Source: an uncultured Rickettsiales bacterium
Lineage (GTDB): Bacteria; Pseudomonadota; Alphaproteobacteria; Rickettsiales; JABCZZ01
DNA length: 59,242 nucleotides
Assembly (NCBI GenBank): GCA_964454545.1
Contig: CAYVTI010000010.1
Span: 1-59,242 of the forward strand
Reading direction: 5' to 3'
Under the pieces are notes generated by a model that had not been told where the DNA came from, did no database searches, and was given only the letters and a program-made list of their open reading frames with translations. The position numbers and the translations under genes were made by a program. Below, piece after piece: positions 1 to 59,242 of this stretch. Within the stretch, counting starts at the first letter, position 1. Each line of letters begins with the position of its first letter.

Positions 1-165
1 CATAACCCGATCGCTGTGACACCCAAGATGCTGGCCGCGGAGGCGCTTCGCATCATGAACGTCAACGAAAAATCGAAATCGATTACCAGCCTGTTTGTCG
101 TAAGCAACGACAAACCCATAGGCATATTAAGCGTGCATGACTGCCTGCGCGCCGGGGTAATATAA
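1..165 (+). CDS. Arabinose-5-phosphate isomerase (KpsF/GutQ type), 3' end only
   Basis: Frame +1 is open from the window edge to TAA at 163-165. The tail ...LAAEALRIMNVNEKSKSITSLFVVSNDKPIGILSVHDCLRAGVI looks like the terminal CBS domain of KpsF/GutQ proteins. Confidence 0.55.
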   Translation, partial: HNPIAVTPKMLAAEALRIMNVNEKSKSITSLFVVSNDKPIGILSVHDCLRAGVI

Positions 166-186
166 ACCTAAAAAAGGAAATTCGCC

Positions 187-585
187 ATGCGTACCAAACA
201 ATCTCTCACCCTATCTGATGCCCAGAAAGTTATAACCGCCTGCAAGGTGGAAGCCGAGAAGAACAACTGGAAAGTAAGCATCGCCGTAGTGGATGAAGGC
301 GGCTACCTGATACAGTTTGAACGCGCCGACGGAGCGCCGCTGCCAAGCGCAGACATCGCCATCGGCAAAGCCCGCACCGCAGCGCTGGCAAGGGTTGCGA
401 CACGCCAGCTGGAGGACACTATCAAAGAACGCCCGGCTATGCTTACTTTCCCCGGCCGCACACCGGTACAGGGCGGAGTGCCGCTTTTCCACGACAATGA
501 ATGCATTGGCGGCATCGGCGTCTCCGGCGTCAAATCACCGGAAGACGAACAGATTGCGTTGGCGGGGAGTAAAGCCTTAAGCTAA
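187..585 (+). CDS. GlcG/HbpS-like (DUF336) haem-degrading/haem-binding family protein
   Basis: 132-aa ORF. Segments ...VSIAVVDEGGYLIQFERADGA...SADIAIGKARTAA... and ...GGVPL...CIGGIGVSG...EDEQIA match the GlcG/DUF336 pattern. Confidence 0.75.
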   Translation: MRTKQSLTLSDAQKVITACKVEAEKNNWKVSIAVVDEGGYLIQFERADGAPLPSADIAIGKARTAALARVATRQLEDTIKERPAMLTFPGRTPVQGGVPLFHDNECIGGIGVSGVKSPEDEQIALAGSKALS

Positions 586-2156
586 AAAGCCGCTGCCAAT
601 AGCGCACGGGTATAATCCTCTTCAGGATGAGAGAAAATCTGGTCGGCGCTACCGCTTTCCACTATCCTGCCCTGCTGTAACACCACGATAGTATGGCTTA
701 TGGCGCGCACGACGCGCAGATCATGGCTGATGAACAGATAGGAAAGTCCATATTTCTGCTGCAATGCACTAAGCAGGTCGAGTATCTGCGCCTGCACGGA
801 GAGATCGAGCGCCGAAGTCGGCTCATCTAGAATAATCAGTTTGGGCCTTAGCACCAGCGCGCGCGCAATGCTGATGCGTTGCCGCTGGCCTCCGGAAAAT
901 TCATGTGGGTAGCGGTATTTCATCTCCGGCGAAAGCCCTACTTCAAGCAATATGCTGTCTACCTTATTCTCGCGTTCCTTCAGGGAAAGATTTTTCTCAT
1001 GAACATCCAGCCCTTCGCGGATAATCTCGCCGATATACATACGCGGGTTAAGGCTTGAATACGGATCCTGAAAAACAATCTGCATGTCACGCCGCTTATA
1101 TCTCAGTGCATCACCGGAAATTTTATCTATGCGTTCGCCGTCAAAAATAATTTCGCCACTGCTTTTCACTAGCCGGAGCAGCGCCAGAGCCAACGTAGTC
1201 TTTCCAGACCCCGACTCCCCCACAACGCCAAGCGTCGTTCCCTCCTGCACTGACAGATTGATACCGGAAAGTACACTTTTATAGGACTTCTTCCATGCCA
1301 GCAGCTTCCTGCTTTTCTCAAACTCAACAGCCAAATCACGGCACTTCATTATTACCAGCGCACCACCTGCCACCGGATACGGCCTGCTTTTAGGCTCTGA
1401 CGAAAGCAGGTGTCTCGTATAAGGATGCTTGGGATTGGCAAAAATCTCTTGCGTATTCCCCATTTCGACAATGCTTCCCTGCGTCATGATCGCAATACGG
1501 TCAGCCACCTTACGCACAATGGTCAAATCATGGGTAATCAGCAGCACCGACATACCCAATCTTTTGCGTAGTGATCTCAGTAGGTTAAGGATTTGCGCCT
1601 GTATGGTGACATCCAGCGCCGTCGTCGGCTCATCGGCAATCAGCAGTACCGGGTTATTGGCAATCGCGATGGCAATCATCACCCTTTGGCGCTCGCCGCC
1701 GGAAAGCTGGTGCGGGTAAGCGTCAAGCCGGTCTTTGAAGCTGCCAAGTCCTACCCCTTCAAGCAGTTCCACAACACGCGCATGCAGTTCCGCCTTGCTT
1801 AAATCATTATAGACTTCTATGGCCTCGCTAATTTGCCTGCCGATAGTGTGGAGCGGGTTGAGCGACGTCATCGGTTCCTGGAAAATCATCCCGGCATCTT
1901 TACCGCGCAAGCATGTGATCTGTGACTTGTGACCTGTGATCCGCAAATTCTCCTTACCAGCTACTGACCACTGGCCACTGGCAACTAAACCCTGCGGCAG
2001 CAAATCCATAATGGAAAGCGCGGTCAGTGTTTTGCCGGAACCAGACTCCCCGACCAGCGCCAGTATTTCACCCTTTTTTATGTCAAACGAGACATTGTTG
2101 ACGAGTTTCCTGTCGCCGATGAATACGGTCAGGTTATGCAGGGATAACGCCTTCAT
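582..2156 (-). CDS. yejF: ABC transporter ATP-binding protein with duplicated ATPase domains (YejF/oligopeptide-microcin C importer type)
   Basis: 524 aa with two Walker A motifs (GESGSGKT twice), two LSGG(E/Q)RQR signatures and two Walker B motifs ([16 protein letters not shown]). It overlaps the upstream permease gene by 4 nt. Confidence 0.85.
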
Positions 2157-3163
2157 GTCTGTTTTCTCGGATCAAAAGCCTGGCGCACCGCTTCGCCGAT
2201 AAATACCAGCAGGCTCAGCATGGCAGCCAATGTGATAAATCCGGTGATGCCAAGCCACGCAGCCTGAGGATTTGCCTTGCCCTGCGCCAGCAGTTCACCA
2301 AGCGACGGCGAACCCGGCGGCAGGCCAAAGCCAAGGAAATCAAGCGACGTCAGCGTCACGATGGAACCGTTCATCACAAACGGAATGAATGTAATCGTAG
2401 AGACAAGCGCGTTAGGCAGTACATGGCGGCTGATGATTTTCCATTCATTTACGCCCAGCGCGCGCGCCGCCCGCACGTAATCGAAATTGCGCGTGCGCAG
2501 GAATTCCGCGCGCACGACATGCACAAGCTGCATCCATGAAAAAAGCACCATCAGCCCGAGCAGCCACCAGATATTCGGCTCGACGATGCTCGCAAGTATG
2601 ATAAGCATGTAAATCTCCGGCAGCCCTCCCCAGATTTCCATAAAACGCTGGAACAGGAGATCGGTCAGACCGCCGAAATATCCCTGTACTGCGCCTGCCG
2701 TAATCCCTATGGCGGAACTGATGGCGGTCAGCGCGAGGCCAAACAGCATGGAGATGCGGAAGCCATATATAAGCCGCGCAAGCACGTCGCGCCCCTGATC
2801 GTCCGTGCCCAGCAGGTTTTCCTTTGAAGGCGGCGAAGGTGCAGGCACCGCGTCATAATTGATAGTCTTGTAGCTGTAATGTATGGACGGCCATATCATC
2901 CATCCGCCCGCATTGATTTTCTTCACTACATAGGGATCACGAAAATCCGCCTCCGTCTGGAAATCCCCACCGAAAGTAGTTTCCGGATAAAAGCGCAGGA
3001 CGGGAAAATAATAGTGGCCGTGATATTTAAGGATGATCGGTTTGTCGTTGGCAATAAACTCAGCAAAGAGGCTCAGAAAAAACAACACGGATAAGATGAT
3101 GAGCGACCAGAAACCGCGTTTGTTTGCGTAAAATAACCTTAATCTGCGGCCGCTGATATGCAT
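2153..3163 (-). CDS. yejE: ABC transporter permease (YejE / Dpp-Opp C-type)
   Basis: 336 aa, multi-pass and hydrophobic. Carries the GTDDQGRDVLARLIYG motif typical of DppC/OppC/YejE permeases. Coupled to yejF by a 4-nt overlap. Confidence 0.85.
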   Translation of the reverse strand: MHISGRRLRLFYANKRGFWSLIILSVLFFLSLFAEFIANDKPIILKYHGHYYFPVLRFYPETTFGGDFQTEADFRDPYVVKKINAGGWMIWPSIHYSYKTINYDAVPAPSPPSKENLLGTDDQGRDVLARLIYGFRISMLFGLALTAISSAIGITAGAVQGYFGGLTDLLFQRFMEIWGGLPEIYMLIILASIVEPNIWWLLGLMVLFSWMQLVHVVRAEFLRTRNFDYVRAARALGVNEWKIISRHVLPNALVSTITFIPFVMNGSIVTLTSLDFLGFGLPPGSPSLGELLAQGKANPQAAWLGITGFITLAAMLSLLVFIGEAVRQAFDPRKQT

Positions 3164-3180
3164 TGCAAGTCATGCGTTCA

Positions 3181-3678
3181 TCAGGTGGTGCCGCGGCCGG
3201 CATCGCCACGCGCCTGCGATTTGCCGACTGCCGTGGGAGCAAGAGCGCCAAGATCAGCTTCAGAAACAATCTTGATTTTCTCAACCATCACGCCATTGCT
3301 TGCCAGAACCTGCCCTTCCTGTTTTACCAATGTGGCAATATCAGGGCGCGCGCGCGCCAGCTTTACCACCCGCTCAAAAGCCTGCTGCGCTGAGATGGCA
3401 AGCGCATTGCGCAACCGGGCAAGCGTGCTGCGCGACGGCACATCAGCGCCGTCGCCTTTTGGCGCGCGCAGGCCACGTTTCTTGAGGGCAGCGGCAAATT
3501 TCTTTTTTATCTTCTCTTTTTGCTCGCCTGACGCCGAAGCCATCATCAGTTCAAGCAACTGCTCTATGTTTTCACCCTTAGCCGCTGCTTCAACCGCCTG
3601 AGCCACTACCTGATCCTGCTGGCTCTCCTGCTCCTTGTTGAAGTACTCCGCATCCTCGGAATTATAGTCGTTCGTCAT
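3181..3678 (-). CDS. Hypothetical protein (acidic N-terminus, K-rich centre, no Cys)
   Basis: 165-aa ORF on the same strand as dnaX-ybaB-yejEF. GGAG lies 5 nt upstream of the ATG. The overlapping plus-strand ORFs are Ala/Arg/Ser/Pro-rich shadow frames. I recognise no family motif. Confidence 0.5.
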   Translation of the reverse strand: MTNDYNSEDAEYFNKEQESQQDQVVAQAVEAAAKGENIEQLLELMMASASGEQKEKIKKKFAAALKKRGLRAPKGDGADVPSRSTLARLRNALAISAQQAFERVVKLARARPDIATLVKQEGQVLASNGVMVEKIKIVSEADLGALAPTAVGKSQARGDAGRGTT

Positions 3679-3704
3679 AAACGCTCCGTGCCATTAACGT
3701 TGTG

Positions 3705-4025
3705 TTAAAAAGGAAGTTTCATCCCCGGCGGCAGTCCCATGCCGCCTGCAATTTTCGCCATCTGGTCGTTCATATTGGCTTCTACCTTGCCCTTAGCGTC
3801 ATTGAAAGCCGCGATGACCAGATCCTCAAGCATTTCCTTTTCATTCGGATCGATCAGGCTTTTATCGATGCTAAGCTTCTTCGCCACCCCCTTGCCGTTC
3901 ATCGTGACGACGACCATGCCGCCTCCGGAACTGCCCTCACTTTCCTCTTCCTCAAGCCTGGCCTGCATGCTGGCGATCTTATTCTGCATTTCCTGTGCCT
4001 GCTTCATCATCTTCTGTATGTTCAT
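3705..4025 (-). CDS. ybaB: Nucleoid-associated protein YbaB/EbfC
   Basis: 106 aa. MMKQAQEMQ...MQ..L......G.SGGGMV.V.M.G......L.ID.SLIDP.....LEDL..AA.NDA is the YbaB signature. Located immediately downstream of dnaX, as is usual. Confidence 0.9.
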   Translation of the reverse strand: MNIQKMMKQAQEMQNKIASMQARLEEEESEGSSGGGMVVVTMNGKGVAKKLSIDKSLIDPNEKEMLEDLVIAAFNDAKGKVEANMNDQMAKIAGGMGLPPGMKLPF

Positions 4026-4029
4026 CGTA

Positions 4030-5682
4030 TCACTCCTTATGTATTACTTTCACTACTTCCGCACCCGGAAAATTTTCCATTACCGCAGCGACCAAAGGGT
4101 GTGATTTAATTGCTTCCCTCTCTTGCGCTGCCTGCCTGTCCTTTTGTACCTGCAGCGGCTCTTCCCCCGCCTCATGCGCCGACAACATCACCACCCAGCG
4201 CCTGCCCGTCCAATCGCTCAGATGTTTACCTATGCGCCCGACAGAATCCGTCGGCACATCCGCTGTGATATGCAGTTCGATGCGCCCCTGCTCAAATCCG
4301 ACGAGGCGGGCATCGCGCATGAGATAATTATAGAGCACGATTTCCCGGCGGGCCCTGAACAATTCCACGGCATCAGCAAACGTTGCAACATTCACCGCTT
4401 CAACCTGGCTATGCTGCACGGCAGGCTGAGGCTGCGCCACAACCTGATTGGTAGTAATAAGCGCAACCGGAGCCCGCGCAGGCGATGATGGCGGAGGGTT
4501 GCTGCCGTTCCCCTGGGATAAAGCCTCTCCCTTCCTGACGCTGCGGATTAAGTCAGACGGCGTCGGCAAATCGGCGCTATGGGCAATGCGGATAAGCGTC
4601 ATCTCGGCGCTCGCCGCCGGATCGGGCGCAACCCGCGTTTCCTGCAGCCCCTTCAGCAACATTTGCCAGAATCTGGTGAGTGCGCTGATCGGAAGCTTCG
4701 TCGCAAGCTCCGCAGCGAATCCACGCTCATTTTCTGCAAAAGTCACGTCGCTGGCGGAAGACGGGGTAATCTTAATCCGGGCGACGAAATGCACGAGCGC
4801 CAGCAAATCCTGCAGCAATACCGCCGGATCGGCGCCTGCCGCATAGAGCCTGCGGAATTCAGTGAGCGATGCGCCTACATCACCTGCGCATAACTTCTCC
4901 AGCAGGTTGAATAGCTGCGACTTGTCGTTCATGCCGAGCATGTCACGCACGACGGAAGCCTGAATAACGCTGTTCTCCCCGGCCGTATGGGCAATCGCCT
5001 GATCGAGCAGCGAGAGCGCGTCCCGCACCGAGCCTTCCGCCGCATCTGCAATCAGCGCCAGCGCTTCCTCTTCGGCAGAGATGGACTCCTTGGCGGCAAT
5101 GTTGCTCAGGTGTTTTGCAAGTTCCTGCGTCTCTATGCGCTTCAACTCGAATTTCTGGCAGCGGGAAAGAATGGTGACCGGGATTTTACGCAGCTCCGTC
5201 GTCGCAAAAATGAATTTCACATGCGCGGGCGGCTCTTCCAGCGTCTTAAGCAGCGCATTGAAGGCGCTGTTGGAAAGCATGTGGACTTCGTCGATGATAT
5301 ACACCTTGGCGCGCGCGGAATTCGGTAGGTACTGCACGCTGCTTATGATATCGCGGATACCCTCCACACTGGTGTTGCTCGCGGCGTCTATCTCCAGCAC
5401 ATCCATGTGCCGGCTTTCTGCAATCATCTTGCAGTTGCTGCACACCCCGCACGGGCTTATCGTTGCGCTACCCTGCCCGTCCGGCCCGATGCAGTTGAGC
5501 GCCCGCGCAATGATGCGCGCCGTCGTGGTCTTGCCGATACCACGAATGCCGGTAAGCAGAAAGGCATGCGCCACACGCCCGGTGGCAAACGCATTGGTGA
5601 GCGTGCGCACGAGCACGTCCTGGCCGACGAGATCGGCGAAGGTCTGCGGGCGGTATTTACGGGCAAGAACGCGGTATTCCAT
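4030..5682 (-). CDS. dnaX: DNA polymerase III subunit gamma/tau
   Basis: MEYRVLARKYRPQTFADLVGQD..., Walker A GIRGIGKTTTARI, a Cys cluster (CGVCSNC) and IIDEVHMLS. The ORF extends to 5724, but the conserved N-terminus begins at the ATG at 5680-5682. Confidence 0.9.
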   Translation of the reverse strand: MEYRVLARKYRPQTFADLVGQDVLVRTLTNAFATGRVAHAFLLTGIRGIGKTTTARIIARALNCIGPDGQGSATISPCGVCSNCKMIAESRHMDVLEIDAASNTSVEGIRDIISSVQYLPNSARAKVYIIDEVHMLSNSAFNALLKTLEEPPAHVKFIFATTELRKIPVTILSRCQKFELKRIETQELAKHLSNIAAKESISAEEEALALIADAAEGSVRDALSLLDQAIAHTAGENSVIQASVVRDMLGMNDKSQLFNLLEKLCAGDVGASLTEFRRLYAAGADPAVLLQDLLALVHFVARIKITPSSASDVTFAENERGFAAELATKLPISALTRFWQMLLKGLQETRVAPDPAASAEMTLIRIAHSADLPTPSDLIRSVRKGEALSQGNGSNPPPSSPARAPVALITTNQVVAQPQPAVQHSQVEAVNVATFADAVELFRARREIVLYNYLMRDARLVGFEQGRIELHITADVPTDSVGRIGKHLSDWTGRRWVVMLSAHEAGEEPLQVQKDRQAAQEREAIKSHPLVAAVMENFPGAEVVKVIHKE

Positions 5683-5763
5683 AAACAGTGGCGAGAGTTG
5701 AGCGGTTAGCAAAAATCGCCGCATAATTCGTTGCTATGGAGCAGAATTAGGCACGATTTTTAT

Positions 5764-5850
5764 GACTGGCGGTGACCCGATGCTTTACCTGCTACGGCTG
5801 CTTCCTCTCGGACCTGACCGGCTTCACAGGGGCACCGCCCACCGCCAGCC
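5764..5850 (-). ncRNA. ffs: Signal recognition particle RNA (small/4.5S type)
   Basis: The minus-strand sequence contains GGUCAGGUCCGAGAGGAAGCAGCC (the domain IV core). It is closed by a 9-bp terminal helix, CUGGCGGUG...CACCGCCAG. It sits upstream of dnaX, a common alphaproteobacterial position. Confidence 0.8.
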
Positions 5851-5907
5851 ATAAGCCACTATAGAATAAGTTAACGAAATACTGCAAGGAAAAGGTGCGG
5901 ATCGTCG

Positions 5908-6528
5908 TTAGCCCGCTATCTGCAAGGCTTTTGAAATATCGTCATGCACCACATTCACCGCCTGCCCTGCGTCAATCACCCGGTAACGGCCTGGATCGGC
6001 CCTAGCCAGATCCAGAAAACCCTGACGGACTTTTTGGTGGAATTCCATGTCCATGTTCTCAAACCGGGTTTCCTGCCCCGTGCGTGACTTGGCTCTTGCA
6101 ATGCCGGTATCCGGATCAATATCAAGGATAAAGGTAAGATCCGGCGCAAAATTGCCCAGCGTCAACTGATGAAGCTGACGGATATATTCTACCCCCAGCC
6201 CCTTGCCGATCCCCTGATAGACAATCGTGGAATCAAGGAAGCGGTCGCACAACACAATCTCGCCACGCGCCAGCGCTGGCTTTATGATGCGTTCCACATG
6301 CCCGATCCGCGCCGCCTGAAAAAGCAGTGTCTCTGAAACTTTGTCCCATTTATCTGCGTTCCCGGTAAGCAACAGTTGGCGGATGGCCTCACCCCCCACG
6401 CTCCCACCAGGCTCACGGGTAACGATGCAGTTCCTGCCCTGCCCGGCAAAATATTTCTGCAGCAGTTCAATCTGCGTCGTCTTGCCGCTGCCCTCGCCAC
6501 CCTCGAATGTGATGAATTTTCCACTCAT
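5908..6528 (-). CDS. tmk: Thymidylate kinase
   Basis: MSGKFITFEGGEGSGKTTQ P-loop, DRF motif and LD...P..G..R. The ORF-track start at 6549 is a TTG inside a repeat; the ATG at 6526-6528 fits the family N-terminus. Confidence 0.9.
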   Translation of the reverse strand: MSGKFITFEGGEGSGKTTQIELLQKYFAGQGRNCIVTREPGGSVGGEAIRQLLLTGNADKWDKVSETLLFQAARIGHVERIIKPALARGEIVLCDRFLDSTIVYQGIGKGLGVEYIRQLHQLTLGNFAPDLTFILDIDPDTGIARAKSRTGQETRFENMDMEFHQKVRQGFLDLARADPGRYRVIDAGQAVNVVHDDISKALQIAG

Positions 6529-6542
6529 GCTATTCTTATGCA

Positions 6543-6577
6543 CTTGCAACTTGCAACCTGCAACTTATAACTTAACT
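6543..6577. repeat. Degenerate tandem heptamer array, 5 units (cttgcaa cttgcaa cctgcaa cttataa cttaact)
   Basis: Read directly from the sequence. It occupies the divergent tmk/xthA spacer and ends 4 nt before the xthA ATG. Confidence 0.7.
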
Positions 6578-6581
6578 GCAT

Positions 6582-7373
6582 ATGAAAATAGCAACCTACA
6601 ACATCAACTCCGTCCGCATCCGCCTGAACGAGATCAAACAGGTAGTCAAAAAACTGGAGCCTGACATATTATGCCTGCAGGAAACCAAGGTTGAGAACTA
6701 TCTCTTCCCGGCAGAAGATGTAAAGAAGCTCGGCTTCGGACACGTCTATTTCAGCGGCCAGAAGAGCTATAACGGCGTGGCCCTGCTATCGCGCATTCCC
6801 CTGTATGATGTTACCAGCATGGATTTGCTGGACGTGGATCATAAACGCCATATCAGCGCGAGGCTCAGGAACGGCATTGAAATCCACAATTTCTATGTCC
6901 CGGCAGGCGGCGATATACCCGATCGCAGGCTGAACGAAAAATTCGACCAGAAACTGCGTTTCTGCGATGCCATGACCGCATGGGCAAAAAAATTGAAGGA
7001 CAAGAAACATCCGATAATCATCGCAGGCGATTTTAATATCGCGCCGCTTGAGCATGACGTCTGGTCGCACAGGCAGCTTCTCACTGTCGTAAGCCACACG
7101 CCGGTGGAGACCGAAGCGATGGAAAAATTCCGCCGGACGCTCGACTGGGTGGACACTTCCCGCCACTTTGTCCCGCATTCCGAGAAGCTCTACAGCTGGT
7201 GGAGCTACCGCAACCGGGACTGGAAAAAGTCCGACCGGGGCCGCAGGCTGGATCATATATGGATTACGCCGAACCTGCTGCCAAGCCTGAAATCCTCGCA
7301 TATCCTGCGTGAAGCCCGCGACTTCGCCAACCCTTCCGACCATGTGCCGGTGGTGACGGAACTGGATGTATAG
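6582..7373 (+). CDS. xthA: Exodeoxyribonuclease III
   Basis: 263 aa. MKIATYNINS.R........DILCLQETK...GDFN.AP...D......SDH.PV is the ExoIII/APE1 endonuclease pattern. Confidence 0.9.
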   Translation: MKIATYNINSVRIRLNEIKQVVKKLEPDILCLQETKVENYLFPAEDVKKLGFGHVYFSGQKSYNGVALLSRIPLYDVTSMDLLDVDHKRHISARLRNGIEIHNFYVPAGGDIPDRRLNEKFDQKLRFCDAMTAWAKKLKDKKHPIIIAGDFNIAPLEHDVWSHRQLLTVVSHTPVETEAMEKFRRTLDWVDTSRHFVPHSEKLYSWWSYRNRDWKKSDRGRRLDHIWITPNLLPSLKSSHILREARDFANPSDHVPVVTELDV

Positions 7374-7459
7374 CAGGGTAATTAATAAAACCTTAACTTT
7401 TTCTTTTTAAGATAGAAGGCAGATTTCAATAGCTTGTAAGGAACAGTCACCTCACTACT

Positions 7460-9535
7460 TTAGAATCTTCCGGTGATGCCCAAGAGCACCTGGCGCTCAA
7501 GAGCGGGATATGGGCTGGCATCTGTAATTCTATGAGAAAGATTAGTCCCTGATAGAGCAAGCGTAAAATTATCGCTGATATTGTAACCTATGCGCCCTGC
7601 CAGGCTGGAGTAACCGTCCGTTGGTCTGACGACGTACCCGCTCCGCAGCATTTCGGTTGAAGTGACATATTGGGCGTTGGCGTCAACTTCCCAATTATGG
7701 AACGTATAGCCCCCCAGCAGTCGGAAGTGATGTTCCGGTGCCGACCCCTGGTAGTTGATGGACTGCTGGACGCGTGTTTGGTCTTTCAAGCTGGCGAGAC
7801 TGTAGCTGGCATCCCAGCGAAATCCGTCGTGAGCCCCTTTTACTTGTATTTCGCCACCTGCGCCCCAGCTGTCTCCAACATTGACGGCATAGGCAGCAAG
7901 GGTACGATTTCCAAACATGCCAACAGGCGAAAATTTTGTAGCCCAATACGCCGCCGTTATATCTGTGTTCGTTTCATAAAACAGGGAAAATTTTGCTTCT
8001 GAAAATAGGTTTAGCAGCTTACGGGTATAGTCAAGGTCATATTCCTCGACCACGGTAGGCTTCAGTTTTGGGTTGCCTTCCAGATCCAGGTAAAACGCCA
8101 CCGGGAAAACCTGCACCAAATTATCGCTACTCTCGATAAAGCTGGGTTGCTGGATACCACGTCCATAGCCTGCCCGTACGGAATCCACATCCGTTATCTT
8201 GTAATTCAGGCTGGAATTTGCACTCCATACACCATTCACATGCGAATAATCAGCATCACTGAAGACCGTCCCCGGCACCAGTGCGCCAAGGTTAGATGTC
8301 TGCCGGCGATCACCGCGAAGCGAGTTGGTGAATGTTATTTTATCATTAATCGTCCAGAGCCACGTGCCGCCGATGGAGTCGGTGGTTTCTCCCGTCTCAT
8401 AGCGTACGGGATAGGGAGGCAGTGAAAACTGACCGAAGGCATTGTATGAAATAGCGCCATCCCGGAATGTCTTATAGCGCTGCTCCAACGTAATGCGGAA
8501 CGTGTGATCCAGACCAACACGGAACTCATCCTGAATCTGGTTGGATAAGAGGGTCATGATGTTGACATAAAAATCACCCTCTTTGATGGAATAGTCTGAG
8601 TGATTCAGATAATTATCGGTTGATAATCTCCCAATAGGAGAATCCCACGTGGCCCCGCCTCTGAATGAATACGTGGTCGTATGCTGACCGGCCATGATAA
8701 AACCGGAGGTCGGATCGCTGGCATTGCCGATGCTCTCTGAATAGGTAGCCTCTCCGTTAAAGAGGAGACCGGGCGTGACTTTCACCACCGTGCTGTCGGT
8801 AATATAGCGATGGTACGGGGTAAGAATACCCTCCACTTCGTGGGGGTTTTGCTTCGTCGTGAATTCATCCACATTTAACCCGCCGGCTGAAATCTTGGTA
8901 CCGCCCCAATCGGCGTGCAAGGTAGTGGTAAAATCACCCACATACTCTTTTTGTGTGCCGATTCCAGCAAAAGCGACGTTGTTTTTGTCATACAACGGAC
9001 TATAGGTGACGATGTTAATTACGCCGCCAGCGGCATTAGTACCAAACAGGGCGGTAGCCGGGCCTTTTACCACTTCAATTTGCCGTATATCATCAATATT
9101 AACCGGCAGGTTCTCCCAAACCGTGCGGGAGAAGTCGTCAATAAAAACTTGCCTGCCGTCGATAAGCACCAGCAACCTTGGTTGCATCGGTTCCTGATAC
9201 CCACGCACTCCCACATCAAATACATTGATACCGGTATGGAGAATGTCCAGCCCTGGAACCCTGGAGAGAATATCGGGAATATTTCTGCTTCCTGATTGGC
9301 GGATCTCATCAGCGGTAATGATGGTCATATTGGCAGCAACTTCGCTGGCCCGCTGGGGCGTGCCGGTGGCACTGGTAGTAATAGGTTCTCCAAACATTGT
9401 TTGAAGAGAACCGTAATTTATGAATTGTGCATAACCAGGGGCGCTTAGACTTAAGGTAGCTATAAAAGCAGAAACAGCATAAAGAGACTTCCGTGCTTTA
9501 CCTTCATTATTTTTCCTTCTGCCTGTGTGATTCAT
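7460..9535 (-). CDS. TonB-dependent outer-membrane receptor
   Basis: 691 aa with a signal peptide. Plug-domain motifs are present (IITADEIRQSG..NIPDILSRVPG, IEVVKGPATALFGTNAAGGVINIVT), and the protein ends in a C-terminal aromatic residue (...LLGITGRF). Confidence 0.9.
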   Translation of the reverse strand: MNHTGRRKNNEGKARKSLYAVSAFIATLSLSAPGYAQFINYGSLQTMFGEPITTSATGTPQRASEVAANMTIITADEIRQSGSRNIPDILSRVPGLDILHTGINVFDVGVRGYQEPMQPRLLVLIDGRQVFIDDFSRTVWENLPVNIDDIRQIEVVKGPATALFGTNAAGGVINIVTYSPLYDKNNVAFAGIGTQKEYVGDFTTTLHADWGGTKISAGGLNVDEFTTKQNPHEVEGILTPYHRYITDSTVVKVTPGLLFNGEATYSESIGNASDPTSGFIMAGQHTTTYSFRGGATWDSPIGRLSTDNYLNHSDYSIKEGDFYVNIMTLLSNQIQDEFRVGLDHTFRITLEQRYKTFRDGAISYNAFGQFSLPPYPVRYETGETTDSIGGTWLWTINDKITFTNSLRGDRRQTSNLGALVPGTVFSDADYSHVNGVWSANSSLNYKITDVDSVRAGYGRGIQQPSFIESSDNLVQVFPVAFYLDLEGNPKLKPTVVEEYDLDYTRKLLNLFSEAKFSLFYETNTDITAAYWATKFSPVGMFGNRTLAAYAVNVGDSWGAGGEIQVKGAHDGFRWDASYSLASLKDQTRVQQSINYQGSAPEHHFRLLGGYTFHNWEVDANAQYVTSTEMLRSGYVVRPTDGYSSLAGRIGYNISDNFTLALSGTNLSHRITDASPYPALERQVLLGITGRF

Positions 9536-10107
9536 AATGGTTTTACCAACATAAGAAGGGCTGAGTCGAACTTGATATGCGCGGATTCTGCTGCATCTAC
9601 GCTGTAGTAAATCTCAATCTGCGGCTTTGTCTCTATACTCAGCACGCATTTATGTACCCTCACGCAGTTGGTATTTGTAGAGATAGTGAGCATCTGAGCC
9701 TTATTCGCCGCATTACAGATAGTATCTATGTTGTTGTTTGAGATACCTTCCGCCAGAAACGCCATCTTGAACCCGGATATATTGGCAATATCTTTAACGT
9801 TCACCAACTTTGCAGTGATCGCTGTTTCGGGCAAGATTACCGTGCTTTTCTCATTTATATATTTCATGATAGATTCGGCATCGGTTTTGGATGCCGGATT
9901 GTCAGAATCGAAGATGACAGCGACAGCAGCAGAGGAGAATGCTTTCTCTTCCAGAAGAGTAAGCGCTTTCAGGCCAACATTAACAACGGTAGGTTCTGTT
10001 GCCTGTACGGGAAGACAAGTGGATATGAGAAGCATGAATACCAGCGCGGCTATCTTCACTCTCGCCGGGAACCGGCATGCGGAGCAGAATTGCATCCCAA
10101 ACCTCAT
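9532..10107 (-). CDS. YfiR/DUF4154-like periplasmic protein (tentative)
   Basis: 191 aa with a signal peptide and the alpha/beta-like pattern ...MLTISTN...H.CVLSIE......IYYS.DAAE...IKFDSALLMLVK, reminiscent of DUF4154. Overlaps the TonB-dependent receptor start by 4 nt. Confidence 0.45.
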   Translation of the reverse strand: MRFGMQFCSACRFPARVKIAALVFMLLISTCLPVQATEPTVVNVGLKALTLLEEKAFSSAAVAVIFDSDNPASKTDAESIMKYINEKSTVILPETAITAKLVNVKDIANISGFKMAFLAEGISNNNIDTICNAANKAQMLTISTNTNCVRVHKCVLSIETKPQIEIYYSVDAAESAHIKFDSALLMLVKPL

Positions 10108-10363
10108 ATAAAACTTTCCTGCTATCAGACAAAAAAAACGGCAACCATCAATGAGCTATTTTAATCTTCCCCCTTTTTGTTCACTGTGGTGACAAAATAA
10201 ACACACCGCTTGTAGGCGTGACCATTCTTTCCGTGTCATCTTCTTAACCCGAATAATGGATAAGACTTTAGACATCATTGCCGTCCCTGCCCTTCGCAGG
10301 GATAAACCCCAGCGGCAATCTTTGTTCAACAGCCAGTGACCTGTGATAGAAAGATTATTATGG

Positions 10364-10588
10364 TTATTTTTTGCTAGGCTCCGGCACCGGGTCATGACAA
10401 TGCTTACCGAGGGGATGGCAGCGCAGGATACGCTTTAAAGAAAGCCAGAACCCCTTTAATATCCCGTGCGTTCTCAGGGCTTCCATCGCATATTCCGAGC
10501 AGGTCGGCATAAACCGGCAGGCCGCAGGCAGGAGCGGTGACAGGAACCATTTATAGAAACGCAGGCCATATATAAGTAATATGCGCAT
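10364..10588 (-). CDS. yidD: Membrane protein insertion efficiency factor YidD
   Basis: [48 protein letters not shown] is the YidD signature. The ATG at 10586-10588 is preferred over the GTG at 10609. Confidence 0.85.
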
Positions 10589-10695
10589 ATTTTTTGCTTG
10601 TAATATCACGTGAATAGCATTATAAAGCGGCAGTTAATAAAAGTAAGTAAAAAAGAAGGTGGGTCAAAAGCCCGCCTTTTTTGTTACCGACAGGA

Positions 10696-10750
10696 AGAGT
10701 TGAGTGGACAATTTTACTCAACTCTCAACCCTAATCGCTCAATTACTAGG
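10696..10750 (+). repeat. Hairpin (10-bp perfect stem agagttgagt/actcaactct) whose 3' arm continues as 5 tandem heptamers (actcaac tctcaac cctaatc gctcaat tactagg)
   Basis: Read directly. It ends 3 nt before the rimP ATG at 10754. The word agagttgagtg recurs at 12766. Confidence 0.7.
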
Positions 10751-10753
10751 CAT

Positions 10754-11233
10754 ATGATAGAAGATAAGGTTACTGAAATAATAGAGCCTTCCCTCGCCGG
10801 GATGGGCTATGATCTTGTGCAGATCCGCCTGCTCGAGGGCGGCAGGCGCACGTTGCAGATCATGGCCGAACGCACGGATGAGAAGACCATGACAGTGGAC
10901 GACTGCGCCGACATCAGCCGCACCGTCTCGGCTCTCCTTGACGTGGAAGACCCTATCAAGGGAGCCTATCACCTTGAAATCAGCTCGCCCGGCATTGACC
11001 GCCCATTGGTCAAAATGGGGGACTTTGAGCGCTTCAGCGGATACGAGGCAAAGCTCGAAACCAAACTGCCGATGGAAGGCCGCAAGAAGTTCAAGGGCAT
11101 GATCAAAGGCACGGAAGGAAAGAATATCCTGCTTGAGACGGACGAAGGGATGAGCGCAGCCATTCCTTTCGACATGATACGTTCCGCCAAGCTGGTGCTG
11201 ACGGATGAACTGATTAAACAACACACTAAATAA
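10754..11233 (+). CDS. rimP: Ribosome maturation factor RimP
   Basis: MIEDKVTEIIEPSLAGMGYDLV...L.I...........DDC...SR..S..LD..DPI...Y.LE.SSPG.DRPL is the RimP pattern, and nusA follows. The upstream ORF extension to 10610 is not conserved-looking. Confidence 0.85.
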   Translation: MIEDKVTEIIEPSLAGMGYDLVQIRLLEGGRRTLQIMAERTDEKTMTVDDCADISRTVSALLDVEDPIKGAYHLEISSPGIDRPLVKMGDFERFSGYEAKLETKLPMEGRKKFKGMIKGTEGKNILLETDEGMSAAIPFDMIRSAKLVLTDELIKQHTK

Positions 11234-11250
11234 CTACCAGAGGAAAAACT

Positions 11251-12762
11251 ATGGCTTTAGCTTTATCAACCAGCAGTAACACAGAAATCTTACAGATTGC
11301 CGACGCAGTCGCACGTGAAAAAGGCATAGGGCGCGATCAGGTGATCGAAGCGCTGGAAACCGCCATACAGGTTGCGGGACGGCGCAAATACGGCCACGAG
11401 CACAACATCAAAGCGGAAATCGACCGCAAGACCGGCGAGATCAAGCTCTACCGCGTTATCGACGTTGTGGAAACCGTGGAAAACGAAAGCACCCAGATAA
11501 CGCTTGCGGAAGCGAAGCGCCGCGACAAAACGCTGGAGATTGGCAGTGAGATCAGGGATCGCCTGCCTCCTATCGATATCGGCCGCATTTCCGCCCAGAC
11601 CGCGAAACAGGTCATCGTGCAGAAAGTACGTGATGCAGAGCGCGACAAGCAGTACGAAGAATATAAGGACCGCGTTGGGGAAATCATCAGCGGCACCGTC
11701 AAGCGCGTAGAATACAACAACGTGACAGTAGATTTCGGCCGTACGGAAGCGTTCCTGCGCCGTGACGAACTCATCCCGCGTGAAACTTTCCGCCAGGGAG
11801 ACCGCATACGCGCTTATGTCTATGATGTGCGCCGCGAAAAAACCGGCCCGCAGATTTTCCTGAGCCGCACGCGCCCGGAATTCATGGCGAAACTGTTTGC
11901 GCAGGAAGTGCCGGAAATCTATGACGGCATCATTGAAATCAAAGCCGTGGCACGCGATCCCGGGTCACGAGCAAAGATAGCCGTGTATTCTAAAGACTCC
12001 AACGTCAACCCGGTGCTTTCCTGCGTCGGTGTACGCGGCGCACGCGTGCAGGCGGTGGTTTCCGAACTGCAGGGAGAAAAGATCGACATCATTGAATGGT
12101 CGCCGGATCCGGCTACTTATGTCGTAAACGCCCTGTCATCCGCGGAAGTCAGTAAGGTGGTCATCGACGAGGCGAAAGAACGTATTGAAGTCGTGGTACC
12201 AGATGACCAGCTGAGCCTGGCCATTGGACGCCGCGGCCAGAATGTACGCCTGGCATCGCAGCTTGTCGGATGGAATATCGACATACTGACCGAAGAAGTC
12301 GAATCCAACCGCCGTGCGGAAGAATTCAACACGCTTTCCAAACTGTTCATCGATGCGCTGAACGTAGAGGAAGTCATCGCCCATCTTCTGGTGACGGAAG
12401 GGTTTACCACGGTGGAAGAAGTCGCATTCGTGCCGGTCGAGGATATGATCTCCATCGAAGGGTTTGATGAAAATGTGGCAAACGAACTGCGCACCCGCGC
12501 CCGTGATTACCTTGAATCCAAAAAGAAGGCCGAGGAAGAAAAACTTCGCATCCTTGGCATGGACGAAAAGCTTATCACGCTTGGCCTGTCAAACGAGGTG
12601 CTGGTGAAACTCGGCGAAAAGAAGATTCTTACGCTTGATGATTTCGCCGATCTGTCAAAAGACGAATTTATTGATCTTGTGCCAGATTCCCATTTGTCAC
12701 CTGAAGAAATTGATAGTATGATTATGAAAGCGCGTGCACATTGGTTCGACGAAGAAAAGTGA
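11251..12762 (+). CDS. nusA: Transcription termination/antitermination factor NusA
   Basis: 503 aa. Has the N-terminal ILQIADAVAREKGI, an S1 domain (GEIISGTVKRVE), KH motifs (AIGRRGQNVRLASQL.GW.IDI) and C-terminal acidic repeats. Confidence 0.95.
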   Translation: MALALSTSSNTEILQIADAVAREKGIGRDQVIEALETAIQVAGRRKYGHEHNIKAEIDRKTGEIKLYRVIDVVETVENESTQITLAEAKRRDKTLEIGSEIRDRLPPIDIGRISAQTAKQVIVQKVRDAERDKQYEEYKDRVGEIISGTVKRVEYNNVTVDFGRTEAFLRRDELIPRETFRQGDRIRAYVYDVRREKTGPQIFLSRTRPEFMAKLFAQEVPEIYDGIIEIKAVARDPGSRAKIAVYSKDSNVNPVLSCVGVRGARVQAVVSELQGEKIDIIEWSPDPATYVVNALSSAEVSKVVIDEAKERIEVVVPDDQLSLAIGRRGQNVRLASQLVGWNIDILTEEVESNRRAEEFNTLSKLFIDALNVEEVIAHLLVTEGFTTVEEVAFVPVEDMISIEGFDENVANELRTRARDYLESKKKAEEEKLRILGMDEKLITLGLSNEVLVKLGEKKILTLDDFADLSKDEFIDLVPDSHLSPEEIDSMIMKARAHWFDEEK

Positions 12763-12763
12763 C

Positions 12764-12784
12764 GAGAGTTGAGTGATCAGAGTT
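12764..12784. repeat. Tandem heptamers gagagtt gagtgat cagagtt; the last unit can pair with aactctg at 12799-12805
   Basis: Read directly. Starts 2 nt after the nusA stop codon. Confidence 0.6.
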
Positions 12785-12824
12785 TGGAATAAAGGCTGAA
12801 CTCTGGTTGCAGTCATTTTAAATT

Positions 12825-12859
12825 GACTACTCGCCACTCGCTACTAACCACCAGTCACT
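12825..12859. repeat. Degenerate tandem heptamer array, 5 units (gactact cgccact cgctact aaccacc agtcact)
   Basis: Read directly. Ends 10 nt before the infB ATG at 12870. Confidence 0.7.
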
Positions 12860-12869
12860 TAAGAGATTT

Positions 12870-15383
12870 ATGAACGATACCACGAAAAAAGATCAACTGA
12901 CGATGACGCGCCCGAGCCGTCTGGAACTGACCAAAACCGTCGAGAGCGGCAAGGTTAAGCAGAATTTCCAGCATGGCCGCTCCAAAACCGTGACGGTAGA
13001 AGTACGCAAAACCCGTACCTTTACCGCCAATGACGGCGGCGGCATGGTTGAACTGAAAAAACCCGGCGGCACGCTGCAGGAACAGGCGGAAAAATCGCTG
13101 TTCGGCGAACAGGCCATAGAAGAGGATACAACGCTTACTTCGGAAGAAAAACAGTCACGCCTGCGTGCGCTTGAACATGCAAAATTGCGCCCAGCCAAAG
13201 AAACGAAATCTTCCCAACATCCCTCAAAATCGATAACAGCGGACATACCTCCAGCGCCTGCCCCGGCCATCTATGACAAAAAATCCATCAAGGAAATAGT
13301 ATTCGAGGAAGAAACGGCGGAAAAATCCGCGCGCGGCGGCGAACAGAAACAGAATATTGTCAAGCCGGTTACCAGTAAGCACGTGACCAAAACGCCCTCC
13401 TTCCAGGTTGAGGAAGATGGCGGAGCAGTTTCGGAAGCCAAGCCTTCAAAGATGAAACTTCGCCGCGGTGACGAGGAAAGGCGCAGCTCCGGCAAGATAA
13501 CCGTAAACCAGGCGCTCAGCATGACGGAAGAGCGCGTACGCAGCCTTGCTTCCTTGCGCCGCCAGCGGGAAAAGGCGAAACGCGCCGAAATTGGCAAATC
13601 CTCCTCCGCATCCCAGGAAAAGATTATACGCGAAGTGGTCATCCCCGAAGCCATTACCGTGCAGGAGCTCGCCAACCGTATGGCTGAGCGCGCCGTAGAC
13701 GTGGTGAAGATGCTGATGAAAATGGGAACAATGGTAACCGTGAATCAGAGCATTGATGCCGATACCGCAGAGCTTATTGTGACCGAATTCGGCCACAAGA
13801 TAAAACGCGTGGCGGAAAGTGATGTTGAGAATGTGCTCAAGAATGAGGACAAGCAGGATGATCCGGCCTCGCTCAAGTCCCGCGCTCCGGTCGTTACCAT
13901 CATGGGGCATGTGGATCACGGAAAAACCTCGCTGCTCGATGCGCTGCGCAAGACAGACGTAGCCGCTACGGAAGCCGGAGGCATCACGCAGCATATCGGC
14001 GCATACCAGGTGCAGCTTGGCAACCATCAGAAGATAACCTTCCTCGACACGCCGGGCCATGAGGCCTTTACTTCGATGCGCGCGCGCGGTGCGAAGATCA
14101 CCGATATCGTCGTGCTGGTCGTTGCGGCGGACGATGGAATCATGGAACAGACAAAGGAAGCCATCAGCCACGCCAAAGCCGCAGGCGTGCCGATCATAGT
14201 GGCAATCAATAAAATCGACAAGCAGGGCGCCGACGCAGGACGCGTAAAGAACGAGCTCATGCAATACGAACTCGTCCCTGAGGAATACGGCGGCGATGTT
14301 ATCGTATCCGAAGTGTCCGCAAAAACCGGACAGGGACTGGACAAACTGGAAGAGTCCATTCTTCTGCAGGCGGAGGTACTCGAACTCAAGGCTAACCCGA
14401 ATCGCATGGCAAACGGTGCAGTGGTCGAAGCCAAAATCGATCGCGGCCGCGGCGTTGTTGCGACACTGCTTGTACAGAAAGGAACCCTGCGTGTTGGGGA
14501 CATCGTAGTCGCCGGTGGCAGCTACGGCAAAGTGCGCGCCATTATTGATGATAAGGGACGCACGATCGAGGAAGCACGCCCGTCATTGCCCGTCGAGATA
14601 CTCGGTCTTACCGGGATACCGGAAGCGGGTGACGAATTTGCCGTGGTCGAAAATGAAAAGATCGCGCGCGATATTACCGAATACCGCCAGCAACGTACGC
14701 GCACCGCCCAATCGGTGCTCGCGACCAAGTCACTTGAAAGCCTTTTTGCCGCCTCCTCCGCGAACAAGGCGAAGGAACTGGCTATCATCATTAAATCGGA
14801 CGTGCATGGTTCCGCTGAGGCCATTGCACAGAGCATGCAGAAATTCTCAAGCGAAGAAGTTACGGTCCGCGTGCTGCATTCCGGCGTTGGCGCGATTACC
14901 GAATCGGATGTGACGCTGGCCCACGCCACCCATTCGCTGATCATCGGGTTCAACGTCCGCGCTACCGCGCAGGCGCGCGAAATGGCGGCACGCGACAAGG
15001 TGAATATCCGTTACTACTCGGTTATCTATGATGTCGTGGAAGATATAAAAGCCGCCCTCTCCGGCATGCTCTCTCCGACACTGAAGGAAAACTTCCTCGG
15101 CTATGCCGAAATACGCGAAGTGTTCAATCTCAGCAAGGCAGGCAAGGTAGCAGGTTGCATGGTCACGGAAGGCATAGTGAAGCGCGGCGCGAAAGTGCGC
15201 CTGTTGCGTGACAACGTGGTCATCCATAACGGCACGCTTAAAACGCTCAAGCGCTTCAAGGATGACGTGAAGGAAGTAAGCCGTGGCATGGAATGTGGCA
15301 TGGCGTTTGAGAATTATGATGACATCCGCGCCGGAGACATCATTGAAGCTTACGAGATTGAGGAAGTCGCCAGGACGGTATAA
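12870..15383 (+). CDS. infB: Translation initiation factor IF-2
   Basis: 837 aa. GTPase motifs are [17 protein letters not shown] and NKID. The charged N-terminal region and the position after nusA also fit. Confidence 0.95.
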
Positions 15384-15384
15384 T

Positions 15385-15768
15385 ATGTCATCAAAGCCCC
15401 CCAACCAGCGCCAGTTGCGTGTAGGCGAGGAAATACGCCATGTCCTTGCGGATATCTTCATGCGCGGCGAATGCCATGACAAAGATATAACAGGCACCCC
15501 TATCACTGTTTCAGAAGTGCGTATCAGCCCGGATCTAAAGAACGCCACGGCTTATGTAATGCCGCTCGGTGGAATGAATATTGAAACCGTCATGACGGCC
15601 CTTCTGCGCAATTCCTCCATCCTTCGCAAGCTGGTTTCCGACAGGATGAAACTGCGCTACGCCCCACGCATTACCTTCCGGCTGGATAACTCCTTCGAGG
15701 AAGCCCAGAGGATAGAAATCCTGCTCAACAGCCCTGAAGTGGCGAGGGATCTGGAGAAGAATAAATAG
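15385..15768 (+). CDS. rbfA: Ribosome-binding factor A
   Basis: MSSKPPNQRQLRVGEEIRHVLADIF...ITVSEVRISPDLKNATAYV...R..P...F..D matches RbfA. The ATG lies 1 nt after the infB stop. Confidence 0.9.
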   Translation: MSSKPPNQRQLRVGEEIRHVLADIFMRGECHDKDITGTPITVSEVRISPDLKNATAYVMPLGGMNIETVMTALLRNSSILRKLVSDRMKLRYAPRITFRLDNSFEEAQRIEILLNSPEVARDLEKNK

Positions 15769-15770
15769 TA

Positions 15771-15805
15771 GTGACAGGTTGCAAGTTTCCAGTTGCAAGT
15801 AAGGA
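15771..15805. repeat. Degenerate tandem heptamer array, 5 units (gtgacag gttgcaa gtttcca gttgcaa gtaagga)
   Basis: Read directly. It fills the rbfA-truB spacer, and the last unit carries the likely Shine-Dalgarno sequence (aagga) for truB. Confidence 0.7.
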
Positions 15806-15810
15806 TTACC

Positions 15811-16716
15811 ATGAATCCCAAGAAATTTTCATACAACCTGCAACTCAATAACGGCTTTCTCATCCTCGACAAACCGACCGGCATTTCATCCGCCAAGGCC
15901 GTCTCAATCGTAAAGCATCTGTTGAAGTGTAAAAAGATCGGTCATTGTGGAACGCTTGATCCCCTCGCTTCGGGCATTCTTCCGCTTGCCATCGGCGAAG
16001 CGACCAAAGCCGCCGACTATGTCATGGGCAATGCCAAGGAATATATTTTTACCATCGCTTTTGGAGAGGAACGCTCAACGGATGACTGTGAAGGCAGCAT
16101 GACCGCAACAACCCCCATTATTCCAGGCCGGGAAGAAATATTGGGTGTGTTGCCTGAGTTTACCGGACGTATCATGCAGGCTCCACCCGCCTATTCCGCG
16201 ATCAAGGTAAACGGGGAGCGGGCATATAAGCTGGCAAGGTCCGGAGAAAATGTGGAAATGACGCCACGCGAGATAGAAATATATGATTTACAATTACTTG
16301 CAATATGCAACATGCAACATGCAACTTTCTCCGTTACCTGTGGGAAAGGCACCTATGTCCGCTCGCTTGCACGGGATATTGCAAGAAAATGCAATAGTTT
16401 AGGATATATATCGGCTTTAAGGCGAGTATCCGTAGGCAAATTTCACGAGAAGGATGCGATTTCGCTGGATAAATTACCGGAACTTGTGCATAATGCGCCG
16501 CTGCTTAAGGTATGGGTACCGATCGAATTGGCGCTGGACGACATCCCGGCAATCGATCTGCACCCGGATCAGGCACAGGCTTTACGCCATGGAAAAACCA
16601 TCCTTATGAATAAGCCGGATGGAAACTATATGGCGCTCTTTCAAGGTCAGATACTGGCATTGGCGGAAGTAACAGCTGGTGTGCTGCGATCCAAGCGCAT
16701 ATTTAACATTCATTAA
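15811..16716 (+). CDS. truB: tRNA pseudouridine(55) synthase TruB
   Basis: NGFLILDKPTGISS......V.........GHCGTLDPLASGILPLAIGEATK and CGKGTYVRSLARDI motifs. The ATG at 15811 is preferred to the TTG at 15793. Confidence 0.9.
   Translation: MNPKKFSYNLQLNNGFLILDKPTGISSAKAVSIVKHLLKCKKIGHCGTLDPLASGILPLAIGEATKAADYVMGNAKEYIFTIAFGEERSTDDCEGSMTATTPIIPGREEILGVLPEFTGRIMQAPPAYSAIKVNGERAYKLARSGENVEMTPREIEIYDLQLLAICNMQHATFSVTCGKGTYVRSLARDIARKCNSLGYISALRRVSVGKFHEKDAISLDKLPELVHNAPLLKVWVPIELALDDIPAIDLHPDQAQALRHGKTILMNKPDGNYMALFQGQILALAEVTAGVLRSKRIFNIH
16298..16325. repeat. Heptamer array inside truB: ttgcaat then three perfect copies of atgcaac
   Basis: Read directly (16305-16325 = atgcaac x3, 21 nt, in frame). 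It encodes ...AICNMQHAT... in a variable segment before the CGKGTY motif. Confidence 0.75.
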
Positions 16717-16730
16717 AGGAGAGTTTGACG

Positions 16731-17000
16731 ATGTCGATTGCACCTGAAAAAAAGGGTAAGGTTATTAAGGAATTTGCCACCTCGAAGAATGATACCGGCT
16801 CGCCGGAAATCCAGGTTGCGCTGCTTACCGAGCGCATCAATAATTTGTCCAAGCATTTTGAAGTGCATCTCAAGGATCACCATTCGCGCCACGGCCTGAT
16901 TAAAATGGTCGGACAGCGCAAGCGCCTGCTCGAATACCTGAAGCGCTCCAATTTTGATTCTTATTCAGCGGTGATCAAGAAATTGGGCTTAAGAAAATAA
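16731..17000 (+). CDS. rpsO: 30S ribosomal protein S15
   Basis: MSIAPEKKGKVIKEFATSKNDTGSPEIQVALLTERINNLSKHF..H.KDHHSR.GL..MVGQRKRLL.YL matches S15. Confidence 0.95.
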   Translation: MSIAPEKKGKVIKEFATSKNDTGSPEIQVALLTERINNLSKHFEVHLKDHHSRHGLIKMVGQRKRLLEYLKRSNFDSYSAVIKKLGLRK

Positions 17001-17014
17001 TCAGACTGTTTATT

Positions 17015-17046
17015 CCCGCCATTCCAGGAATGGCGGGAGGTTTTGG
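17015..17046 (+). terminator. rpsO terminator / pnp leader hairpin
   Basis: cccgccatt-ccagg-aatggcggg is a 9-bp GC-rich stem followed by aggttttgg, 15 nt after the rpsO stop. An attenuating hairpin between rpsO and pnp is well known in E. coli. Confidence 0.65.
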
Positions 17047-17124
17047 ATGGGCAACTCTCCCCTGCCTGTTTGGATTGATGGTTGGAATTGTATGAACAGG
17101 GGACGTTAGAAAAAGGATAAATCA

Positions 17125-19254
17125 ATGTTTAAAATTGCTAAAAGACAAGTCCAGTGGGGTAATAATACTCTCACGCTGGAAACCGGGAAAATTGCACGTC
17201 AGGCCGACGGGGCGGTGCTTGCCACCTATGGCCAGACGATGGTGCTTTGCACCGTGGTAGGTCAGAAAAAAGTTAATCCCGATATGGATTTCTTCCCGCT
17301 TACCGTAAACTACCAGGAAAAGACTTTCGCCGCCGGTAAAATCCCAGGCGGCTTTTTCAAGCGCGAAGGGCGCCCATCCGAAAAGGAAGTGCTGACCTCC
17401 CGTTTGATCGACAGGCCTATCCGCCCGCTTTTCCCGGACGGTTTCTTCAATGAAGTGCAGGTAGTCTGTACTCTTCTTTCTTATGATTTGGAAAACGATC
17501 CAGATGTCGTAGCGCTCGTCGGCGCATCCGCCGCGCTCACCCTTTCCGGCATCCCGTTCATGGGCCCCATTGCCGGTGGCCGTGTTGGCTATATCGATGG
17601 CCAGTACGCGCTCAACCCAACGAAGAGCGAGCTTAAAAACAGCAAGCTGGACCTCGTGGTCGCAGGCACGCAGAGCTCGGTGCTCATGGTGGAATCGGAA
17701 GCGCAGGAACTCTCCGAAGAAGTGATGCTGGGTGCCGTGATGGCAGGCCATAAAGGCTTCCAGCCGGTGATTGACGCTATCATCTCCCTGGCTGAAGAAG
17801 CGGCCAAGGATCCGTGGGAACTGGCAGCCAATCCGCAGGAAGATGAAATCAAAGCTCAGCTTAAGGCCACAGGCGAAGCGAAGCTCCGCGAAGCTTTCAA
17901 GATTAAAGGCAAGCAGGAACGTTCCAACCGCCTCGATGAAATCAAGAAGGAAATCTGCACTCCCCTGGTAGAGGCAGGCGCTTCCGCAGTGCAGGCGAAC
18001 CGTCTCTTCAAGGCGCTGGAAAGCGAAGTGGTGCGTCATGATATGGTGACCACCAAAAAGCGCATCGACGGACGCGGCGAAGCCGACATCCGTCCAATCG
18101 TCGCCGAAGTAGGAGTGCTGCCGAAAGTACACGGCGCAGCGCTCTTTACCCGCGGTGAAACGCAGGCGCTTGTGGTTGCCACGCTCGGCACCAGCATGGA
18201 TGAGCAGATCATCGACGCGCTGGAAGGAGAGTATAAAGAGTCTTTTATGCTTCATTACAACTTCCCGCCCTACTCGGTCGGCGAAGTGGGCCGCCTCGGT
18301 TCTCCGGGACGCCGTGAAATCGGGCATGGTAAGCTTGCATGGCGCGCCATTCACCCGCTCATGCCGGTGAAGGACAATTTTCCCTACACTATCCGTGTCG
18401 TTTCCGAGATCACGGAATCGAATGGTTCATCTTCTATGGCAACCGTCTGCGGCACCTCGCTCGCGCTGATGGATGCAGGTGTTCCCCTTTCCCGTCCGGT
18501 TGCTGGCATCGCAATGGGATTGATCAAGGAGAAGGAAAAATTCGTCGTCCTCTCTGATATCATGGGCGATGAAGATCACCTTGGCGATATGGATTTCAAG
18601 GTAGCCGGAACCGAAAGCGGTATCACTGCCCTGCAGATGGATATCAAAATCAACGGCATTACCGAAGAAATCATGAGAGTGGCGCTTACGCAGGCTCAGG
18701 CCGGCCGCAAGCATATTCTCGGCGAAATGGCGAAAGCTTTGACCACCTCCCGTGGCACCGTCAATGACAACGCGCCGCGCATTACCACCATATCGATCCC
18801 GAAGGATAAAATCCGCGAAGTGATCGGCACCGGCGGAAAAGTAATCCGTGAGATCGTGGAGAAAACCGGAGCCAAGGTGGATATCGAGGATGATGGCACC
18901 GTCAGGGTGGCTGCCGTTAACAGCGAGCAGGGCAAAGCCGCGCTCGACTGGATTAACAGCATCGTGGCTGAAGCTGAAATCGGCAAGATTTATGCCGGTA
19001 AAGTTGTACGTATCGTGGATTTTGGCGCGTTCGTCAATTTCCTCGGCAGCAAGGACGGCCTCGTGCATATCAGCGAAATGGCCGATCACCGCGTCAACAA
19101 GGTGACCGATGTCGTCAATGAAGGCGATATGGTGAAAGTCAAGGTCATCGACATCGAACGCGGCAAAGTGCGCCTCTCCATGAGAGTAGTCGACCAGCAG
19201 ACCGGTGAGGACATCACGGACCGCGTCGGCCAGTCCAGAAAGAAACAGGCGTAA
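17125..19254 (+). CDS. pnp: Polyribonucleotide nucleotidyltransferase (PNPase)
   Basis: 709 aa. Two RNase PH-like domains ([18 protein letters not shown]), a KH domain ([11 protein letters not shown]) and an S1 domain ([13 protein letters not shown]). Confidence 0.97.
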
Positions 19255-19264
19255 CATAAGACAT

Positions 19265-19293
19265 GCTCCCGCACGAAAGCCGCGTGCGGGAGC
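19265..19293 (+). terminator. Hairpin after pnp (11-bp stem gctcccgcacg/cgtgcgggagc, 7-nt loop)
   Basis: Read directly. Begins 11 nt after the pnp stop. The trailing T-tract is weak (aatctta). Confidence 0.55.
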
Positions 19294-19499
19294 AATCTTA
19301 TCTGCCAGCCAGCATAAGCGGAACTGGCGCTCTGGCTATATCTATTATTTTGATATCCGCTTCAGCATCCTGATTAACGAGACGTATGGCCTCAGAGCCA
19401 TAGCTGTTCGCAGGAGCATATTCTGAGAGTGCGCTCACGGCCAGAAATGTAGCAAACGACAGCTTGTTTTCTTCCACACAGCCTCCTGTACTGGGTCTA

Positions 19500-19543
19500 A
19501 ATAAAAGCTTTGCAGGGGGATCACGTCATGCAAAGCTTTTATT
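19500..19543 (-). terminator. 15-bp perfect inverted repeat (aataaaagctttgca ... tgcaaagcttttatt) overlapping the stop of the 19539-19847 ORF
   Basis: Read directly; the loop is 14 nt. The arms are A/T-rich, so it could act as a terminator in either direction. Confidence 0.45.
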
Positions 19544-19847
19544 CCCTGTCTGGCGGGGATGGGTTTTCCTGAATATCTTCGCATGTCTCATCTGCGGGGA
19601 TAATATTCTTTCTAGGCGTATTCCTTACCATCGTTTGTTTTGCACTAACGCCCGCTTCATGAACAACCTGTTGGGACTGGGGAGAAACGTGCGAGATAGT
19701 GCCATCTCCATCCTGCAATCCGTAATCGGATAAGCTGTCCATTGCTACCAGACCGGGGGCAAGTGCGTATCCCCAGCAACTAAAGGCAAGTGATATGCTG
19801 GCGGCAAATACGAGCGGGCCAAGCCCTGCACAGGTGAACTTTTTCAT
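19539..19847 (-). CDS. Hypothetical small exported protein
   Basis: MKKFTCAGLGPLVFAASISLAFSCWGYA looks like a signal peptide. No recognisable family. The longer ORF start at 19904 is less likely. Confidence 0.4.
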   Translation of the reverse strand: MKKFTCAGLGPLVFAASISLAFSCWGYALAPGLVAMDSLSDYGLQDGDGTISHVSPQSQQVVHEAGVSAKQTMVRNTPRKNIIPADETCEDIQENPSPPDRE

Positions 19848-20068
19848 AAAAAACGCCTTTGTTGGCTGACGACCAGCTGGGTTGGAAGGAGAGGCACGCT
19901 TCAAAACAGGAAAATATGCCTGTTCCCAGAGGTAAATAAGAAAACGCGCGGAAGCGATATGTTTATAAGCGGATTACATAAAGTTGTTATAAACATGCCT
20001 CCTTCATCATGGCTGGACAATTTACTGAAAATATATTAACACTTAAAGCATCCTTCACGGGGGAGAAT

Positions 20069-20530
20069 ATGACTGATATACACTTCTATCACCTTACCAG
20101 GACCCCGCTTGAGCAGGCGCTCCCGAAGCTGCTTGAAAAAGCCATACAGGGTGGGTTCAGGAGTGTCGTCCTCATGGAATCGGAGGAAAAGGTCGAATGG
20201 ATGAATAACATACTCTGGACCTATGACCCGAATTCCTTCCTCCCGCACGGCAGCATGAAAGATGGAAACACCGAGTTGCAGCCGGTGTACCTCACGGCAA
20301 AAGAGGAAAATCCCAATAAGGCGAACCTGCTGGTGATAACGGACAGCTCGGAGCTGGATCTGGGCAGGGGCTTCACCCGCGTCATCGATATCTTTGACGG
20401 CAATGACGAAACCTCTATTGCCAAAGCCCGCATGCGCTGGAGCAAATACAAATCCGAAGGCCATGCCCTTGAATACCGCCAGCAGACCGAAAACGGCTCC
20501 TGGGTCAATGGCGCTAAAACCGTTGCATAA
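20069..20530 (+). CDS. holC: DNA polymerase III subunit chi
   Basis: MTDIHFYHLTRTPLEQALPKLLEKA...G.R.VV.....E.VEW.N..LWTYDP.SFLPHG matches the chi family. Confidence 0.8.
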   Translation: MTDIHFYHLTRTPLEQALPKLLEKAIQGGFRSVVLMESEEKVEWMNNILWTYDPNSFLPHGSMKDGNTELQPVYLTAKEENPNKANLLVITDSSELDLGRGFTRVIDIFDGNDETSIAKARMRWSKYKSEGHALEYRQQTENGSWVNGAKTVA

Positions 20531-20560
20531 TCCGTCTGCATAGGATAGAGGGGACGGCCT

Positions 20561-22138
20561 ATGCCAAATCCCGCTGAAACGCGCCGCACATTCGCTATCA
20601 TTTCCCACCCGGACGCCGGTAAAACGACGCTGACCGAAAAGCTGCTCCTGTTCGGGGGCGCGATCCATCTTGCCGGTGCGGTAAAAGCCCGCGGCGCAGC
20701 AAGGCACGCCCGCTCCGACTGGATGGCAATTGAACAGCAGCGCGGCATATCGGTAACCGCCTCGGTCATGACTTTTCAATATGATGGCTGCACAGTGAAC
20801 TTGCTGGACACGCCGGGACATAAGGACTTTTCTGAGGACACCTACCGCACGCTCACTGCTGTAGACTCTGCCGTGATGGTGCTCGATGCCGCCAAGGGTA
20901 TTGAATCGCAGACCCACAAGCTGTTCGAGGTCTGCCGCCTGCGTGACACGCCCATCATCACCTTCATCAATAAGATGGACCGCGAAGCGCAGGAACCTTT
21001 CACGCTGCTTGATGAAATCGAGAAAACCCTCGCGCTCGACGTAACGCCCGTCACCTGGCCCATCGGCATGGGCAAAACCTTCAAAGGCTCTTTTGATCTG
21101 CTGAATGACACGCTGCATATATTCGACGCGGGCAGCGGCGAGAGTATTGCTGAGAGCCTGGAATGCAAAGGCATCAACGATCCCAAGCTTGATGAAATTA
21201 TCCCCGCAGCAGAACTCAGCAAGTTCCGCGAGGAAGTGGAGATGATTCGCGCTGCCTGCAAGCCGTTTGACCGCGAGGCCTATCTCGAAGGCCACCTGAC
21301 TCCGATTTTCTTCGGCAGCGCACTGCATAATTTCGGCGTGCGCGAACTGCTTAATGCCATCTGCAGTATGGCTCCCTCCCCACGCCCGCAAAAGACCGAT
21401 ACGCGTGACGTGCTGCCGGAAGAAAAGAATTTCTCCGGCTTTGTGTTCAAAGTGCAGGCCAACATGGACAAAAACCACCGCGACCGTATCGCCTTCGTGC
21501 GTATCTGTTCTGGCCGCTATAGTCGCGGGATGAAAGTGGAACATGTGCGCACGGAAAAGACCCTGACGCTCAACAATCCGGTATTGTTCCTTGCGCGTGA
21601 ACGTGAACTGGCGGAAGAAGCCTTCCCGGGCGATATTCTCGGTATTCCCAATCACGGCGGGCTTTCCATCGGCGACGCGCTCACCGAAGGCGAGAAGCTG
21701 CATTTCACCGGCATCCCGAGCTTCGCGCCGGAGCTGTTCAAGCGGGCGCGGCTAGATGACCCCATGCGCTCCAAGCAGCTGAAAAAAGCGCTGGAGGAAT
21801 TGTCACAGGAAGGCGCATCGCAGATATTCAAACCGCTCAACGGCAGCAACTGGATTATCGGCGTGGTCGGCGCGCTCCAGTTTGATGTGATCGCCTCACG
21901 CCTTGAAAGCGAATACAAAGTGAAGGGAAGCTTTGAAGAAGTGAGCTACACCACCGCGCGCTGGATAAAATGCGATAACTCCGCAACGCTTAAGCTGTTT
22001 ACCGAAAAGAACCTGCACAGCCTTGCTGAAGACGGCGCAGGCCAGCTGGCCTACCTCGCCCCCAACGACTGGCACCTGGGGCGTATCCAGGAAGACTGGA
22101 AGGATGTGAAGTTCGGCAAGACGAGAGAGAATAGGTAA
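20561..22138 (+). CDS. prfC: Peptide chain release factor 3
   Basis: RRTFAIISHPDAGKTTLTEKLLLFGGAI..AG.VK........SDWM.IE..RGIS and DTPGH.DFSEDTYR are RF3 GTPase motifs. Confidence 0.95.
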   Translation: MPNPAETRRTFAIISHPDAGKTTLTEKLLLFGGAIHLAGAVKARGAARHARSDWMAIEQQRGISVTASVMTFQYDGCTVNLLDTPGHKDFSEDTYRTLTAVDSAVMVLDAAKGIESQTHKLFEVCRLRDTPIITFINKMDREAQEPFTLLDEIEKTLALDVTPVTWPIGMGKTFKGSFDLLNDTLHIFDAGSGESIAESLECKGINDPKLDEIIPAAELSKFREEVEMIRAACKPFDREAYLEGHLTPIFFGSALHNFGVRELLNAICSMAPSPRPQKTDTRDVLPEEKNFSGFVFKVQANMDKNHRDRIAFVRICSGRYSRGMKVEHVRTEKTLTLNNPVLFLARERELAEEAFPGDILGIPNHGGLSIGDALTEGEKLHFTGIPSFAPELFKRARLDDPMRSKQLKKALEELSQEGASQIFKPLNGSNWIIGVVGALQFDVIASRLESEYKVKGSFEEVSYTTARWIKCDNSATLKLFTEKNLHSLAEDGAGQLAYLAPNDWHLGRIQEDWKDVKFGKTRENR

Positions 22139-22158
22139 GTTCCATAATACAGAGTGGA

Positions 22159-22188
22159 CCCTGTGGTCGCGCTGCGCTTACCACAGGG
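22159..22188 (+). terminator. Hairpin after prfC (9-bp stem ccctgtggt/accacaggg, 12-nt loop)
   Basis: Read directly, 20 nt after the prfC stop. There is no clear U-tract. Confidence 0.4.
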
Positions 22189-22305
22189 TGATGAATCCCA
22201 GTAAATTCATGCAAATAGGCAGAATAACAACTAAAAAATTTGACTTTTGCGCCCATATCAGCGATTTAGAGCGTAACGAACCCTAATAGAGACATATTAC
22301 ATCTG

Positions 22306-24855
22306 ATGAATTTAGTCATTGTCGAGTCGCCCGCGAAGGCGAAGACCATAAACAAATATTTAGGTAAGGATTACAACGTTCTGGCGTCATTCGGGCATGT
22401 GCGCGACCTGCCGTCCAAGGACGGCTCCGTGCAGCCTGACCAGGATTTCGCCATGACCTATGAGGTCGATGATGACGCGAAGAAACATATCAGCGCCATC
22501 GCCAAGGCTGCCAAAAATTCCGATAAACTGATACTCGCTACCGACCCCGATCGCGAGGGAGAAGCGATTTCGTGGCACGTACTTGAAGCACTGAAGGAAA
22601 ACAAGGCGCTGCCCAAAAAGATGGAAGTGGAACGCGTTGTTTTCAACGAAATTACCAAGAAGGCAATTCTCGAAGCGATGCAGCATCCGCGCCAGATCGA
22701 CATGAACCTGGTCAACGCCCAGCAGGCGCGCCGGGCGCTGGATTACCTTGTGGGCTTTACCCTGTCGCCGGTATTGTGGCGCAAGCTGCCGGGCAGCAAG
22801 TCCGCCGGGCGCGTGCAGTCCGTGGCGCTCCGCCTCATCTGCGAGCGTGACGAGGAAATCGAAAAATTCGTCTCGCAGGAATACTGGGACATCCGCGCCA
22901 TGATGGCAAACAGCGCCGATGCGGCTTTCAAAGCCCGCCTGTCGCACTGGCATGGCAAAAAGCTTGATAAGTTCGACATCCCCAATGAACCCAAAGCGAA
23001 AGAAATCGTATCGGCACTTGAAGGCAAGAAATACCAGGTTACGAATATCGAGCCCAAGCAGGCGCGCCGCCACCCCTACCCGCCTTTCACCACATCCACC
23101 CTGCAGCAGGACGCATCGCGCAAGCTCGGCTTCAGTACCAAGAAGACCATGCAGCTCGCGCAGAAGCTCTATGAAGGCGTTGAAATCAACGGGGAAACCA
23201 CCGGACTTATCACCTACATGCGTACCGACGGTGTCACCGTATCGCAGGATGCCATTGAAGCCACCCGTAGCCTTATCAGTAAAAAATATGGCGAGAAATA
23301 CATGCCCGCCTCGCCGCGCATCTATAAGGTAAAACAGAAAAACGCGCAGGAAGCGCACGAGGCGATCCGCCCGACGGATGTCGCCCGCACGCCGGATAAA
23401 ATAGGTTCCGCGCTCGACAGCGATATGTTCCGCCTCTACGATCTCATTTGGAAACGCATGATGGCAAGCCAGATGGAAAGCGCGGTGTTCGACCAGATGT
23501 CGGTCGACATCGAGTCGTCTGACAAGCAGGCGCTCTTCCGTGCCACCGGCTCGGTCATGCGTTTTGACGGCTTCCTGACGCTCTATCAGGAAAGTAAGGA
23601 CGAAGATGAGGAAGATGAAGAGTCCCGTGCCCTGCCTCTGCTGAATATGAACGAATTAATTGCGCTGAAGGAAATCCTGCCGGAACAGCATTTCACCGAA
23701 CCGCCGCCACGCTATACCGAAGCAAGCCTGGTGAAGAAACTGGAAGAGCTTGGCATCGGCCGCCCTTCCACCTACGCGAGCATCATTTCGGTGCTGCAGG
23801 AACGTGAATATGTGAAACTGGACAAGAAGCGTTTCATCGCTGAGGCACGTGGCAGAATCGTAAATGCATTTCTGGTGAGTTTCTTCCGCCGTTATGTGGA
23901 ATATGATTTCACCGCCAAGCTTGAAGAGTTGCTCGATGATGTGTCCAATGGGGAAATTGACTGGAAACAGGTGCTGCGCGACTGGTGGGAACAGTTTATC
24001 AAAACAGTAGGCGAAACCAAGAAGCTCTCCAATCCGGAAGTGCTGGAAGCGGTGGACGCCCTGCTTGAGCCTTACATATACCGTAATTTTGCCAAAGGCT
24101 CCGATCCGCGTGCCTGCCCGGCATGCGGCAATGGCAGGCTGGGACTCAAGACCGGAAAATTCGGCGCGTTTCTCGGTTGCTCGAACTACCCCGAATGCAA
24201 CTTCACCAAACAGCTTTCCGCCGACGCGGATAGCGGCGAGAAACTTGCCGGCAACGGCAGCAATGAGCCTCAGAAGCTGGGCATCGATCCGGCAAGCGGC
24301 CTTGAAGTGCTGATGAAGAAAGGTCCGTACGGCATGTATGTGCAGCTTGGCAATGACAAGAAACCCAAGCGCACCAGCCTGCCCAAGAATATCGCGCCTG
24401 AGCAGGTGACGCTGCAGACCGCGCTTGCGCTGCTATCGCTGCCGCGCGAAATCGGCACGCATCCGGAAACCGGAAAAATGATCACCGCAGGCCTGGGCCG
24501 CTTTGGCCCCTATCTCCTGCATGATGGCAAGTACACTTCGCTCAAAGGCGATGACGATGTGCTTATCATCGGCATCAACCGCGCCGTGACGCTGATTGCG
24601 GAAAAGAAAACCTTCGGCAAATCCGCCGTTGCGCCACTCAAAGCTCTGGGCGAACATCCCGACGGCGGGCAGATCGCCATCTATTCCGGGCGCTACGGCA
24701 ATTATGTCAAGCATGGCAAAATAAATGCCACGTTGCCAAAAGACGCGAGTGTTGATAGCTATACGCTCAAGGAAGCGCTTGAGCTTCTTGCCGGAAAGAC
24801 AGGTAGTGGCAAAAAGAAAGCTCCTGCAGCGAAGAAGAAAAAAGCGGCAAAATAG
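22306..24855 (+). CDS. topA: DNA topoisomerase I
   Basis: 849 aa. MNLVIVESPAKAKTINKYLG (Toprim), the active-site region GLITYMRTDG, a C-terminal Cys4 zinc ribbon (CPACGNG...CSNYPEC) and a Lys-rich tail. Confidence 0.97.
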   Translation: MNLVIVESPAKAKTINKYLGKDYNVLASFGHVRDLPSKDGSVQPDQDFAMTYEVDDDAKKHISAIAKAAKNSDKLILATDPDREGEAISWHVLEALKENKALPKKMEVERVVFNEITKKAILEAMQHPRQIDMNLVNAQQARRALDYLVGFTLSPVLWRKLPGSKSAGRVQSVALRLICERDEEIEKFVSQEYWDIRAMMANSADAAFKARLSHWHGKKLDKFDIPNEPKAKEIVSALEGKKYQVTNIEPKQARRHPYPPFTTSTLQQDASRKLGFSTKKTMQLAQKLYEGVEINGETTGLITYMRTDGVTVSQDAIEATRSLISKKYGEKYMPASPRIYKVKQKNAQEAHEAIRPTDVARTPDKIGSALDSDMFRLYDLIWKRMMASQMESAVFDQMSVDIESSDKQALFRATGSVMRFDGFLTLYQESKDEDEEDEESRALPLLNMNELIALKEILPEQHFTEPPPRYTEASLVKKLEELGIGRPSTYASIISVLQEREYVKLDKKRFIAEARGRIVNAFLVSFFRRYVEYDFTAKLEELLDDVSNGEIDWKQVLRDWWEQFIKTVGETKKLSNPEVLEAVDALLEPYIYRNFAKGSDPRACPACGNGRLGLKTGKFGAFLGCSNYPECNFTKQLSADADSGEKLAGNGSNEPQKLGIDPASGLEVLMKKGPYGMYVQLGNDKKPKRTSLPKNIAPEQVTLQTALALLSLPREIGTHPETGKMITAGLGRFGPYLLHDGKYTSLKGDDDVLIIGINRAVTLIAEKKTFGKSAVAPLKALGEHPDGGQIAIYSGRYGNYVKHGKINATLPKDASVDSYTLKEALELLAGKTGSGKKKAPAAKKKKAAK

Positions 24856-24864
24856 AGAGGTTGT

Positions 24865-25164
24865 ATGTTGAAAGCAAAAATTTACCAGCCAGCCCGTAAT
24901 GCCATGCAGTCCGGCGAAGCGAATACGCGTGACTGGAGACTGGAATTCCTGCCCGATGCGCCGCCGTTTGTCGAACCGCTGATGGGCTGGACCGGCATGA
25001 CCGACACCGCCCAGCAGGTGAAACTATTTTTCGAGACGAAGGAAGAAGCCATCGCCTATGCTCAGAAAAAGGGCATCGCGTTTGAGATAGTGGAGGCAAA
25101 GAAAACCAGGATTATAAAACCAAAATCCTACGCAAGTAATTTTGCTTTCAACCGGGTGAGGTGA
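24865..25164 (+). CDS. ETC complex I subunit conserved-region protein (NDUFS4-like)
   Basis: 99 aa. AKIYQPARNAMQSG.....W.LEF.......EPLMGW.......QV.L.F.TKE.AI.YA...GI.F.. matches the bacterial NDUFS4/18-kDa homologues found in alphaproteobacteria. Confidence 0.8.
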   Translation: MLKAKIYQPARNAMQSGEANTRDWRLEFLPDAPPFVEPLMGWTGMTDTAQQVKLFFETKEEAIAYAQKKGIAFEIVEAKKTRIIKPKSYASNFAFNRVR

Positions 25165-25226
25165 TTACCTGCCATTGTCATTGCTGTATAGGTTAAATAA
25201 TTTATACAATCAGGCAGTAAAACAAA

Positions 25227-25679
25227 TTACTGGAAGCCTTCCGTGCCGGGCGTCTGTCCCCTTCCGGCGTTGACTAAACTGCGCCAGTAATTTGAAGATC
25301 TGCCATCTACCGGGCCATCGGGCCTTGACTGCAGTTCCGTCAGATAGGCATTTTCCCGCCGCAGTTGCCTTATTTCCTGATCCTGTGCGGACATCTGTGG
25401 ATCTTTCATCCCAAACAGTTTCTTGACATTGTTTTTGATAGGCTTCCAGAAAATAACGACTCCCGCCACCGTGGCGAGAACAGGAAACTTTTCCATCATC
25501 CAGTGTCCCGCATTTATCGTCCTGCTGGTCTGCCTTGCCGCAGTATCGGCAATTTTTCCAACGACTCCACCCGTGTTCTTGCCTACGCCACCAAAGCCTT
25601 TTAAGACTTCCATCGCGGTATTGGGAACCCTGGCAATCGACTCCCACAATGCCTCAAATCCGGTTTGATTACGCGCCAT
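25227..25679 (-). CDS. Hypothetical membrane protein P4 (Gly-rich N-region, one TM, coiled-coil tail)
   Basis: 150 aa. Contains GFGGVGKNTGGVVGKIADTA, a TM-like segment FPVLATVAGVVIFW and the heptad-like DQEIRQLRRENAYLTELQ. AGGAAGG lies 9 nt upstream of the ATG, inside the end of P3, and the gap to P3 is 6 nt. Confidence 0.6.
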   Translation of the reverse strand: MARNQTGFEALWESIARVPNTAMEVLKGFGGVGKNTGGVVGKIADTAARQTSRTINAGHWMMEKFPVLATVAGVVIFWKPIKNNVKKLFGMKDPQMSAQDQEIRQLRRENAYLTELQSRPDGPVDGRSSNYWRSLVNAGRGQTPGTEGFQ

Positions 25680-25685
25680 TTTAAG

Positions 25686-26180
25686 CTACCTTCCTGCCTC
25701 AACAGCAACTGATGCGGCTTTTTCATTCATATATCTGGTTGTAAATTCCCTTACAGGTTCTTTACCCGCCGCCTGATTTTCCACGACCTGCTCGACATTA
25801 TCCACCTGCCGCTGAAGACCGTTTACCGCCTTTTGTGATTCTACCGTATGATTCAGTTGAACAGCCGCATGTTCCATTTCCCTGTAAGCGCTACTTGAAG
25901 CCATGCGCGATCCGATCTTGCCGCCAATCCATCCTGCGATCAAACCAGTGGCCGCAATCACCGCGCCCACCCCCCAATGCGCTACAGTAAAAGCGGCACC
26001 AAGGCCTGCCACCCCCAACAGCCCCGCGGGAGCAGCCGCAATTAACGCCGCTACGCCTGCTACCGCCACCGCGCCAATGACAAAACCGGCAACGCCACCC
26101 CAGAAGCTGTTCCGTGCGTATTTCTGCTGGGCTTCCACCACATTCTGCTGTGCATTCTTAATTGCTTCACTCATTTCCAT
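25686..26180 (-). CDS. Hypothetical membrane protein P3 (about 65-residue Gly/Ala hydrophobic core flanked by Q/E-rich helices)
   Basis: 164 aa. The core is FWGGVAGFVIGAVAVAGVAALIAAAPAGLLGVAGLGAAFTVAHWGVGAVIAATGLIAGWIGGKIG. Same strand as P2, 30 nt downstream. No obvious Shine-Dalgarno sequence. Confidence 0.55.
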   Translation of the reverse strand: MEMSEAIKNAQQNVVEAQQKYARNSFWGGVAGFVIGAVAVAGVAALIAAAPAGLLGVAGLGAAFTVAHWGVGAVIAATGLIAGWIGGKIGSRMASSSAYREMEHAAVQLNHTVESQKAVNGLQRQVDNVEQVVENQAAGKEPVREFTTRYMNEKAASVAVEAGR

Positions 26181-26210
26181 ATACCGCGTATGTCATTTTT
26201 GCGGAGCGTT

Positions 26211-26663
26211 TCACACCTGCCTGTTAGCGCTGATATTTCTCAATCTTTCCTGCTCTACCGCTTCTGCGTAAGACTTCCTGACCCCTGCATCATTTCCGTA
26301 ATCCGCCCCCCGGTTGATGAGCGACTGGCGCTGGGCAAGCAAAGCTTCCCTTGTCTGTTCATATTGTTGCTGTTGTTCCAGCGCGCTTCTTTCCGTGCCT
26401 CTCCTGGCTTCCTTCGCCGCACGCCATGTTCCCCCTATGAAGGAAAAGAGCGGAGCGGCAAACATGAAGCCAAAAATTCCTCCCCCGATAATACCAGCTG
26501 CACATAATCCGGCCGCCAGCAACCCGCCGCCAAGCAATAACCCCGCAACAAGCCCGCCAATACCGGCAACGGCTGCACAGCCACCAATTGCCAGTGCCGC
26601 TCCTTTCAGAGCCCCTATAAAGCCGCCGGATACTGTTTTTACCGCTGTTTCACCTGCACTCAT
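26211..26663 (-). CDS. Hypothetical membrane protein P2 (about 65-residue Gly-zipper hydrophobic core, Q/R-rich helical tail)
   Basis: 150 aa. The core is GGFIGALKGAALAIGGCAAVAGIGGLVAGLLLGGGLLAAGLCAAGIIGGGIFGFMFAAPLFSFIGG, and the tail contains EQQQQYEQTREALLAQRQSL. GGAAGGA lies about 8 nt upstream of the ATG. The plus-strand alternatives are Pro/Ala-rich shadow frames. Confidence 0.6.
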   Translation of the reverse strand: MSAGETAVKTVSGGFIGALKGAALAIGGCAAVAGIGGLVAGLLLGGGLLAAGLCAAGIIGGGIFGFMFAAPLFSFIGGTWRAAKEARRGTERSALEQQQQYEQTREALLAQRQSLINRGADYGNDAGVRKSYAEAVEQERLRNISANRQV

Positions 26664-26771
26664 TATCGCGTTCCTTCCAAAAGGATAACACTCTCACTTT
26701 TAATTTATTCTACCACTTTATTGCTGCGTAACAAATGAACCTTTTATGACAAATTCTCTTAAGCCCTTGTA

Positions 26772-28661
26772 TTACCTGGGTGTAGTTTTGGCGGCCCCTC
26801 CTGCCAATTCCTGAACACTCTCTTTCTGTTCAGGCGTAGGAACAGTTATGCTGCGCACCACGTCCTGCGCATTTACTTGCTTATTGGCCACTCCTATTTC
26901 TATCTTGTCCATCTGTGGTATCATTTTTTCCAGGTGGTTTATCTTTTCTCTCAATACCCCAACTTCTTCTTTTAATGCGGCTATTTCAGGAGAAACGTTC
27001 TGAGGATTGGAGGACGCAGGCGAGGTAACGGAAATAGCTTGCACGGGTGCAGATATGGTTGTGTTCGCGGCATGTGAATCGGACGATGGCTGGTCTGCAA
27101 CCGGCGTCTTGGTCTCTTCGAGAGAAGCGCTCTTTCCGCCTGAGCGCGACAGGACAGCGGCCTGTTCCGCCTGCGGGTGTTTCCGATCGTATTCCTCCTG
27201 TGCATATCCCACCTGGGCGGCGGTCAACCCCTTGCCGACTATGGACCATTGCGGCACATCGCATCCTTCCAGCGTGATCTGGATAACCTCAACATTAGTA
27301 ATCCCCTGCTCTTCAAGAGCGCGCTTGTAACCTTCCATTTCTCGTTTCTGCTGGGCAAGCGCGGTTTCGCTGCTAGCAAAATCCGGAGCGATTACAGCCT
27401 TCCTGCCCGCCAGTTCTTTCAATGACTCCTCTGAAATATTCACATAGGCATTATCCTGCGGCGGAGAGAAATATTTTTCTATGAGCGCCCCCCTTTCCAC
27501 TCCCAGGGCCTGCTCGATCTCTGCCAGCACTTTTTTCTTCTTTTCATCGTCCATGCCAAAATAATATTCATGGCCTGCGGCTGCAGCGCTGCCAAGTCTC
27601 TCGGCCATGCCCGACTTATCTTTGGACTTGGAATCCTTCTCACCGTCTTTTTCCTTATCCTTGCCTTTACCCTGCTCTTTTGCATCCACCTCTATTCCGC
27701 GCGCCTTAAGCCCGTCTATGATGCCAGACCGGATAGCAATTTTATTAGCGGCAATTTCCTTATCCTTGCGCCCGATACCAATGGAGGCAAGTCCGTTCCC
27801 AACCGTCGCGCCTATAAGGCCGCTTATGCCGCCTACAGATCCCGCACCCCACAAAATTCCCTTGCCGATATAATTTTTATGTTTATGGGCTCTTATCGCC
27901 TCAACGCTTTCTTCTATCTGCAGCGGGCTCTCGGCATAACCCATCAGCCTGCGGTTCGCCATGACCGCTTCCCTGTCCGTACCGTCGATAGCGTTTCCTA
28001 TCGTTCTGGCAAGACCTACTACAAAGCCTCCTGCGCCGCCGATGATGGCCAAGGGAATAGCTGTTATTAAACCCACTCCGGTCCCGGTCACCTGCGCTGC
28101 TTTTCTTGCTCTCTGTCCAATCCTTTCACCCGCAGTCATATGGTCGGAGAAAATTTCCTCCACGATCTTGTCTACGTCCTTACCGCTTATTTTTTTGCCG
28201 TCTTCAATATCGTTCAGCGCCCCGGCAACGCGGCCATAGTTATAATATTCCGTCAGCTTATCAATATTGCCCTTTGTCGGCTGATAACCGGTATTTTCTA
28301 TGGATCTCAGCATTGCGGCAGAAAGCGGTTCTTCCTTATTCCACAGAATCAGCCCGTCAAGCGTGCTGACCGTTTTTCCCTCGGCTATCTGCTGCTCTAC
28401 CCTGTCCCTTGCCGCGATGGTGACACGTTCGAGAAGCTTTCTGCTGCTTTCGTCCAGCCCCTCTTCCATAAAATTTTTCTTCTCGGCTTCTATGGCTTCC
28501 GGCGAGTATCCCGCTGCGATCTTAGCGCCGAGGTCAGTAGCCTTATTATACATTTCCGCCGTAATGGCATCCAGGTTCGCATAAGCGGGAGTGCCCGGCT
28601 GCGCTATCTGTGCCTTCAATGCCTGTATGTCATTGCGCGACAATATCCGATCTATAGACAT
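26772..28661 (-). CDS. Hypothetical large protein P1 (helical N-domain, two Gly-zipper segments, KD-rich linker, C-terminal coiled coil)
   Basis: 629 aa. GAGGA lies 5 nt upstream of the ATG. Hydrophobic segments are VTGTGVGLITAIPLAIIGGAGGFVVGLARTIG and GILWGAGSVGGISGLIGATVGNGLASIGIG. The low-complexity linker is KEQGKGKDKEKDGEKDSKSKDK, and the coiled coil is EIAALKEEVGVLREKINHLEKM. No catalytic motif recognised. Confidence 0.65.
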   Translation of the reverse strand: MSIDRILSRNDIQALKAQIAQPGTPAYANLDAITAEMYNKATDLGAKIAAGYSPEAIEAEKKNFMEEGLDESSRKLLERVTIAARDRVEQQIAEGKTVSTLDGLILWNKEEPLSAAMLRSIENTGYQPTKGNIDKLTEYYNYGRVAGALNDIEDGKKISGKDVDKIVEEIFSDHMTAGERIGQRARKAAQVTGTGVGLITAIPLAIIGGAGGFVVGLARTIGNAIDGTDREAVMANRRLMGYAESPLQIEESVEAIRAHKHKNYIGKGILWGAGSVGGISGLIGATVGNGLASIGIGRKDKEIAANKIAIRSGIIDGLKARGIEVDAKEQGKGKDKEKDGEKDSKSKDKSGMAERLGSAAAAGHEYYFGMDDEKKKKVLAEIEQALGVERGALIEKYFSPPQDNAYVNISEESLKELAGRKAVIAPDFASSETALAQQKREMEGYKRALEEQGITNVEVIQITLEGCDVPQWSIVGKGLTAAQVGYAQEEYDRKHPQAEQAAVLSRSGGKSASLEETKTPVADQPSSDSHAANTTISAPVQAISVTSPASSNPQNVSPEIAALKEEVGVLREKINHLEKMIPQMDKIEIGVANKQVNAQDVVRSITVPTPEQKESVQELAGGAAKTTPR

Positions 28662-28846
28662 AACTTCCTCTTTCTACTGAACAATATCCATCTGCGGACA
28701 TGGCTATACTGTTCTACTATTATCCTAGCATCATACTATATTTTCCAAGCGTGAAGAACAAGTTAACATCTTATGACAGTTTGGTTACAAATTTATGACA
28801 TGTGCCGATAATGCAATGAGGCGTAAGAAATATCCGGATTGGCAAC

Positions 28847-28887
28847 AAAAAAAATACCCCGGCTTATAATGTTACAAGCCGGGGTAT
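28847..28887 (-). terminator. Rho-independent terminator of the 28912-29304 gene
   Basis: On the minus strand, a 12-bp stem (ataccccggctt/aagccggggtat, 10-nt loop) is followed by eight T. It lies 25 nt after the stop codon. Confidence 0.8.
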
Positions 28888-28911
28888 CGTTACCGAACAG
28901 ATATCTATGGT

Positions 28912-29304
28912 TTAGTTGGCAGAATCAGGACGCGCTCTGTGTTCACGGAGTTTGTGATCCCGGCGTTCCTGCCTTCTCTTTTCGAATTTCTCTTTCCTCA
29001 TTTCATGATTCAGCCTGCGCTGTTCGGCTTTGGTAATGTGGCCGCCATGCTTCGCTTCATCGCGGTTCAACTGGCTCTGGGTGCGCTGATCGCGCCTTTC
29101 ATCACGTTCGGCCTGTCCTTCGGTAAGTTTACCGTTTTTCTCAGCACGCTCGGTATTGTTTTCCTGATGCTCAAGGCGGTTTTCCACCTGGTTGATGCGC
29201 GGATGGCCCGGATCTTCTGATTGTTCTTGCGCAATGACCGGAGATGAGAGTATGGTGCCTGCAGTCAGTGAAAGTATGACTGTGCTTAAGAAGCAAATTT
29301 TCAT
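28912..29304 (-). CDS. Hypothetical exported, highly charged protein
   Basis: Signal peptide MKICFLSTVILSLTAGTILSSPVIA, then an R/E/Q/K-rich mature part with a two-fold pattern (GKLTEGQAERDERR... / GGHITKAEQRRLNHE...). AGGGA lies 6 nt upstream of the ATG, and the gene has its own terminator. Confidence 0.6.
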   Translation of the reverse strand: MKICFLSTVILSLTAGTILSSPVIAQEQSEDPGHPRINQVENRLEHQENNTERAEKNGKLTEGQAERDERRDQRTQSQLNRDEAKHGGHITKAEQRRLNHEMRKEKFEKRRQERRDHKLREHRARPDSAN

Positions 29305-29493
29305 AAAATGTCCCTTTTTGTTACACTCAGTTATCGACAGCAATAACTGGTTAAAGCCCACTATAGCAAAATAGACATTGCAGTATTTTCATGGAAACAT
29401 TAATAAAATGCAATAATCATAATTATGTTTACATTTTGAATAGTTATCATACAAATTCGCAAACCGTGACCTCGTGGGAGAATAGGAGAATAT

Positions 29494-30675
29494 ATGTCAG
29501 ATCATGATATCGTAATAGTGAGCGCATTGCGTACGGCAATAGGCTCTTTTAACGGCACACTTGCTTCCCTTCCGGCGCACAAGCTGGGTGAGCATGTAAT
29601 CAAGGCAATCCTGCAACAAACGAAAGTAAACCCCGGAGAAATTTCCGAAGTGATTCTGGGTCAGATTCTGACTGCGGCAGCCGGGCAGAATCCGGCGCGC
29701 CAGGCATCGATCAATGCCGGCGTTCCCAAAGAAGTCCCGGCATGGGGGCTGAACCAGGTATGCGGATCGGGGCTGCGCGCTGTCTGCCTTGGCTACCAAG
29801 CTATCCGGAATGGCGACAGCCATATGGTGATCGCAGGCGGGCAGGAAAGCATGAGCCAGGCACCGCATGCCAAGAACCTGCGCACGGGTGTCAAGATGGG
29901 CGATGCCACTTTCGTGGATACCATGATACTGGATGCCCTTACCGACGCTTTTCACCATATCCACATGGGTGTCACCGCCGAGAATATCGCCAAGCAATTT
30001 AACATATCGCGCGACGAGCAGGATGAATTTGCCGCACGCTCCCAGCAGAAATGCGAAGCGGCGATGAAAGAAGGTAAGTTCAGGGAAGAAATTGTCCCGG
30101 CAGTCATTGCCGACCGCAAAGGCGAGATAACCATTGACAAAGACGAATTTCCGCGCGCCGGAGTCACGAAAGAGTCCCTCGTCAAGCTGAAACCTGCCTT
30201 CATCAAGGACGGTACCGTTACCGCAGGCAACGCCTCCGGCATTAACGACGGCGCTGCCGCCGTATTGCTCATGACACGCAAGGAAGCCGACAAACGCGGA
30301 CTGCCTGTACTTGCCAAAATAGTATCATGGGCACATGCAGGCGTTGATCCCGCCATCATGGGCACCGGCCCTATCCCTGCAAGCCAGAAAGCGCTTGCAA
30401 AAGCCGGATGGAATGTTGGCGATCTTGATCTCATAGAAGCCAACGAAGCTTTCGCCGCACAGGCCATTTCGGTCAATATGAACATGAAGTGGGATGTGTC
30501 CAAGGTTAATGTCAATGGCGGCGCCATTGCGCTTGGGCATCCGGTAGGCGCATCCGGCGCCCGCATTCTTACTACGCTCCTGCATGAAATGAACCGTCGT
30601 AATGCAAAGAAAGGCATTGCCACTCTCTGCATCGGCGGCGGAATGGGTATTGCCATGTGCGTGGCGAGGGATTAG
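29494..30675 (+). CDS. phaA: Acetyl-CoA C-acetyltransferase (thiolase II)
   Basis: 393 aa. Has the active-site Cys context NQVCGSGLRAV and the C-terminal NVNGGAIALGHPVGASGARI...LCIGGGMG. Confidence 0.93.
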   Translation: MSDHDIVIVSALRTAIGSFNGTLASLPAHKLGEHVIKAILQQTKVNPGEISEVILGQILTAAAGQNPARQASINAGVPKEVPAWGLNQVCGSGLRAVCLGYQAIRNGDSHMVIAGGQESMSQAPHAKNLRTGVKMGDATFVDTMILDALTDAFHHIHMGVTAENIAKQFNISRDEQDEFAARSQQKCEAAMKEGKFREEIVPAVIADRKGEITIDKDEFPRAGVTKESLVKLKPAFIKDGTVTAGNASGINDGAAAVLLMTRKEADKRGLPVLAKIVSWAHAGVDPAIMGTGPIPASQKALAKAGWNVGDLDLIEANEAFAAQAISVNMNMKWDVSKVNVNGGAIALGHPVGASGARILTTLLHEMNRRNAKKGIATLCIGGGMGIAMCVARD

Positions 30676-30681
30676 TAATTC

Positions 30682-30754
30682 GTTGTTCGTTTTTAGTTGT
30701 TAGCTGTTCAAATAATGGAGAAAACCAACAACTAACAACAACTAACAACCGAAC
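30682..30754. repeat. GTTGTT-type heptamers (gttgttc gttttta gttgtta gctgttc) facing a complementary AACAAC-type repeat (caactaacaa x2); imperfect inverted repeat
   Basis: Read directly. gttgttag (30696-30703) can pair with ctaacaac (30732-30739 or 30742-30749). Fills the phaA-phaB spacer and ends 12 nt before the phaB ATG. Confidence 0.65.
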
Positions 30755-30766
30755 TAAGGAGAAAGT

Positions 30767-31495
30767 ATGAAACAACGCATAGCTCTGGTTACAGGTGGAA
30801 CACGCGGTATAGGCGCTGCTATTTCGAAAGCGCTGCATAATGCAGGTTATAAGGTGGCTGCAACCTATGCCAGCCGTGACGACTCCGCGAAGGCTTTCAG
30901 CAAGGAAAACGGTATTCAGGTTTATAAGTGGGACATAGCGGATTTTGAAGCCTGCCAGAAGGGCGTTGAACAGATCGTAAAGGATCTCGGCGGCACCATA
31001 GACATACTGATCAACAATGCCGGTATCACGCGTGACACCGCCATACATAAGATGAATTTCGACTCGTGGGAAACCGTTATAGATACCAACCTGACCTCAT
31101 GCTTCAACATGTCGCGTGTGGTTATCGAGACGATGCGCGAGAAGAAATTCGGACGCATTGTCAATATCAGTTCAATCAATGGCCAGTTGGGGCAGTTCGG
31201 CCAGACCAATTATTCCGCCGCCAAAGCGGGTATTCTTGGCTTTACTAAAGCACTGGCGCGTGAAACCGCAGCGCGCGGCATCACGGTCAACGTCGTATCT
31301 CCCGGTTATATCGCAACGGAAATGCTCCAGACTATCCGCGAGGACATATTGAATCAGATCATATCCGGCATCCCGGTCGGACGACTGGGCAAGCCGGAAG
31401 AAATCGCGCGCGCCGTATTGTTCCTTGTCGCCGAGGAAGCCTCGTTCATCACAGGCGAGACGCTTTCCATCAACGGCGGGCAATACATGGAGTAG
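30767..31495 (+). CDS. phaB: Acetoacetyl-CoA reductase (SDR family)
   Basis: 242 aa. VTGGTRGIGAAI (NADP fold), NISS..G......NYSAAKAG (catalytic Y-x3-K) and a position directly after phaA. Confidence 0.9.
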   Translation: MKQRIALVTGGTRGIGAAISKALHNAGYKVAATYASRDDSAKAFSKENGIQVYKWDIADFEACQKGVEQIVKDLGGTIDILINNAGITRDTAIHKMNFDSWETVIDTNLTSCFNMSRVVIETMREKKFGRIVNISSINGQLGQFGQTNYSAAKAGILGFTKALARETAARGITVNVVSPGYIATEMLQTIREDILNQIISGIPVGRLGKPEEIARAVLFLVAEEASFITGETLSINGGQYME

Positions 31496-31609
31496 TGTCG
31501 TTTTATCCCTCAACCTCTTGATGAAACGGCATACGCGTAGCGTTCCATTACGGAAGATAATCGCAATGCACTCTTGCGGGCAGGCTAGCTTAACTTATAT
31601 AATCCCTCC

Positions 31610-35322
<3,713 letters not shown>

Positions 35323-35443
35323 AGTCAGGCAATTAAATTATCTCCTCTCATTCCTGCACAAGAAAAATGTAATAGAATTGTCATCAAAAAACAGATATTT
35401 GATGCTATACTGGATTTTATTTTTCTGAAAAAGTTCATGAAGC

Positions 35444-36799
35444 ATGAATTCGTCTGAGCAAACATCTACTTCCTCTGCTTCCGAAGCGGTGACACAACCG
35501 GATGCGGTGCTAACGCCCGCTGTGTCGTCTGCCGCAATAACAACATCTTCACAGCAGGATAAAACCAGTCCTGAGGACAAAGAGTTGAAACCTTTTGCCA
35601 AAAGCGAATCCAAATCCCTAGGATTTACGGGTAGAGTCAAGGATATGTTTTCGGGTAAGAAACTTATAAGCACCGTAATGGCGCTGGGATTTATTTTTAC
35701 CTGGTCGGAGCGCATGCTGACTTCTTTCAACACCGGATTCTCCTCCTACCGTGATATTCCTAAAATGATAAGAGATAAAAATCTTGACCCCTTAAAGGAT
35801 GCAGGAAAAACGGTTGCAGGTCTGGTTACTCCCGGATCGGATAATAACTTCCTCAGCAAATTCTCAACAGGTGAAAAACTTCAGGCCATGGGATCCACCC
35901 TGGGTCTTGCGCAGAATGTCTGGTTTTTTACTTCTTCACGTTCGGGTTATATCCCGGACGGCGACACCATGCTGGAAAGACTTAAGGAGATACTTAAGAA
36001 TCCGTCGCGCCATGTCGCCCAAATAACTACCTTGTGGCAGGCAGTGTCAGTGGGTAGCATTGGGTTCGGACGCCTTATGTCAGGCTATCGCGATCTCTCC
36101 CGGAACGCAGACGGAAAGTGGATTGGATTTAATCCCAGGCAGGCTCTAAGCGGCAAGGATAACTTCACAAAGCTGGATAAGCTGACCCCTCTTATTACGG
36201 GAGCCGCTGTCATATCAAGCGTACCGATAGTCGTATACAGCATGCTGAATATGAAAAAACCCAATGCAAGCAGCAACAGCCACCTGCAACACATGGAAGA
36301 GGATAAAACCTTATCCGCGGAGGATACCGAAGGCAACGTAGTAACTCCTGTTGAGGACAGACAACAAACAGAAATTAAACCGTTTGCCAGAAGCCAAAGC
36401 AAAATATTATCTTCCGATAAGGAAAATGGGTTAAAAGCAATGGTTGCCATGTTCTCTCCTAGTAACCTGAAAGCTATGACACAATATGCAGTAACTAAGG
36501 ATCCACTTGGATTTACAGCACGTACATTGCTTCTTGGAATGGATGTAGGCTTTTTTGGCGTAGGCCTTGCAAAACTGGGGCAGATCAAGTCCGGGCAATA
36601 TCCGCATAAATACGGCGAAGCAAACAGCCCGCAGTGGAATAAAGCGCTTGCCAACGCAAAACAGTCGCGCAATGTAGGTATATTGGGCTTTGTTCTGACC
36701 GCGCTTTATAATATGTATGTATATGATACTCTGGCGCAGGCTTACAAAAAGGAGCAGGAGAAACTAAAGGAGGAATCCGATGGCAAAGTGGCAAGATAA
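35444..36799 (+). CDS. Hypothetical multi-pass membrane protein with an internal duplication
   Basis: 451 aa. Ser/Thr/acidic linkers are each followed by E(L/I)KPFA(K/R)S(E/Q)SK (aa about 47 and about 309). Roughly six hydrophobic segments. No strong Shine-Dalgarno sequence and no known motif. Confidence 0.5.
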   Translation: MNSSEQTSTSSASEAVTQPDAVLTPAVSSAAITTSSQQDKTSPEDKELKPFAKSESKSLGFTGRVKDMFSGKKLISTVMALGFIFTWSERMLTSFNTGFSSYRDIPKMIRDKNLDPLKDAGKTVAGLVTPGSDNNFLSKFSTGEKLQAMGSTLGLAQNVWFFTSSRSGYIPDGDTMLERLKEILKNPSRHVAQITTLWQAVSVGSIGFGRLMSGYRDLSRNADGKWIGFNPRQALSGKDNFTKLDKLTPLITGAAVISSVPIVVYSMLNMKKPNASSNSHLQHMEEDKTLSAEDTEGNVVTPVEDRQQTEIKPFARSQSKILSSDKENGLKAMVAMFSPSNLKAMTQYAVTKDPLGFTARTLLLGMDVGFFGVGLAKLGQIKSGQYPHKYGEANSPQWNKALANAKQSRNVGILGFVLTALYNMYVYDTLAQAYKKEQEKLKEESDGKVAR

Positions 36800-37157
36800 G
36801 GTTTCTCCTTCACCGAAAGCGTCTGGCGCCATCTTTTCTCCGGGAGATGAGCTGCCTGCCGTTATTGCGCTGGTAACGGGGGAAGATGCAGAAGGCAACC
36901 CGCAATGGGCATACGCGAAAATCTCCGCGCAAAACTATGCGCTGTTCAAGGCGGCAGAAGAACAGGGAAACTATAGTCTGGCTGACTTCGGGGAAATACT
37001 GCAATATGGGCACGGCAAGGAACCGCCAGAGGCGATCAAACACGAAATGAAAGAACAATACGGTTGCGATGAGCATTTTGAGGAATCACTCGCCGAGATG
37101 ATGGAAAAGGCCATCACGGAATGGGATGAAGCGCTGCAAGATGAAGATAAACGCTAG
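36780..37157 (+). CDS. Hypothetical small acidic protein
   Basis: 125 aa. A strong Shine-Dalgarno sequence (AAGGAGGAA) lies 4 nt upstream of the ATG. The start overlaps the end of the upstream ORF by 20 nt. D/E-rich with no hydrophobic segment. Confidence 0.55.
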   Translation: MAKWQDKVSPSPKASGAIFSPGDELPAVIALVTGEDAEGNPQWAYAKISAQNYALFKAAEEQGNYSLADFGEILQYGHGKEPPEAIKHEMKEQYGCDEHFEESLAEMMEKAITEWDEALQDEDKR

Positions 37158-37233
37158 CGTAATTTTACTCTGGCTTCCTCATTAACATCCGATATAATAA
37201 CCGCTTAGCGTAATTAGATATACAGGAGGGAAA

Positions 37234-38157
37234 GTGCCCAGAAGAATTTTATTGCTTGTCGTTTTATTGACCGGGTTGTTGCCACTTCATGCCGCAGCCG
37301 AAGCGGCATCTCCCAAACTAAAGCCTATCATCGGCATCAGCATTGATAACGGCGATCATCCAGCCGTCGAAGCATCGAAGCTCGGCATGATTGAAGAAAT
37401 TCAGCTCGCAGGCGGCATTCCCCTTATCTTAAACGATCGCGGCGACCGTTCGCCGGAAAAGGATATCAAGCAGATCGATGGCCTTGTCGTGCAGGGGGAT
37501 TCGCTCGATGTCGATCCGGCGCAATACGGCCAGAAGAAGCATAAGGAAACCCGGATAGAGACGGATAAGACGCGCACCAATTACGAGGATAAGATCATCG
37601 CGGAAGCGCTGCATGATAAAGTCCCCGTCCTTCTCATCTGCGGCGGCATGCAGCGTGCCAATGTGCTGATGGGCGGAACGCTGCATCAGCATATACCCGA
37701 TCTGCCGGGAGTGAAGCCGGGGCATGGCAACAATAACGGCAATCCTCCCGATGTTCCTTCCGTCGTAGTTGAAGTTGCGCCTGATAGTAATCTGAAGAAA
37801 ATTCAGGGGAGGAAGGAATTACTGGTAAACAGCTTCCATCACCAGGCCCTGGATAAGATCGGCCAGGGCTTCCGTATTGCCGGTTACTCCGATACATACG
37901 CAAGACCGGATGGAAGCAAGGCAAACCTAGTCGAAGCCATTGAAGCCGACCCCAAAGGCCCTTTCGCCGGCCAGTTTATCCTTGGGTTGCAGTTCCATCC
38001 TGAGATGATGCCCGGCAGCGACCTGAGCGTAAAGACCTTCCATGCCTTTACCGGCGCGGCGCAGAAATTCGCGGCGGATACCAAACGTACCCACCCCGAC
38101 GAGGCAGTGCTTCGCAAGATCAGCCATGACTGGAAGGTTAATTCCACCGCCCAGTAA
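37234..38157 (+). CDS. Class I glutamine amidotransferase-like / peptidase C26 (PuuD, gamma-glutamyl hydrolase-like) with signal peptide
   Basis: GTG start with AGGAGGG upstream. Signal peptide RRILLLVVLLTGLLPLHAAAEA. Nucleophile context LLICGGMQ and the His/Glu context GLQFHPE. Confidence 0.75.
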   Translation: MPRRILLLVVLLTGLLPLHAAAEAASPKLKPIIGISIDNGDHPAVEASKLGMIEEIQLAGGIPLILNDRGDRSPEKDIKQIDGLVVQGDSLDVDPAQYGQKKHKETRIETDKTRTNYEDKIIAEALHDKVPVLLICGGMQRANVLMGGTLHQHIPDLPGVKPGHGNNNGNPPDVPSVVVEVAPDSNLKKIQGRKELLVNSFHHQALDKIGQGFRIAGYSDTYARPDGSKANLVEAIEADPKGPFAGQFILGLQFHPEMMPGSDLSVKTFHAFTGAAQKFAADTKRTHPDEAVLRKISHDWKVNSTAQ

Positions 38158-38293
38158 GGCATAATGAGTACAAAACCATGCCACGGGAAGTCTGGACAAT
38201 GTTTCCGGGTCTGCTATAACCCCAACCGTTACCGGGTATTTATACCGGCAACCGTTTCAGCAACCCAAGACCCGGCATGCTGAAAACCTATGC

Positions 38294-38383
38294 GGAGAGG
38301 TGGCAGAGTGGTCGAATGCGGCGGTCTCGAAAACCGTTATAGCCGCAAGGCTATCGAAGGTTCGAATCCTTTCCTCTCCGCCA
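38294..38383 (+). tRNA. tRNA-Ser (anticodon CGA)
   Basis: Hand-folded. Acceptor stem GGAGAGG/CCTCTCC plus G-CCA, anticodon stem GCGGT/ACCGT with loop CTCGAAA, a long variable arm TAGCC-GCAA-GGCTA and T-loop GGTTCGAATCC. Confidence 0.95.
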
Positions 38384-38518
38384 GATATGTAAATCGTTCA
38401 CATCCAAGATATCATCAGAGAACAAAATATGCCTTTCCTTATATGAGTAATTTTTAATATTACACTCATGGAATTTTAATTCGGAAAGAATAGGATAGGA
38501 GCATAATAGGAGAGTAAC

Positions 38519-39196
38519 ATGCGTATCCTGCTGGTTGAAGATGAGAAAAAGCTTGCAGATATCGTCGCAAGAGGCTTGAAGGCAGAAGGGTTTTCCATCG
38601 ATATTGCCACAAATGGCGCTCAGGGGCTGGATCTGGCGACATCTTACGATTACGATATGATTGTGCTTGATATCATGCTCCCCAGCCTGAGCGGGACGGA
38701 AATACTGGGAAAGGTCAGGCAGAAGAACCGTCACGTTCCCATACTGATGCTTACGGCTAAGGATGCCGTGGCAGATAAAGTGAAGCATATGGATGCGGGA
38801 GCGGATGACTACCTCACCAAGCCCTTCGCTTTTTCTGAGTTGCTGGTGCGCATACGCGCCCTGCTGCGACGCGCGCCGGTGCAGCGTAATGATGTGTTTA
38901 ACATTCTGGATCTGGAGATTGATCGCCTTGGCAGGCAGGTGAAGCGGGCGGGAAAGCGGATTGAATTAAGCGCCAAGGAATATGCCCTGCTTGAGTATAT
39001 GATGCTGAATGCCGGCCGCGTATTGTCGCGCAATATGATTATCGAACATGTATGGGATCAGAGTTTTGAAGGCCTTACCAATATCGTTGACGTCTATATC
39101 CGCCAGTTGCGCGCCAAGGTGGACGAAGGACATGCCGTAAAGCTGATAAAAACCGTCCGCAGCGTCGGTTATATGCTTAACGATGAAGCCAGATGA
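38519..39196 (+). CDS. OmpR-family response regulator (CusR/CopR-like)
   Basis: MRILLVEDE.KL......L...G......NG..GL.......YD.IVLDIMLP...G and a C-terminal winged-helix domain (LS.KEYALLEY......V.SR..I...VW). Confidence 0.9.
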   Translation: MRILLVEDEKKLADIVARGLKAEGFSIDIATNGAQGLDLATSYDYDMIVLDIMLPSLSGTEILGKVRQKNRHVPILMLTAKDAVADKVKHMDAGADDYLTKPFAFSELLVRIRALLRRAPVQRNDVFNILDLEIDRLGRQVKRAGKRIELSAKEYALLEYMMLNAGRVLSRNMIIEHVWDQSFEGLTNIVDVYIRQLRAKVDEGHAVKLIKTVRSVGYMLNDEAR

Positions 39197-40596
39197 ACAC
39201 GCGTTCCATATATTTTCGCCTGATATTATGGTATAGTGGCCTTGTCGTAGCTGTTTTCGCTGCGTTCGGAGCTTATACGTATAAAGGCGTGGAAAGCCGC
39301 CTTTACGGCGAAATGGAGCAGACTTTTAAGCGCCGTGCGCACCAGATAGCTGATAATATACTCGTGCATGCGCATGAAAAAACTCCTGAAGATATTGCAG
39401 AACAGATACGCGCTGTTTACTCGCCGTCAGCGAGCAGCCGCTTTATCCGTATTCTGAGAAACGATCGCACGGTTTACTATATTTCTTTGCCCCCAAAAGA
39501 CGGCGTGTTCAATCCCTTCGCCATTCCGTTACCCACCCATATGTGGGCAGAAACAAGAACAGTAAAGCTTAGTTCCCACAACGCTATATATATGGTTTCC
39601 GTTCCCGTTACAGCGGGCGGTGAGGTATTTCTCATAGAAATGGGCGCACCGGTCAGTGAATTGGAGACCGTATTGCATGGCCTCATGGTTATTCTGCTTC
39701 TTGGCGTTCCCGCTGCTGTTCTCATTGTATCTGCGGGAGGATATATGCTGGTGCGGCGTTCCCTGAAACCCGTGGAAGATATGCGCTCAACCGCCGAACA
39801 GATCACCTTCGGCAATTTGAGTAACCGCCTTCCCGCCGCCGCAACAGGGGACGAGCTGGAATATCTCTCAATTACGCTCAACCAGATGCTTGCCCGCCTG
39901 GATGATTCCTACCAGCAGGCAAGCCGTTTCTCCGCCGACGCCTCCCATGAACTGCGCACGCCTCTCAGTATCATGCGCGGCGAGCTGGAATCCCTCATCC
40001 AGCGGGAAGCGGGCCTGTCCGAGCCGCTGCGCGAGCGTATAGGCAGCGTGCTGGAGGAAACGGAACGCCTGTCGCATATCGTCGAAAGCCTGTTTGCCAT
40101 TTCACGGCTGGATGCCGGGGAAGGTAGGACCGAACCGGTTACTTTTTATCTGGCGGATATGGTCGATACCACGAAAGACCAGATGCTCCTGATGGCAGAA
40201 GAAAAAAATATCAAGGTCATGGTTGAGAAGACGCATAACGTAAGAATCAAAGGCAACGCGGCGCGACTCAAGCAGGTAGTGGTCAACATCCTTGACAACG
40301 CCATAAAATATACGCCTGAAGACGGCACCATTTCCATCAGGATATACAGCACCCATCATAAAGCAATACTGGAAATCAAAGACAATGGCATTGGTATCCC
40401 GGCGGACGCATTACCTCATGTATTCGAGCGTTTTTACCGCGCCGACAAAGTACGCTCACGCGAGCAGGGCGGCGCCGGGCTTGGGCTTGCCATCGTGCGC
40501 TCCATCTGCCAGGCGCATGGAGGAGCGGTGGAGATAGAAAGCACGGAGAACCAGGGCACCACCTGCCGCGTAGAACTGCCGCTGGCAAATGACTGA
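39193..40596 (+). CDS. Sensor histidine kinase (heavy-metal CusS-like architecture)
   Basis: 467 aa. Two TM segments, HAMP, the H-box FSADASHELRTPLS and N/G boxes (NILDNAIKYT, DNGIGI, GGAGLGLAIV). Overlaps the regulator gene by 4 nt. Confidence 0.88.
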   Translation: MNTRSIYFRLILWYSGLVVAVFAAFGAYTYKGVESRLYGEMEQTFKRRAHQIADNILVHAHEKTPEDIAEQIRAVYSPSASSRFIRILRNDRTVYYISLPPKDGVFNPFAIPLPTHMWAETRTVKLSSHNAIYMVSVPVTAGGEVFLIEMGAPVSELETVLHGLMVILLLGVPAAVLIVSAGGYMLVRRSLKPVEDMRSTAEQITFGNLSNRLPAAATGDELEYLSITLNQMLARLDDSYQQASRFSADASHELRTPLSIMRGELESLIQREAGLSEPLRERIGSVLEETERLSHIVESLFAISRLDAGEGRTEPVTFYLADMVDTTKDQMLLMAEEKNIKVMVEKTHNVRIKGNAARLKQVVVNILDNAIKYTPEDGTISIRIYSTHHKAILEIKDNGIGIPADALPHVFERFYRADKVRSREQGGAGLGLAIVRSICQAHGGAVEIESTENQGTTCRVELPLAND

Positions 40597-40601
40597 AAGA
40601 A

Positions 40602-42107
40602 TTATTGGCCGCTACGATCAGATTCCACGGAACGCCTCAGAGCAGCGATCACCGCCGGAAGTGGCTGGCGGATAGGTGGAAGCTGCTGATACTCTTCCCA
40701 GCCGCCGCCCAATGCCTTATAAAGCGCGACAAAGCTTTCCGCCGCTGTCTGCTGTGCAGCGACATACTGCCGCTCCAGATCAAATTCCTGCCGCTCAGCG
40801 TCGATGACATTAAGCGCGTCTGTCAATCCCCGGTCATAACGCTGCGAGGCGAGGTTCACGGCTTTCTGGCTTGCTTCCAACGCCTTGTTCAGATTTTTCA
40901 GGCGGTCCTGCTGGGCGGAATACTCACTCGCCGCCCTATCCACCTCTTCCACTGCATTGAGTATAGTCTGCCGGTAGTTCATCAGCAGGGCATGGGTATG
41001 CAGATCGGCTATATTTACGATGGCATCAAGCGTGCCGAAATCAAGCAGCGGCCAGCTGATGGAAGGCCCAAACGACCATAGGAAATTTTGATGGGTTGGA
41101 TTTATTCCAACCCCCTGCGCCTGGTATCCCGCTCCCCCTGTCAGCGCGAAATGGGGAAACAGATCGGCAGTCGCAACGCCTATGCGTGCCGTGGCAGCAG
41201 CAAGCTGGCGCTCCGCCTCATGAATGTCGGGACGGCGGCGAAGCAGATCAAGCGGCAAGCCGGTCTGGAGCGCCTGCGGCAGTTGTGGAATCTGCCCCGG
41301 CTTGGAAAACTCGCCTGCCATATTTTCCGGGAACTCCCCGCATAAGACAGCGATGGCATATTGCGCCGCCGCTACTTTAGACGTCAGCGGCGCGCGTTGT
41401 GCCTCCAGTGCTGAAAGCTCGCGCTGCGCAATACGCAGATCCAGCTCATTGGTAATGCCGCGGTTATAACGCTCCTGCACGAAATAGACATATCGTTCCG
41501 CCGCATGGATGTCATGCTCCAGTACCGCCTGCTGCATCTCTAATCCTCGCATGTCCACATACGATCTGACGATATCGGCGACGATGGTAATCAGCACATT
41601 ATTGCGTGCAGCCCTGACAGCCTGTTCATCATAACGCGCCGCTTCCGCTTCGCGGCGATACTTACCGAATAGGTCAAGTTCCCATCCTGCGTCAAAACCA
41701 TAAATCTGGCTTACATGGGTGAACCCGCTGGCATTTTCTCCTGAAACAAGTGGTTGCGACGCCCGGCCACGCGCAAGATCACTGCCCGTTCCGTTTCCTC
41801 CCCCGGCACTTGCTTCCGCCTCCGGCAATGCGGCACCTAAGATCACCGCTTCCTGCTGGCGCGCCTCCTGCACATGGGTAAGCGCAATGTCCAGCTGCGG
41901 ATTGGACTTGACAGCCTTGTCAATCAGGCCATTGAGCGTATCGTCACCCAACGATTTCCACCACTTTGCGGCATCAACAGCGGATGCTGGTGCGCCTTTA
42001 ACTTTATCCTTAGAAGCTTCGAAGCTTTCCGGCAATTTCACATCAGGAATATGGTAATTCGGGCCGACCTCACAGCCAGCCAGGAAAAAGCAACAAAGAA
42101 TTGTCAT
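40602..42107 (-). CDS. RND efflux outer-membrane factor lipoprotein (NodT family)
   Basis: Lipobox MTILCCFFLAGC at the ATG 42105-42107. Duplicated OEP repeats and typical motifs (LL.RRPDI..AE..L.AA.A.IGVA.A..FP). The ORF-track extension to 42329 is unlikely. Confidence 0.88.
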   Translation of the reverse strand: MTILCCFFLAGCEVGPNYHIPDVKLPESFEASKDKVKGAPASAVDAAKWWKSLGDDTLNGLIDKAVKSNPQLDIALTHVQEARQQEAVILGAALPEAEASAGGGNGTGSDLARGRASQPLVSGENASGFTHVSQIYGFDAGWELDLFGKYRREAEAARYDEQAVRAARNNVLITIVADIVRSYVDMRGLEMQQAVLEHDIHAAERYVYFVQERYNRGITNELDLRIAQRELSALEAQRAPLTSKVAAAQYAIAVLCGEFPENMAGEFSKPGQIPQLPQALQTGLPLDLLRRRPDIHEAERQLAAATARIGVATADLFPHFALTGGAGYQAQGVGINPTHQNFLWSFGPSISWPLLDFGTLDAIVNIADLHTHALLMNYRQTILNAVEEVDRAASEYSAQQDRLKNLNKALEASQKAVNLASQRYDRGLTDALNVIDAERQEFDLERQYVAAQQTAAESFVALYKALGGGWEEYQQLPPIRQPLPAVIAALRRSVESDRSGQ

Positions 42108-42219
42108 GCCAGAAACCCGTTTTCCCCAATTCCGCAGGAATTGGTTGGAAAACGGTGTTATCTGGCATCCAGTCTTGCTTGCTGTTTCTGGATGCCGGCG
42201 TTCGCTGGCATGACAAGTC

Positions 42220-43431
42220 TCATTTGTCATGGGGTTCATTGTCCTCACTGACTTCCACTTTTTCCCCTTCGGTAATTTGATTGCTGATGTTAAGCGCCAC
42301 CTGATCACCCACCGCAATACCGGAACCAATTTCCACCGTGTTGCCGTTGTCGCGGACGATGGCCACCTTGCGGAAATGCACGATTCCCTCCTTCACCACG
42401 GCAACTTCAGGCCCCTGAGAACGGAATAAAAGCACTGCCGCAGGCACTTCTGCCTGGCCTTTGGAAGGAAGGTCAAAGCGCACATCGACATACATGCCGG
42501 GAACCAGCACCCGATCGGGATTAGGCATGTCTACTTCCACCTTGAGCGTGCGCGCCTGCGGATCAATGGCGTCTGCCGTACGGGCAATTTTCCCTTCAAA
42601 GAGGCGCTCTCCCGTTGCGCTTGCGCTGATGCGGGCGGTGACACCGGGTTTCATATCCTCCGCTATCCTCTGGGGAGCATCCACGAAGATACGCATCGGA
42701 TCGCTCTGCGCCATGCGGTAAAGCAAAGTGGTATTCGCCGAGCTTCCTGCGGTCACCAGATTTCCGATATCCACGCGCCGCTCGGTGATCTTGCCATCAT
42801 AGGGCGCAACCACTTGCTTGAACCCCGCAAGTATCGTGTAACGGTCTACATCTGCCTTATCCAATCCGGCCTGCGCCTTGGCCTGGTTCAGCTGGGCCAC
42901 CGCGCTTTCATAGCCTGCTTTCTTGGCTTCGCGCTCCTGCTCGGAAACTACGCCTTTGGGAGAATCGCGCCAACGCTCATAGGTCGTCTTTGCAAAATCC
43001 GCATCCGCCTGCCGCGCCTTCACCAGTGCTTCATCCGCCTGAAGTTTTGCTTTTGCGGCGGCAAGCTGTGCATCCAGATCCGGCGTTTCGAGCGTGGCAA
43101 GCACCTGCCCTTTTTTCACGCTGTCGCCGATATCCGCCGTCCAGTTGCCGACATAGCCGTCTACCCGCGCATAGATAGTGCTTTCATACCAGGCCGCAGT
43201 TGCTCCCGGAAGCACAAGATAGGCCGATGCCGGGACTTTGGATACGGTAATGACTTTGACCAGCGGCGGTGCGGACGCTGCCTCATCAGCCGCATTCTTC
43301 AACCGATGCGCATGGATGGATTTCATGCAGAATACGATGACAAATCCCGCCGCCAGGATGATGACGACCCTCCGGGCAAATTTACGGATCTTTTTTTCCA
43401 TCTCATGCATAGCGGGCTCATGTTGCGGCAT
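42220..43431 (-). CDS. RND efflux periplasmic adaptor (membrane fusion protein)
   Basis: N-terminal TM anchor, a coiled-coil hairpin (LDAQLAAAKAKLQADEALV...) and beta-barrel motifs (V.APYDG.I..R.VD.GNLV). The start at 43431 overlaps the RND stop; 43410 or 43401 are possible alternatives. Confidence 0.85.
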   Translation of the reverse strand: MPQHEPAMHEMEKKIRKFARRVVIILAAGFVIVFCMKSIHAHRLKNAADEAASAPPLVKVITVSKVPASAYLVLPGATAAWYESTIYARVDGYVGNWTADIGDSVKKGQVLATLETPDLDAQLAAAKAKLQADEALVKARQADADFAKTTYERWRDSPKGVVSEQEREAKKAGYESAVAQLNQAKAQAGLDKADVDRYTILAGFKQVVAPYDGKITERRVDIGNLVTAGSSANTTLLYRMAQSDPMRIFVDAPQRIAEDMKPGVTARISASATGERLFEGKIARTADAIDPQARTLKVEVDMPNPDRVLVPGMYVDVRFDLPSKGQAEVPAAVLLFRSQGPEVAVVKEGIVHFRKVAIVRDNGNTVEIGSGIAVGDQVALNISNQITEGEKVEVSEDNEPHDK

Positions 43432-46400
43432 GATGGGCACTCCTGTGTCTAAATTCTTCCGTGTCTCGCGACTTGTGCGGCAACAACCCATACATGACGG
43501 GAACGAAGACAAGCGTGGCGAATGTGGCAAACGTCAGGCCACCGATGACCGCGCGCGCAAGCGGCGCGTTCTGCTCCCCGCCTTCACCGATGCCGAGCGC
43601 CATCGGGATCATGCCGAGAATCATCGCCCCCGCTGTCATCAGCACTGGCCTGAGACGCGTATAGCCTGCCACCTCGGCGGCAAGCCAGGAATCGTCGCCC
43701 GCATTCATGCGCTGGTTGGCAAATGTCACCACCAGGATGCTGTTGGCGGTAGTAAGGCCGATGCACATGATGGTGCCCATGAGCGCTGGCACGGACAGAT
43801 GCGTCTGGGTAAGGTACAGCATCCACATGACGCCGCCGAGCGCGAACGGCACGGCAAACAGTACGATTAGCGGATCAATCCAGTTCTGGAAATTAATGAC
43901 CAGAAACAGGTAAATCAGCACGACCGCGAATGCCATGCCGGAAAACAGCCCGCTATAGCTGGCGCGCATCGTTTCTACCTGGCCGCTCAGGGTGATGGCT
44001 ATGGCCTTGGAGGGATCAGGGCGATCCTTTTTCAATACCTGGTCTATGTCGGCAGCGACGGAATTGAGGTCCCGCCCCTGTACATCGGCATCCACGTCAA
44101 AAACAGGCCGGATATTATACTGGGACATCACCATAGGCACGGTGGCGCGGTTAAACCGGGCGACATTCATCAGCATCTGATTCTTTGCCTTATCATTATC
44201 GGAGGCTACCGGCAACGACCACAGGTCATGCGTAGAGTTGATACGATAGGCGGGCAACTGCACCACCAGCGGATAACTGACATTGTTACGCGGATCGATC
44301 CAGAAGTTGGGCATGGTCTGGGCGCTGGAGTTGGTGGTTACAAGGACATTATTTGCCACGGTCTGCTGATTAAGTCCCAATTGATTTGCCATCGTGCGAT
44401 CAATATCAACGGTCAATGCGGGAGCATCCGGCAGCTGGAATACGTGTGAGTCTACGATACCTGCCACCTGCTTCAGATCGTTTGCCAGTGTGACGGCGAG
44501 CGCATAGGCTTCTTCACTGTTAGGGCCGGATATGCGTATGTCAACCGGCGCGGGCTGACCGAAATTGAGCACCTGATCGACAATGTCGGCAGGCTGGAAG
44601 AAGAATTCCATGTTGGCGAAACGCTTCGGCAGTTCTTTCCGCAGCCTGGCCATCAGATCCGCGGTAGGCATATGCTTTTCCTTGAGCGAGATCAGAATCT
44701 CACCGTCCATCGGGCCAATGGTCGCCGAGTCGCTCAGCGCAATATTGATGCCGCTGTACGGCAAGCCTATGTTGTCGAGGATAACGTCAATCTGATTGGT
44801 ACCTATGATATGGCGGATTGCGGCTTCTACTTCGGCAAAATCCTGCTGCGTCTCTTCCAGCCTCGTGCCGGCAGGCGCGCGCACATGCAGACGCATCTGC
44901 CCGGCATCCACCTGCGGGAAGAAGTCCCTGCCAAGCGCAGGGAACAGCAGGAGGGAAACCACCATAAGCCCGGCAAAGAACAGTATCACCTGTTTCGGCT
45001 GCGACAGAGCCCAATGCAGGCTATAGTGATATGTTTTACGGAAGGACTGGAAGCTCCGTTCAAAACGATGGTGAATCCGGGCGAAAAGATTGGGCCGCCG
45101 CTCAGGTGTGACCGCCTTTTCATGCGCCGATACGGAAGAACGCATCAGGTATTTGAAAAGCACTGGCACAAGCGTGAACGACAGCCCGAGGCTTGCCACG
45201 AGAGAAACGCAGACAGAAAGGGAAAGCGGCGAAAAAAGATACTTGGCGGTTCCCTCCAACAGAAAGATGGGAACAAACACGATGCAGATGCAGAAGGTCG
45301 AAAGCATAGTGGGTATGCCGACTTCGCCCGCTCCTTCAACGATTGCATATTCAAGCGGTTCACCGCCATGCAGGCGCCGCTCGATGTTTTCAATCACCAC
45401 TGTGCCGTTATCCACCAGAATGCCCACTGCGAGCGCAAAGCCGCCAAGCGTCATGGTATTAAGCGTCTGCCCGCCACAATACATCACCAGTACCGCCGAG
45501 ATGATGGATAATGGGATAGAAGCAAGGATGATAAGCGTGAGCCGCCAGTTGCCCAGGAACAGTAGGATCATCAGCGCCGTGAGCCCCGCCGCCATCGCGC
45601 CGCCCATTACCACACTGTTAAGTGCCGCCTTGACAAATACCGACTGATCGAAAATCGCCTTGATAGAAACACCGCCAGGCAACGCTTTCTGAATATCGAG
45701 CAACGCATCGCGGACCCCGGCAATAACCGCCAGCGTTGAAACACCGCCTGTCTTGCGGATGGTCATCAGCGCGCCCGGTGTGCCATTGACCGCCACGGAA
45801 TTGGTCTGCACCTGAAATCCGTCATGCACATGCGCCACATCGCGCATGAATACCGTTTTCCCGTTTATCTCCTTAATGGGAAAGGCATTAATTGCGTCAA
45901 TCAAATCGGGGCTGTTGTTCATCGACAACGTATAATCCCTAGAACCGATCTTCACATCGCCTGCAGGCAGGATGACGTTCTGGCGCTGCAGCGCCGTGCT
46001 GACATCGGAGGAGGAAAGCCCGCGTGCCTGCAACGCCTGCTGGTTGAGATCAGCCATGATGACACGCGGCTTCCCGCCGTAAGGATAAGGCACTTCGGCA
46101 CCATGCACCACCGCCAGATCCGGTCGGATAATATTCTGCCCCAGATCATTGAGTTTGGTATCGGGCAGCGAAGAACTGGAAAGGCTCAGCTGGATAATGG
46201 GAACGTCGGTTGCGCCGTAGCGCAGCACCAGGGGAGGCGTGATACCGGGAGGCATGTATTTGAGCACCACCAATGCGCTGCTTGCGAGCTGCGAAATGGC
46301 ACGGGTGACATCCGCTCCTTCATGCAGGTAGACTTTCTCAACGCCAACGCCGTTATAGCTCGTAGCTTCAATATGCGCGATATCGTCCACCAGCGAGGCC

Positions 46401-46612
46401 ATCTGGCGCTCGTGCAGGGTAAGGATGCGGTTCTGGATATCCTGGGCGTTCATGCCGTTATAGGTCCAGACCACGCTCACCACCGGAATGTCAATTTCCG
46501 GAAATATGTCCACCGGCATGCGCAGCCCCGCCCCAATACCAAGGATACTCACCAGTATCAGCACGGCGATGACAGTGTAAGGATGCTTCAATACGTAATG
46601 AACAAAAGGCAT
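43418..46612 (-). CDS. RND efflux transporter permease (AcrB/CzcA superfamily)
   Basis: 1064 aa, 12-TM architecture with two large periplasmic loops. The N-terminus is [36 protein letters not shown]. Confidence 0.93.
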
Positions 46613-46819
46613 ATCACTCTTCTTCCCTCTGGTTATTATGTTAAGTGAAGAAGATGAATGTTGAATGAGCGACAGATTAAAATTTGCTCATAATTAATGC
46701 TTTATGACGTTATGAAGGCAGAACTTACGGAATTTTTCTTCCTGACACTCTAATCCAAAGCGAAAAATGATGTGGCTTCAATCAGGATATAACCAATTCT
46801 CGTGTGAAGGAGAATATCC

Positions 46820-46951
46820 ATGCCAACACCGGATAATGATGAAGATAAACAGGAGAATCAGAATACCGAGGAAAAGACGATTGGTCCTGCCCAGGACAGC
46901 GACAGGCTGGCGCACTGGCACCGTTTCTATTTCTACTCGGAAACAGATTAA
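46820..46951 (+). CDS. Possible small acidic ORF (43 aa)
   Basis: AAGGAG lies 7 nt upstream of the ATG. Product is MPTPDNDEDKQENQNTEEKTIGPAQDSDRLAHWHRFYFYSETD. It is below the ORF-track cut-off and has no homology evidence. Confidence 0.25.
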   Translation: MPTPDNDEDKQENQNTEEKTIGPAQDSDRLAHWHRFYFYSETD

Positions 46952-46984
46952 TGCGCCGCCTGAATTCACTGGTAGCCTGGCGAC

Positions 46985-47545
46985 ATGATTCCCACGTTTG
47001 AGATAATACCCATGTCAGTATGGCGCATGCCAATCCTGCTGCTTTCCCTGCTGCCGGGAATTGCGGCCTGTTGCATGGAAAATGCCGAACTCAAGGAACA
47101 ACACAAAGGTGATTTGCGCGCCTTCCCTTCCCCTCCCGGTGTCTACCGGCATTGGGTGATTTCGGCACAGGCGGCGGCGCGTGATGGAACACGTATCTGC
47201 ACGGTATCCATAGACGAAATTGATATCACCCAGCGCGCTTACGGCGACTCCCTTGCTGTGCAGGTTGAAACATCCTATCCCCCGGAACCGGGCGCTTTTT
47301 ACACCCTTATAGTGAACGGCCACCGTTATGGCATACCGAATGGTTATTTCAATACCGCGCAATCACAGCGCATTATCGATGACTTCAGTGACGCCGATGT
47401 TCTCCATATCGAATGGAAGGGGGCCTCTTTCAGGGCAGATAGCCTTCAGCGCCTGTTAATCGATACGTTGCCGCTGAAAGGATTTAAACATGAGTATAAT
47501 GCCTGTACGCGTTCTGTTCTCGCCAGGGCATATCCATTGCAATGA
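46985..47545 (+). CDS. Hypothetical exported/lipoprotein-like protein
   Basis: 186 aa. Signal/lipobox-like LLLSLLPGIAAC. No family recognised with confidence. The start may instead be the ATG at 47012. Confidence 0.5.
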   Translation: MIPTFEIIPMSVWRMPILLLSLLPGIAACCMENAELKEQHKGDLRAFPSPPGVYRHWVISAQAAARDGTRICTVSIDEIDITQRAYGDSLAVQVETSYPPEPGAFYTLIVNGHRYGIPNGYFNTAQSQRIIDDFSDADVLHIEWKGASFRADSLQRLLIDTLPLKGFKHEYNACTRSVLARAYPLQ

Positions 47546-47547
47546 AT

Positions 47548-47613
47548 CCAACAACAACTAATAATTACGCCGGTTACAGACCAGGCGTATCTATCCCAAG
47601 TTGTTTTCTGTTG
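47548..47613. repeat. AACAAC-type repeat (ccaacaacaacta) facing a GTTGTT-type repeat (agttgttttctgttg); second locus of the phaA-phaB spacer motif class
   Basis: Read directly. Starts 3 nt after the stop of the 46985-47545 gene. Confidence 0.5.
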
Positions 47614-47673
47614 ATCTGAACACCTATAAGTTGTATTAATAATTTCCATTCTCCATTATTATGAGGTGGAAAC

Positions 47674-50600
47674 ATGATCACACGCCCAACTGAAAATTTC
47701 CTGATGCGCCATGCATCCGCAATTGCCATATTTACCGTGACATTCATCATGGTCACCTATGTACTTATATTTTTAAGACAGGTGGAGACAAGCGATATCG
47801 CAATAAGCTGGGTAGAACACACCCATGAAACCATAGAACATATCGGACTTCTCAGCAGCAAATTGAAGGATGCGGAACTAGGAGAGCGCAGCTATCTGCT
47901 GACAGGCAATGAGGAATTCCTTGAGCCTTATAATGAGGCCATCAGAGACTCTGCTTTTGATCCGGCTACGTTGCCTGCGATTCATTCCTCAGTGAGGGTG
48001 CTTGATACGGATCAGGCGCCGCATAACCTGCCACACAAAATAAATTCCCTGAACCAGCATATGTCCATAGGACAGGAAATAATGATTCTCAAATGGCTTA
48101 CCGCCGACAATTCCGCACAGCAGGAGAACCTCAATGAATTGAATGATGTCATCACGATGATATTCAAACACTGGTCTGATAACATCCAGGTACAAAAGAA
48201 TCGCAGCACTGCGGCTGGAAAACAGGAGACATATCTCTCGCGCAGCAAACAGCTTATGGATCATGCGCGTATCATGACGCGCGTCATGGAAGGGGAAGAA
48301 ATGCGGCTCCTTGCTATACGCAATGAAGCCAACGCGGCGGCGGCGCATCAGAATAAAGTGATGATTCTCATTGGTATAGCATTGCTTTATCTGATAAAGG
48401 TATTTGGCATCTGGATTTACCAGCGCACGCGGGCGAAAGCGCAGGCAAAAATACTGCACTATGCCCAGGAACTGGAAAGAGGCGAAGAAGAATTGAAGGT
48501 ACAGCAGGAAGAGCTGAAGGCTTCCAACGAGGAAATCGAAGCCTCCAACGAAGAGCTGGAAGAAAAAACAAGAGCGCTCGAAAAGCAGAACGCCCAGATC
48601 CAGCTCCAATCGGAAAAGCTGGCCGAAAGCAAGCGGCTGATTGAAGAAAAAGCGATGGAGCTTGCGCGCGCCAGCAAGTATAAATCGGAATTTCTTGCCA
48701 ACATGTCGCACGAACTGCGCACGCCGCTTAACAGCCTGCTTATCCTGGCGAAGATGCTTGCAGCCAACGAAGATGGCAACCTGACTGATGCGCAGGTGGA
48801 GGAAGCCCGTATCATCTATAATGGCGGGCTGGAGCTACTGGAACTGATAAATGATATTCTCGATCTGTCAAAAGTGGAGGCAGGAAAGCTTTCCATTATC
48901 CCCGAAGACACGTCACTGGACGGCATCGTCAGAAGAATTCAGCAGCAGTTCGCTCCTGTGACGAAAGAGTCCGGGGTGGCATTTCCAGTGATAGTAGCGG
49001 AAGATCTTCCGGCTACATTGCATACGGACGCACAGCGTGTGGAACAAATACTGAAGAACCTGCTTTCCAACGCTTTCAAGTTTACCGAGCGGGGTTCGGT
49101 GACGCTGAAAGTATGCCGCCCTGACACGGAGATCGCATTGCAGCGCGCTTCCCTGGAACGCAAAGACGTTATCGCATTTTCCGTTATTGACACGGGAATT
49201 GGCATCGAAACGTCCAAATTCAAGGATATATTTGAAGCGTTCCAGCAGGAGGACGGCTCTATCGATCGCCATTACGGCGGCACGGGCCTGGGGCTTACCA
49301 TCGCGCGCAAATTTGCCCATATGCTGGGCGGTGAAATCCACGTGGCAAGCGAAAAGGGTAAAGGAAGCGCCTTTACCCTTGTACTGCCGGTCACGCTTGA
49401 AGCGGATGACAATACCGATCGAAAAGCCCCTGCAGACAATACGGCAGAAACAGCACGTATAGAGATAAAAACGTTGCGGACATCCGTTGTTGAATTTATC
49501 GCCGACGACCGCAAAAACGTTACGGATAAGGACAAGGTGCTTCTTATCATTGAGGATGACCAGAATTTTGCATCCACACTGGTAAGAATCGCACACAGGC
49601 ACGGATATAAAGCTCTGGCGGCAGGTGATGGAAAGACTGGCCTGCTATTTGCAATGGAACAGAAAGTCACTGCCATCATCCTCGATCTGAAGCTGCCGGA
49701 CATGGATGGCATGCAGGTGCTCGAACAACTGAAACACGACCTCAGGACGCGCCATATACCCGTTCATATTATCAGCGGGAGGGAAGAATCGGATACTATA
49801 GTGCCGCTGCGCAAGGGAGCCATAGGGTATCTTACAAAACCGGTCAGAAAGGAAGAAATCGATGGCGTATTTACCCGCATAGAAGAACTGCTGCAATCGG
49901 ATATCAAACATATATTGCTAGTAGAAGACGACAAGACAACACAGGTGGCGGTGCAGAGCCTGCTTAAAAAGCAGGATGTCGATATCGCCACAGCCGATAA
50001 AGGGCACACCGCGCTTGAGATGATCAGAGGCAGACGGTTTGACTGCATCATCCTCGATCTGCGATTGCCGGATATGACAGGCTTTGAATGGTTGGAAAAG
50101 ATGGAAAAGCAGGCGGAGGATAAAAACGCGCTGCCACCGGTCATTGTATACACCGCAAAAGAATTGACCGAGGAGGAAAATCGGGAACTCAGCCATTACA
50201 CGGGCAGTATTATCATCAAGGGCGTGAAATCGTCGGAAAGGCTGCTTGATGAAGTCACCCTTTTCCTGCACAGCATCGAGGCGACTCTTTCCAAGGAACA
50301 GCAGGAAGTCATACGCATGCAGCATAATCCTGACAAAGTATTGCATGGCAGGACCATACTGCTGACCGACGATGATTTGCGCAATACCTTCGCGCTTTCC
50401 AAGCTGCTCAAAGGGCATGGCATGAACGTCGTGATTGCCGATAACGGGCAGATGGCGCTTGAAAAACTTAAGGGCGACAAATCCATCGAGCTTGTGATTA
50501 TGGACATCATGATGCCGGTGATGGATGGCTACCAAACCATTAGGGAGATCCGCATGCAAAAGCCATATCAGGCTCTGCCGATCATCGCGCTGACTGCACG

Positions 50601-50730
50601 CGCCATGCCGGAAGAACAGGAAAGATGCATGGCAGCCGGGGCGAACGATTACCTGACCAAACCGGTAGACATTGAACGCCTCCTTACGCTGCTGCGCGTA
50701 TGCCTGTTCAGACAGGAAATAGCCGCGTGA
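47674..50730 (+). CDS. Hybrid sensor histidine kinase: TM-CHASE3-like-TM, E/Q-rich coiled coil, HisKA, HATPase and three receiver domains
   Basis: 1018 aa. GERSYLLTG.EEFLEPY (CHASE3-like), the H-box FLANMSHELRTPLN and ATPase boxes (NLLSNAFKFT, DTGIGI, GGTGLGLTI). Three REC domains are present (LLIIEDD...ILDLKLPDMDG; ILLVEDD...ILDLRLPDMTG; ILLTDDD...IMDIMMPVMDG). Confidence 0.92.
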   Translation: MITRPTENFLMRHASAIAIFTVTFIMVTYVLIFLRQVETSDIAISWVEHTHETIEHIGLLSSKLKDAELGERSYLLTGNEEFLEPYNEAIRDSAFDPATLPAIHSSVRVLDTDQAPHNLPHKINSLNQHMSIGQEIMILKWLTADNSAQQENLNELNDVITMIFKHWSDNIQVQKNRSTAAGKQETYLSRSKQLMDHARIMTRVMEGEEMRLLAIRNEANAAAAHQNKVMILIGIALLYLIKVFGIWIYQRTRAKAQAKILHYAQELERGEEELKVQQEELKASNEEIEASNEELEEKTRALEKQNAQIQLQSEKLAESKRLIEEKAMELARASKYKSEFLANMSHELRTPLNSLLILAKMLAANEDGNLTDAQVEEARIIYNGGLELLELINDILDLSKVEAGKLSIIPEDTSLDGIVRRIQQQFAPVTKESGVAFPVIVAEDLPATLHTDAQRVEQILKNLLSNAFKFTERGSVTLKVCRPDTEIALQRASLERKDVIAFSVIDTGIGIETSKFKDIFEAFQQEDGSIDRHYGGTGLGLTIARKFAHMLGGEIHVASEKGKGSAFTLVLPVTLEADDNTDRKAPADNTAETARIEIKTLRTSVVEFIADDRKNVTDKDKVLLIIEDDQNFASTLVRIAHRHGYKALAAGDGKTGLLFAMEQKVTAIILDLKLPDMDGMQVLEQLKHDLRTRHIPVHIISGREESDTIVPLRKGAIGYLTKPVRKEEIDGVFTRIEELLQSDIKHILLVEDDKTTQVAVQSLLKKQDVDIATADKGHTALEMIRGRRFDCIILDLRLPDMTGFEWLEKMEKQAEDKNALPPVIVYTAKELTEEENRELSHYTGSIIIKGVKSSERLLDEVTLFLHSIEATLSKEQQEVIRMQHNPDKVLHGRTILLTDDDLRNTFALSKLLKGHGMNVVIADNGQMALEKLKGDKSIELVIMDIMMPVMDGYQTIREIRMQKPYQALPIIALTARAMPEEQERCMAAGANDYLTKPVDIERLLTLLRVCLFRQEIAA

Positions 50731-51578
50731 TGGAAGCAGACGTAAAAATAAAATCCGGGGAGAAAGTGGAGATAGACACGTTGCTCGCCGGTATCCGCAA
50801 CCGCTACGGTTACGATTTTACGCATTATTCCTATTCTTCATTGAAGCGCCGCCTGGAACGCGCACGCGAGCACGCACAAGCTACGCGCTATACCGAATTG
50901 CTCGATATTCTATTTCACAACGAGAGGAGTTTTGATGAATTCCTCAGGCATATGTCCATCACGGTGACGGAAATATTCCGCGATCCGCAATTTTACCGTG
51001 CCGTGCACGAACAGATCGTGCCTGTGCTGAAAACCTTCCCCTTCGTGAAAATCTGGCATGCGGGCTGCGCGACCGGGGAAGAAGTATATTCCATGGCCAT
51101 CATGCTGCATGAGGAGGGGTTTCTTGAACGCACGCGCATTTACGCTACGGATTTTAATAAACACTCGCTCGATATCGCGCAGAAAGGCGTATATCCGGCG
51201 AAACACATGGAAGAGTATGCCGTCAACTATAAAGAGGCAGGAGGAAAACAGGAGCTTTCCAACTACTACAGCAATAGCTATGATCTCATCAAGTTCAAGG
51301 ATTACCTGAAAGAGCACATCACATTCTCCTACCATAACCTGGTAACGGACAGCGTGTTCGGCGAAATGAACATGATATGCTGCCGCAATGTCCTGATTTA
51401 CTTTGATAAGACGCTGCAGGATCGCGTGCTTTCCCTGTTCAATGACAGCCTGCGTTATGGCGGGTTTCTTTGTCTTGGCACCAAGGAGACTCTTAATTTT
51501 ACTCAGGTGAGATCATCATTCGATACAATCAATTCCAGGCAGAAGATCTACAAGAAGTGCGGAGCGGGACATGATTGA
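50730..51578 (+). CDS. cheR: CheR-type protein-glutamate O-methyltransferase
   Basis: TEIFRDP..Y........P.......KIWHAGCATGEEVYSMAIML and CRNVLIYFD are CheR SAM-methyltransferase motifs. The ATG overlaps the kinase stop (GTGATGG). Confidence 0.88.
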   Translation: MEADVKIKSGEKVEIDTLLAGIRNRYGYDFTHYSYSSLKRRLERAREHAQATRYTELLDILFHNERSFDEFLRHMSITVTEIFRDPQFYRAVHEQIVPVLKTFPFVKIWHAGCATGEEVYSMAIMLHEEGFLERTRIYATDFNKHSLDIAQKGVYPAKHMEEYAVNYKEAGGKQELSNYYSNSYDLIKFKDYLKEHITFSYHNLVTDSVFGEMNMICCRNVLIYFDKTLQDRVLSLFNDSLRYGGFLCLGTKETLNFTQVRSSFDTINSRQKIYKKCGAGHD

Positions 51579-52167
51579 AGCGGTGGTCATAGGCGTTTCC
51601 ACCGGCGGGATGCATGCGCTTAAAACCATCATCCCTGCGCTTCCCGCATCCTTTCCGGTTCCTGTGGTGGCCGTACAGCATATCGGCGAACGCTCGGATA
51701 TGTTCCTGGCCAAATATCTGGCGAGCCTGAGCAGGATAAAAGTAAAAGAGGCGGAAGATAAGGAATCCCTTCAGCCAGGATACGTATATCTGGCGCCGCC
51801 GGGTTACCACCTGCTTATCGAACCGGACAGGATCTTCAGTCTTTCTGTTGATCCGCGCGTAAATTATTCCTGCCCTTCCATAGACGTATTGTTTGAAAGC
51901 GCCGCGGATGCATTTGGAGAAAAACTGGCCGGCGTTATCCTGACCGGAGCCAATTCAGATGGCGCGCAGGGACTGAGAAAGATCAAGACAAGCGGCGGGA
52001 TAGCGATTGTGCAGGATCCTGAATCGGCAGAAGCTTCCTACATGCCTGAATCGGCGCTCAATGCAACTCCCGCTGATTATGTCGTTATCCTGGAACAGAT
52101 AGCTCCCCTGCTGTCAAAGCTTGTGTCACCTTTTGATGAGAAAATCCATGCAGACAACCGCAGCTGA
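51571..52167 (+). CDS. cheB: CheB-type protein-glutamate methylesterase, catalytic domain only (no receiver domain)
   Basis: 198 aa. VVIGVSTGG (nucleophile Ser), VVAVQH (His) and PSIDVLFESAA (Asp region). Overlaps cheR by 8 nt. Confidence 0.85.
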   Translation: MIEAVVIGVSTGGMHALKTIIPALPASFPVPVVAVQHIGERSDMFLAKYLASLSRIKVKEAEDKESLQPGYVYLAPPGYHLLIEPDRIFSLSVDPRVNYSCPSIDVLFESAADAFGEKLAGVILTGANSDGAQGLRKIKTSGGIAIVQDPESAEASYMPESALNATPADYVVILEQIAPLLSKLVSPFDEKIHADNRS

Positions 52168-53311
52168 AAACCATCCCTATGCAAGTGCCCTTCCCGCACA
52201 TTCCACCGCAAAGCCCAATATACTTATCGTCGATGACCGCAGGGAGAATCTGCTCGCAACGGAGAAGATACTCAGGCACCTTGATACCGGAATCTTCAAG
52301 GCATTATCCGGCAATGAAGCGCTTTCCCTCATGCTGCGCTACGAGTTCGCCGTAGTCTTACTGGATGTCCAGATGCCGGAGATGGACGGGTTTGAAACGG
52401 CGAAACTGATGCAGGAGATGGAACAGATGCGCGGCACTCCCATCATATTCGTCACCGCTATCAGCAAGGAGGATAAATACGCGACTCAGGCCGCAGGGCT
52501 TGGGGCAGTAGACTATATTTTCAAGCCGATCAATTCCGATATCCTGCGCAGCAAAGTGAAAGTCTATGTCGATCTCTACGTACAGCGCAAGCAGATCCAG
52601 AAACTGAATGACACTCTTCAGCAATCCAATGAAGAGCTCGAACGCTTCGCCTACATCTGCTCGCACGACATGCAGGAACCCGTGCGCATGATGAACAGCT
52701 ATGGGGAGCTGCTTGCCAGAAAATACGTAAGTTCCCTGGATGAAAAAGGAAACAAATATCTGTCGTTTATCACAAGCAACGCCAGGCATCTGCAAAAAAT
52801 GATTCAGGATATTCTCTCATTCTCACGTATCGGGCGCGAAATGCCCGACATAGAAACGGTGGATTTCAATGTCATCGCCGCAGAAGTGCTGCGCGAATTT
52901 GAAGCTGTGATTGCAGAAAAACGGGCAATGATCGGAATGAGTCCCCTGCCCGTCCTCTTCACTTCTCCCACCATGATACGCGCCCTGTTCCAGAATCTGA
53001 TAGGCAATGCGCTTAAATTCCACAGCAAGGGCAAAGCGCCGGTCATACAGATTGAGGCACGGCAGAAAGCAACCGAATGGGAATTCCGCATCCGGGATAA
53101 CGGAATAGGCATCGACACGAAATTCCACGACAAGGTATTCGCGATTTTCCAGCGCATCCACAGGCGGGAAGAATACCCGGGAACAGGCATTGGCCTCAGC
53201 ATCTGTAAGAAACTGGTGGAGTTCTATGGCGGCAGAATATGGTTTGAATCCGAGTCGGGAAAAGGAACCACTTTTTTCTTCACCATTCCGCACAGGATGG
53301 AAAACAAATGA
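52148..53311 (+). CDS. Response-regulator receiver fused to a histidine kinase (REC-HisKA-HATPase)
   Basis: ILIVDDRRENL...LLDVQMPEMDG (REC), the H-box FAYICSHDMQEPVRMM and ATPase boxes (NLIGNALKF, DNGIGID, GTGIGLSICK). The ATG at 52148 overlaps the cheB end by 20 nt. Confidence 0.88.
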   Translation: MQTTAAENHPYASALPAHSTAKPNILIVDDRRENLLATEKILRHLDTGIFKALSGNEALSLMLRYEFAVVLLDVQMPEMDGFETAKLMQEMEQMRGTPIIFVTAISKEDKYATQAAGLGAVDYIFKPINSDILRSKVKVYVDLYVQRKQIQKLNDTLQQSNEELERFAYICSHDMQEPVRMMNSYGELLARKYVSSLDEKGNKYLSFITSNARHLQKMIQDILSFSRIGREMPDIETVDFNVIAAEVLREFEAVIAEKRAMIGMSPLPVLFTSPTMIRALFQNLIGNALKFHSKGKAPVIQIEARQKATEWEFRIRDNGIGIDTKFHDKVFAIFQRIHRREEYPGTGIGLSICKKLVEFYGGRIWFESESGKGTTFFFTIPHRMENK

Positions 53312-53769
53312 TGGAATCAAGGCGGGCGAAAATATTACTGGTTGAGGACAACGAGGGTGACATAGAGCTCGTCCGCCTTGCGTTTGAGATGGGAAATCTC
53401 TCCTCCGCGCTGCATGTGGCTCACGACGGCATGGAAGCCCTGGATTATATGTACGGGCGCGGCGCATACTCCATAGCCACTGTACCCGATCTGATCCTGC
53501 TTGATCTGAATATGCCGCGCATGGGAGGCAAAGAATTCCTCACTGTCGTAAAACGGAATGAAATGCTAAAGCTGATCCCGGTCATTATATTTAGCAGCTC
53601 ACATGCGCCTATGGATATAAAGGAAGCTTACCAGCACTATGCCAACTGCTATGTCATGAAGCCTTTCTGCCTTGAGAAATATATAGAAGTCGCAAAACAG
53701 CTGGAGAATTTCTGGATTACGCTATCGCAACCTCCGTCCCCGCCTCAAAGCGGCCATTATCCGCCCTGA
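53308..53769 (+). CDS. Single-domain response regulator (Rcp1/CheY-like)
   Basis: 153 aa. ILLVEDNEGD..L.......L....HVA.DG.EAL.Y.......PDLILLDLNMPRM.G.E.L......IPV.IFSSS....D...AY....N.Y..KP. Overlaps the upstream gene by 4 nt. Confidence 0.88.
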   Translation: MMESRRAKILLVEDNEGDIELVRLAFEMGNLSSALHVAHDGMEALDYMYGRGAYSIATVPDLILLDLNMPRMGGKEFLTVVKRNEMLKLIPVIIFSSSHAPMDIKEAYQHYANCYVMKPFCLEKYIEVAKQLENFWITLSQPPSPPQSGHYPP

Positions 53770-53946
53770 GTACAAGCTGGCGGGCTTTTGCGAGATCCTG
53801 CGCATGGACATAATTACCTATGGCCGTATTACCCAGCGTCGGATAATCATTGCCATAAATTTCCAGCGAAGGCAGTCATTACAGTCTTGATAGATAAGTC
53901 ACCTGTGCTAATTTCTACTGATATTCCCTGCCAATGTAGAGATTCT

Positions 53947-55320
53947 ATGAAAACGATCATTGAACCCTTCCGCATAAAAATGACTGAGGCATTGCCTATC
54001 ACCACGCAGAAGCAGCGCGAAAAAAAGCTGTCAGAGGCGCATTATAATATTTTCCTGCTTGATGCCGAGGATGTTACCATCGATCTTCTGACGGACAGCG
54101 GCACCGGAGCCATGTCCTCGCGCCAGTGGGCAGCGCTCATGCTGGGAGATGAAAGTTACGCTGGAAGCATTTCCTGGCATAATTTTGAAAATACCGTGCG
54201 CGAGATTACCGGGTTCAAACATATTTTCCCCACCCACCAGGGCCGGGCAGCGGAACGCATACTCGCAGCCACCCGCCTGAAACCCGGCGATGTCGTTCCC
54301 AGCAACAGCCATTTCGACACCACCCGCGCCAATATCGAATATGTCGGTGCGCAGACGTATGATTTGCTTACGCCTGAAGGCGAGGACCTCTACTCCGAGA
54401 AGATGTTCAAGGGCAATATGGACATCGGCAAGCTGGAAAATATCATTAAAACCAGAGGCGCGAAGAATATCCCTCTCTGCATGATCACCGTGACCAACAA
54501 CGCCGGTGGCGGGCAGCCGGTTTCAATGGCAAACATGATCGCGGTAAGAAAACTGCTCAAGAAACATAACATTCCGTTTGTCATCGATTGCTGCCGCTTT
54601 GCCGAGAACGCCTACTTCATCAAGGAATATGAGAAAGGCTACAAGAACAAAAGCCTCATCGAAATCGCGCGGGAAATGTTCGCGCTTGCCGATGCCGCCA
54701 CCATGAGCGCCAAGAAAGACGGCCTTGCCAATATCGGTGGTTTCTTCGCCTGCCATAACGATCAGTGGGCGGAAGACTTTCGTAATCTGCTTATCCTCAC
54801 GGAGGGCTTTCCTACTTACGGCGGCCTTGCCGGGCGCGATCTGGAAGTCATCGCCGTTGGCCTGAAGGAAGCGCTGGAATATGATTACCAGCGCTATCGC
54901 CATGCGACGGTGGAGTATATGGCATCGCGCCTTATCGACAGGAAGATTCCTATTGTAAGACCCGCTGGCGGGCATGCCGTATTTATTGATGCCACCGGAT
55001 TCTGCCCGCATCTTAGGCCGCAGCATTATCCGGGCATTGGCGTGGTGAACACGCTATATCTTGAAGGCGGTATCCGCGCCGTGGAGCTGGGCAGCGTCAT
55101 GTTTGGCCGCGTTGATCCTGAAACCAAGAAGGAGACGCCAGCGCTACGGGAGTTGGTGCGCCTCGCCTTCCCACGGCGCGTCTATACGCAAAGCCATTTC
55201 GACTACGTGATCGAAGTGCTGGAACATATATGGAAAAACCGCAGCAAAATTCCGCCATACAGCATTACCAGGCAGGCGCCGTTCCTGCGCCACTTCACCG
55301 CGCATTTCAAACAGGATTAA
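53947..55320 (+). CDS. tnaA: Beta-eliminating lyase, tryptophanase/tyrosine phenol-lyase family (closer to tryptophanase motifs)
   Basis: EPFRIKM.E........R.......YN.FLL..EDV.IDLLTDSGTGAMS, RFAENAYFIKE, the PLP-Lys context TMSAKKDGL and EGFPTYGGLAGRD. The conserved N-terminus begins at the ATG at 53947; the ORF is open in frame from 53788. Confidence 0.85.
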   Translation: MKTIIEPFRIKMTEALPITTQKQREKKLSEAHYNIFLLDAEDVTIDLLTDSGTGAMSSRQWAALMLGDESYAGSISWHNFENTVREITGFKHIFPTHQGRAAERILAATRLKPGDVVPSNSHFDTTRANIEYVGAQTYDLLTPEGEDLYSEKMFKGNMDIGKLENIIKTRGAKNIPLCMITVTNNAGGGQPVSMANMIAVRKLLKKHNIPFVIDCCRFAENAYFIKEYEKGYKNKSLIEIAREMFALADAATMSAKKDGLANIGGFFACHNDQWAEDFRNLLILTEGFPTYGGLAGRDLEVIAVGLKEALEYDYQRYRHATVEYMASRLIDRKIPIVRPAGGHAVFIDATGFCPHLRPQHYPGIGVVNTLYLEGGIRAVELGSVMFGRVDPETKKETPALRELVRLAFPRRVYTQSHFDYVIEVLEHIWKNRSKIPPYSITRQAPFLRHFTAHFKQD

Positions 55321-55661
55321 TGCGTAACGAATAAGCGCACTAATGCTATCCCAATAGCATATATCGCCGCAGTTCCTGCGCAGGAAAACAATAGGGCGAG
55401 CGAGAATTGCATACCGTTTTTCAGAAATACCGGCAGCAATAGGAAAAACGCCAGCGAAGGAATCACCAGCCAGAATACCGAATAAGACATGTCGGCAATC
55501 TTCTGCGCATCCCTGCTGTCATAATAAATCCAGCAAAACGCCAATATGGAAGTAAGCGGCAGGGATAACAGCAGGGCCGAGATGAAAGCATACCGGCGCG
55601 ACAGTTCGGAAACAGCAGCGATAATGAGCACGCTTAGAAGCGTTTTTATGGCAAAATACAT
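55317..55661 (-). CDS. DUF3147-family small membrane protein
   Basis: MYFAIKTLLSVLIIAAVSELSRRY...LLLSLPLTSILAFCWIY......KIADMSYSVFWLVIPSL resembles DUF3147 proteins as I remember them. Four TM segments. Its stop overlaps the tnaA stop. Confidence 0.65.
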   Translation of the reverse strand: MYFAIKTLLSVLIIAAVSELSRRYAFISALLLSLPLTSILAFCWIYYDSRDAQKIADMSYSVFWLVIPSLAFFLLLPVFLKNGMQFSLALLFSCAGTAAIYAIGIALVRLFVTH

Positions 55662-55757
55662 TTTCCCCTCCTTATTATGCGGGTATCTTATTAAGCATAT
55701 CAAAAGTTGAAAGTAATAATATATTATATAGAGTAACAGGTACGATAGGAATTACGC

Positions 55758-57008
55758 ATGAAAGTCATTGAAGCCAATATAGACGGACTGCCTGGTCCTA
55801 CGCATAATTATGCGGGACTGTCGTTCGGCAACGTGGCATCGGAAAAACATGCGCTATCGGTTTCCAATCCCAGGCAAGCAGCGTTGCAAGCGCTGCGCAA
55901 GATGAAGTTCATGCATGATCTGGGCCTTACGCAGCTTGTCATGCCGCCGCACCCAAGACCGGACATGAAGTCACTCCACAGTTTAGGATTTGACGGAATA
56001 AAAAATGTACCGGATGAATTGCTCCGCGCGCTATACTCGGCATCCGCCATGTGGACTGCAAATGCAGCGACCATTTCCCCCAGCGCCGATACCGCAGACG
56101 GTAAAGTGCACTTCACGCCCGCAAACATGGCAAGCAAACTGCATCGCTATATTGAAGCCCCGGTAACAACGCAGTATCTTAAAGAAATATTTCCACCGGA
56201 ATATTTTATCCATCACGCTCCCCTACCCTCCACTCCGCTGTTTTATGATGAAGGTGCCGCGAACCACATGCGCCTGTGCAAATCGCATGGCGAACCGGGA
56301 AAGGAAATTTTCGTCTATGGCGGGCAGACAAGCAGATATCCTGCCCGGCAGTCCATACACGCATCTCAGGCGGTGGCGCGGATGCATGCGTTAGATCCCG
56401 CAAAAACCGTTTTCCTTCTCCAGAGCGCGGAAGCTATTGATGCCGGAGTCTTTCACAACGACGTCATCGCCATGAGCAATGAGCGCTTGTTCATTTATCA
56501 TGAGAAAGCCTATGAAGACATCAATTCCAGGGATTTTAGCGATTATGCGCTTGTAACCATTTCCGGGAAAGAACTCTCTCTAAAAGATGCCGTATCCACT
56601 TATTTTTTCAACTCGCAGCTGGTTACCCTGCCATCGGGAAAAATGATAGCCATAGCGCCGACGGAATGCGAAGAAAACATGCACGCGAAAAAATGTTTCT
56701 CCCGTCTGGTGGCAGACGGACATCTCTCGGAAGTGCATTATCTCAACCTGCGCGAAAGCATGAAAAATGGCGGCGGACCTGCCTGCCTACGACTGCGCGT
56801 GCCATTAAATGCATATGAGTTAACAAAAATTAATGCAAATTTTATATTAAATGACCGGCTTTATAATTCTCTTTGCCAGTGGATCGAAAAACATTATCGT
56901 GATAGGATAACCGCTCAAGATTTACGCGACCCCAGCTTAGCCGATGAGTCCCTCGCCGCCATCTCCGATTTATATGACCTGCTTGGAATAAGAATGGAAA
57001 CCGTATGA
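55758..57008 (+). CDS. astB: N-succinylarginine dihydrolase
   Basis: 416 aa. EANIDGLPGPTHNYAGLSFGNVAS..H, VFHNDVIA and the C-terminal NGGGPACLRLRV (catalytic Cys) are AstB hallmarks. Confidence 0.9.
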   Translation: MKVIEANIDGLPGPTHNYAGLSFGNVASEKHALSVSNPRQAALQALRKMKFMHDLGLTQLVMPPHPRPDMKSLHSLGFDGIKNVPDELLRALYSASAMWTANAATISPSADTADGKVHFTPANMASKLHRYIEAPVTTQYLKEIFPPEYFIHHAPLPSTPLFYDEGAANHMRLCKSHGEPGKEIFVYGGQTSRYPARQSIHASQAVARMHALDPAKTVFLLQSAEAIDAGVFHNDVIAMSNERLFIYHEKAYEDINSRDFSDYALVTISGKELSLKDAVSTYFFNSQLVTLPSGKMIAIAPTECEENMHAKKCFSRLVADGHLSEVHYLNLRESMKNGGGPACLRLRVPLNAYELTKINANFILNDRLYNSLCQWIEKHYRDRITAQDLRDPSLADESLAAISDLYDLLGIRMETV

Positions 57009-58066
57009 CCTCTGAAAAGATACCATTCGCTTTCAATCTGCCTTACAATCAATCCTCCAACTACTGGCTTTCCGTTTTTCCCTTCAATGACGATCCCGCT
57101 TTTATAAAGTCGCTTGTCGTTTTCGGCATGAAAAAGCTGGATACCACCAATACGTCCTATGTATTGCATGTAGCAGGTCCGTGGGAGCCGAAATGGAAAG
57201 AGATGCGCCGGATAATCCAGGCTCATGATATGGCGGACAAGGCTCAGGTCACCCTGCTTATCGGAGATACGCAGCCAGACCCAAAGGAATTCGATTTCGC
57301 AAGGAAGAGCATCAGCGTTCTGGACAAGATGGCGGACAGCCTCTGGCTGGGCGAGGCGCTGCTTGAAGACCGCATCGTTTGTTATATGCAGCCGGTCCTC
57401 GACAAGCGTGGAAAAATATTCGGCTATGAAGCATTTGCGCGCATGGAAACGCCGGATTCCATCGTCAGTGGCGGAAAAATCATTGAGGCAAGCAAATATC
57501 TGAATGCGGAGTACATGCTGGATCGCTATCTGCATCTCAAGGCAATCAAAACTTTTATCTCAAGCGATCTGGACGGTTTCCTTTTTATCAATCTCATACC
57601 GGGTTTTATCCACCGTCCGGAGAAATATCTCGAAGGGCTTTCCGAAGCCGCGAAATTCAACGGCATGCCCGCGAAGCAAATCGTGCTTGATTTTACTCAT
57701 TCCGAGACTCCACGCGACATATCGCACTTGAAAGCGATTTTCGATTACTGCCGCTCGCGCGGCTATCTGCTGTCTCTTGACGACATGTCCTCGGTTTCGG
57801 TGGCGCACAAGATTCTCGAAACCGTACACCCGGACTTCATAAAACTGGATGTGGATCTGGTGCATAATTCCTCGGGAGCGAAAGAACTGCGCATCATAAG
57901 CGAACTGGTTGCAATGGCACACGCCGCCGGTTCCACCCTGATCGCGGAAGGGGTAGAAACGGAAGCGACGCATGCGGAACTTTTAAAAGCAGGCGTTGAC
58001 CTGTTTCAGGGATATTTCTTCTCTCCCCCAGTGGCAGTTTCCAAGCTTAAGAACGCTGTAGGATAG
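57005..58066 (+). CDS. EAL-domain protein (putative c-di-GMP phosphodiesterase) with an uncharacterised ~110-aa N-terminal region
   Basis: YMQPV.......FGYEAFAR (EAL-loop equivalent E-A-F), ...INL, LDD..S......L....PDFIKLD, IAEGVET and QGYFFS.P. The ATG overlaps the astB stop (ATGA). Confidence 0.85.
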   Translation: MTSEKIPFAFNLPYNQSSNYWLSVFPFNDDPAFIKSLVVFGMKKLDTTNTSYVLHVAGPWEPKWKEMRRIIQAHDMADKAQVTLLIGDTQPDPKEFDFARKSISVLDKMADSLWLGEALLEDRIVCYMQPVLDKRGKIFGYEAFARMETPDSIVSGGKIIEASKYLNAEYMLDRYLHLKAIKTFISSDLDGFLFINLIPGFIHRPEKYLEGLSEAAKFNGMPAKQIVLDFTHSETPRDISHLKAIFDYCRSRGYLLSLDDMSSVSVAHKILETVHPDFIKLDVDLVHNSSGAKELRIISELVAMAHAAGSTLIAEGVETEATHAELLKAGVDLFQGYFFSPPVAVSKLKNAVG

Positions 58067-58071
58067 TTTCA

Positions 58072-59242
58072 ATGAAGCGGTTCGATACCCGTAGTGCCTC
58101 CTCGCATAAGATTGCGGGACAATTCATTACTATCGCAGCGCTGTTATTAACATGCATTATGCCGCCTCAGGTGCAAGCATCTCCAAGCGATCTGCTGGTA
58201 GACGGCATTCAAGGTAAAGCCTATGGGCTAAATAACGAAAAGAATTTTCTGTTTATCGAAACAGATAACAGTTTATTTCTTGTCAACCTCAATGCCAATA
58301 CATGGCATCCGCAAGAAATAAAAGGCATTCCTGCTGGCAATGTCTTTTCCAAATTTTACGTTACAGACGACCAGCGAAAATTGTTTCTTATCACAAGTGA
58401 TACAGTGTACCTAGTAAACCTTACAGACCAGGATCTGGAAGCAAAAACAATATATAATTATAAAACCCCGGACACTTCAGAAGTCCAGAGCATTGACTTC
58501 GTAAATAACGACAAGACTCTGCTGGCAGTAGAATACCGGCTCTGGCCGCATTCTTCCGGTATAACATTTCTCAGTATTGATTATGACAGGCTGAAAGTAA
58601 AATCAGTAGATATCCCTGGATGCGGAGGATATGCAGTCACCACCGGCAAGAAAAAACTTTTCATAGAAACAGAAGATGGGATATCTGTCATAAATCTTAC
58701 AGATAAAGAACTGAAAGAAGAACCGGTAAAAGATCTCATGGGAGATTATCAAGGAAAGAAAATTCCGTTAATCGGTAGGAATAATATCTATAACGACTTT
58801 TCCCGGGGTTCAGGCACAAGCCATACTTATATAGATGATAAGAAGAATCTGTTCATTATCACGGATAATGGCGTATTCCTGATCAATCTCGATGACCGCA
58901 CACTGCAATCACGGCGAATAAATAACATGCCGGAACAAGACACGAAGGCACATGCGTCTCATTCTCCTCCAGAACCAGAGGATTATTATGACAAAACCGA
59001 TTACAGGATCGTCTCCACCGTATATGGCGACGACAACAAGAAACTGTTGATGAATACAACGCTGGGGACATTCTTTGTAAATCTTGATAGTGATACATTG
59101 AAGGCGGAATTAATAAACGCTATCCCCAAAAATAATTTATGGAATGAATTTAAATTCCTATCCACTCCTGACGGGAAAACGCTTTTTGCAGGTGGAAGCA
59201 AATTATTTTCCATCGATACCGACGCAAAAACATGGGAGAAGA
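58072..59242 (+). CDS. Hypothetical exported repeat protein (beta-propeller-like), 5' part; runs off the window
   Basis: Open frame from the ATG at 58072 to the window end; not in the ORF track because there is no stop. Signal peptide ITIAALLLTCIMPPQVQA. At least six repeats of the type (K/N)LF(L/I)xTxxxx(F/Y)L(V/I)NL(x)D. Confidence 0.6.
   Translation, partial: MKRFDTRSASSHKIAGQFITIAALLLTCIMPPQVQASPSDLLVDGIQGKAYGLNNEKNFLFIETDNSLFLVNLNANTWHPQEIKGIPAGNVFSKFYVTDDQRKLFLITSDTVYLVNLTDQDLEAKTIYNYKTPDTSEVQSIDFVNNDKTLLAVEYRLWPHSSGITFLSIDYDRLKVKSVDIPGCGGYAVTTGKKKLFIETEDGISVINLTDKELKEEPVKDLMGDYQGKKIPLIGRNNIYNDFSRGSGTSHTYIDDKKNLFIITDNGVFLINLDDRTLQSRRINNMPEQDTKAHASHSPPEPEDYYDKTDYRIVSTVYGDDNKKLLMNTTLGTFFVNLDSDTLKAELINAIPKNNLWNEFKFLSTPDGKTLFAGGSKLFSIDTDAKTWEK

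Follow-up and report, generated by a model that had tools for sequence, protein, structure and literature searches.

Short degenerate tandem arrays of 7-nt units are scattered over a 59,242-nt stretch of DNA from an uncultured soil alphaproteobacterium (the window, with positions counted from its first letter). A sequence-only reading had described at least nine of them, as tandem repeats at gene junctions. The question is whether these arrays form a family beyond chance, and what such a family could be.

Period-7 arrays in the window

The tandem 7-base repeats are real and far above chance. Lag-7 diagonal scoring (+1/-2, threshold 10) yielded five arrays, 1914-1939, 1963-1986, 6542-6574, 16299-16325 and 30679-30708, against 0.13 +/- 0.36 expected from 100 order-3 Markov shuffles, none of which got to five. 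The same five were independently called period 7 by TRF. Other periods within 2-15 gave 0-1 arrays each, and thus the excess is specific to period 7. A looser test, which required 17/28 or more lag-7 matches per 35 nt, gave nine windows against 1.52 +/- 1.22 in shuffles (shuffle maximum 5), adding 12822, 15766, 30712 and 5833. Site 5833 lies within the SRP RNA gene and is unrelated to the heptamer arrays.

The claim of a window-wide, non-random heptamer family is thus borne out. The sequences quoted for it are all present where they were reported, AGAGTTGAGTG alone being one base off (12766 given, 12765 actual). The intergenic enrichment, a check proposed earlier, is also seen, as six of the nine looser-test windows fall into the 7.9% of non-coding DNA (p = 1.7e-5); the arrays at 1914, 1963 and 16298, however, are not at gene junctions but inside yejF and truB. 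The count of nine or more stands only in part. Further loose arrays can be added to the five strict ones, but four of the proposed loci are within chance on periodicity alone: 12764-12784 (9/14 lag-7 matches), 10716-10750 taken as an array (14/28), 10335-10348 (two units only, 4/7) and 17068-17095 (6/21, the chance level). The last two cannot be called arrays; 17068-17095 is the loop of a pnp-leader hairpin.

Sequence classes do recur at unlinked loci. The 12-mer GTGACCTGTGAT has copies at 1929 and 10336, and the 12-mer AACTTGCAACCT at 6548, in the tmk/xthA array, has its reverse complement at 15776, in the rbfA-truB units. AACAACAACTAA is present at 30734 (phaA-phaB 3' arm) and 47550 (47549 hairpin), and AGAGTTGAGTG at 10696 and 12765. 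The elements are the following.

1908..1991, minus strand: yejF hairpin, in frame, ABC ATPase residues ~56-83, AGTGG/TCAC core class
1963-1986: yejF 5' arm in mRNA sense, AGTTGCC AGTGGCC AGTGGTC AGTAGC
1914-1941: yejF 3' arm in mRNA sense, GATCACA GGTCACA AGTCACA GATCACA
6543..6577, plus strand: tmk/xthA array in a 53-nt divergent spacer, CTTGCAA CTTGCAA CCTGCAA CTTATAA CTTAACT
10696..10750, plus strand: rimP-leader element, with a perfect 13-bp hairpin AGAGTTGAGTGGA caat TTTACTCAACTCT at 10696-10725
12763..12859, plus strand: intercistronic nusA-infB element, AGTG/CACT core class, with inner hairpins
nusA-infB 5' arm: GAGAGTT GAGTGAT CAGAGTT, beginning 1 nt past the nusA stop
nusA-infB 3' arm: GACTACT CGCCACT CGCTACT AACCACC AGTCACT, ending 10 nt before the infB ATG
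15771..15805, plus strand: rbfA-truB spacer units of the weak TTGCAA class, GTTGCAA GTTTCCA GTTGCAA
16298..16325, plus strand: truB array, in frame inside truB, TTGCAAT ATGCAAC ATGCAAC ATGCAAC
30679..30755, plus strand: intercistronic phaA-phaB hairpin, spacer 91 nt
phaA-phaB 5' arm: TTC GTTGTTC GTTTTTA GTTGTTA GCTGTTC, beginning 3 nt past the phaA stop
phaA-phaB 3' arm: CCAACAAC TAACAAC AAC TAACAAC CGAA, ending ~11 nt before the phaB ATG
47549..47613, plus strand: 47549 hairpin, CAACAACAACT ... AAGTTGTTTTCTGTTG around a G+C-rich inner stem, related but not itself period 7

Hairpin architecture and placement

The arrays had been taken for plain tandem repeats. The tandem units are there, but most arrays are arms of inverted pairs that form stem-loops of 13-30 bp; the partner arrays 1963-1986 and 30723-30755 had not been listed, and the pairings 10696/10716 and 12764/12825 had not been noticed. 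Each hairpin consists of two inverted arrays with 2-5 degenerate units apiece. The conserved 4-5-nt core pairs every 7 nt (AGTGG/CCACT, GTTGTT/AACAAC, GAGTTGAGT/ACTCAACTC), and the 2-3 variable bases form periodic internal loops separated by equally periodic helices of 5-6 bp. Arrays of the TTGCAA class have self-complementary units without a separate partner.

Fold z-scores are between -2.3 and -5.1 for phaA-phaB (-18.3 kcal/mol, z -2.3), the rimP leader (-16 to -18.6 kcal/mol, z -3.1), the 47549 hairpin (-21.5 kcal/mol, z -4.8) and a hairpin in the rbfA-truB spacer of the related locus L001. The nusA-infB element folds at -27 kcal/mol (z -1.8). Folds at 6530, 15769 and 16285 are no better than those of shuffles. 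Sense and antisense folds are overall equally stable (sense better in 8/18), and nothing points to the RNA, as opposed to the DNA, as the level of selection. The exception is the yejF copy, which needs G-U pairs: its sense fold is -27.1 kcal/mol with seven G-U pairs, against -14.4 antisense, with z only -1.4.

The hairpins occupy short spacers between co-directional genes, as in the rimP leader, nusA-infB and phaA-phaB. They start 1-3 nt past the stop codon of the preceding gene and end 3-30 nt ahead of the following start, so that the Shine-Dalgarno sequence stays free. This stop-to-start placement is seen across the rimP-nusA-infB-rbfA-truB-rpsO-pnp operon in the window and in L001, L002, L003, L006 and L010. 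Degenerate nCTCAAn units prolong the 3' arm of the rimP-leader hairpin up to 10750, which leaves 3 nt to the rimP ATG (10754). The nusA-infB 3' arm and the rbfA-truB units each have 17/28 lag-7 matches; the latter end 5 nt before the truB ATG (15811), with a non-significant fold (z 0.1), and it is in this same spacer that L001 has its strong heptamer hairpin. In phaA-phaB the arms have lag-7 scores of 11 and 8, TRF reports period 7 at 30679-30709 and period 10 or 3 at 30726-30749, and the AAGGAG Shine-Dalgarno sequence of phaB lies free outside the hairpin. The 47549 hairpin begins 3 nt past the stop of ORF 46985-47545, upstream of a CHASE3 hybrid kinase gene, and the nearby site 47649 has the reverse complement of AATAATGGAGAA in common with the phaA-phaB loop.

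Five arrays had been reported to end 3-12 nt from a start codon. This is correct for xthA, rimP, infB and truB. For phaB it is true only of the unlisted partner 30723-30755, since 30682-30709 is 57 nt upstream. The apparent bias toward starts is due to the short spacers between cistrons, which the hairpins fill; with equal regularity the 5' arm lies 1-3 nt after the upstream stop. It could also mean that C/A-rich arrays are single-stranded RNA to which a translational regulator or enhancer (S1, Csp, CsrA or Hfq-like) binds, for which TAACTGA repeats in Beggiatoaceae are a precedent (PMC4679880). In all five genes 3-11 nt separate the 3' array from the ATG, the arm next to phaB resembles an (AAC/ARN)n tract, and xthA, with no recognisable Shine-Dalgarno sequence, is preceded at 4 nt by the tmk/xthA array (TRF score 43, lag-7 score 14), whose TTGCAA units are self-complementary, have no inverted partner and give no significant fold (z -1.6). 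However, most arrays have a complementary arm to pair with and would hence be double-stranded, the units belong to several unrelated classes, and strong copies are found inside coding sequences far from starts, which makes this explanation improbable.

Of the five strongest arrays, two (1914 and 1963) are in-frame parts of yejF and one (16298) of truB; occasional in-frame copies lie in length-variable loops of conserved proteins. The truB array is the best in the window (TRF 47, lag-7 score 17) and codes for part of LAICNMQHAT, a variable loop directly before the conserved CGKGTY motif in the TruB alignment. At the same place L006 truB has a 4+4-unit heptamer hairpin with an 11-aa insertion. 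The yejF arms have lag-7 scores of 10 and 11 and are called period 7 by TRF at 1914-1939 and 1963-1986; the reading frame is open by translation through the hairpin, and the encoded loop exceeds that of homologues by 2-11 aa.

WATCACW heptads are the binding sites of the omega repressor of pSM19035, and the yejF 3' arm resembles this pattern. Together with the invariant 4-5-bp core at an exact 7-bp phase in convergent orientation, this would fit operator- or centromere-like heptads in double-stranded DNA, cooperatively bound by a small DNA-binding protein. We give this little credence, as the cores are of at least four unrelated kinds, the sites lie between or within genes of housekeeping operons and not at promoters, and no candidate gene for the binding protein is nearby.

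Distribution among relatives and stability in metagenomes

The window and 13 related loci contain 13 period-7 arrays in 279 kb (46.6 per Mb), compared with nine in 2.22 Mb (4.0 per Mb) of 147 other alphaproteobacterial loci (binomial p = 7.6e-8); periods other than 7 give 0-2 arrays in the clade. Relatives have the same core classes, at sites that are partly orthologous and partly not; for example, AGTGG/CCACT is common to the window, L003 and L006, and GTTGTTM is shared by the window and L001. An alignment of six elements, drawn from three genomes, shows invariant GTG/CAC cores at 7-nt spacing; the yejF element aligns with hairpins of L003 and L006, and the orthologous nusA-infB spacers of both contain strong arrays with the same core. 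The yejF and nusA-infB elements score 71.7 and 58 bits with the covariance model, both being training sequences themselves. The closest relatives (InfB identity 76-80%, PhaB 83-90%) have no arrays, and thus the distribution is patchy. The leaders orthologous to that of rimP in L082, L083, L003, L006 and L010 lack the element, and the 52-56-nt phaA-phaB spacers of four relatives (PhaB identity 83-90%) lack the hairpin.

The patchy distribution is as compatible with gain through an agent as with mutational bias. One possibility, the less likely one, is that the hairpins are miniature mobile or copied elements similar to REP/REPIN, Rickettsia palindromic elements or the small dispersed repeats of cyanobacteria, inserted after stop codons and sometimes in frame, with the heptamer arms being the target of a mobilising enzyme or a later elaboration. 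RPEs are also found in frame inside conserved genes, and the copies in L006 truB and the window yejF resemble these. Like the members of the REP/BIME/REPIN and RPE families, the window hairpins are short, palindromic and intergenic and follow stop codons (PMC3116915). Consistent with mobility, the phaA-phaB 5' arm and the L001 rbfA-truB hairpin, at non-orthologous sites of two genomes, agree in 26/28 positions; the AGTGG class occupies four kinds of site in three genomes (yejF, truB and the spacers truB-rpsO and nusA-infB); the rimP-leader, rbfA-truB and phaA-phaB spacers show presence and absence, the last being 91 nt with the hairpin; and the L006 truB insertion is in frame. However, REPs and RPEs occur as many near-identical copies of a whole element and have no internal 7-nt periodicity, whereas the window copies share only 4-5-nt cores. 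REPINs travel with a RAYT transposase, and no transposase or RAYT-like gene was found among the window ORFs scanned. Neither fixed termini nor a target-site duplication can be seen at the phaA-phaB insertion, the source metagenomes (genome at about 5x) gave no second copy of this element with an identity of at least 80%, and a covariance model search of the window gave no further members.

Independent contigs from four soil metagenomes reproduce the arrays base for base, and therefore the arrays are not assembly artefacts. Those at 1914, 1963, 16299, 30679 and 47549 do not differ between four samples, even in a strain with changes nearby, and the 6543 array is identical in three to four. Unit-number polymorphism, which had been proposed as a check, was not observed for the five arrays in the four samples; thus slippage is not frequent now. 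The sole strain-level length difference noted is in run X4, where a co-occurring strain has a rimP-leader hairpin 8 nt shorter with two substitutions, all within 10708-10724. This difference, and the loci 10335, 12764, 17068 and 10716 being individually within chance, would agree with hypermutable contingency (phase-variation) loci or chance low-complexity runs. Such an origin is very unlikely: shuffles never matched the counts of the main arrays, near-invariance across metagenomes does not look like phase variation, and a 7-nt unit change in truB or yejF would cause a frameshift in an essential or conserved gene.

Known heptamer repeats and the proposed origin

The STRR repeats of heterocystous cyanobacteria have units such as CCCCAGT, TTGGTCA and CAACAGT. 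The window units AGTGGCC, GTTGTTA, TTGCAAC and CTCAACT are different, the arrays are short (2-5 units) and more degenerate, and the host belongs to another phylum. Still, the comparison with STRR made in the sequence-only reading is apt, as both are degenerate short tandem 7-nt arrays, mostly intergenic, with several dispersed classes per genome and possible hairpins between co-transcribed genes; for the STRR hairpins between hupS and hupL, a role in transcript stability or translational coupling was proposed (PMC2670836).

Tandem heptamers are not limited to STRR, as had been assumed. According to Mrazek 2007, as cited in PMC4679880 and PMC4692102, heptanucleotides are the most abundant class of long simple sequence repeats in most bacterial genomes, with slippage as their hypothesised origin. 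Intergenic heptamer arrays are formed by GGGAATC in Xanthomonas and GGGGAYT in Nostoc, the former with 70-75 convergent inverted array pairs, on opposite strands and capable of forming stem-loops as in the window, and with a repeat type that is retained from one species to another (Rehm et al. 2015, PMC4692102). However, these units are G-rich and quadruplex-forming, which the window units mostly are not, and several core classes coexist in the window. The TAACTGA repeats of marine Beggiatoaceae, with 2-6 heptamers a few nucleotides upstream of starts, some copies overlapping or inside ORFs and a patchy phylogeny, are also similar; a canonical Shine-Dalgarno sequence is often missing at their sites. 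They have a single unit sequence and are nearly always direct (169 direct sets vs 1 indirect), unlike the inverted pairs of the window (MacGregor 2015, PMC4679880). The sequence-only reading was not aware of such arrays at alphaproteobacterial gene junctions, which agrees with our literature search, where no description of them in this class was found. A repeat type known from cyanobacteria and Xanthomonas is present in an uncultured soil alphaproteobacterial lineage.

These elements are best described as inverted heptamer arrays of an STRR-like or Xanthomonas-like kind, which probably act as RNA stem-loops between cistrons. The fuller reading, to which we give an even chance, is a lineage-restricted STRR-like heptamer set whose basic unit is the hairpin and for which we infer an origin by slippage and a function, if any, at the RNA level. 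It is supported by the specificity and excess of period 7 in the window and related loci, by the inverted pairs with periodic helices placed between stop and start, by the in-frame copies in variable loops (window truB and yejF, L006 truB), and by the confinement of the X4 length difference to one hairpin. The arrays would most likely have arisen by mispairing or slippage in a 7-nt register together with arm-to-arm correction or short-patch copying, in line with the polymerase slippage suggested for bacterial heptamers and at work in particular lineages. Simple slippage does not account for a 28-nt arm that is nearly identical at non-orthologous sites, nor for one core class that recurs in yejF, truB, truB-rpsO and nusA-infB of different genomes. 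Retained copies would most likely serve as intercistronic mRNA stem-loops, protecting the upstream cistron at its 3' end or acting as processing sites. If opened by a ribosome that terminates at the neighbouring stop codon, the stem-loop would expose a C/A-rich unstructured stretch before the next ribosome-binding site, which would couple translation to the downstream gene.

As a separate observation, the rpsO-pnp spacer of L006 contains GGGATTC units, one base off the Xanthomonas GGGAATC.

Genomic context and the period-7 signal

The window comes from the chromosome of an uncultured alphaproteobacterium and has about 52% G+C. The closest InfB proteins belong to MAGs labelled Alphaproteobacteria or 'Rickettsiales'. 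Among the related loci and contigs (denoted L001 to L165), the InfB of L001 is 76% identical, that of the metagenome contigs L081 and L082 79-80%, and that of L002-L006 64%. Four soil-metagenome runs from one study contain 80-94% of the sampled words of the window at about 5x depth. Matches to NCBIfam and Pfam confirmed the gene identities.

Features of the window
582-2156, minus strand: yejF
dnaX, separated from tmk by the SRP RNA gene
5758-5853, minus strand: SRP RNA (Rfam)
tmk: ORF start listed as TTG 6549, likely true start ATG 6528 as read directly from the sequence
6582-7373: xthA
yidD
rimP (ATG 10754), nusA, infB, rbfA, truB (ATG 15811), rpsO, pnp
20561-22138, plus strand: prfC
topA
29494-30675: phaA
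30767-31495: phaB
38294-38383, plus strand: tRNA-Ser(CGA)
recN and ligA
RND efflux operon
CHASE3 hybrid kinase gene

The tRNA-Ser and SRP RNA genes are the sole matches in an Rfam scan of the window, and no Rfam family was matched at the hairpins considered below. Five adjacent ORFs without Pfam matches (150, 164, 150, 629 and 149 aa) occupy 25227-29361 on the minus strand; the same unannotated block lies upstream of phaA in the relatives L164 and L165. A 555-aa ORF at 20036-21703 (minus strand), with no family match, is antisense to prfC and almost certainly is a shadow ORF.

The sequence-only reading had described at least nine degenerate tandem heptamer arrays at gene junctions, and all strings that it quoted are present in place. 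Period 7 accounts for 5 of the 13 distinct TRF arrays in the window. With a gap-free lag-p score (+1/-2, threshold 10) applied to periods 2-15, the proposed scan against shuffled sequence yielded a clear excess in the window: five period-7 arrays against 0.13 expected from 100 order-3 Markov shuffles, none of which scored as high. All other periods are represented by one array or none. At the degeneracy level of the original description (at least 17 of 28 matches over five units), nine windows were found against 1.5 +/- 1.2 expected. Non-coding DNA makes up 7.9% of the window, yet it holds six of these nine (p = 1.7e-5), in agreement with the suggested enrichment over coding DNA. The heptamer family in the window is real and statistically solid, its repeats being longer or commoner than composition predicts, as expected of a period-7 SSR in the sense of Mrazek 2007. 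Up to four samples yielded independent contigs with the same sequences (with the exception of one leader hairpin, see below), and thus the arrays are not assembly artefacts.

The core set of listed loci survives this analysis. The periodicity at 17068, 10335, 12764 and 10716 (the latter as an array) does not stand out from chance, and the first two are spurious as arrays: 17068-17095, considered as a candidate and rejected, is the loop of a CCCCTG...CAGGGG stem in the pnp leader. A period-7 match at 5833-5858 belongs to the SRP RNA gene and has nothing to do with the heptamer family. Each class of units occurs at two or three loci within the 59 kb.

Heptamer hairpins in spacers and in coding frames

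Most arrays are arms of hairpins, some of them intragenic, which had been overlooked when they were described as plain tandem arrays. The GTTGTTM units at 30679-30709 pair with TAACAAC units at 30723-30755, and 12764-12784 pairs with 12825-12859. The start of the 10716 array is a perfect partner of AGAGTTGAGTGGA at 10696. The array 1914-1941 pairs, in the sense of the yejF mRNA and using G-U pairs, with a previously unlisted array at 1963-1986. The stems are built of core helices of 5-6 bp, separated by internal loops of 1-2 nt that are formed by the variable positions, and this pattern repeats every 7 nt. The folding z-scores are -2.3 for the phaA-phaB hairpin, -3.1 for the rimP leader, -4.8 for the hairpin at 47549 and -5.1 for that between rbfA and truB in L001; the nusA-infB (-1.8) and yejF (-1.4) hairpins are weaker. 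The TTGCAA-class arrays at 6543, 15771 and 16298 have no partners and fold no better than shuffled sequences. Paired arrays on opposite strands were also found in L001, L002, L003, L006, L010 and L087.

Three other explanations of the hairpins were considered and dropped. Firstly, strand-specific selection at the RNA level is not apparent, as sense and antisense folding energies and G-U counts of 18 hairpins show no consistent bias. The 5' arm is G+T-rich in 15 of the 18; this polarity is strand-symmetric and thus uninformative about the direction of transcription. Secondly, the hairpins are not intrinsic terminators, since they lack U-tracts, except for a weak T-run at the inner nusA-infB stem. 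Finally, the R'' and R' cores of integron attC sites are RYYYAAC and GTTRRRY; these do not fit, and the genes involved form housekeeping operons.

In the short spacers between co-directional genes, the hairpins fill the available space. The 5' arm begins 1 nt past the stop codon of nusA and 3 nt past those of phaA and of the ORF 46985-47545, and the distance from the end of the 3' arm to the next gene is 10 nt for infB and about 11 nt for phaB, leaving the Shine-Dalgarno box outside the stem. Thus the apparent bias of arrays toward start codons is one half of this geometry, as the stop side is filled as well. The assignment to gene junctions is valid for the spacer copies and fails for three of the five strongest arrays, which are parts of genes and keep the reading frame. 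In YejF, the loop encoded by the pair exceeds that of the homologues found by 2-11 residues. A close YejF orthologue was sought as an empty site; as the best homologues are just 55-66% identical, the comparison is limited to the loop length. The truB array encodes a part of LAICNMQHAT, in the variable loop preceding the CGKGTY motif.

The cores are of several unrelated sequences and have the 7-nt register in common, which suggests that the cause is mutational or structural and not a single sequence-specific binding protein. Polymerase slippage favoured at 7 nt is a published hypothesis (Mrazek 2007, as cited in PMC4679880 and PMC4692102). The most likely reading, to which we give about even confidence as a whole, is that slippage in this register would generate the arrays. 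Pairing of the stem in multiple registers would then allow correction of one arm by the other, which would keep the cores as the unpaired positions drift. On the model of the STRR hairpins in the hupS-hupL spacer (PMC2670836) and of classical intercistronic stem-loops, the retained copies would probably have at least one of three roles in the mRNA: they would block 3' exonucleases, serve as processing sites, or be coupling devices, where translation reaching the 5' arm by the stop codon would expose a C/A-rich stretch before the next ribosome-binding site. Since the hairpins lie within operons, the proposed stabilisation or processing of mRNA and the proposed translational coupling lend themselves to direct reporter tests.

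Several other elements were observed near these sites. Within 6544-6581, the TTGCAA array contains TTGCAA-N16-TATAAC about 10 nt upstream of the ATG of xthA, which has no Shine-Dalgarno sequence; it may double as a promoter for a leaderless or near-leaderless xthA mRNA. A hairpin with a T-run, GGTGGGC(N3-6)GCCCGCC TTTTTTG, precedes rimP by 20-90 nt (10658-10683 in the window) and is strongly conserved in all examined relatives (L001-L004, L006, L008, L010, L081-L083, L085), often preceded by a promoter-like TTGA..TATA pair. This element resembles a terminator or attenuator in the leader of the rimP-nusA-infB operon. The rpsO-pnp spacer (17013-17105) contains a terminator-like stem (CCCGCCATTCCAGGAATGGCGGG) followed by the CCCCTG...CAGGGG stem and resembles a classical pnp leader; it has no heptamer periodicity, in contrast to the same spacer in L002, L006 and L010. 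In the CHASE3 hybrid histidine kinase gene, a 21-nt tandem repeat at 48508-48562 (2.6 copies, 67% matches, GAAGAGCTGGAAGCCTCCAAC) probably encodes a 7-residue coiled-coil repeat rather than belonging to the heptamer family.

Distribution among relatives and population stability

The period-7 excess is lineage-specific. In a scan of 160 related loci, the density is 46.6 arrays per Mb for the window together with the 13 loci nearest to it, compared to 4.0 per Mb in the other alphaproteobacterial sequences (2.22 Mb), in which periods 8-13 are as common as period 7 or commoner. The richest loci are L003 and L006, with a heptamer hairpin in nearly every spacer of nusA-infB-rbfA-truB-rpsO-pnp. The window, L003 and L006 have the AGTGG/CCACT core in common between nusA and infB; between rpsO and pnp, CTAGG-type units occur in L002/L085, in L010 and, weakly, in L004. 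The truB gene of L006 carries a hairpin of 4+4 AGTGRCT units, adding 11 residues at exactly the loop in which the TGCAAC array of the window lies. Six AGTGG-class elements (yejF and nusA-infB of the window, nusA-infB and truB-rpsO of L003, nusA-infB and truB of L006) can be aligned, and GTG/CAC columns recur without variation at 7-nt intervals. A covariance model of this class recovered its training members and, more weakly, other hairpins of the clade, adding no further members in the window. A separate high-G+C (69%) alphaproteobacterial lineage, L011 and L087, has (TCAGAAG)n arrays directly past infB (6166-6188 in L011); in L087 (7960-8093) they form a perfect inverted pair that is about 34 bp long and encloses a 67-nt loop.

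The distribution is patchy. In L081-L083 (76-80% InfB identity) the same spacers contain plain hairpins or none. In four syntenic relatives with 83-90% PhaB identity the phaA-phaB spacer is 52-56 nt long and unstructured, and no period-7 array was found across approximately 75 kb. The heptamer hairpin of the rimP leader is absent in most relatives examined; at its position L001 has a period-12 tandem repeat (about 8380-8420; CCTGTGCAATAC CCTTTGCAATAC CCTGCGGAATC). Conversely, the 5' arms of the phaA-phaB hairpin of the window and of the rbfA-truB hairpin of L001, at non-orthologous sites, are identical at 26 of 28 positions. Slippage and function in mRNA explain neither this similarity of arms at unrelated loci nor the patchiness, and these two observations keep alive the main rival explanation, that the hairpins were made by a copying or mobile mechanism. 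We consider it rather unlikely, as the only match to the phaA-phaB element at at least 80% identity in the four metagenomes containing this genome is the locus itself. The element is thus not a high-copy MITE, and it lacks the many near-identical copies that are the hallmark of REP and REPIN sequences. No RAYT (Y1 HUH) transposase was found among the scanned ORFs of the window. It seems to us quite improbable that certain lineages carry an active agent, perhaps gained by horizontal transfer, which writes heptamer hairpins of few core classes into new sites, including in-frame sites in essential genes. If such an agent existed, it would be an ultra-small mobile system similar to the cyanobacterial small dispersed repeats, but alphaproteobacterial, and would account for the near-identical arms in two genomes, for the AGTGG core in yejF, truB and two spacers across three genomes, and for the total lack of arrays in the closest relatives.

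Unit-number polymorphism, a proposed check, was not observed at six arrays: in contigs of about 5x, from which rare variants would escape, the four metagenome samples show no substitutions or indels at 1914/1963, 6543, 16299, 30679 and 47549. The arrays are also unchanged in a variant-strain contig with four nearby differences. This invariance disfavours phase-variable loci, whose hallmark is such polymorphism in the population. The exception is one run (X4), where the hairpin of the rimP leader is 8 nt shorter and has two substitutions; these changes are confined to the loop and the first 3' unit (10708-10724). Such change as there is thus concentrates in the repeat.

Comparison with known heptamer repeats

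Heptamer tandem repeats are the commonest long simple repeats in bacteria, and to our knowledge neither a function nor a mechanism of origin has been established for any of them. Strict STRRs belong to heterocystous cyanobacteria, have units CCCCAGT, TTGGTCA or CAACAGT, and are dispersed at many loci of one genome; the relatives of the window are alphaproteobacterial MAGs, and the units of the window are different. The sequence-only reading knew tandem heptamers only as STRRs. However, repeats of this kind also include GGGAATC in Xanthomonas and GGGGAYT in Nostoc (PMC4692102), and TAACTGA in Beggiatoaceae (PMC4679880). Full-text literature searches found no account of them in Alphaproteobacteria, in agreement with the sequence-only reading.

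Like the known repeats, the window arrays consist of degenerate 7-nt units, are found preferentially in intergenic DNA, form inverted pairs, and keep their place while their sequence turns over. They differ in the host lineage, the unit sequences, the co-occurrence of several core classes, and the in-frame copies in truB and yejF. STRR hairpins are found between hupS and hupL (PMC2670836). In Xanthomonas, 70-75 pairs of GGGAATC arrays are convergent and inverted, and different species have kept the repeat type (PMC4692102). Convergent opposite-strand arrays are similarly close together in the window at 1914/1963 (intragenic), 10696/10716, 12764/12825 and 30679/30723. However, these units contain no G3 tracts, unlike the G-rich, quadruplex-capable GGGAATC, to which only L006 (GGGATTC) and L002/L010 (CTAGGGG) come near. 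The TAACTGA repeats are start-proximal, some of them within ORFs (PMC4679880). That type consists of one heptamer in direct, rarely inverted, orientation, whereas the window has several classes, mostly in inverted pairs.

Rickettsia palindromic elements are approximately 100-150 bp long, lie in frame in conserved genes and have homologous copies elsewhere. The elements of the window and L006 are shorter (66-84 nt); the comparison, based on size and in-frame placement rather than sequence, concerns the heptamer-hairpin insertion of 11 aa in TruB of L006 and the YejF loop of the window. In annotating these MAGs, it should be borne in mind that long extensions of ORFs and unusual peptide loops can originate from repeats.

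The array-rich genomes (the window, L003, L006) beside array-free close relatives form a compact comparative system, with orthologous spacers with and without hairpins and copies inside conserved genes within one lineage. A comparison of gene content between the two groups could reveal the factor behind the 7-nt periodicity.

In the rpsO-pnp spacer of L006 (17084-17161), the 3' arm is (CGAATCC)4.5, which reads as GGGATTC on the opposite strand, one base off the Xanthomonas unit. Each of these units includes GANTC, the CcrM methylation motif of Alphaproteobacteria.

Follow-up and report, generated by a model that had tools for sequence, protein, structure and literature searches.

The window (the whole 59,242-nt stretch of DNA analysed) carries four open reading frames, P1 to P4, on the minus strand. 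Their lengths and positions are those given in the original prediction, as are the gaps of 108 nt between P1 and P2, 30 nt between P2 and P3, and 6 nt between P3 and P4. The gene set recurs in five other metagenome contigs (L001, L003, L004, L012 and L013). The features of the locus are as follows:

28912-29304, minus strand: P0, a gene of about 130 amino acids from an ATG at 29304, whose product has a signal peptide and, after it, a helical region rich in E, R and Q
28853-28888, minus strand: predicted intrinsic terminator, a 16-bp stem with a T-run
28735-28800, minus strand: predicted operator and promoter of P1, from the six-locus alignment A10
26772-28661, minus strand: P1, ORF of 629 amino acids with orthologues in four other loci
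26707-26752, minus strand: predicted operator and promoter of P2, within the P1-P2 gap and conserved in five loci (alignment A11)
26211-26663, minus strand: P2, ORF of 150 amino acids, found in each of the five loci whose sequence extends this far
25686-26180, minus strand: P3, ORF of 164 amino acids, the most divergent member
25227-25679, minus strand: P4, ORF of 150 amino acids with orthologues in L001, L013, L003 and L004

Shine-Dalgarno sequences precede P1 (AGAGGAAG), P2 (GGAAGGAA) and P4 (AGGAAGG) and none is evident upstream of the P3 start, in agreement with the three in four counted earlier. The region upstream of P1 (28662-28846) is indeed AT-rich, with 37% GC against 52% in the window, and the GC content of the gene set itself equals that of the window. 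A strong terminator had also been proposed here. The stem and T-run fit that description and would end the P0 transcript and insulate the P1 promoter, but the gene beyond them is P0, a fifth gene on the same strand, and not phaA. P0 is 60-70% identical among the window, L001 and L013, where it accompanies the set, and does not adjoin it in L003, L004 or L012; it is a loosely associated neighbour outside the core set. In all six loci the set sits amid core chromosomal genes with no mobile or phage gene nearby and no integrase or tRNA next to it, and the window holds no secretion, phage or enzyme partner genes, as had been described.

P1 opens with an N-terminal helical domain (residues ~1-175). 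Behind it come two Gly-rich segments, of which the first (PLAIIGGAGGFVVG, ~188-222) is hydrophobic, conserved and of glycine-zipper type and the second covers ~264-297, then a K/D/E-rich linker, an alpha/beta domain (~410-495) and a variable helical tail. Hydrophobic regions of all four proteins were called at a 19-residue setting, which in P1 gives residues 188-222 and, more weakly, 269-297. A strict GxxxGxxxG motif (GGAGGxxVG) occupies the same position in 5 of 5 P1 orthologues. The AF2 model of P1 has a mean pLDDT of 49.9, and only its N- and C-terminal domains reach ~60-86.

P2 begins with a GGxxGxxKG motif, followed by a Gly/Ala-rich hydrophobic region of 55-70 residues and a helical, Q/E/R-rich and positively charged tail. 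Its hydrophobic region spans residues 13-80, of which 13-66 are the peptide quoted in the original prediction; near the middle lies a Pro in four of five orthologues, with GGG instead in the window copy. Two GxxxGxxxG motifs are each retained in four of the five. The low-confidence AF2 model (pLDDT 50.8) has a helix at 16-42, a turn and a helix at 50-119, that is, a hairpin running into a long helix. P3 has a basic N-terminus, a hydrophobic region of 52-63 residues (24-91 at the 19-residue setting) with a central Pro in all copies and a Kyte-Doolittle peak of 2.5-2.7, and an E/Q/K-rich helical tail. P2 and P3 align in hhalign with a probability of 75%, confined to the hydrophobic region, and in both proteins this region is flanked by basic residues on either side. 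P4 has a Gly-rich N-terminal region and one hydrophobic helix of ~20 residues (62-81) between prolines (FPVLATVAGVVIFWKP); after the helix come a basic stretch and then a polar tail. The glycine-zipper motif is patchy among orthologues of P3 and P4. The earlier description of all four products as Gly/Ala-rich hydrophobic proteins with zippers thus holds for their membrane-type character and the conserved zippers, but not for P4, which is hydrophobic over ~20 residues only.

Orthologues in L001, L013 and L003 occur in the same order as in the window; L004 contains P1, P2 and P4 and lacks P3, and L012 includes only the start of P1. P1 of the four other loci is 26-46% identical to the window copy, and the proteins of the set as a whole are 26-65% identical between loci, with coding DNA 42-66% identical and silent sites saturated. 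For P1, P2 and P4, pN is 0.22-0.56 against a saturated pS of ~0.62-0.83; P3, compared between the window and its relatives, is the weakest case (pN 0.48-0.51, pS 0.66-0.72). The four genes are real, since the set is found in five other contigs and replacement changes stand well under saturated silent changes; the possibility raised earlier that the reading frames might not be conserved in relatives does not hold. Their dN is 2-5 times that of the flanking housekeeping genes, which is unusual for a core structural complex. As far as seen, the set is confined to one rare lineage of uncultured alphaproteobacteria. Within it the set is vertically inherited and is neither polymorphic nor island-borne: every member seen has it amid core genes in unchanged order.

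P1 to P4 are orphans with no assignable family, as originally stated. Among 1.84 billion representative proteins searched exhaustively with HMMER, just five belong to the P1 family, and no match above threshold was obtained for the set in Pfam, NCBIfam, PHROGs, PADLOC, PDB sequences or Foldseek. Confident homology to a known complex or to phage tape-measure or tail genes, which had been named as fatal to the original prediction, did not emerge from these searches. The phage, plasmid and viral collections contained no match to the set. That the module is of a kind not yet described, as was suggested, cannot be shown with no function assigned.

The 89-nt block upstream of P1 in alignment A10 has 56 of 89 columns invariant in six loci, including a 22-nt invariant run at 28757-28778; set against the divergent proteins and coding DNA, the P1 promoter region is under strong selection. 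Its predicted operator consists of three phased 11-bp units, TGTCATAAATT (28790-28800), TGTAACCAAAC (28779-28789) and TGTCATAAGAT (28768-28778), followed by the invariant GTTAACTTGTT at 28757-28767. The candidate -10 hexamer is TATAGT at 28735-28740, with a -35 TTGTTC, 17 nt and TAGTAT as the alternative, and the conserved sequence extends to 28712. In the P1-P2 gap, the putative operator TTGTCATAAAAGGTTCATTTGT (26731-26752) is followed by an extended -10 TGGTAGAAT (26707-26715); the promoter scan of this region also flagged TTGTTA-16-TAGAAT with a TG. In the loci examined, the strict operator pattern is found nowhere but at the promoters of P1 and P2. Because conserved promoters stand ahead of both P1 and P2, the set would form two transcription units, P1 and P2-P3-P4, each with its own promoter. 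The genes and order of the single operon proposed earlier are retained, but the P2 promoter and the lack of P3 in L004 speak against one unit. The regulatory DNA upstream of P1 and P2, with its PHO-box-type operators, had been overlooked in the original prediction.

Each unit of these direct repeats is 11 nt long and joins (T/C)TGTCAT to an A/T-rich 4-mer, which is the published definition of the PHO box, also in rhizobia (PMC4415409; PMC3131613). Tandem 11-nt repeats with this 7-nt core, in multiple in-phase units upstream of and co-oriented with the gene, are shared with the PhoB promoters of E. coli pstS, phoA and ugpB and of the Sinorhizobium/Rhizobium Pho regulon. A scoring matrix was made solely from the repeats of this lineage, and mapped E. 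coli PhoB sites (PMC10294691) were found at the very top of its range. The pstS site (29.0 bits) scored above all window positions, and those of phoB (22.1 bits), yoaI (18.6 bits), phoA (18.4 bits) and phoH (17.8 bits) were equalled or beaten at only ~2.5e-5 of them. Four further tandem boxes were identified, each in an intergenic region 56-79 nt ahead of an orphan gene and in the orientation of that gene, against a chance rate of 0.23 matches per 59 kb in dinucleotide shuffles of the window. All box-bearing genes found are orphans specific to this lineage whose products lack signal peptides, and at syntenic positions one genome carries different ones from another. That those outside the set are all orphans is unlike the classical Pho regulon. 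No pst, pho or phn genes are present in the window or related loci, which leaves nothing to link the box with the Pho regulon of these genomes; PhoB itself was not seen either. The strong boxes, moreover, stop 21-22 nt upstream of the -10 hexamer, compared with the 10 nt required in E. coli, and the two units closest to the promoter, GTTAAC and CTTCAC, are degenerate and do not score as PHO units. CenR, another regulator of the OmpR family, recognises a similar half-site, T(G/C)A-N8-T(G/C)A (PMC9275681), and the half-sites of the CusR site, PhoB-bound in E. coli, also resemble the repeats of this lineage. The PHO-box-type operator is the most informative feature of the locus and points to a two-component response regulator.

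The set shares hydrophobic domains of ~50-70 residues, with a central turn and soluble helical flanks, with chlamydial Inc proteins, the C-terminal anchor of SidF, plant oleosins and Holin-X/YqjE (Phage_holin_3_6), and sub-threshold Pfam matches to such anchors fall exactly on its hydrophobic regions. No curated cut-off is reached, however, composition can explain the similarity, and the set has no secretion signal or chaperone context. One reading of this likeness, which we consider unlikely, is that P1 to P4 are translocated effectors of a host-associated bacterium, lodged in the host or vacuole membrane by Inc-like or SidF-like anchors, and that the TGTCAT regulator is a virulence-type response regulator over fast-evolving orphan effectors. 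The long bilobed hydrophobic domains, the evolution of P1-P4 far beyond the pace of housekeeping genes and the orphan character and variability of all box-bearing genes are consistent with it, as are the matches of P3 of L003 to positions 683-776 of the SidF model (E=3.6e-5) and of P2 of L004 to the SctB2 translocon (E=0.024). In Legionella and Coxiella, the OmpR/PhoB-family regulator PmrA recognises tandem repeats immediately ahead of the -10 element, and the many genes of its regulon evolve fast, are specific to their lineage and encode proteins of unknown fold, several with a membrane anchor. Repeats of this family type near the -10 of fast-evolving, lineage-specific genes are encountered here too. 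The PmrA repeats are TTAAT-type, in contrast to TGTCAT, and PmrA regulons go with Dot/Icm, whereas the window and ~60 kb of related loci show neither Dot/Icm nor any other T3SS, T4SS or T6SS genes. The hosts of PmrA regulons are intracellular, whereas the gene content here suggests free-living or facultative life (flagella, chemotaxis-type signalling, TonB receptor, PHB synthesis, RND efflux). Moreover, the SidF match (22.5 bits against a cut-off of 27.1) falls within a hydrophobic stretch, for which such scores can arise from composition alone, and the hydrophobic peak of P3 favours insertion in the bacterium's own membrane. The Inc-like idea of the original prediction keeps its architecture and sub-threshold matches to other hydrophobic hairpins, and nothing further.

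Gene neighbourhood bears on an improbable reading as a storage-granule or lipid-body coat, with oleosin-like hairpins P2 and P3 and a scaffold P1 over PHB or neutral-lipid inclusions that accumulate at phosphate exhaustion. The set adjoins phaA-phaB in three of the five loci with the upstream side visible, plsC lies upstream in L012 (the upstream gene of L004 appears to be the same from sequence resemblance), and cdh lies downstream in L001 and L013. PHO-type control would suit the storage of carbon when phosphate is limiting. The 55-70-residue hydrophobic regions with a central Pro in most copies recall oleosin, but the oleosin-type proline knot is missing, and the match of P2 of L003 to Pfam Oleosin (positions 12-99 of 113, E=0.019) scores 15.2 against a threshold of 25 bits and is confined to this one P2 orthologue of the five. 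The set has no phasin, PhaC or PhaR linked to it and does not adjoin phaAB in L003 or L004/L012; where the two are neighbours, in three genomes of close synteny, the reason may be nothing more than inherited gene order. The conserved GxxxGxxxG within hydrophobic helices of P1 and P2 is shared with Cdz bacteriocins, Tse4, VacA and the Gly-zipper Pfam families. Fast evolution and weak matches of the P2 profile to hairpins of the alpha-pore-forming toxins Nhe L1 and MakA (E ~0.06-0.09) would likewise suit a pore-forming toxin or bacteriocin with an immunity partner. The TolQ hairpin outscores these toxins in the same search, so the matches reflect hairpin composition; Gly-zipper, bacteriocin and toxin families give nothing at even E=0.1. 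None of the loci has a T1SS or T6SS partner next to the set, no immunity gene was found in the window or related loci, the set's proteins are larger, with soluble domains of cytoplasm type, basic flanks and no signal peptide, and vertical inheritance in a fixed core-gene setting also speaks against a toxin. The Cdz, Tse4 and VacA analogies of the original prediction find no support above threshold, and this reading is very unlikely. A prophage remnant, with a tape-measure-like P1 and holin-like small proteins, is hardly credible and close to refuted: the matches of P3 to Phage_holin_3_6 (E=0.011) and of P4 to PHROG tape-measure (E=0.032) and holin (E=0.16) families are all sub-threshold, tblastn of P1 against 50,697 phage records and scans of IMG/VR with protein and DNA patterns gave zero matches, and all six loci are set among core genes.

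These readings are weaker than the one in which P1 to P4 are the bacterium's own inner-membrane hairpin and glycine-zipper proteins, induced by a PhoB/OmpR-type regulator, probably under phosphate limitation. We hold this own-membrane reading tentatively, as possible rather than probable; the set looks like a switchable membrane module and not like a toxin, a phage remnant or an artefact. P1 would be a large scaffold held in the membrane by its conserved glycine-zipper segment, and its helical and alpha/beta domains would be cytoplasmic. P2 and P3 would be small hairpins of two long hydrophobic arms about a central turn, and because basic residues flank these regions on both sides, their helical tails would remain cytoplasmic, whereas P4 has a single hydrophobic helix. 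Hydropathy, charge and the two low-confidence AF2 models (pLDDT ~50) suggest this topology and the formation of a complex. The phased TGTCAT repeats would bind a response regulator of the OmpR/PhoB family, most likely PhoB, acting at both promoters, so that the module would be off by default until a two-component signal, of which phosphate limitation is the likeliest, turns it on. Packed through their small-xxx-small faces, P1 to P4 could then assemble within the membrane and, under that stress, stabilise or reshape it, and the few other orphan genes with the same box would be co-induced with it.

The four minus-strand genes P1 to P4 appear to encode new protein families, in a membrane-protein set predicted to be controlled by a response regulator; this kind of set is already known. 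The ORF list contains all four at the coordinates originally predicted, separated by gaps of 108, 30 and 6 nt, together with a fifth gene of the same strand, P0, that was absent from that prediction:

26772-28661, minus strand: P1, 629 aa
26211-26663, minus strand: P2, 150 aa
25686-26180, minus strand: P3, 164 aa
25227-25679, minus strand: P4, 150 aa
28912-29304, minus strand: P0, a signal peptide and a highly charged E/R/Q-rich body

The DNA upstream of P1 is AT-rich, as had been claimed (37% GC at 28662-28846 versus 52% for the window), and the strong terminator reported beyond it is found at 28853-28888, where it terminates P0. Shine-Dalgarno sequences precede three of the four starts, again in agreement, P3 being the one that has none. 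The GC content of P1-P4 is that of the window. P0, with its own terminator, carries an LTEGQ (LTxxQ-like) motif and matches no Pfam family, LTXXQ/CpxP included. Several blocks of the divergent phaA/P0 intergenic region (29305-29493) are conserved in the window and in the related metagenome contigs L001 and L013. One of them, directly before the P0 start, is the inverted repeat GGTTATTGCTGTnGATAACC, a possible operator or 5'-UTR hairpin. At the other end of the set, P4 and a convergent NDUFS4-like gene are 62 nt apart; in this AT-rich spacer (25165-25226) neither gene has a recognisable terminator hairpin.

Long hydrophobic regions had been attributed to all four proteins. Hydropathy supports this for P1, P2 and P3; the segment of P4 is only about 20 residues long. 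A strict GxxxGxxxG motif occurs at the same position in all five P1 orthologues, and P2, whose residues 13-66 are the Gly/Ala-rich peptide quoted in the original prediction, has two such motifs, each retained in four of five orthologues. The hydrophobic regions of P2 and P3 span 55-70 and 52-63 residues, respectively, have basic flanks on either side and contain a central proline in all P3 copies and in four of five P2 copies, the P2 of the window having GGG there. These features fit a hairpin of in-in topology whose helical tails would be cytoplasmic, and in the low-confidence AF2 model of P2 (pLDDT 50.8) a helix is followed, after a turn, by a long helix that extends into the tail. P1 lacks a signal peptide, its N-side flank is basic and its conserved zipper segment contains a mid-helix proline, for which reasons its large domains are predicted to be cytoplasmic. 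The AF2 model of P1 (pLDDT 49.9) reaches moderate confidence only in the N-terminal helical and C-terminal alpha/beta domains.

Relatives of the set are few. Word-index searches returned one relative for P1 and only its own sequence for P4, and when 1.84 billion representative proteins were searched exhaustively with a HMMER profile, the P1 family came to five members, including that of the window. A profile search with P2 added one further locus, L013. Scans of genome contigs gave no match to P1 and only unrelated Firmicutes and Bacteroidales with RecN; GTDB representative genomes yielded no close relative with the patterns tried, and a metagenome scan recovered L003 again plus the fragment L012 and nothing else. 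The five related contigs are ERZ27237430 k141_999325, SRR33086943_167420, Ga0207022_10157, ERR14789960_409152 and Ga0181522_10064932. Their gene orders, listed by locus, are as follows:

L001 (ENA): ligA, recN, (glycosyltransferase), phaB, phaA, P0, P1, P2, P3, P4, cdh, gshA
L013 (Logan): ligA, recN, phaB, phaA, P0, P1, P2, P3, P4, cdh, gshA
L003 (JGI): tmk, P1, P2, P3, P4, gshA; P0 and phaAB absent
L004 (Logan): apparent plsC, P1, P2, P4; P3 absent
L012 (JGI): plsC, start of P1

The order P1-P4 is thus kept in L001, L013 and L003, with L004 lacking P3, so the co-occurrence that the original prediction had proposed to look for in related genomes is indeed found. P0, which is 60-70% conserved among the window, L001 and L013, is not beside the set in L003, L004 or L012. 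The set is present in all members of the lineage seen to date, and its rarity in databases is mostly due to the rare sampling of this lineage. The best plasmid or chromid matches of the neighbouring PhaA all belong to Alphaproteobacteria (66-68% identity), which, together with the adjacent NDUFS4-type gene, suggests that the set is of alphaproteobacterial origin.

Amino acid identities to the window are 60-62% for P0, 27-46% for P1, 26-44% for P2, 24-30% for P3 and 29-48% for P4, with flanking PhaA, PhaB, RecN and LigA 70-85% identical. Silent sites are saturated (pS about 0.6-0.8) and pN, at 0.22-0.56, lies below them, which argues that the P1-P4 frames are under purifying selection; they change 2-5 times faster than housekeeping genes. 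On this comparison of sequences P1-P4 are genuine genes, and the chance that they are merely fortuitous ORFs, a reading excluded by the conservation, is practically nil.

The claim that none of the products can be assigned to a family has held. Pfam, NCBIfam, PADLOC and PHROGs yielded nothing at or above the curated thresholds for the window proteins and 22 orthologues, PDB sequence profiles gave nothing significant, and Foldseek found no PDB match to the P1 model at E<1, the alpha/beta domain being ferredoxin/PII-like at E of about 1.2 only. Against the PDB profiles, P1 and P4 had no match, P2 reached a TolQ hairpin (E=0.029) and P3 an MIT-like tail (E=0.23). Other sub-threshold matches link the P2 profile to Nhe L1 and MakA (E about 0.07), the P2 of L004 to SctB2 (E=0.024), the P2 of L003, as the one orthologue, to Oleosin (E=0.019, 15.2 bits versus a gathering score of 25), the P3 of L003 to positions 683-776 of SidF (E=3.6e-5, 22.5 bits, cut-off 27.1) and P3 to Holin-X (Phage_holin_3_6; E=0.011, 16.3 versus 28.4 bits). 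PHROG matches have E values of at least 0.03. P2 and P3 also match positions 424-555 of the 601 of LeoBC (17.1 and 16.6 bits, E 6e-4 to 8e-4); the match to this dynamin-like Eleos defence protein is partial, there is no GTPase domain, and the assignment was rejected. Gly-zipper and Mic10 (MICOS) families were not encountered in Pfam scans at E<=1 for the window proteins, a limit at which HMMER filters already discard most matches above E of about 0.1, or at E<=0.05 for the 22 proteins. A likeness to E. coli yqjCDEK was likewise set aside, with no match to DUF883, YqjK or DUF1090. All weak matches fall on hydrophobic hairpins of other proteins; they reflect a long helical hairpin build and are not evidence of homology. 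Within the set, P2 and P3, considered as possible paralogues, align by hhalign at a probability of 75%, over the hydrophobic part only, and P2 and P4 are both unrelated to P1. By these searches P1-P4 are outside every family tested, with a general build that is common among hairpin-anchored and glycine-zipper proteins.

Six loci could be aligned upstream of P1. In an 89-nt block (window 28712-28800), 56 of 89 columns are invariant, including the 22-nt run TGTCATAAGATGTTAACTTGTT at 28757-28778; since silent sites are saturated, only selection acting directly on the DNA can account for this conservation. Three phased 11-bp units lie within the block. In the window they read TGTCATAAATT, TGTAACCAAAC and TGTCATAAGAT, followed by GTTAACTTGTT, CTTCAC, 10 nt and a conserved -10 hexamer that varies among loci between TATAGT, TATAAT and GATAAT. 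A second element, TTGTCAYAAAAGGTTCATTTGT, conserved in five loci, is located in the 108-nt gap between P1 and P2, where one strong unit and then a weaker one precede an extended -10 sequence, TGnTAnAAT. The strict operator pattern is found only at the P1 and P2 promoters in each locus, and for this reason two units under one type of operator are predicted. Of the four-gene operon originally proposed, the same-strand set therefore stands and the single unit probably does not: we infer a layout of P1 alone and P2-(P3)-P4. Read-through from P1 is possible, as no terminator follows this gene.

The PHO box is defined as 11-nt direct repeats in which a 7-nt core, CTGTCAT, is joined to four A/T-rich bases of lower conservation, a definition that is also valid in rhizobia (PMC4415409, PMC3131613). 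At least two such repeats are present before P1 in six loci and before P2 in five, and in sequence the promoter agrees with the PHO-box definition. On a lineage matrix built from 23 units, the E. coli PhoB sites known from ChIP-seq mapping (PMC10294691) score 29.0 bits for pstS, above any window position, 22.1 for phoB, 18.6 for yoaI, 18.4 for phoA and 17.8 for phoH; the scores of the latter four are each equalled or beaten by about 2.5e-5 of window positions. In a Pho promoter the box takes the place of a -35 element, and some 10 bp separate its end from the -10 hexamer downstream. This distance is usually 10 nt in E. coli PhoB promoters, whereas the strong units here are 21-22 nt away. The space between is occupied by weak units in phase, the last of which stops exactly 10 nt short of TATAGT; at -12.6 bits, however, these two promoter-proximal units do not rank as PHO units. 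No pst or pho genes occur in the window or in the related loci examined. Half-sites of further OmpR-family regulators, such as T(G/C)A-N8-T(G/C)A of CenR, are similar to the box (PMC9275681). The ChvI box, TTGC-N3-GCAA (PMC9731502), is absent and does not fit, and the upstream half-site of a CtrA box in GTTAAC is missing on inspection of the sequence. The CopR/CusR-like two-component system of the window was also rejected as the regulator, with no TGTCAT repeats in its own promoter or that of the RND genes and no linkage to the set in other loci. The predicted operator is likely to be bound by a regulator of the OmpR/PhoB family; that this regulator is PhoB itself has about an even chance.

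Four further tandem sites were identified with the lineage matrix in the approximately 113 kb scanned, compared with a background of 0.23 hits per 59 kb in dinucleotide shuffles of the window. All four lie between genes, point the same way as an orphan gene and precede its start by 56-79 nt:

Window 35367-35388, plus strand: tandem PHO-like box ATGTAATAGAATTGTCATCAAA, scoring 27 bits; a 451-aa orphan ORF starts 56 nt downstream
L001 16962-16983: tandem box upstream of a 198-aa orphan ORF
L013 17248-17280, minus strand: tandem box upstream of a 341-aa orphan ORF
L003 12235-12256: tandem box upstream of a truncated orphan ORF

The 451-aa ORF (35444-36799) is Ser/Thr-rich and its end is overlapped by a 125-aa orphan ORF (36780-37157); neither has a Pfam or NCBIfam match, and both probably share a regulon with P1-P4. 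The boxes of L001, L013 and L003 are 74-79 nt upstream of their genes, which show no mutual similarity; those of L001 and L013 occupy a variable gap between a GST gene and a GGDEF response-regulator gene. Judged by these sites, the box-bearing genes look like a small regulon.

In the reading we put forward, tentatively and with somewhat less than even confidence, a response regulator, in all probability PhoB acting when phosphate is limiting, would switch on P1 and P2-P4, the products would insert into the cell's own inner membrane, and packing through their small-xxx-small faces would yield an assembly that stabilises or reshapes that membrane. Translocated effectors of the Inc or SidF type, under a virulence-type regulator, are a distinctly unlikely alternative: the regulon members seen are all orphans, P1-P4 evolve fast, the P3 of L003 matches SidF, and the hydrophobic regions of P2 and P3 have the length of the bilobed domain of Inc-like effectors (about 40-70 residues), but no locus carries a secretion system (T3SS and T4SS genes are absent from about 125 kb of sequence from this lineage), the gene content resembles that of a free-living bacterium and the hydrophobicity of P3 is very high. 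As a coat of storage granules or lipid bodies, which we consider improbable, the set would suit its neighbours phaAB, plsC and cdh, the oleosin-like length of the P2/P3 hairpins and a PHO-type control of storage under phosphate limitation, yet linkage to these neighbours is not universal and phasin genes are lacking.

The comparison with secreted toxins made in the original prediction finds no counterpart in these loci. Cdz bacteriocins are small zipper peptides with a dedicated T1SS (ABC transporter and membrane-fusion protein) and an immunity gene, whereas the neighbours across loci (topA, the NDUFS4-like gene, phaAB, recN, ligA, cdh, gshA, tmk and plsC) include neither a T1SS nor an immunity gene; efflux genes are represented in the window only by a CusA/AcrB-type RND system, 12 kb from P1-P4. 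The suggested likeness to Tse4-like T6SS toxins fails in the same way, with no T6SS, VgrG, PAAR, Hcp or immunity gene in the window or the related loci. A pore-forming toxin with its immunity protein is very improbable given the vertical inheritance, the fixed place among core genes, the lack of an export or immunity partner and the failure to match any toxin family. A prophage remnant is extremely improbable, every search being against it: holin and PHROG matches stay below threshold, and phage tblastn, plasmid and IMG/VR searches were empty.

If the preferred reading of a regulator-induced set in the cell's own inner membrane is right, it offers a handle on four protein families that are nameless in every database. 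The P1 promoter is predicted to respond to phosphate via PhoB, and given the near-perfect match between the box and the PhoB sites mapped in E. coli, an E. coli reporter would be a reasonable first try; an orphan set from uncultured bacteria would thereby become testable in the laboratory, with the promoter as a concrete and inexpensive entry point. A Pho-type switch could then drive a regulon whose members identified to date include no genes for phosphate scavenging, which would bear on the re-use of nutrient regulators for envelope remodelling or host interaction. In a wider version, which is unlikely, a PhoB-like regulator would have become, in an uncultured family of Alphaproteobacteria, the master switch of a private, all-orphan, fast-evolving regulon with P1-P4 at its core, as a new hairpin/glycine-zipper machine that reshapes the cell's own membrane, coats a storage body or is delivered Inc/SidF-like into a partner or host membrane. 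Should the box belong to a different regulator, or should the proteins prove to be ordinary membrane fillers, the set would be a routine lineage-specific operon.

Several other features of the window were recorded. The CopR/CusR-like response regulator and histidine kinase (38519-40596) fall just under the NCBIfam heavy-metal cut-offs and stand beside a divergent RND set of outer-membrane factor, membrane-fusion protein and CusA/AcrB-type pump (38519-46612 in all), with tRNA-Ser(CGA) at 38294-38383. A signalling cluster at 47674-53311 is without a receptor gene; its members are CheR, a CheB that has the methylesterase domain only, a receiver-kinase fusion and a hybrid histidine kinase of the CHASE3 type that carries three receiver domains. 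Finally, the gene for release factor 3 (prfC) is located at 20561-22138; prfC is uncommon in Alphaproteobacteria and may help to place this lineage.
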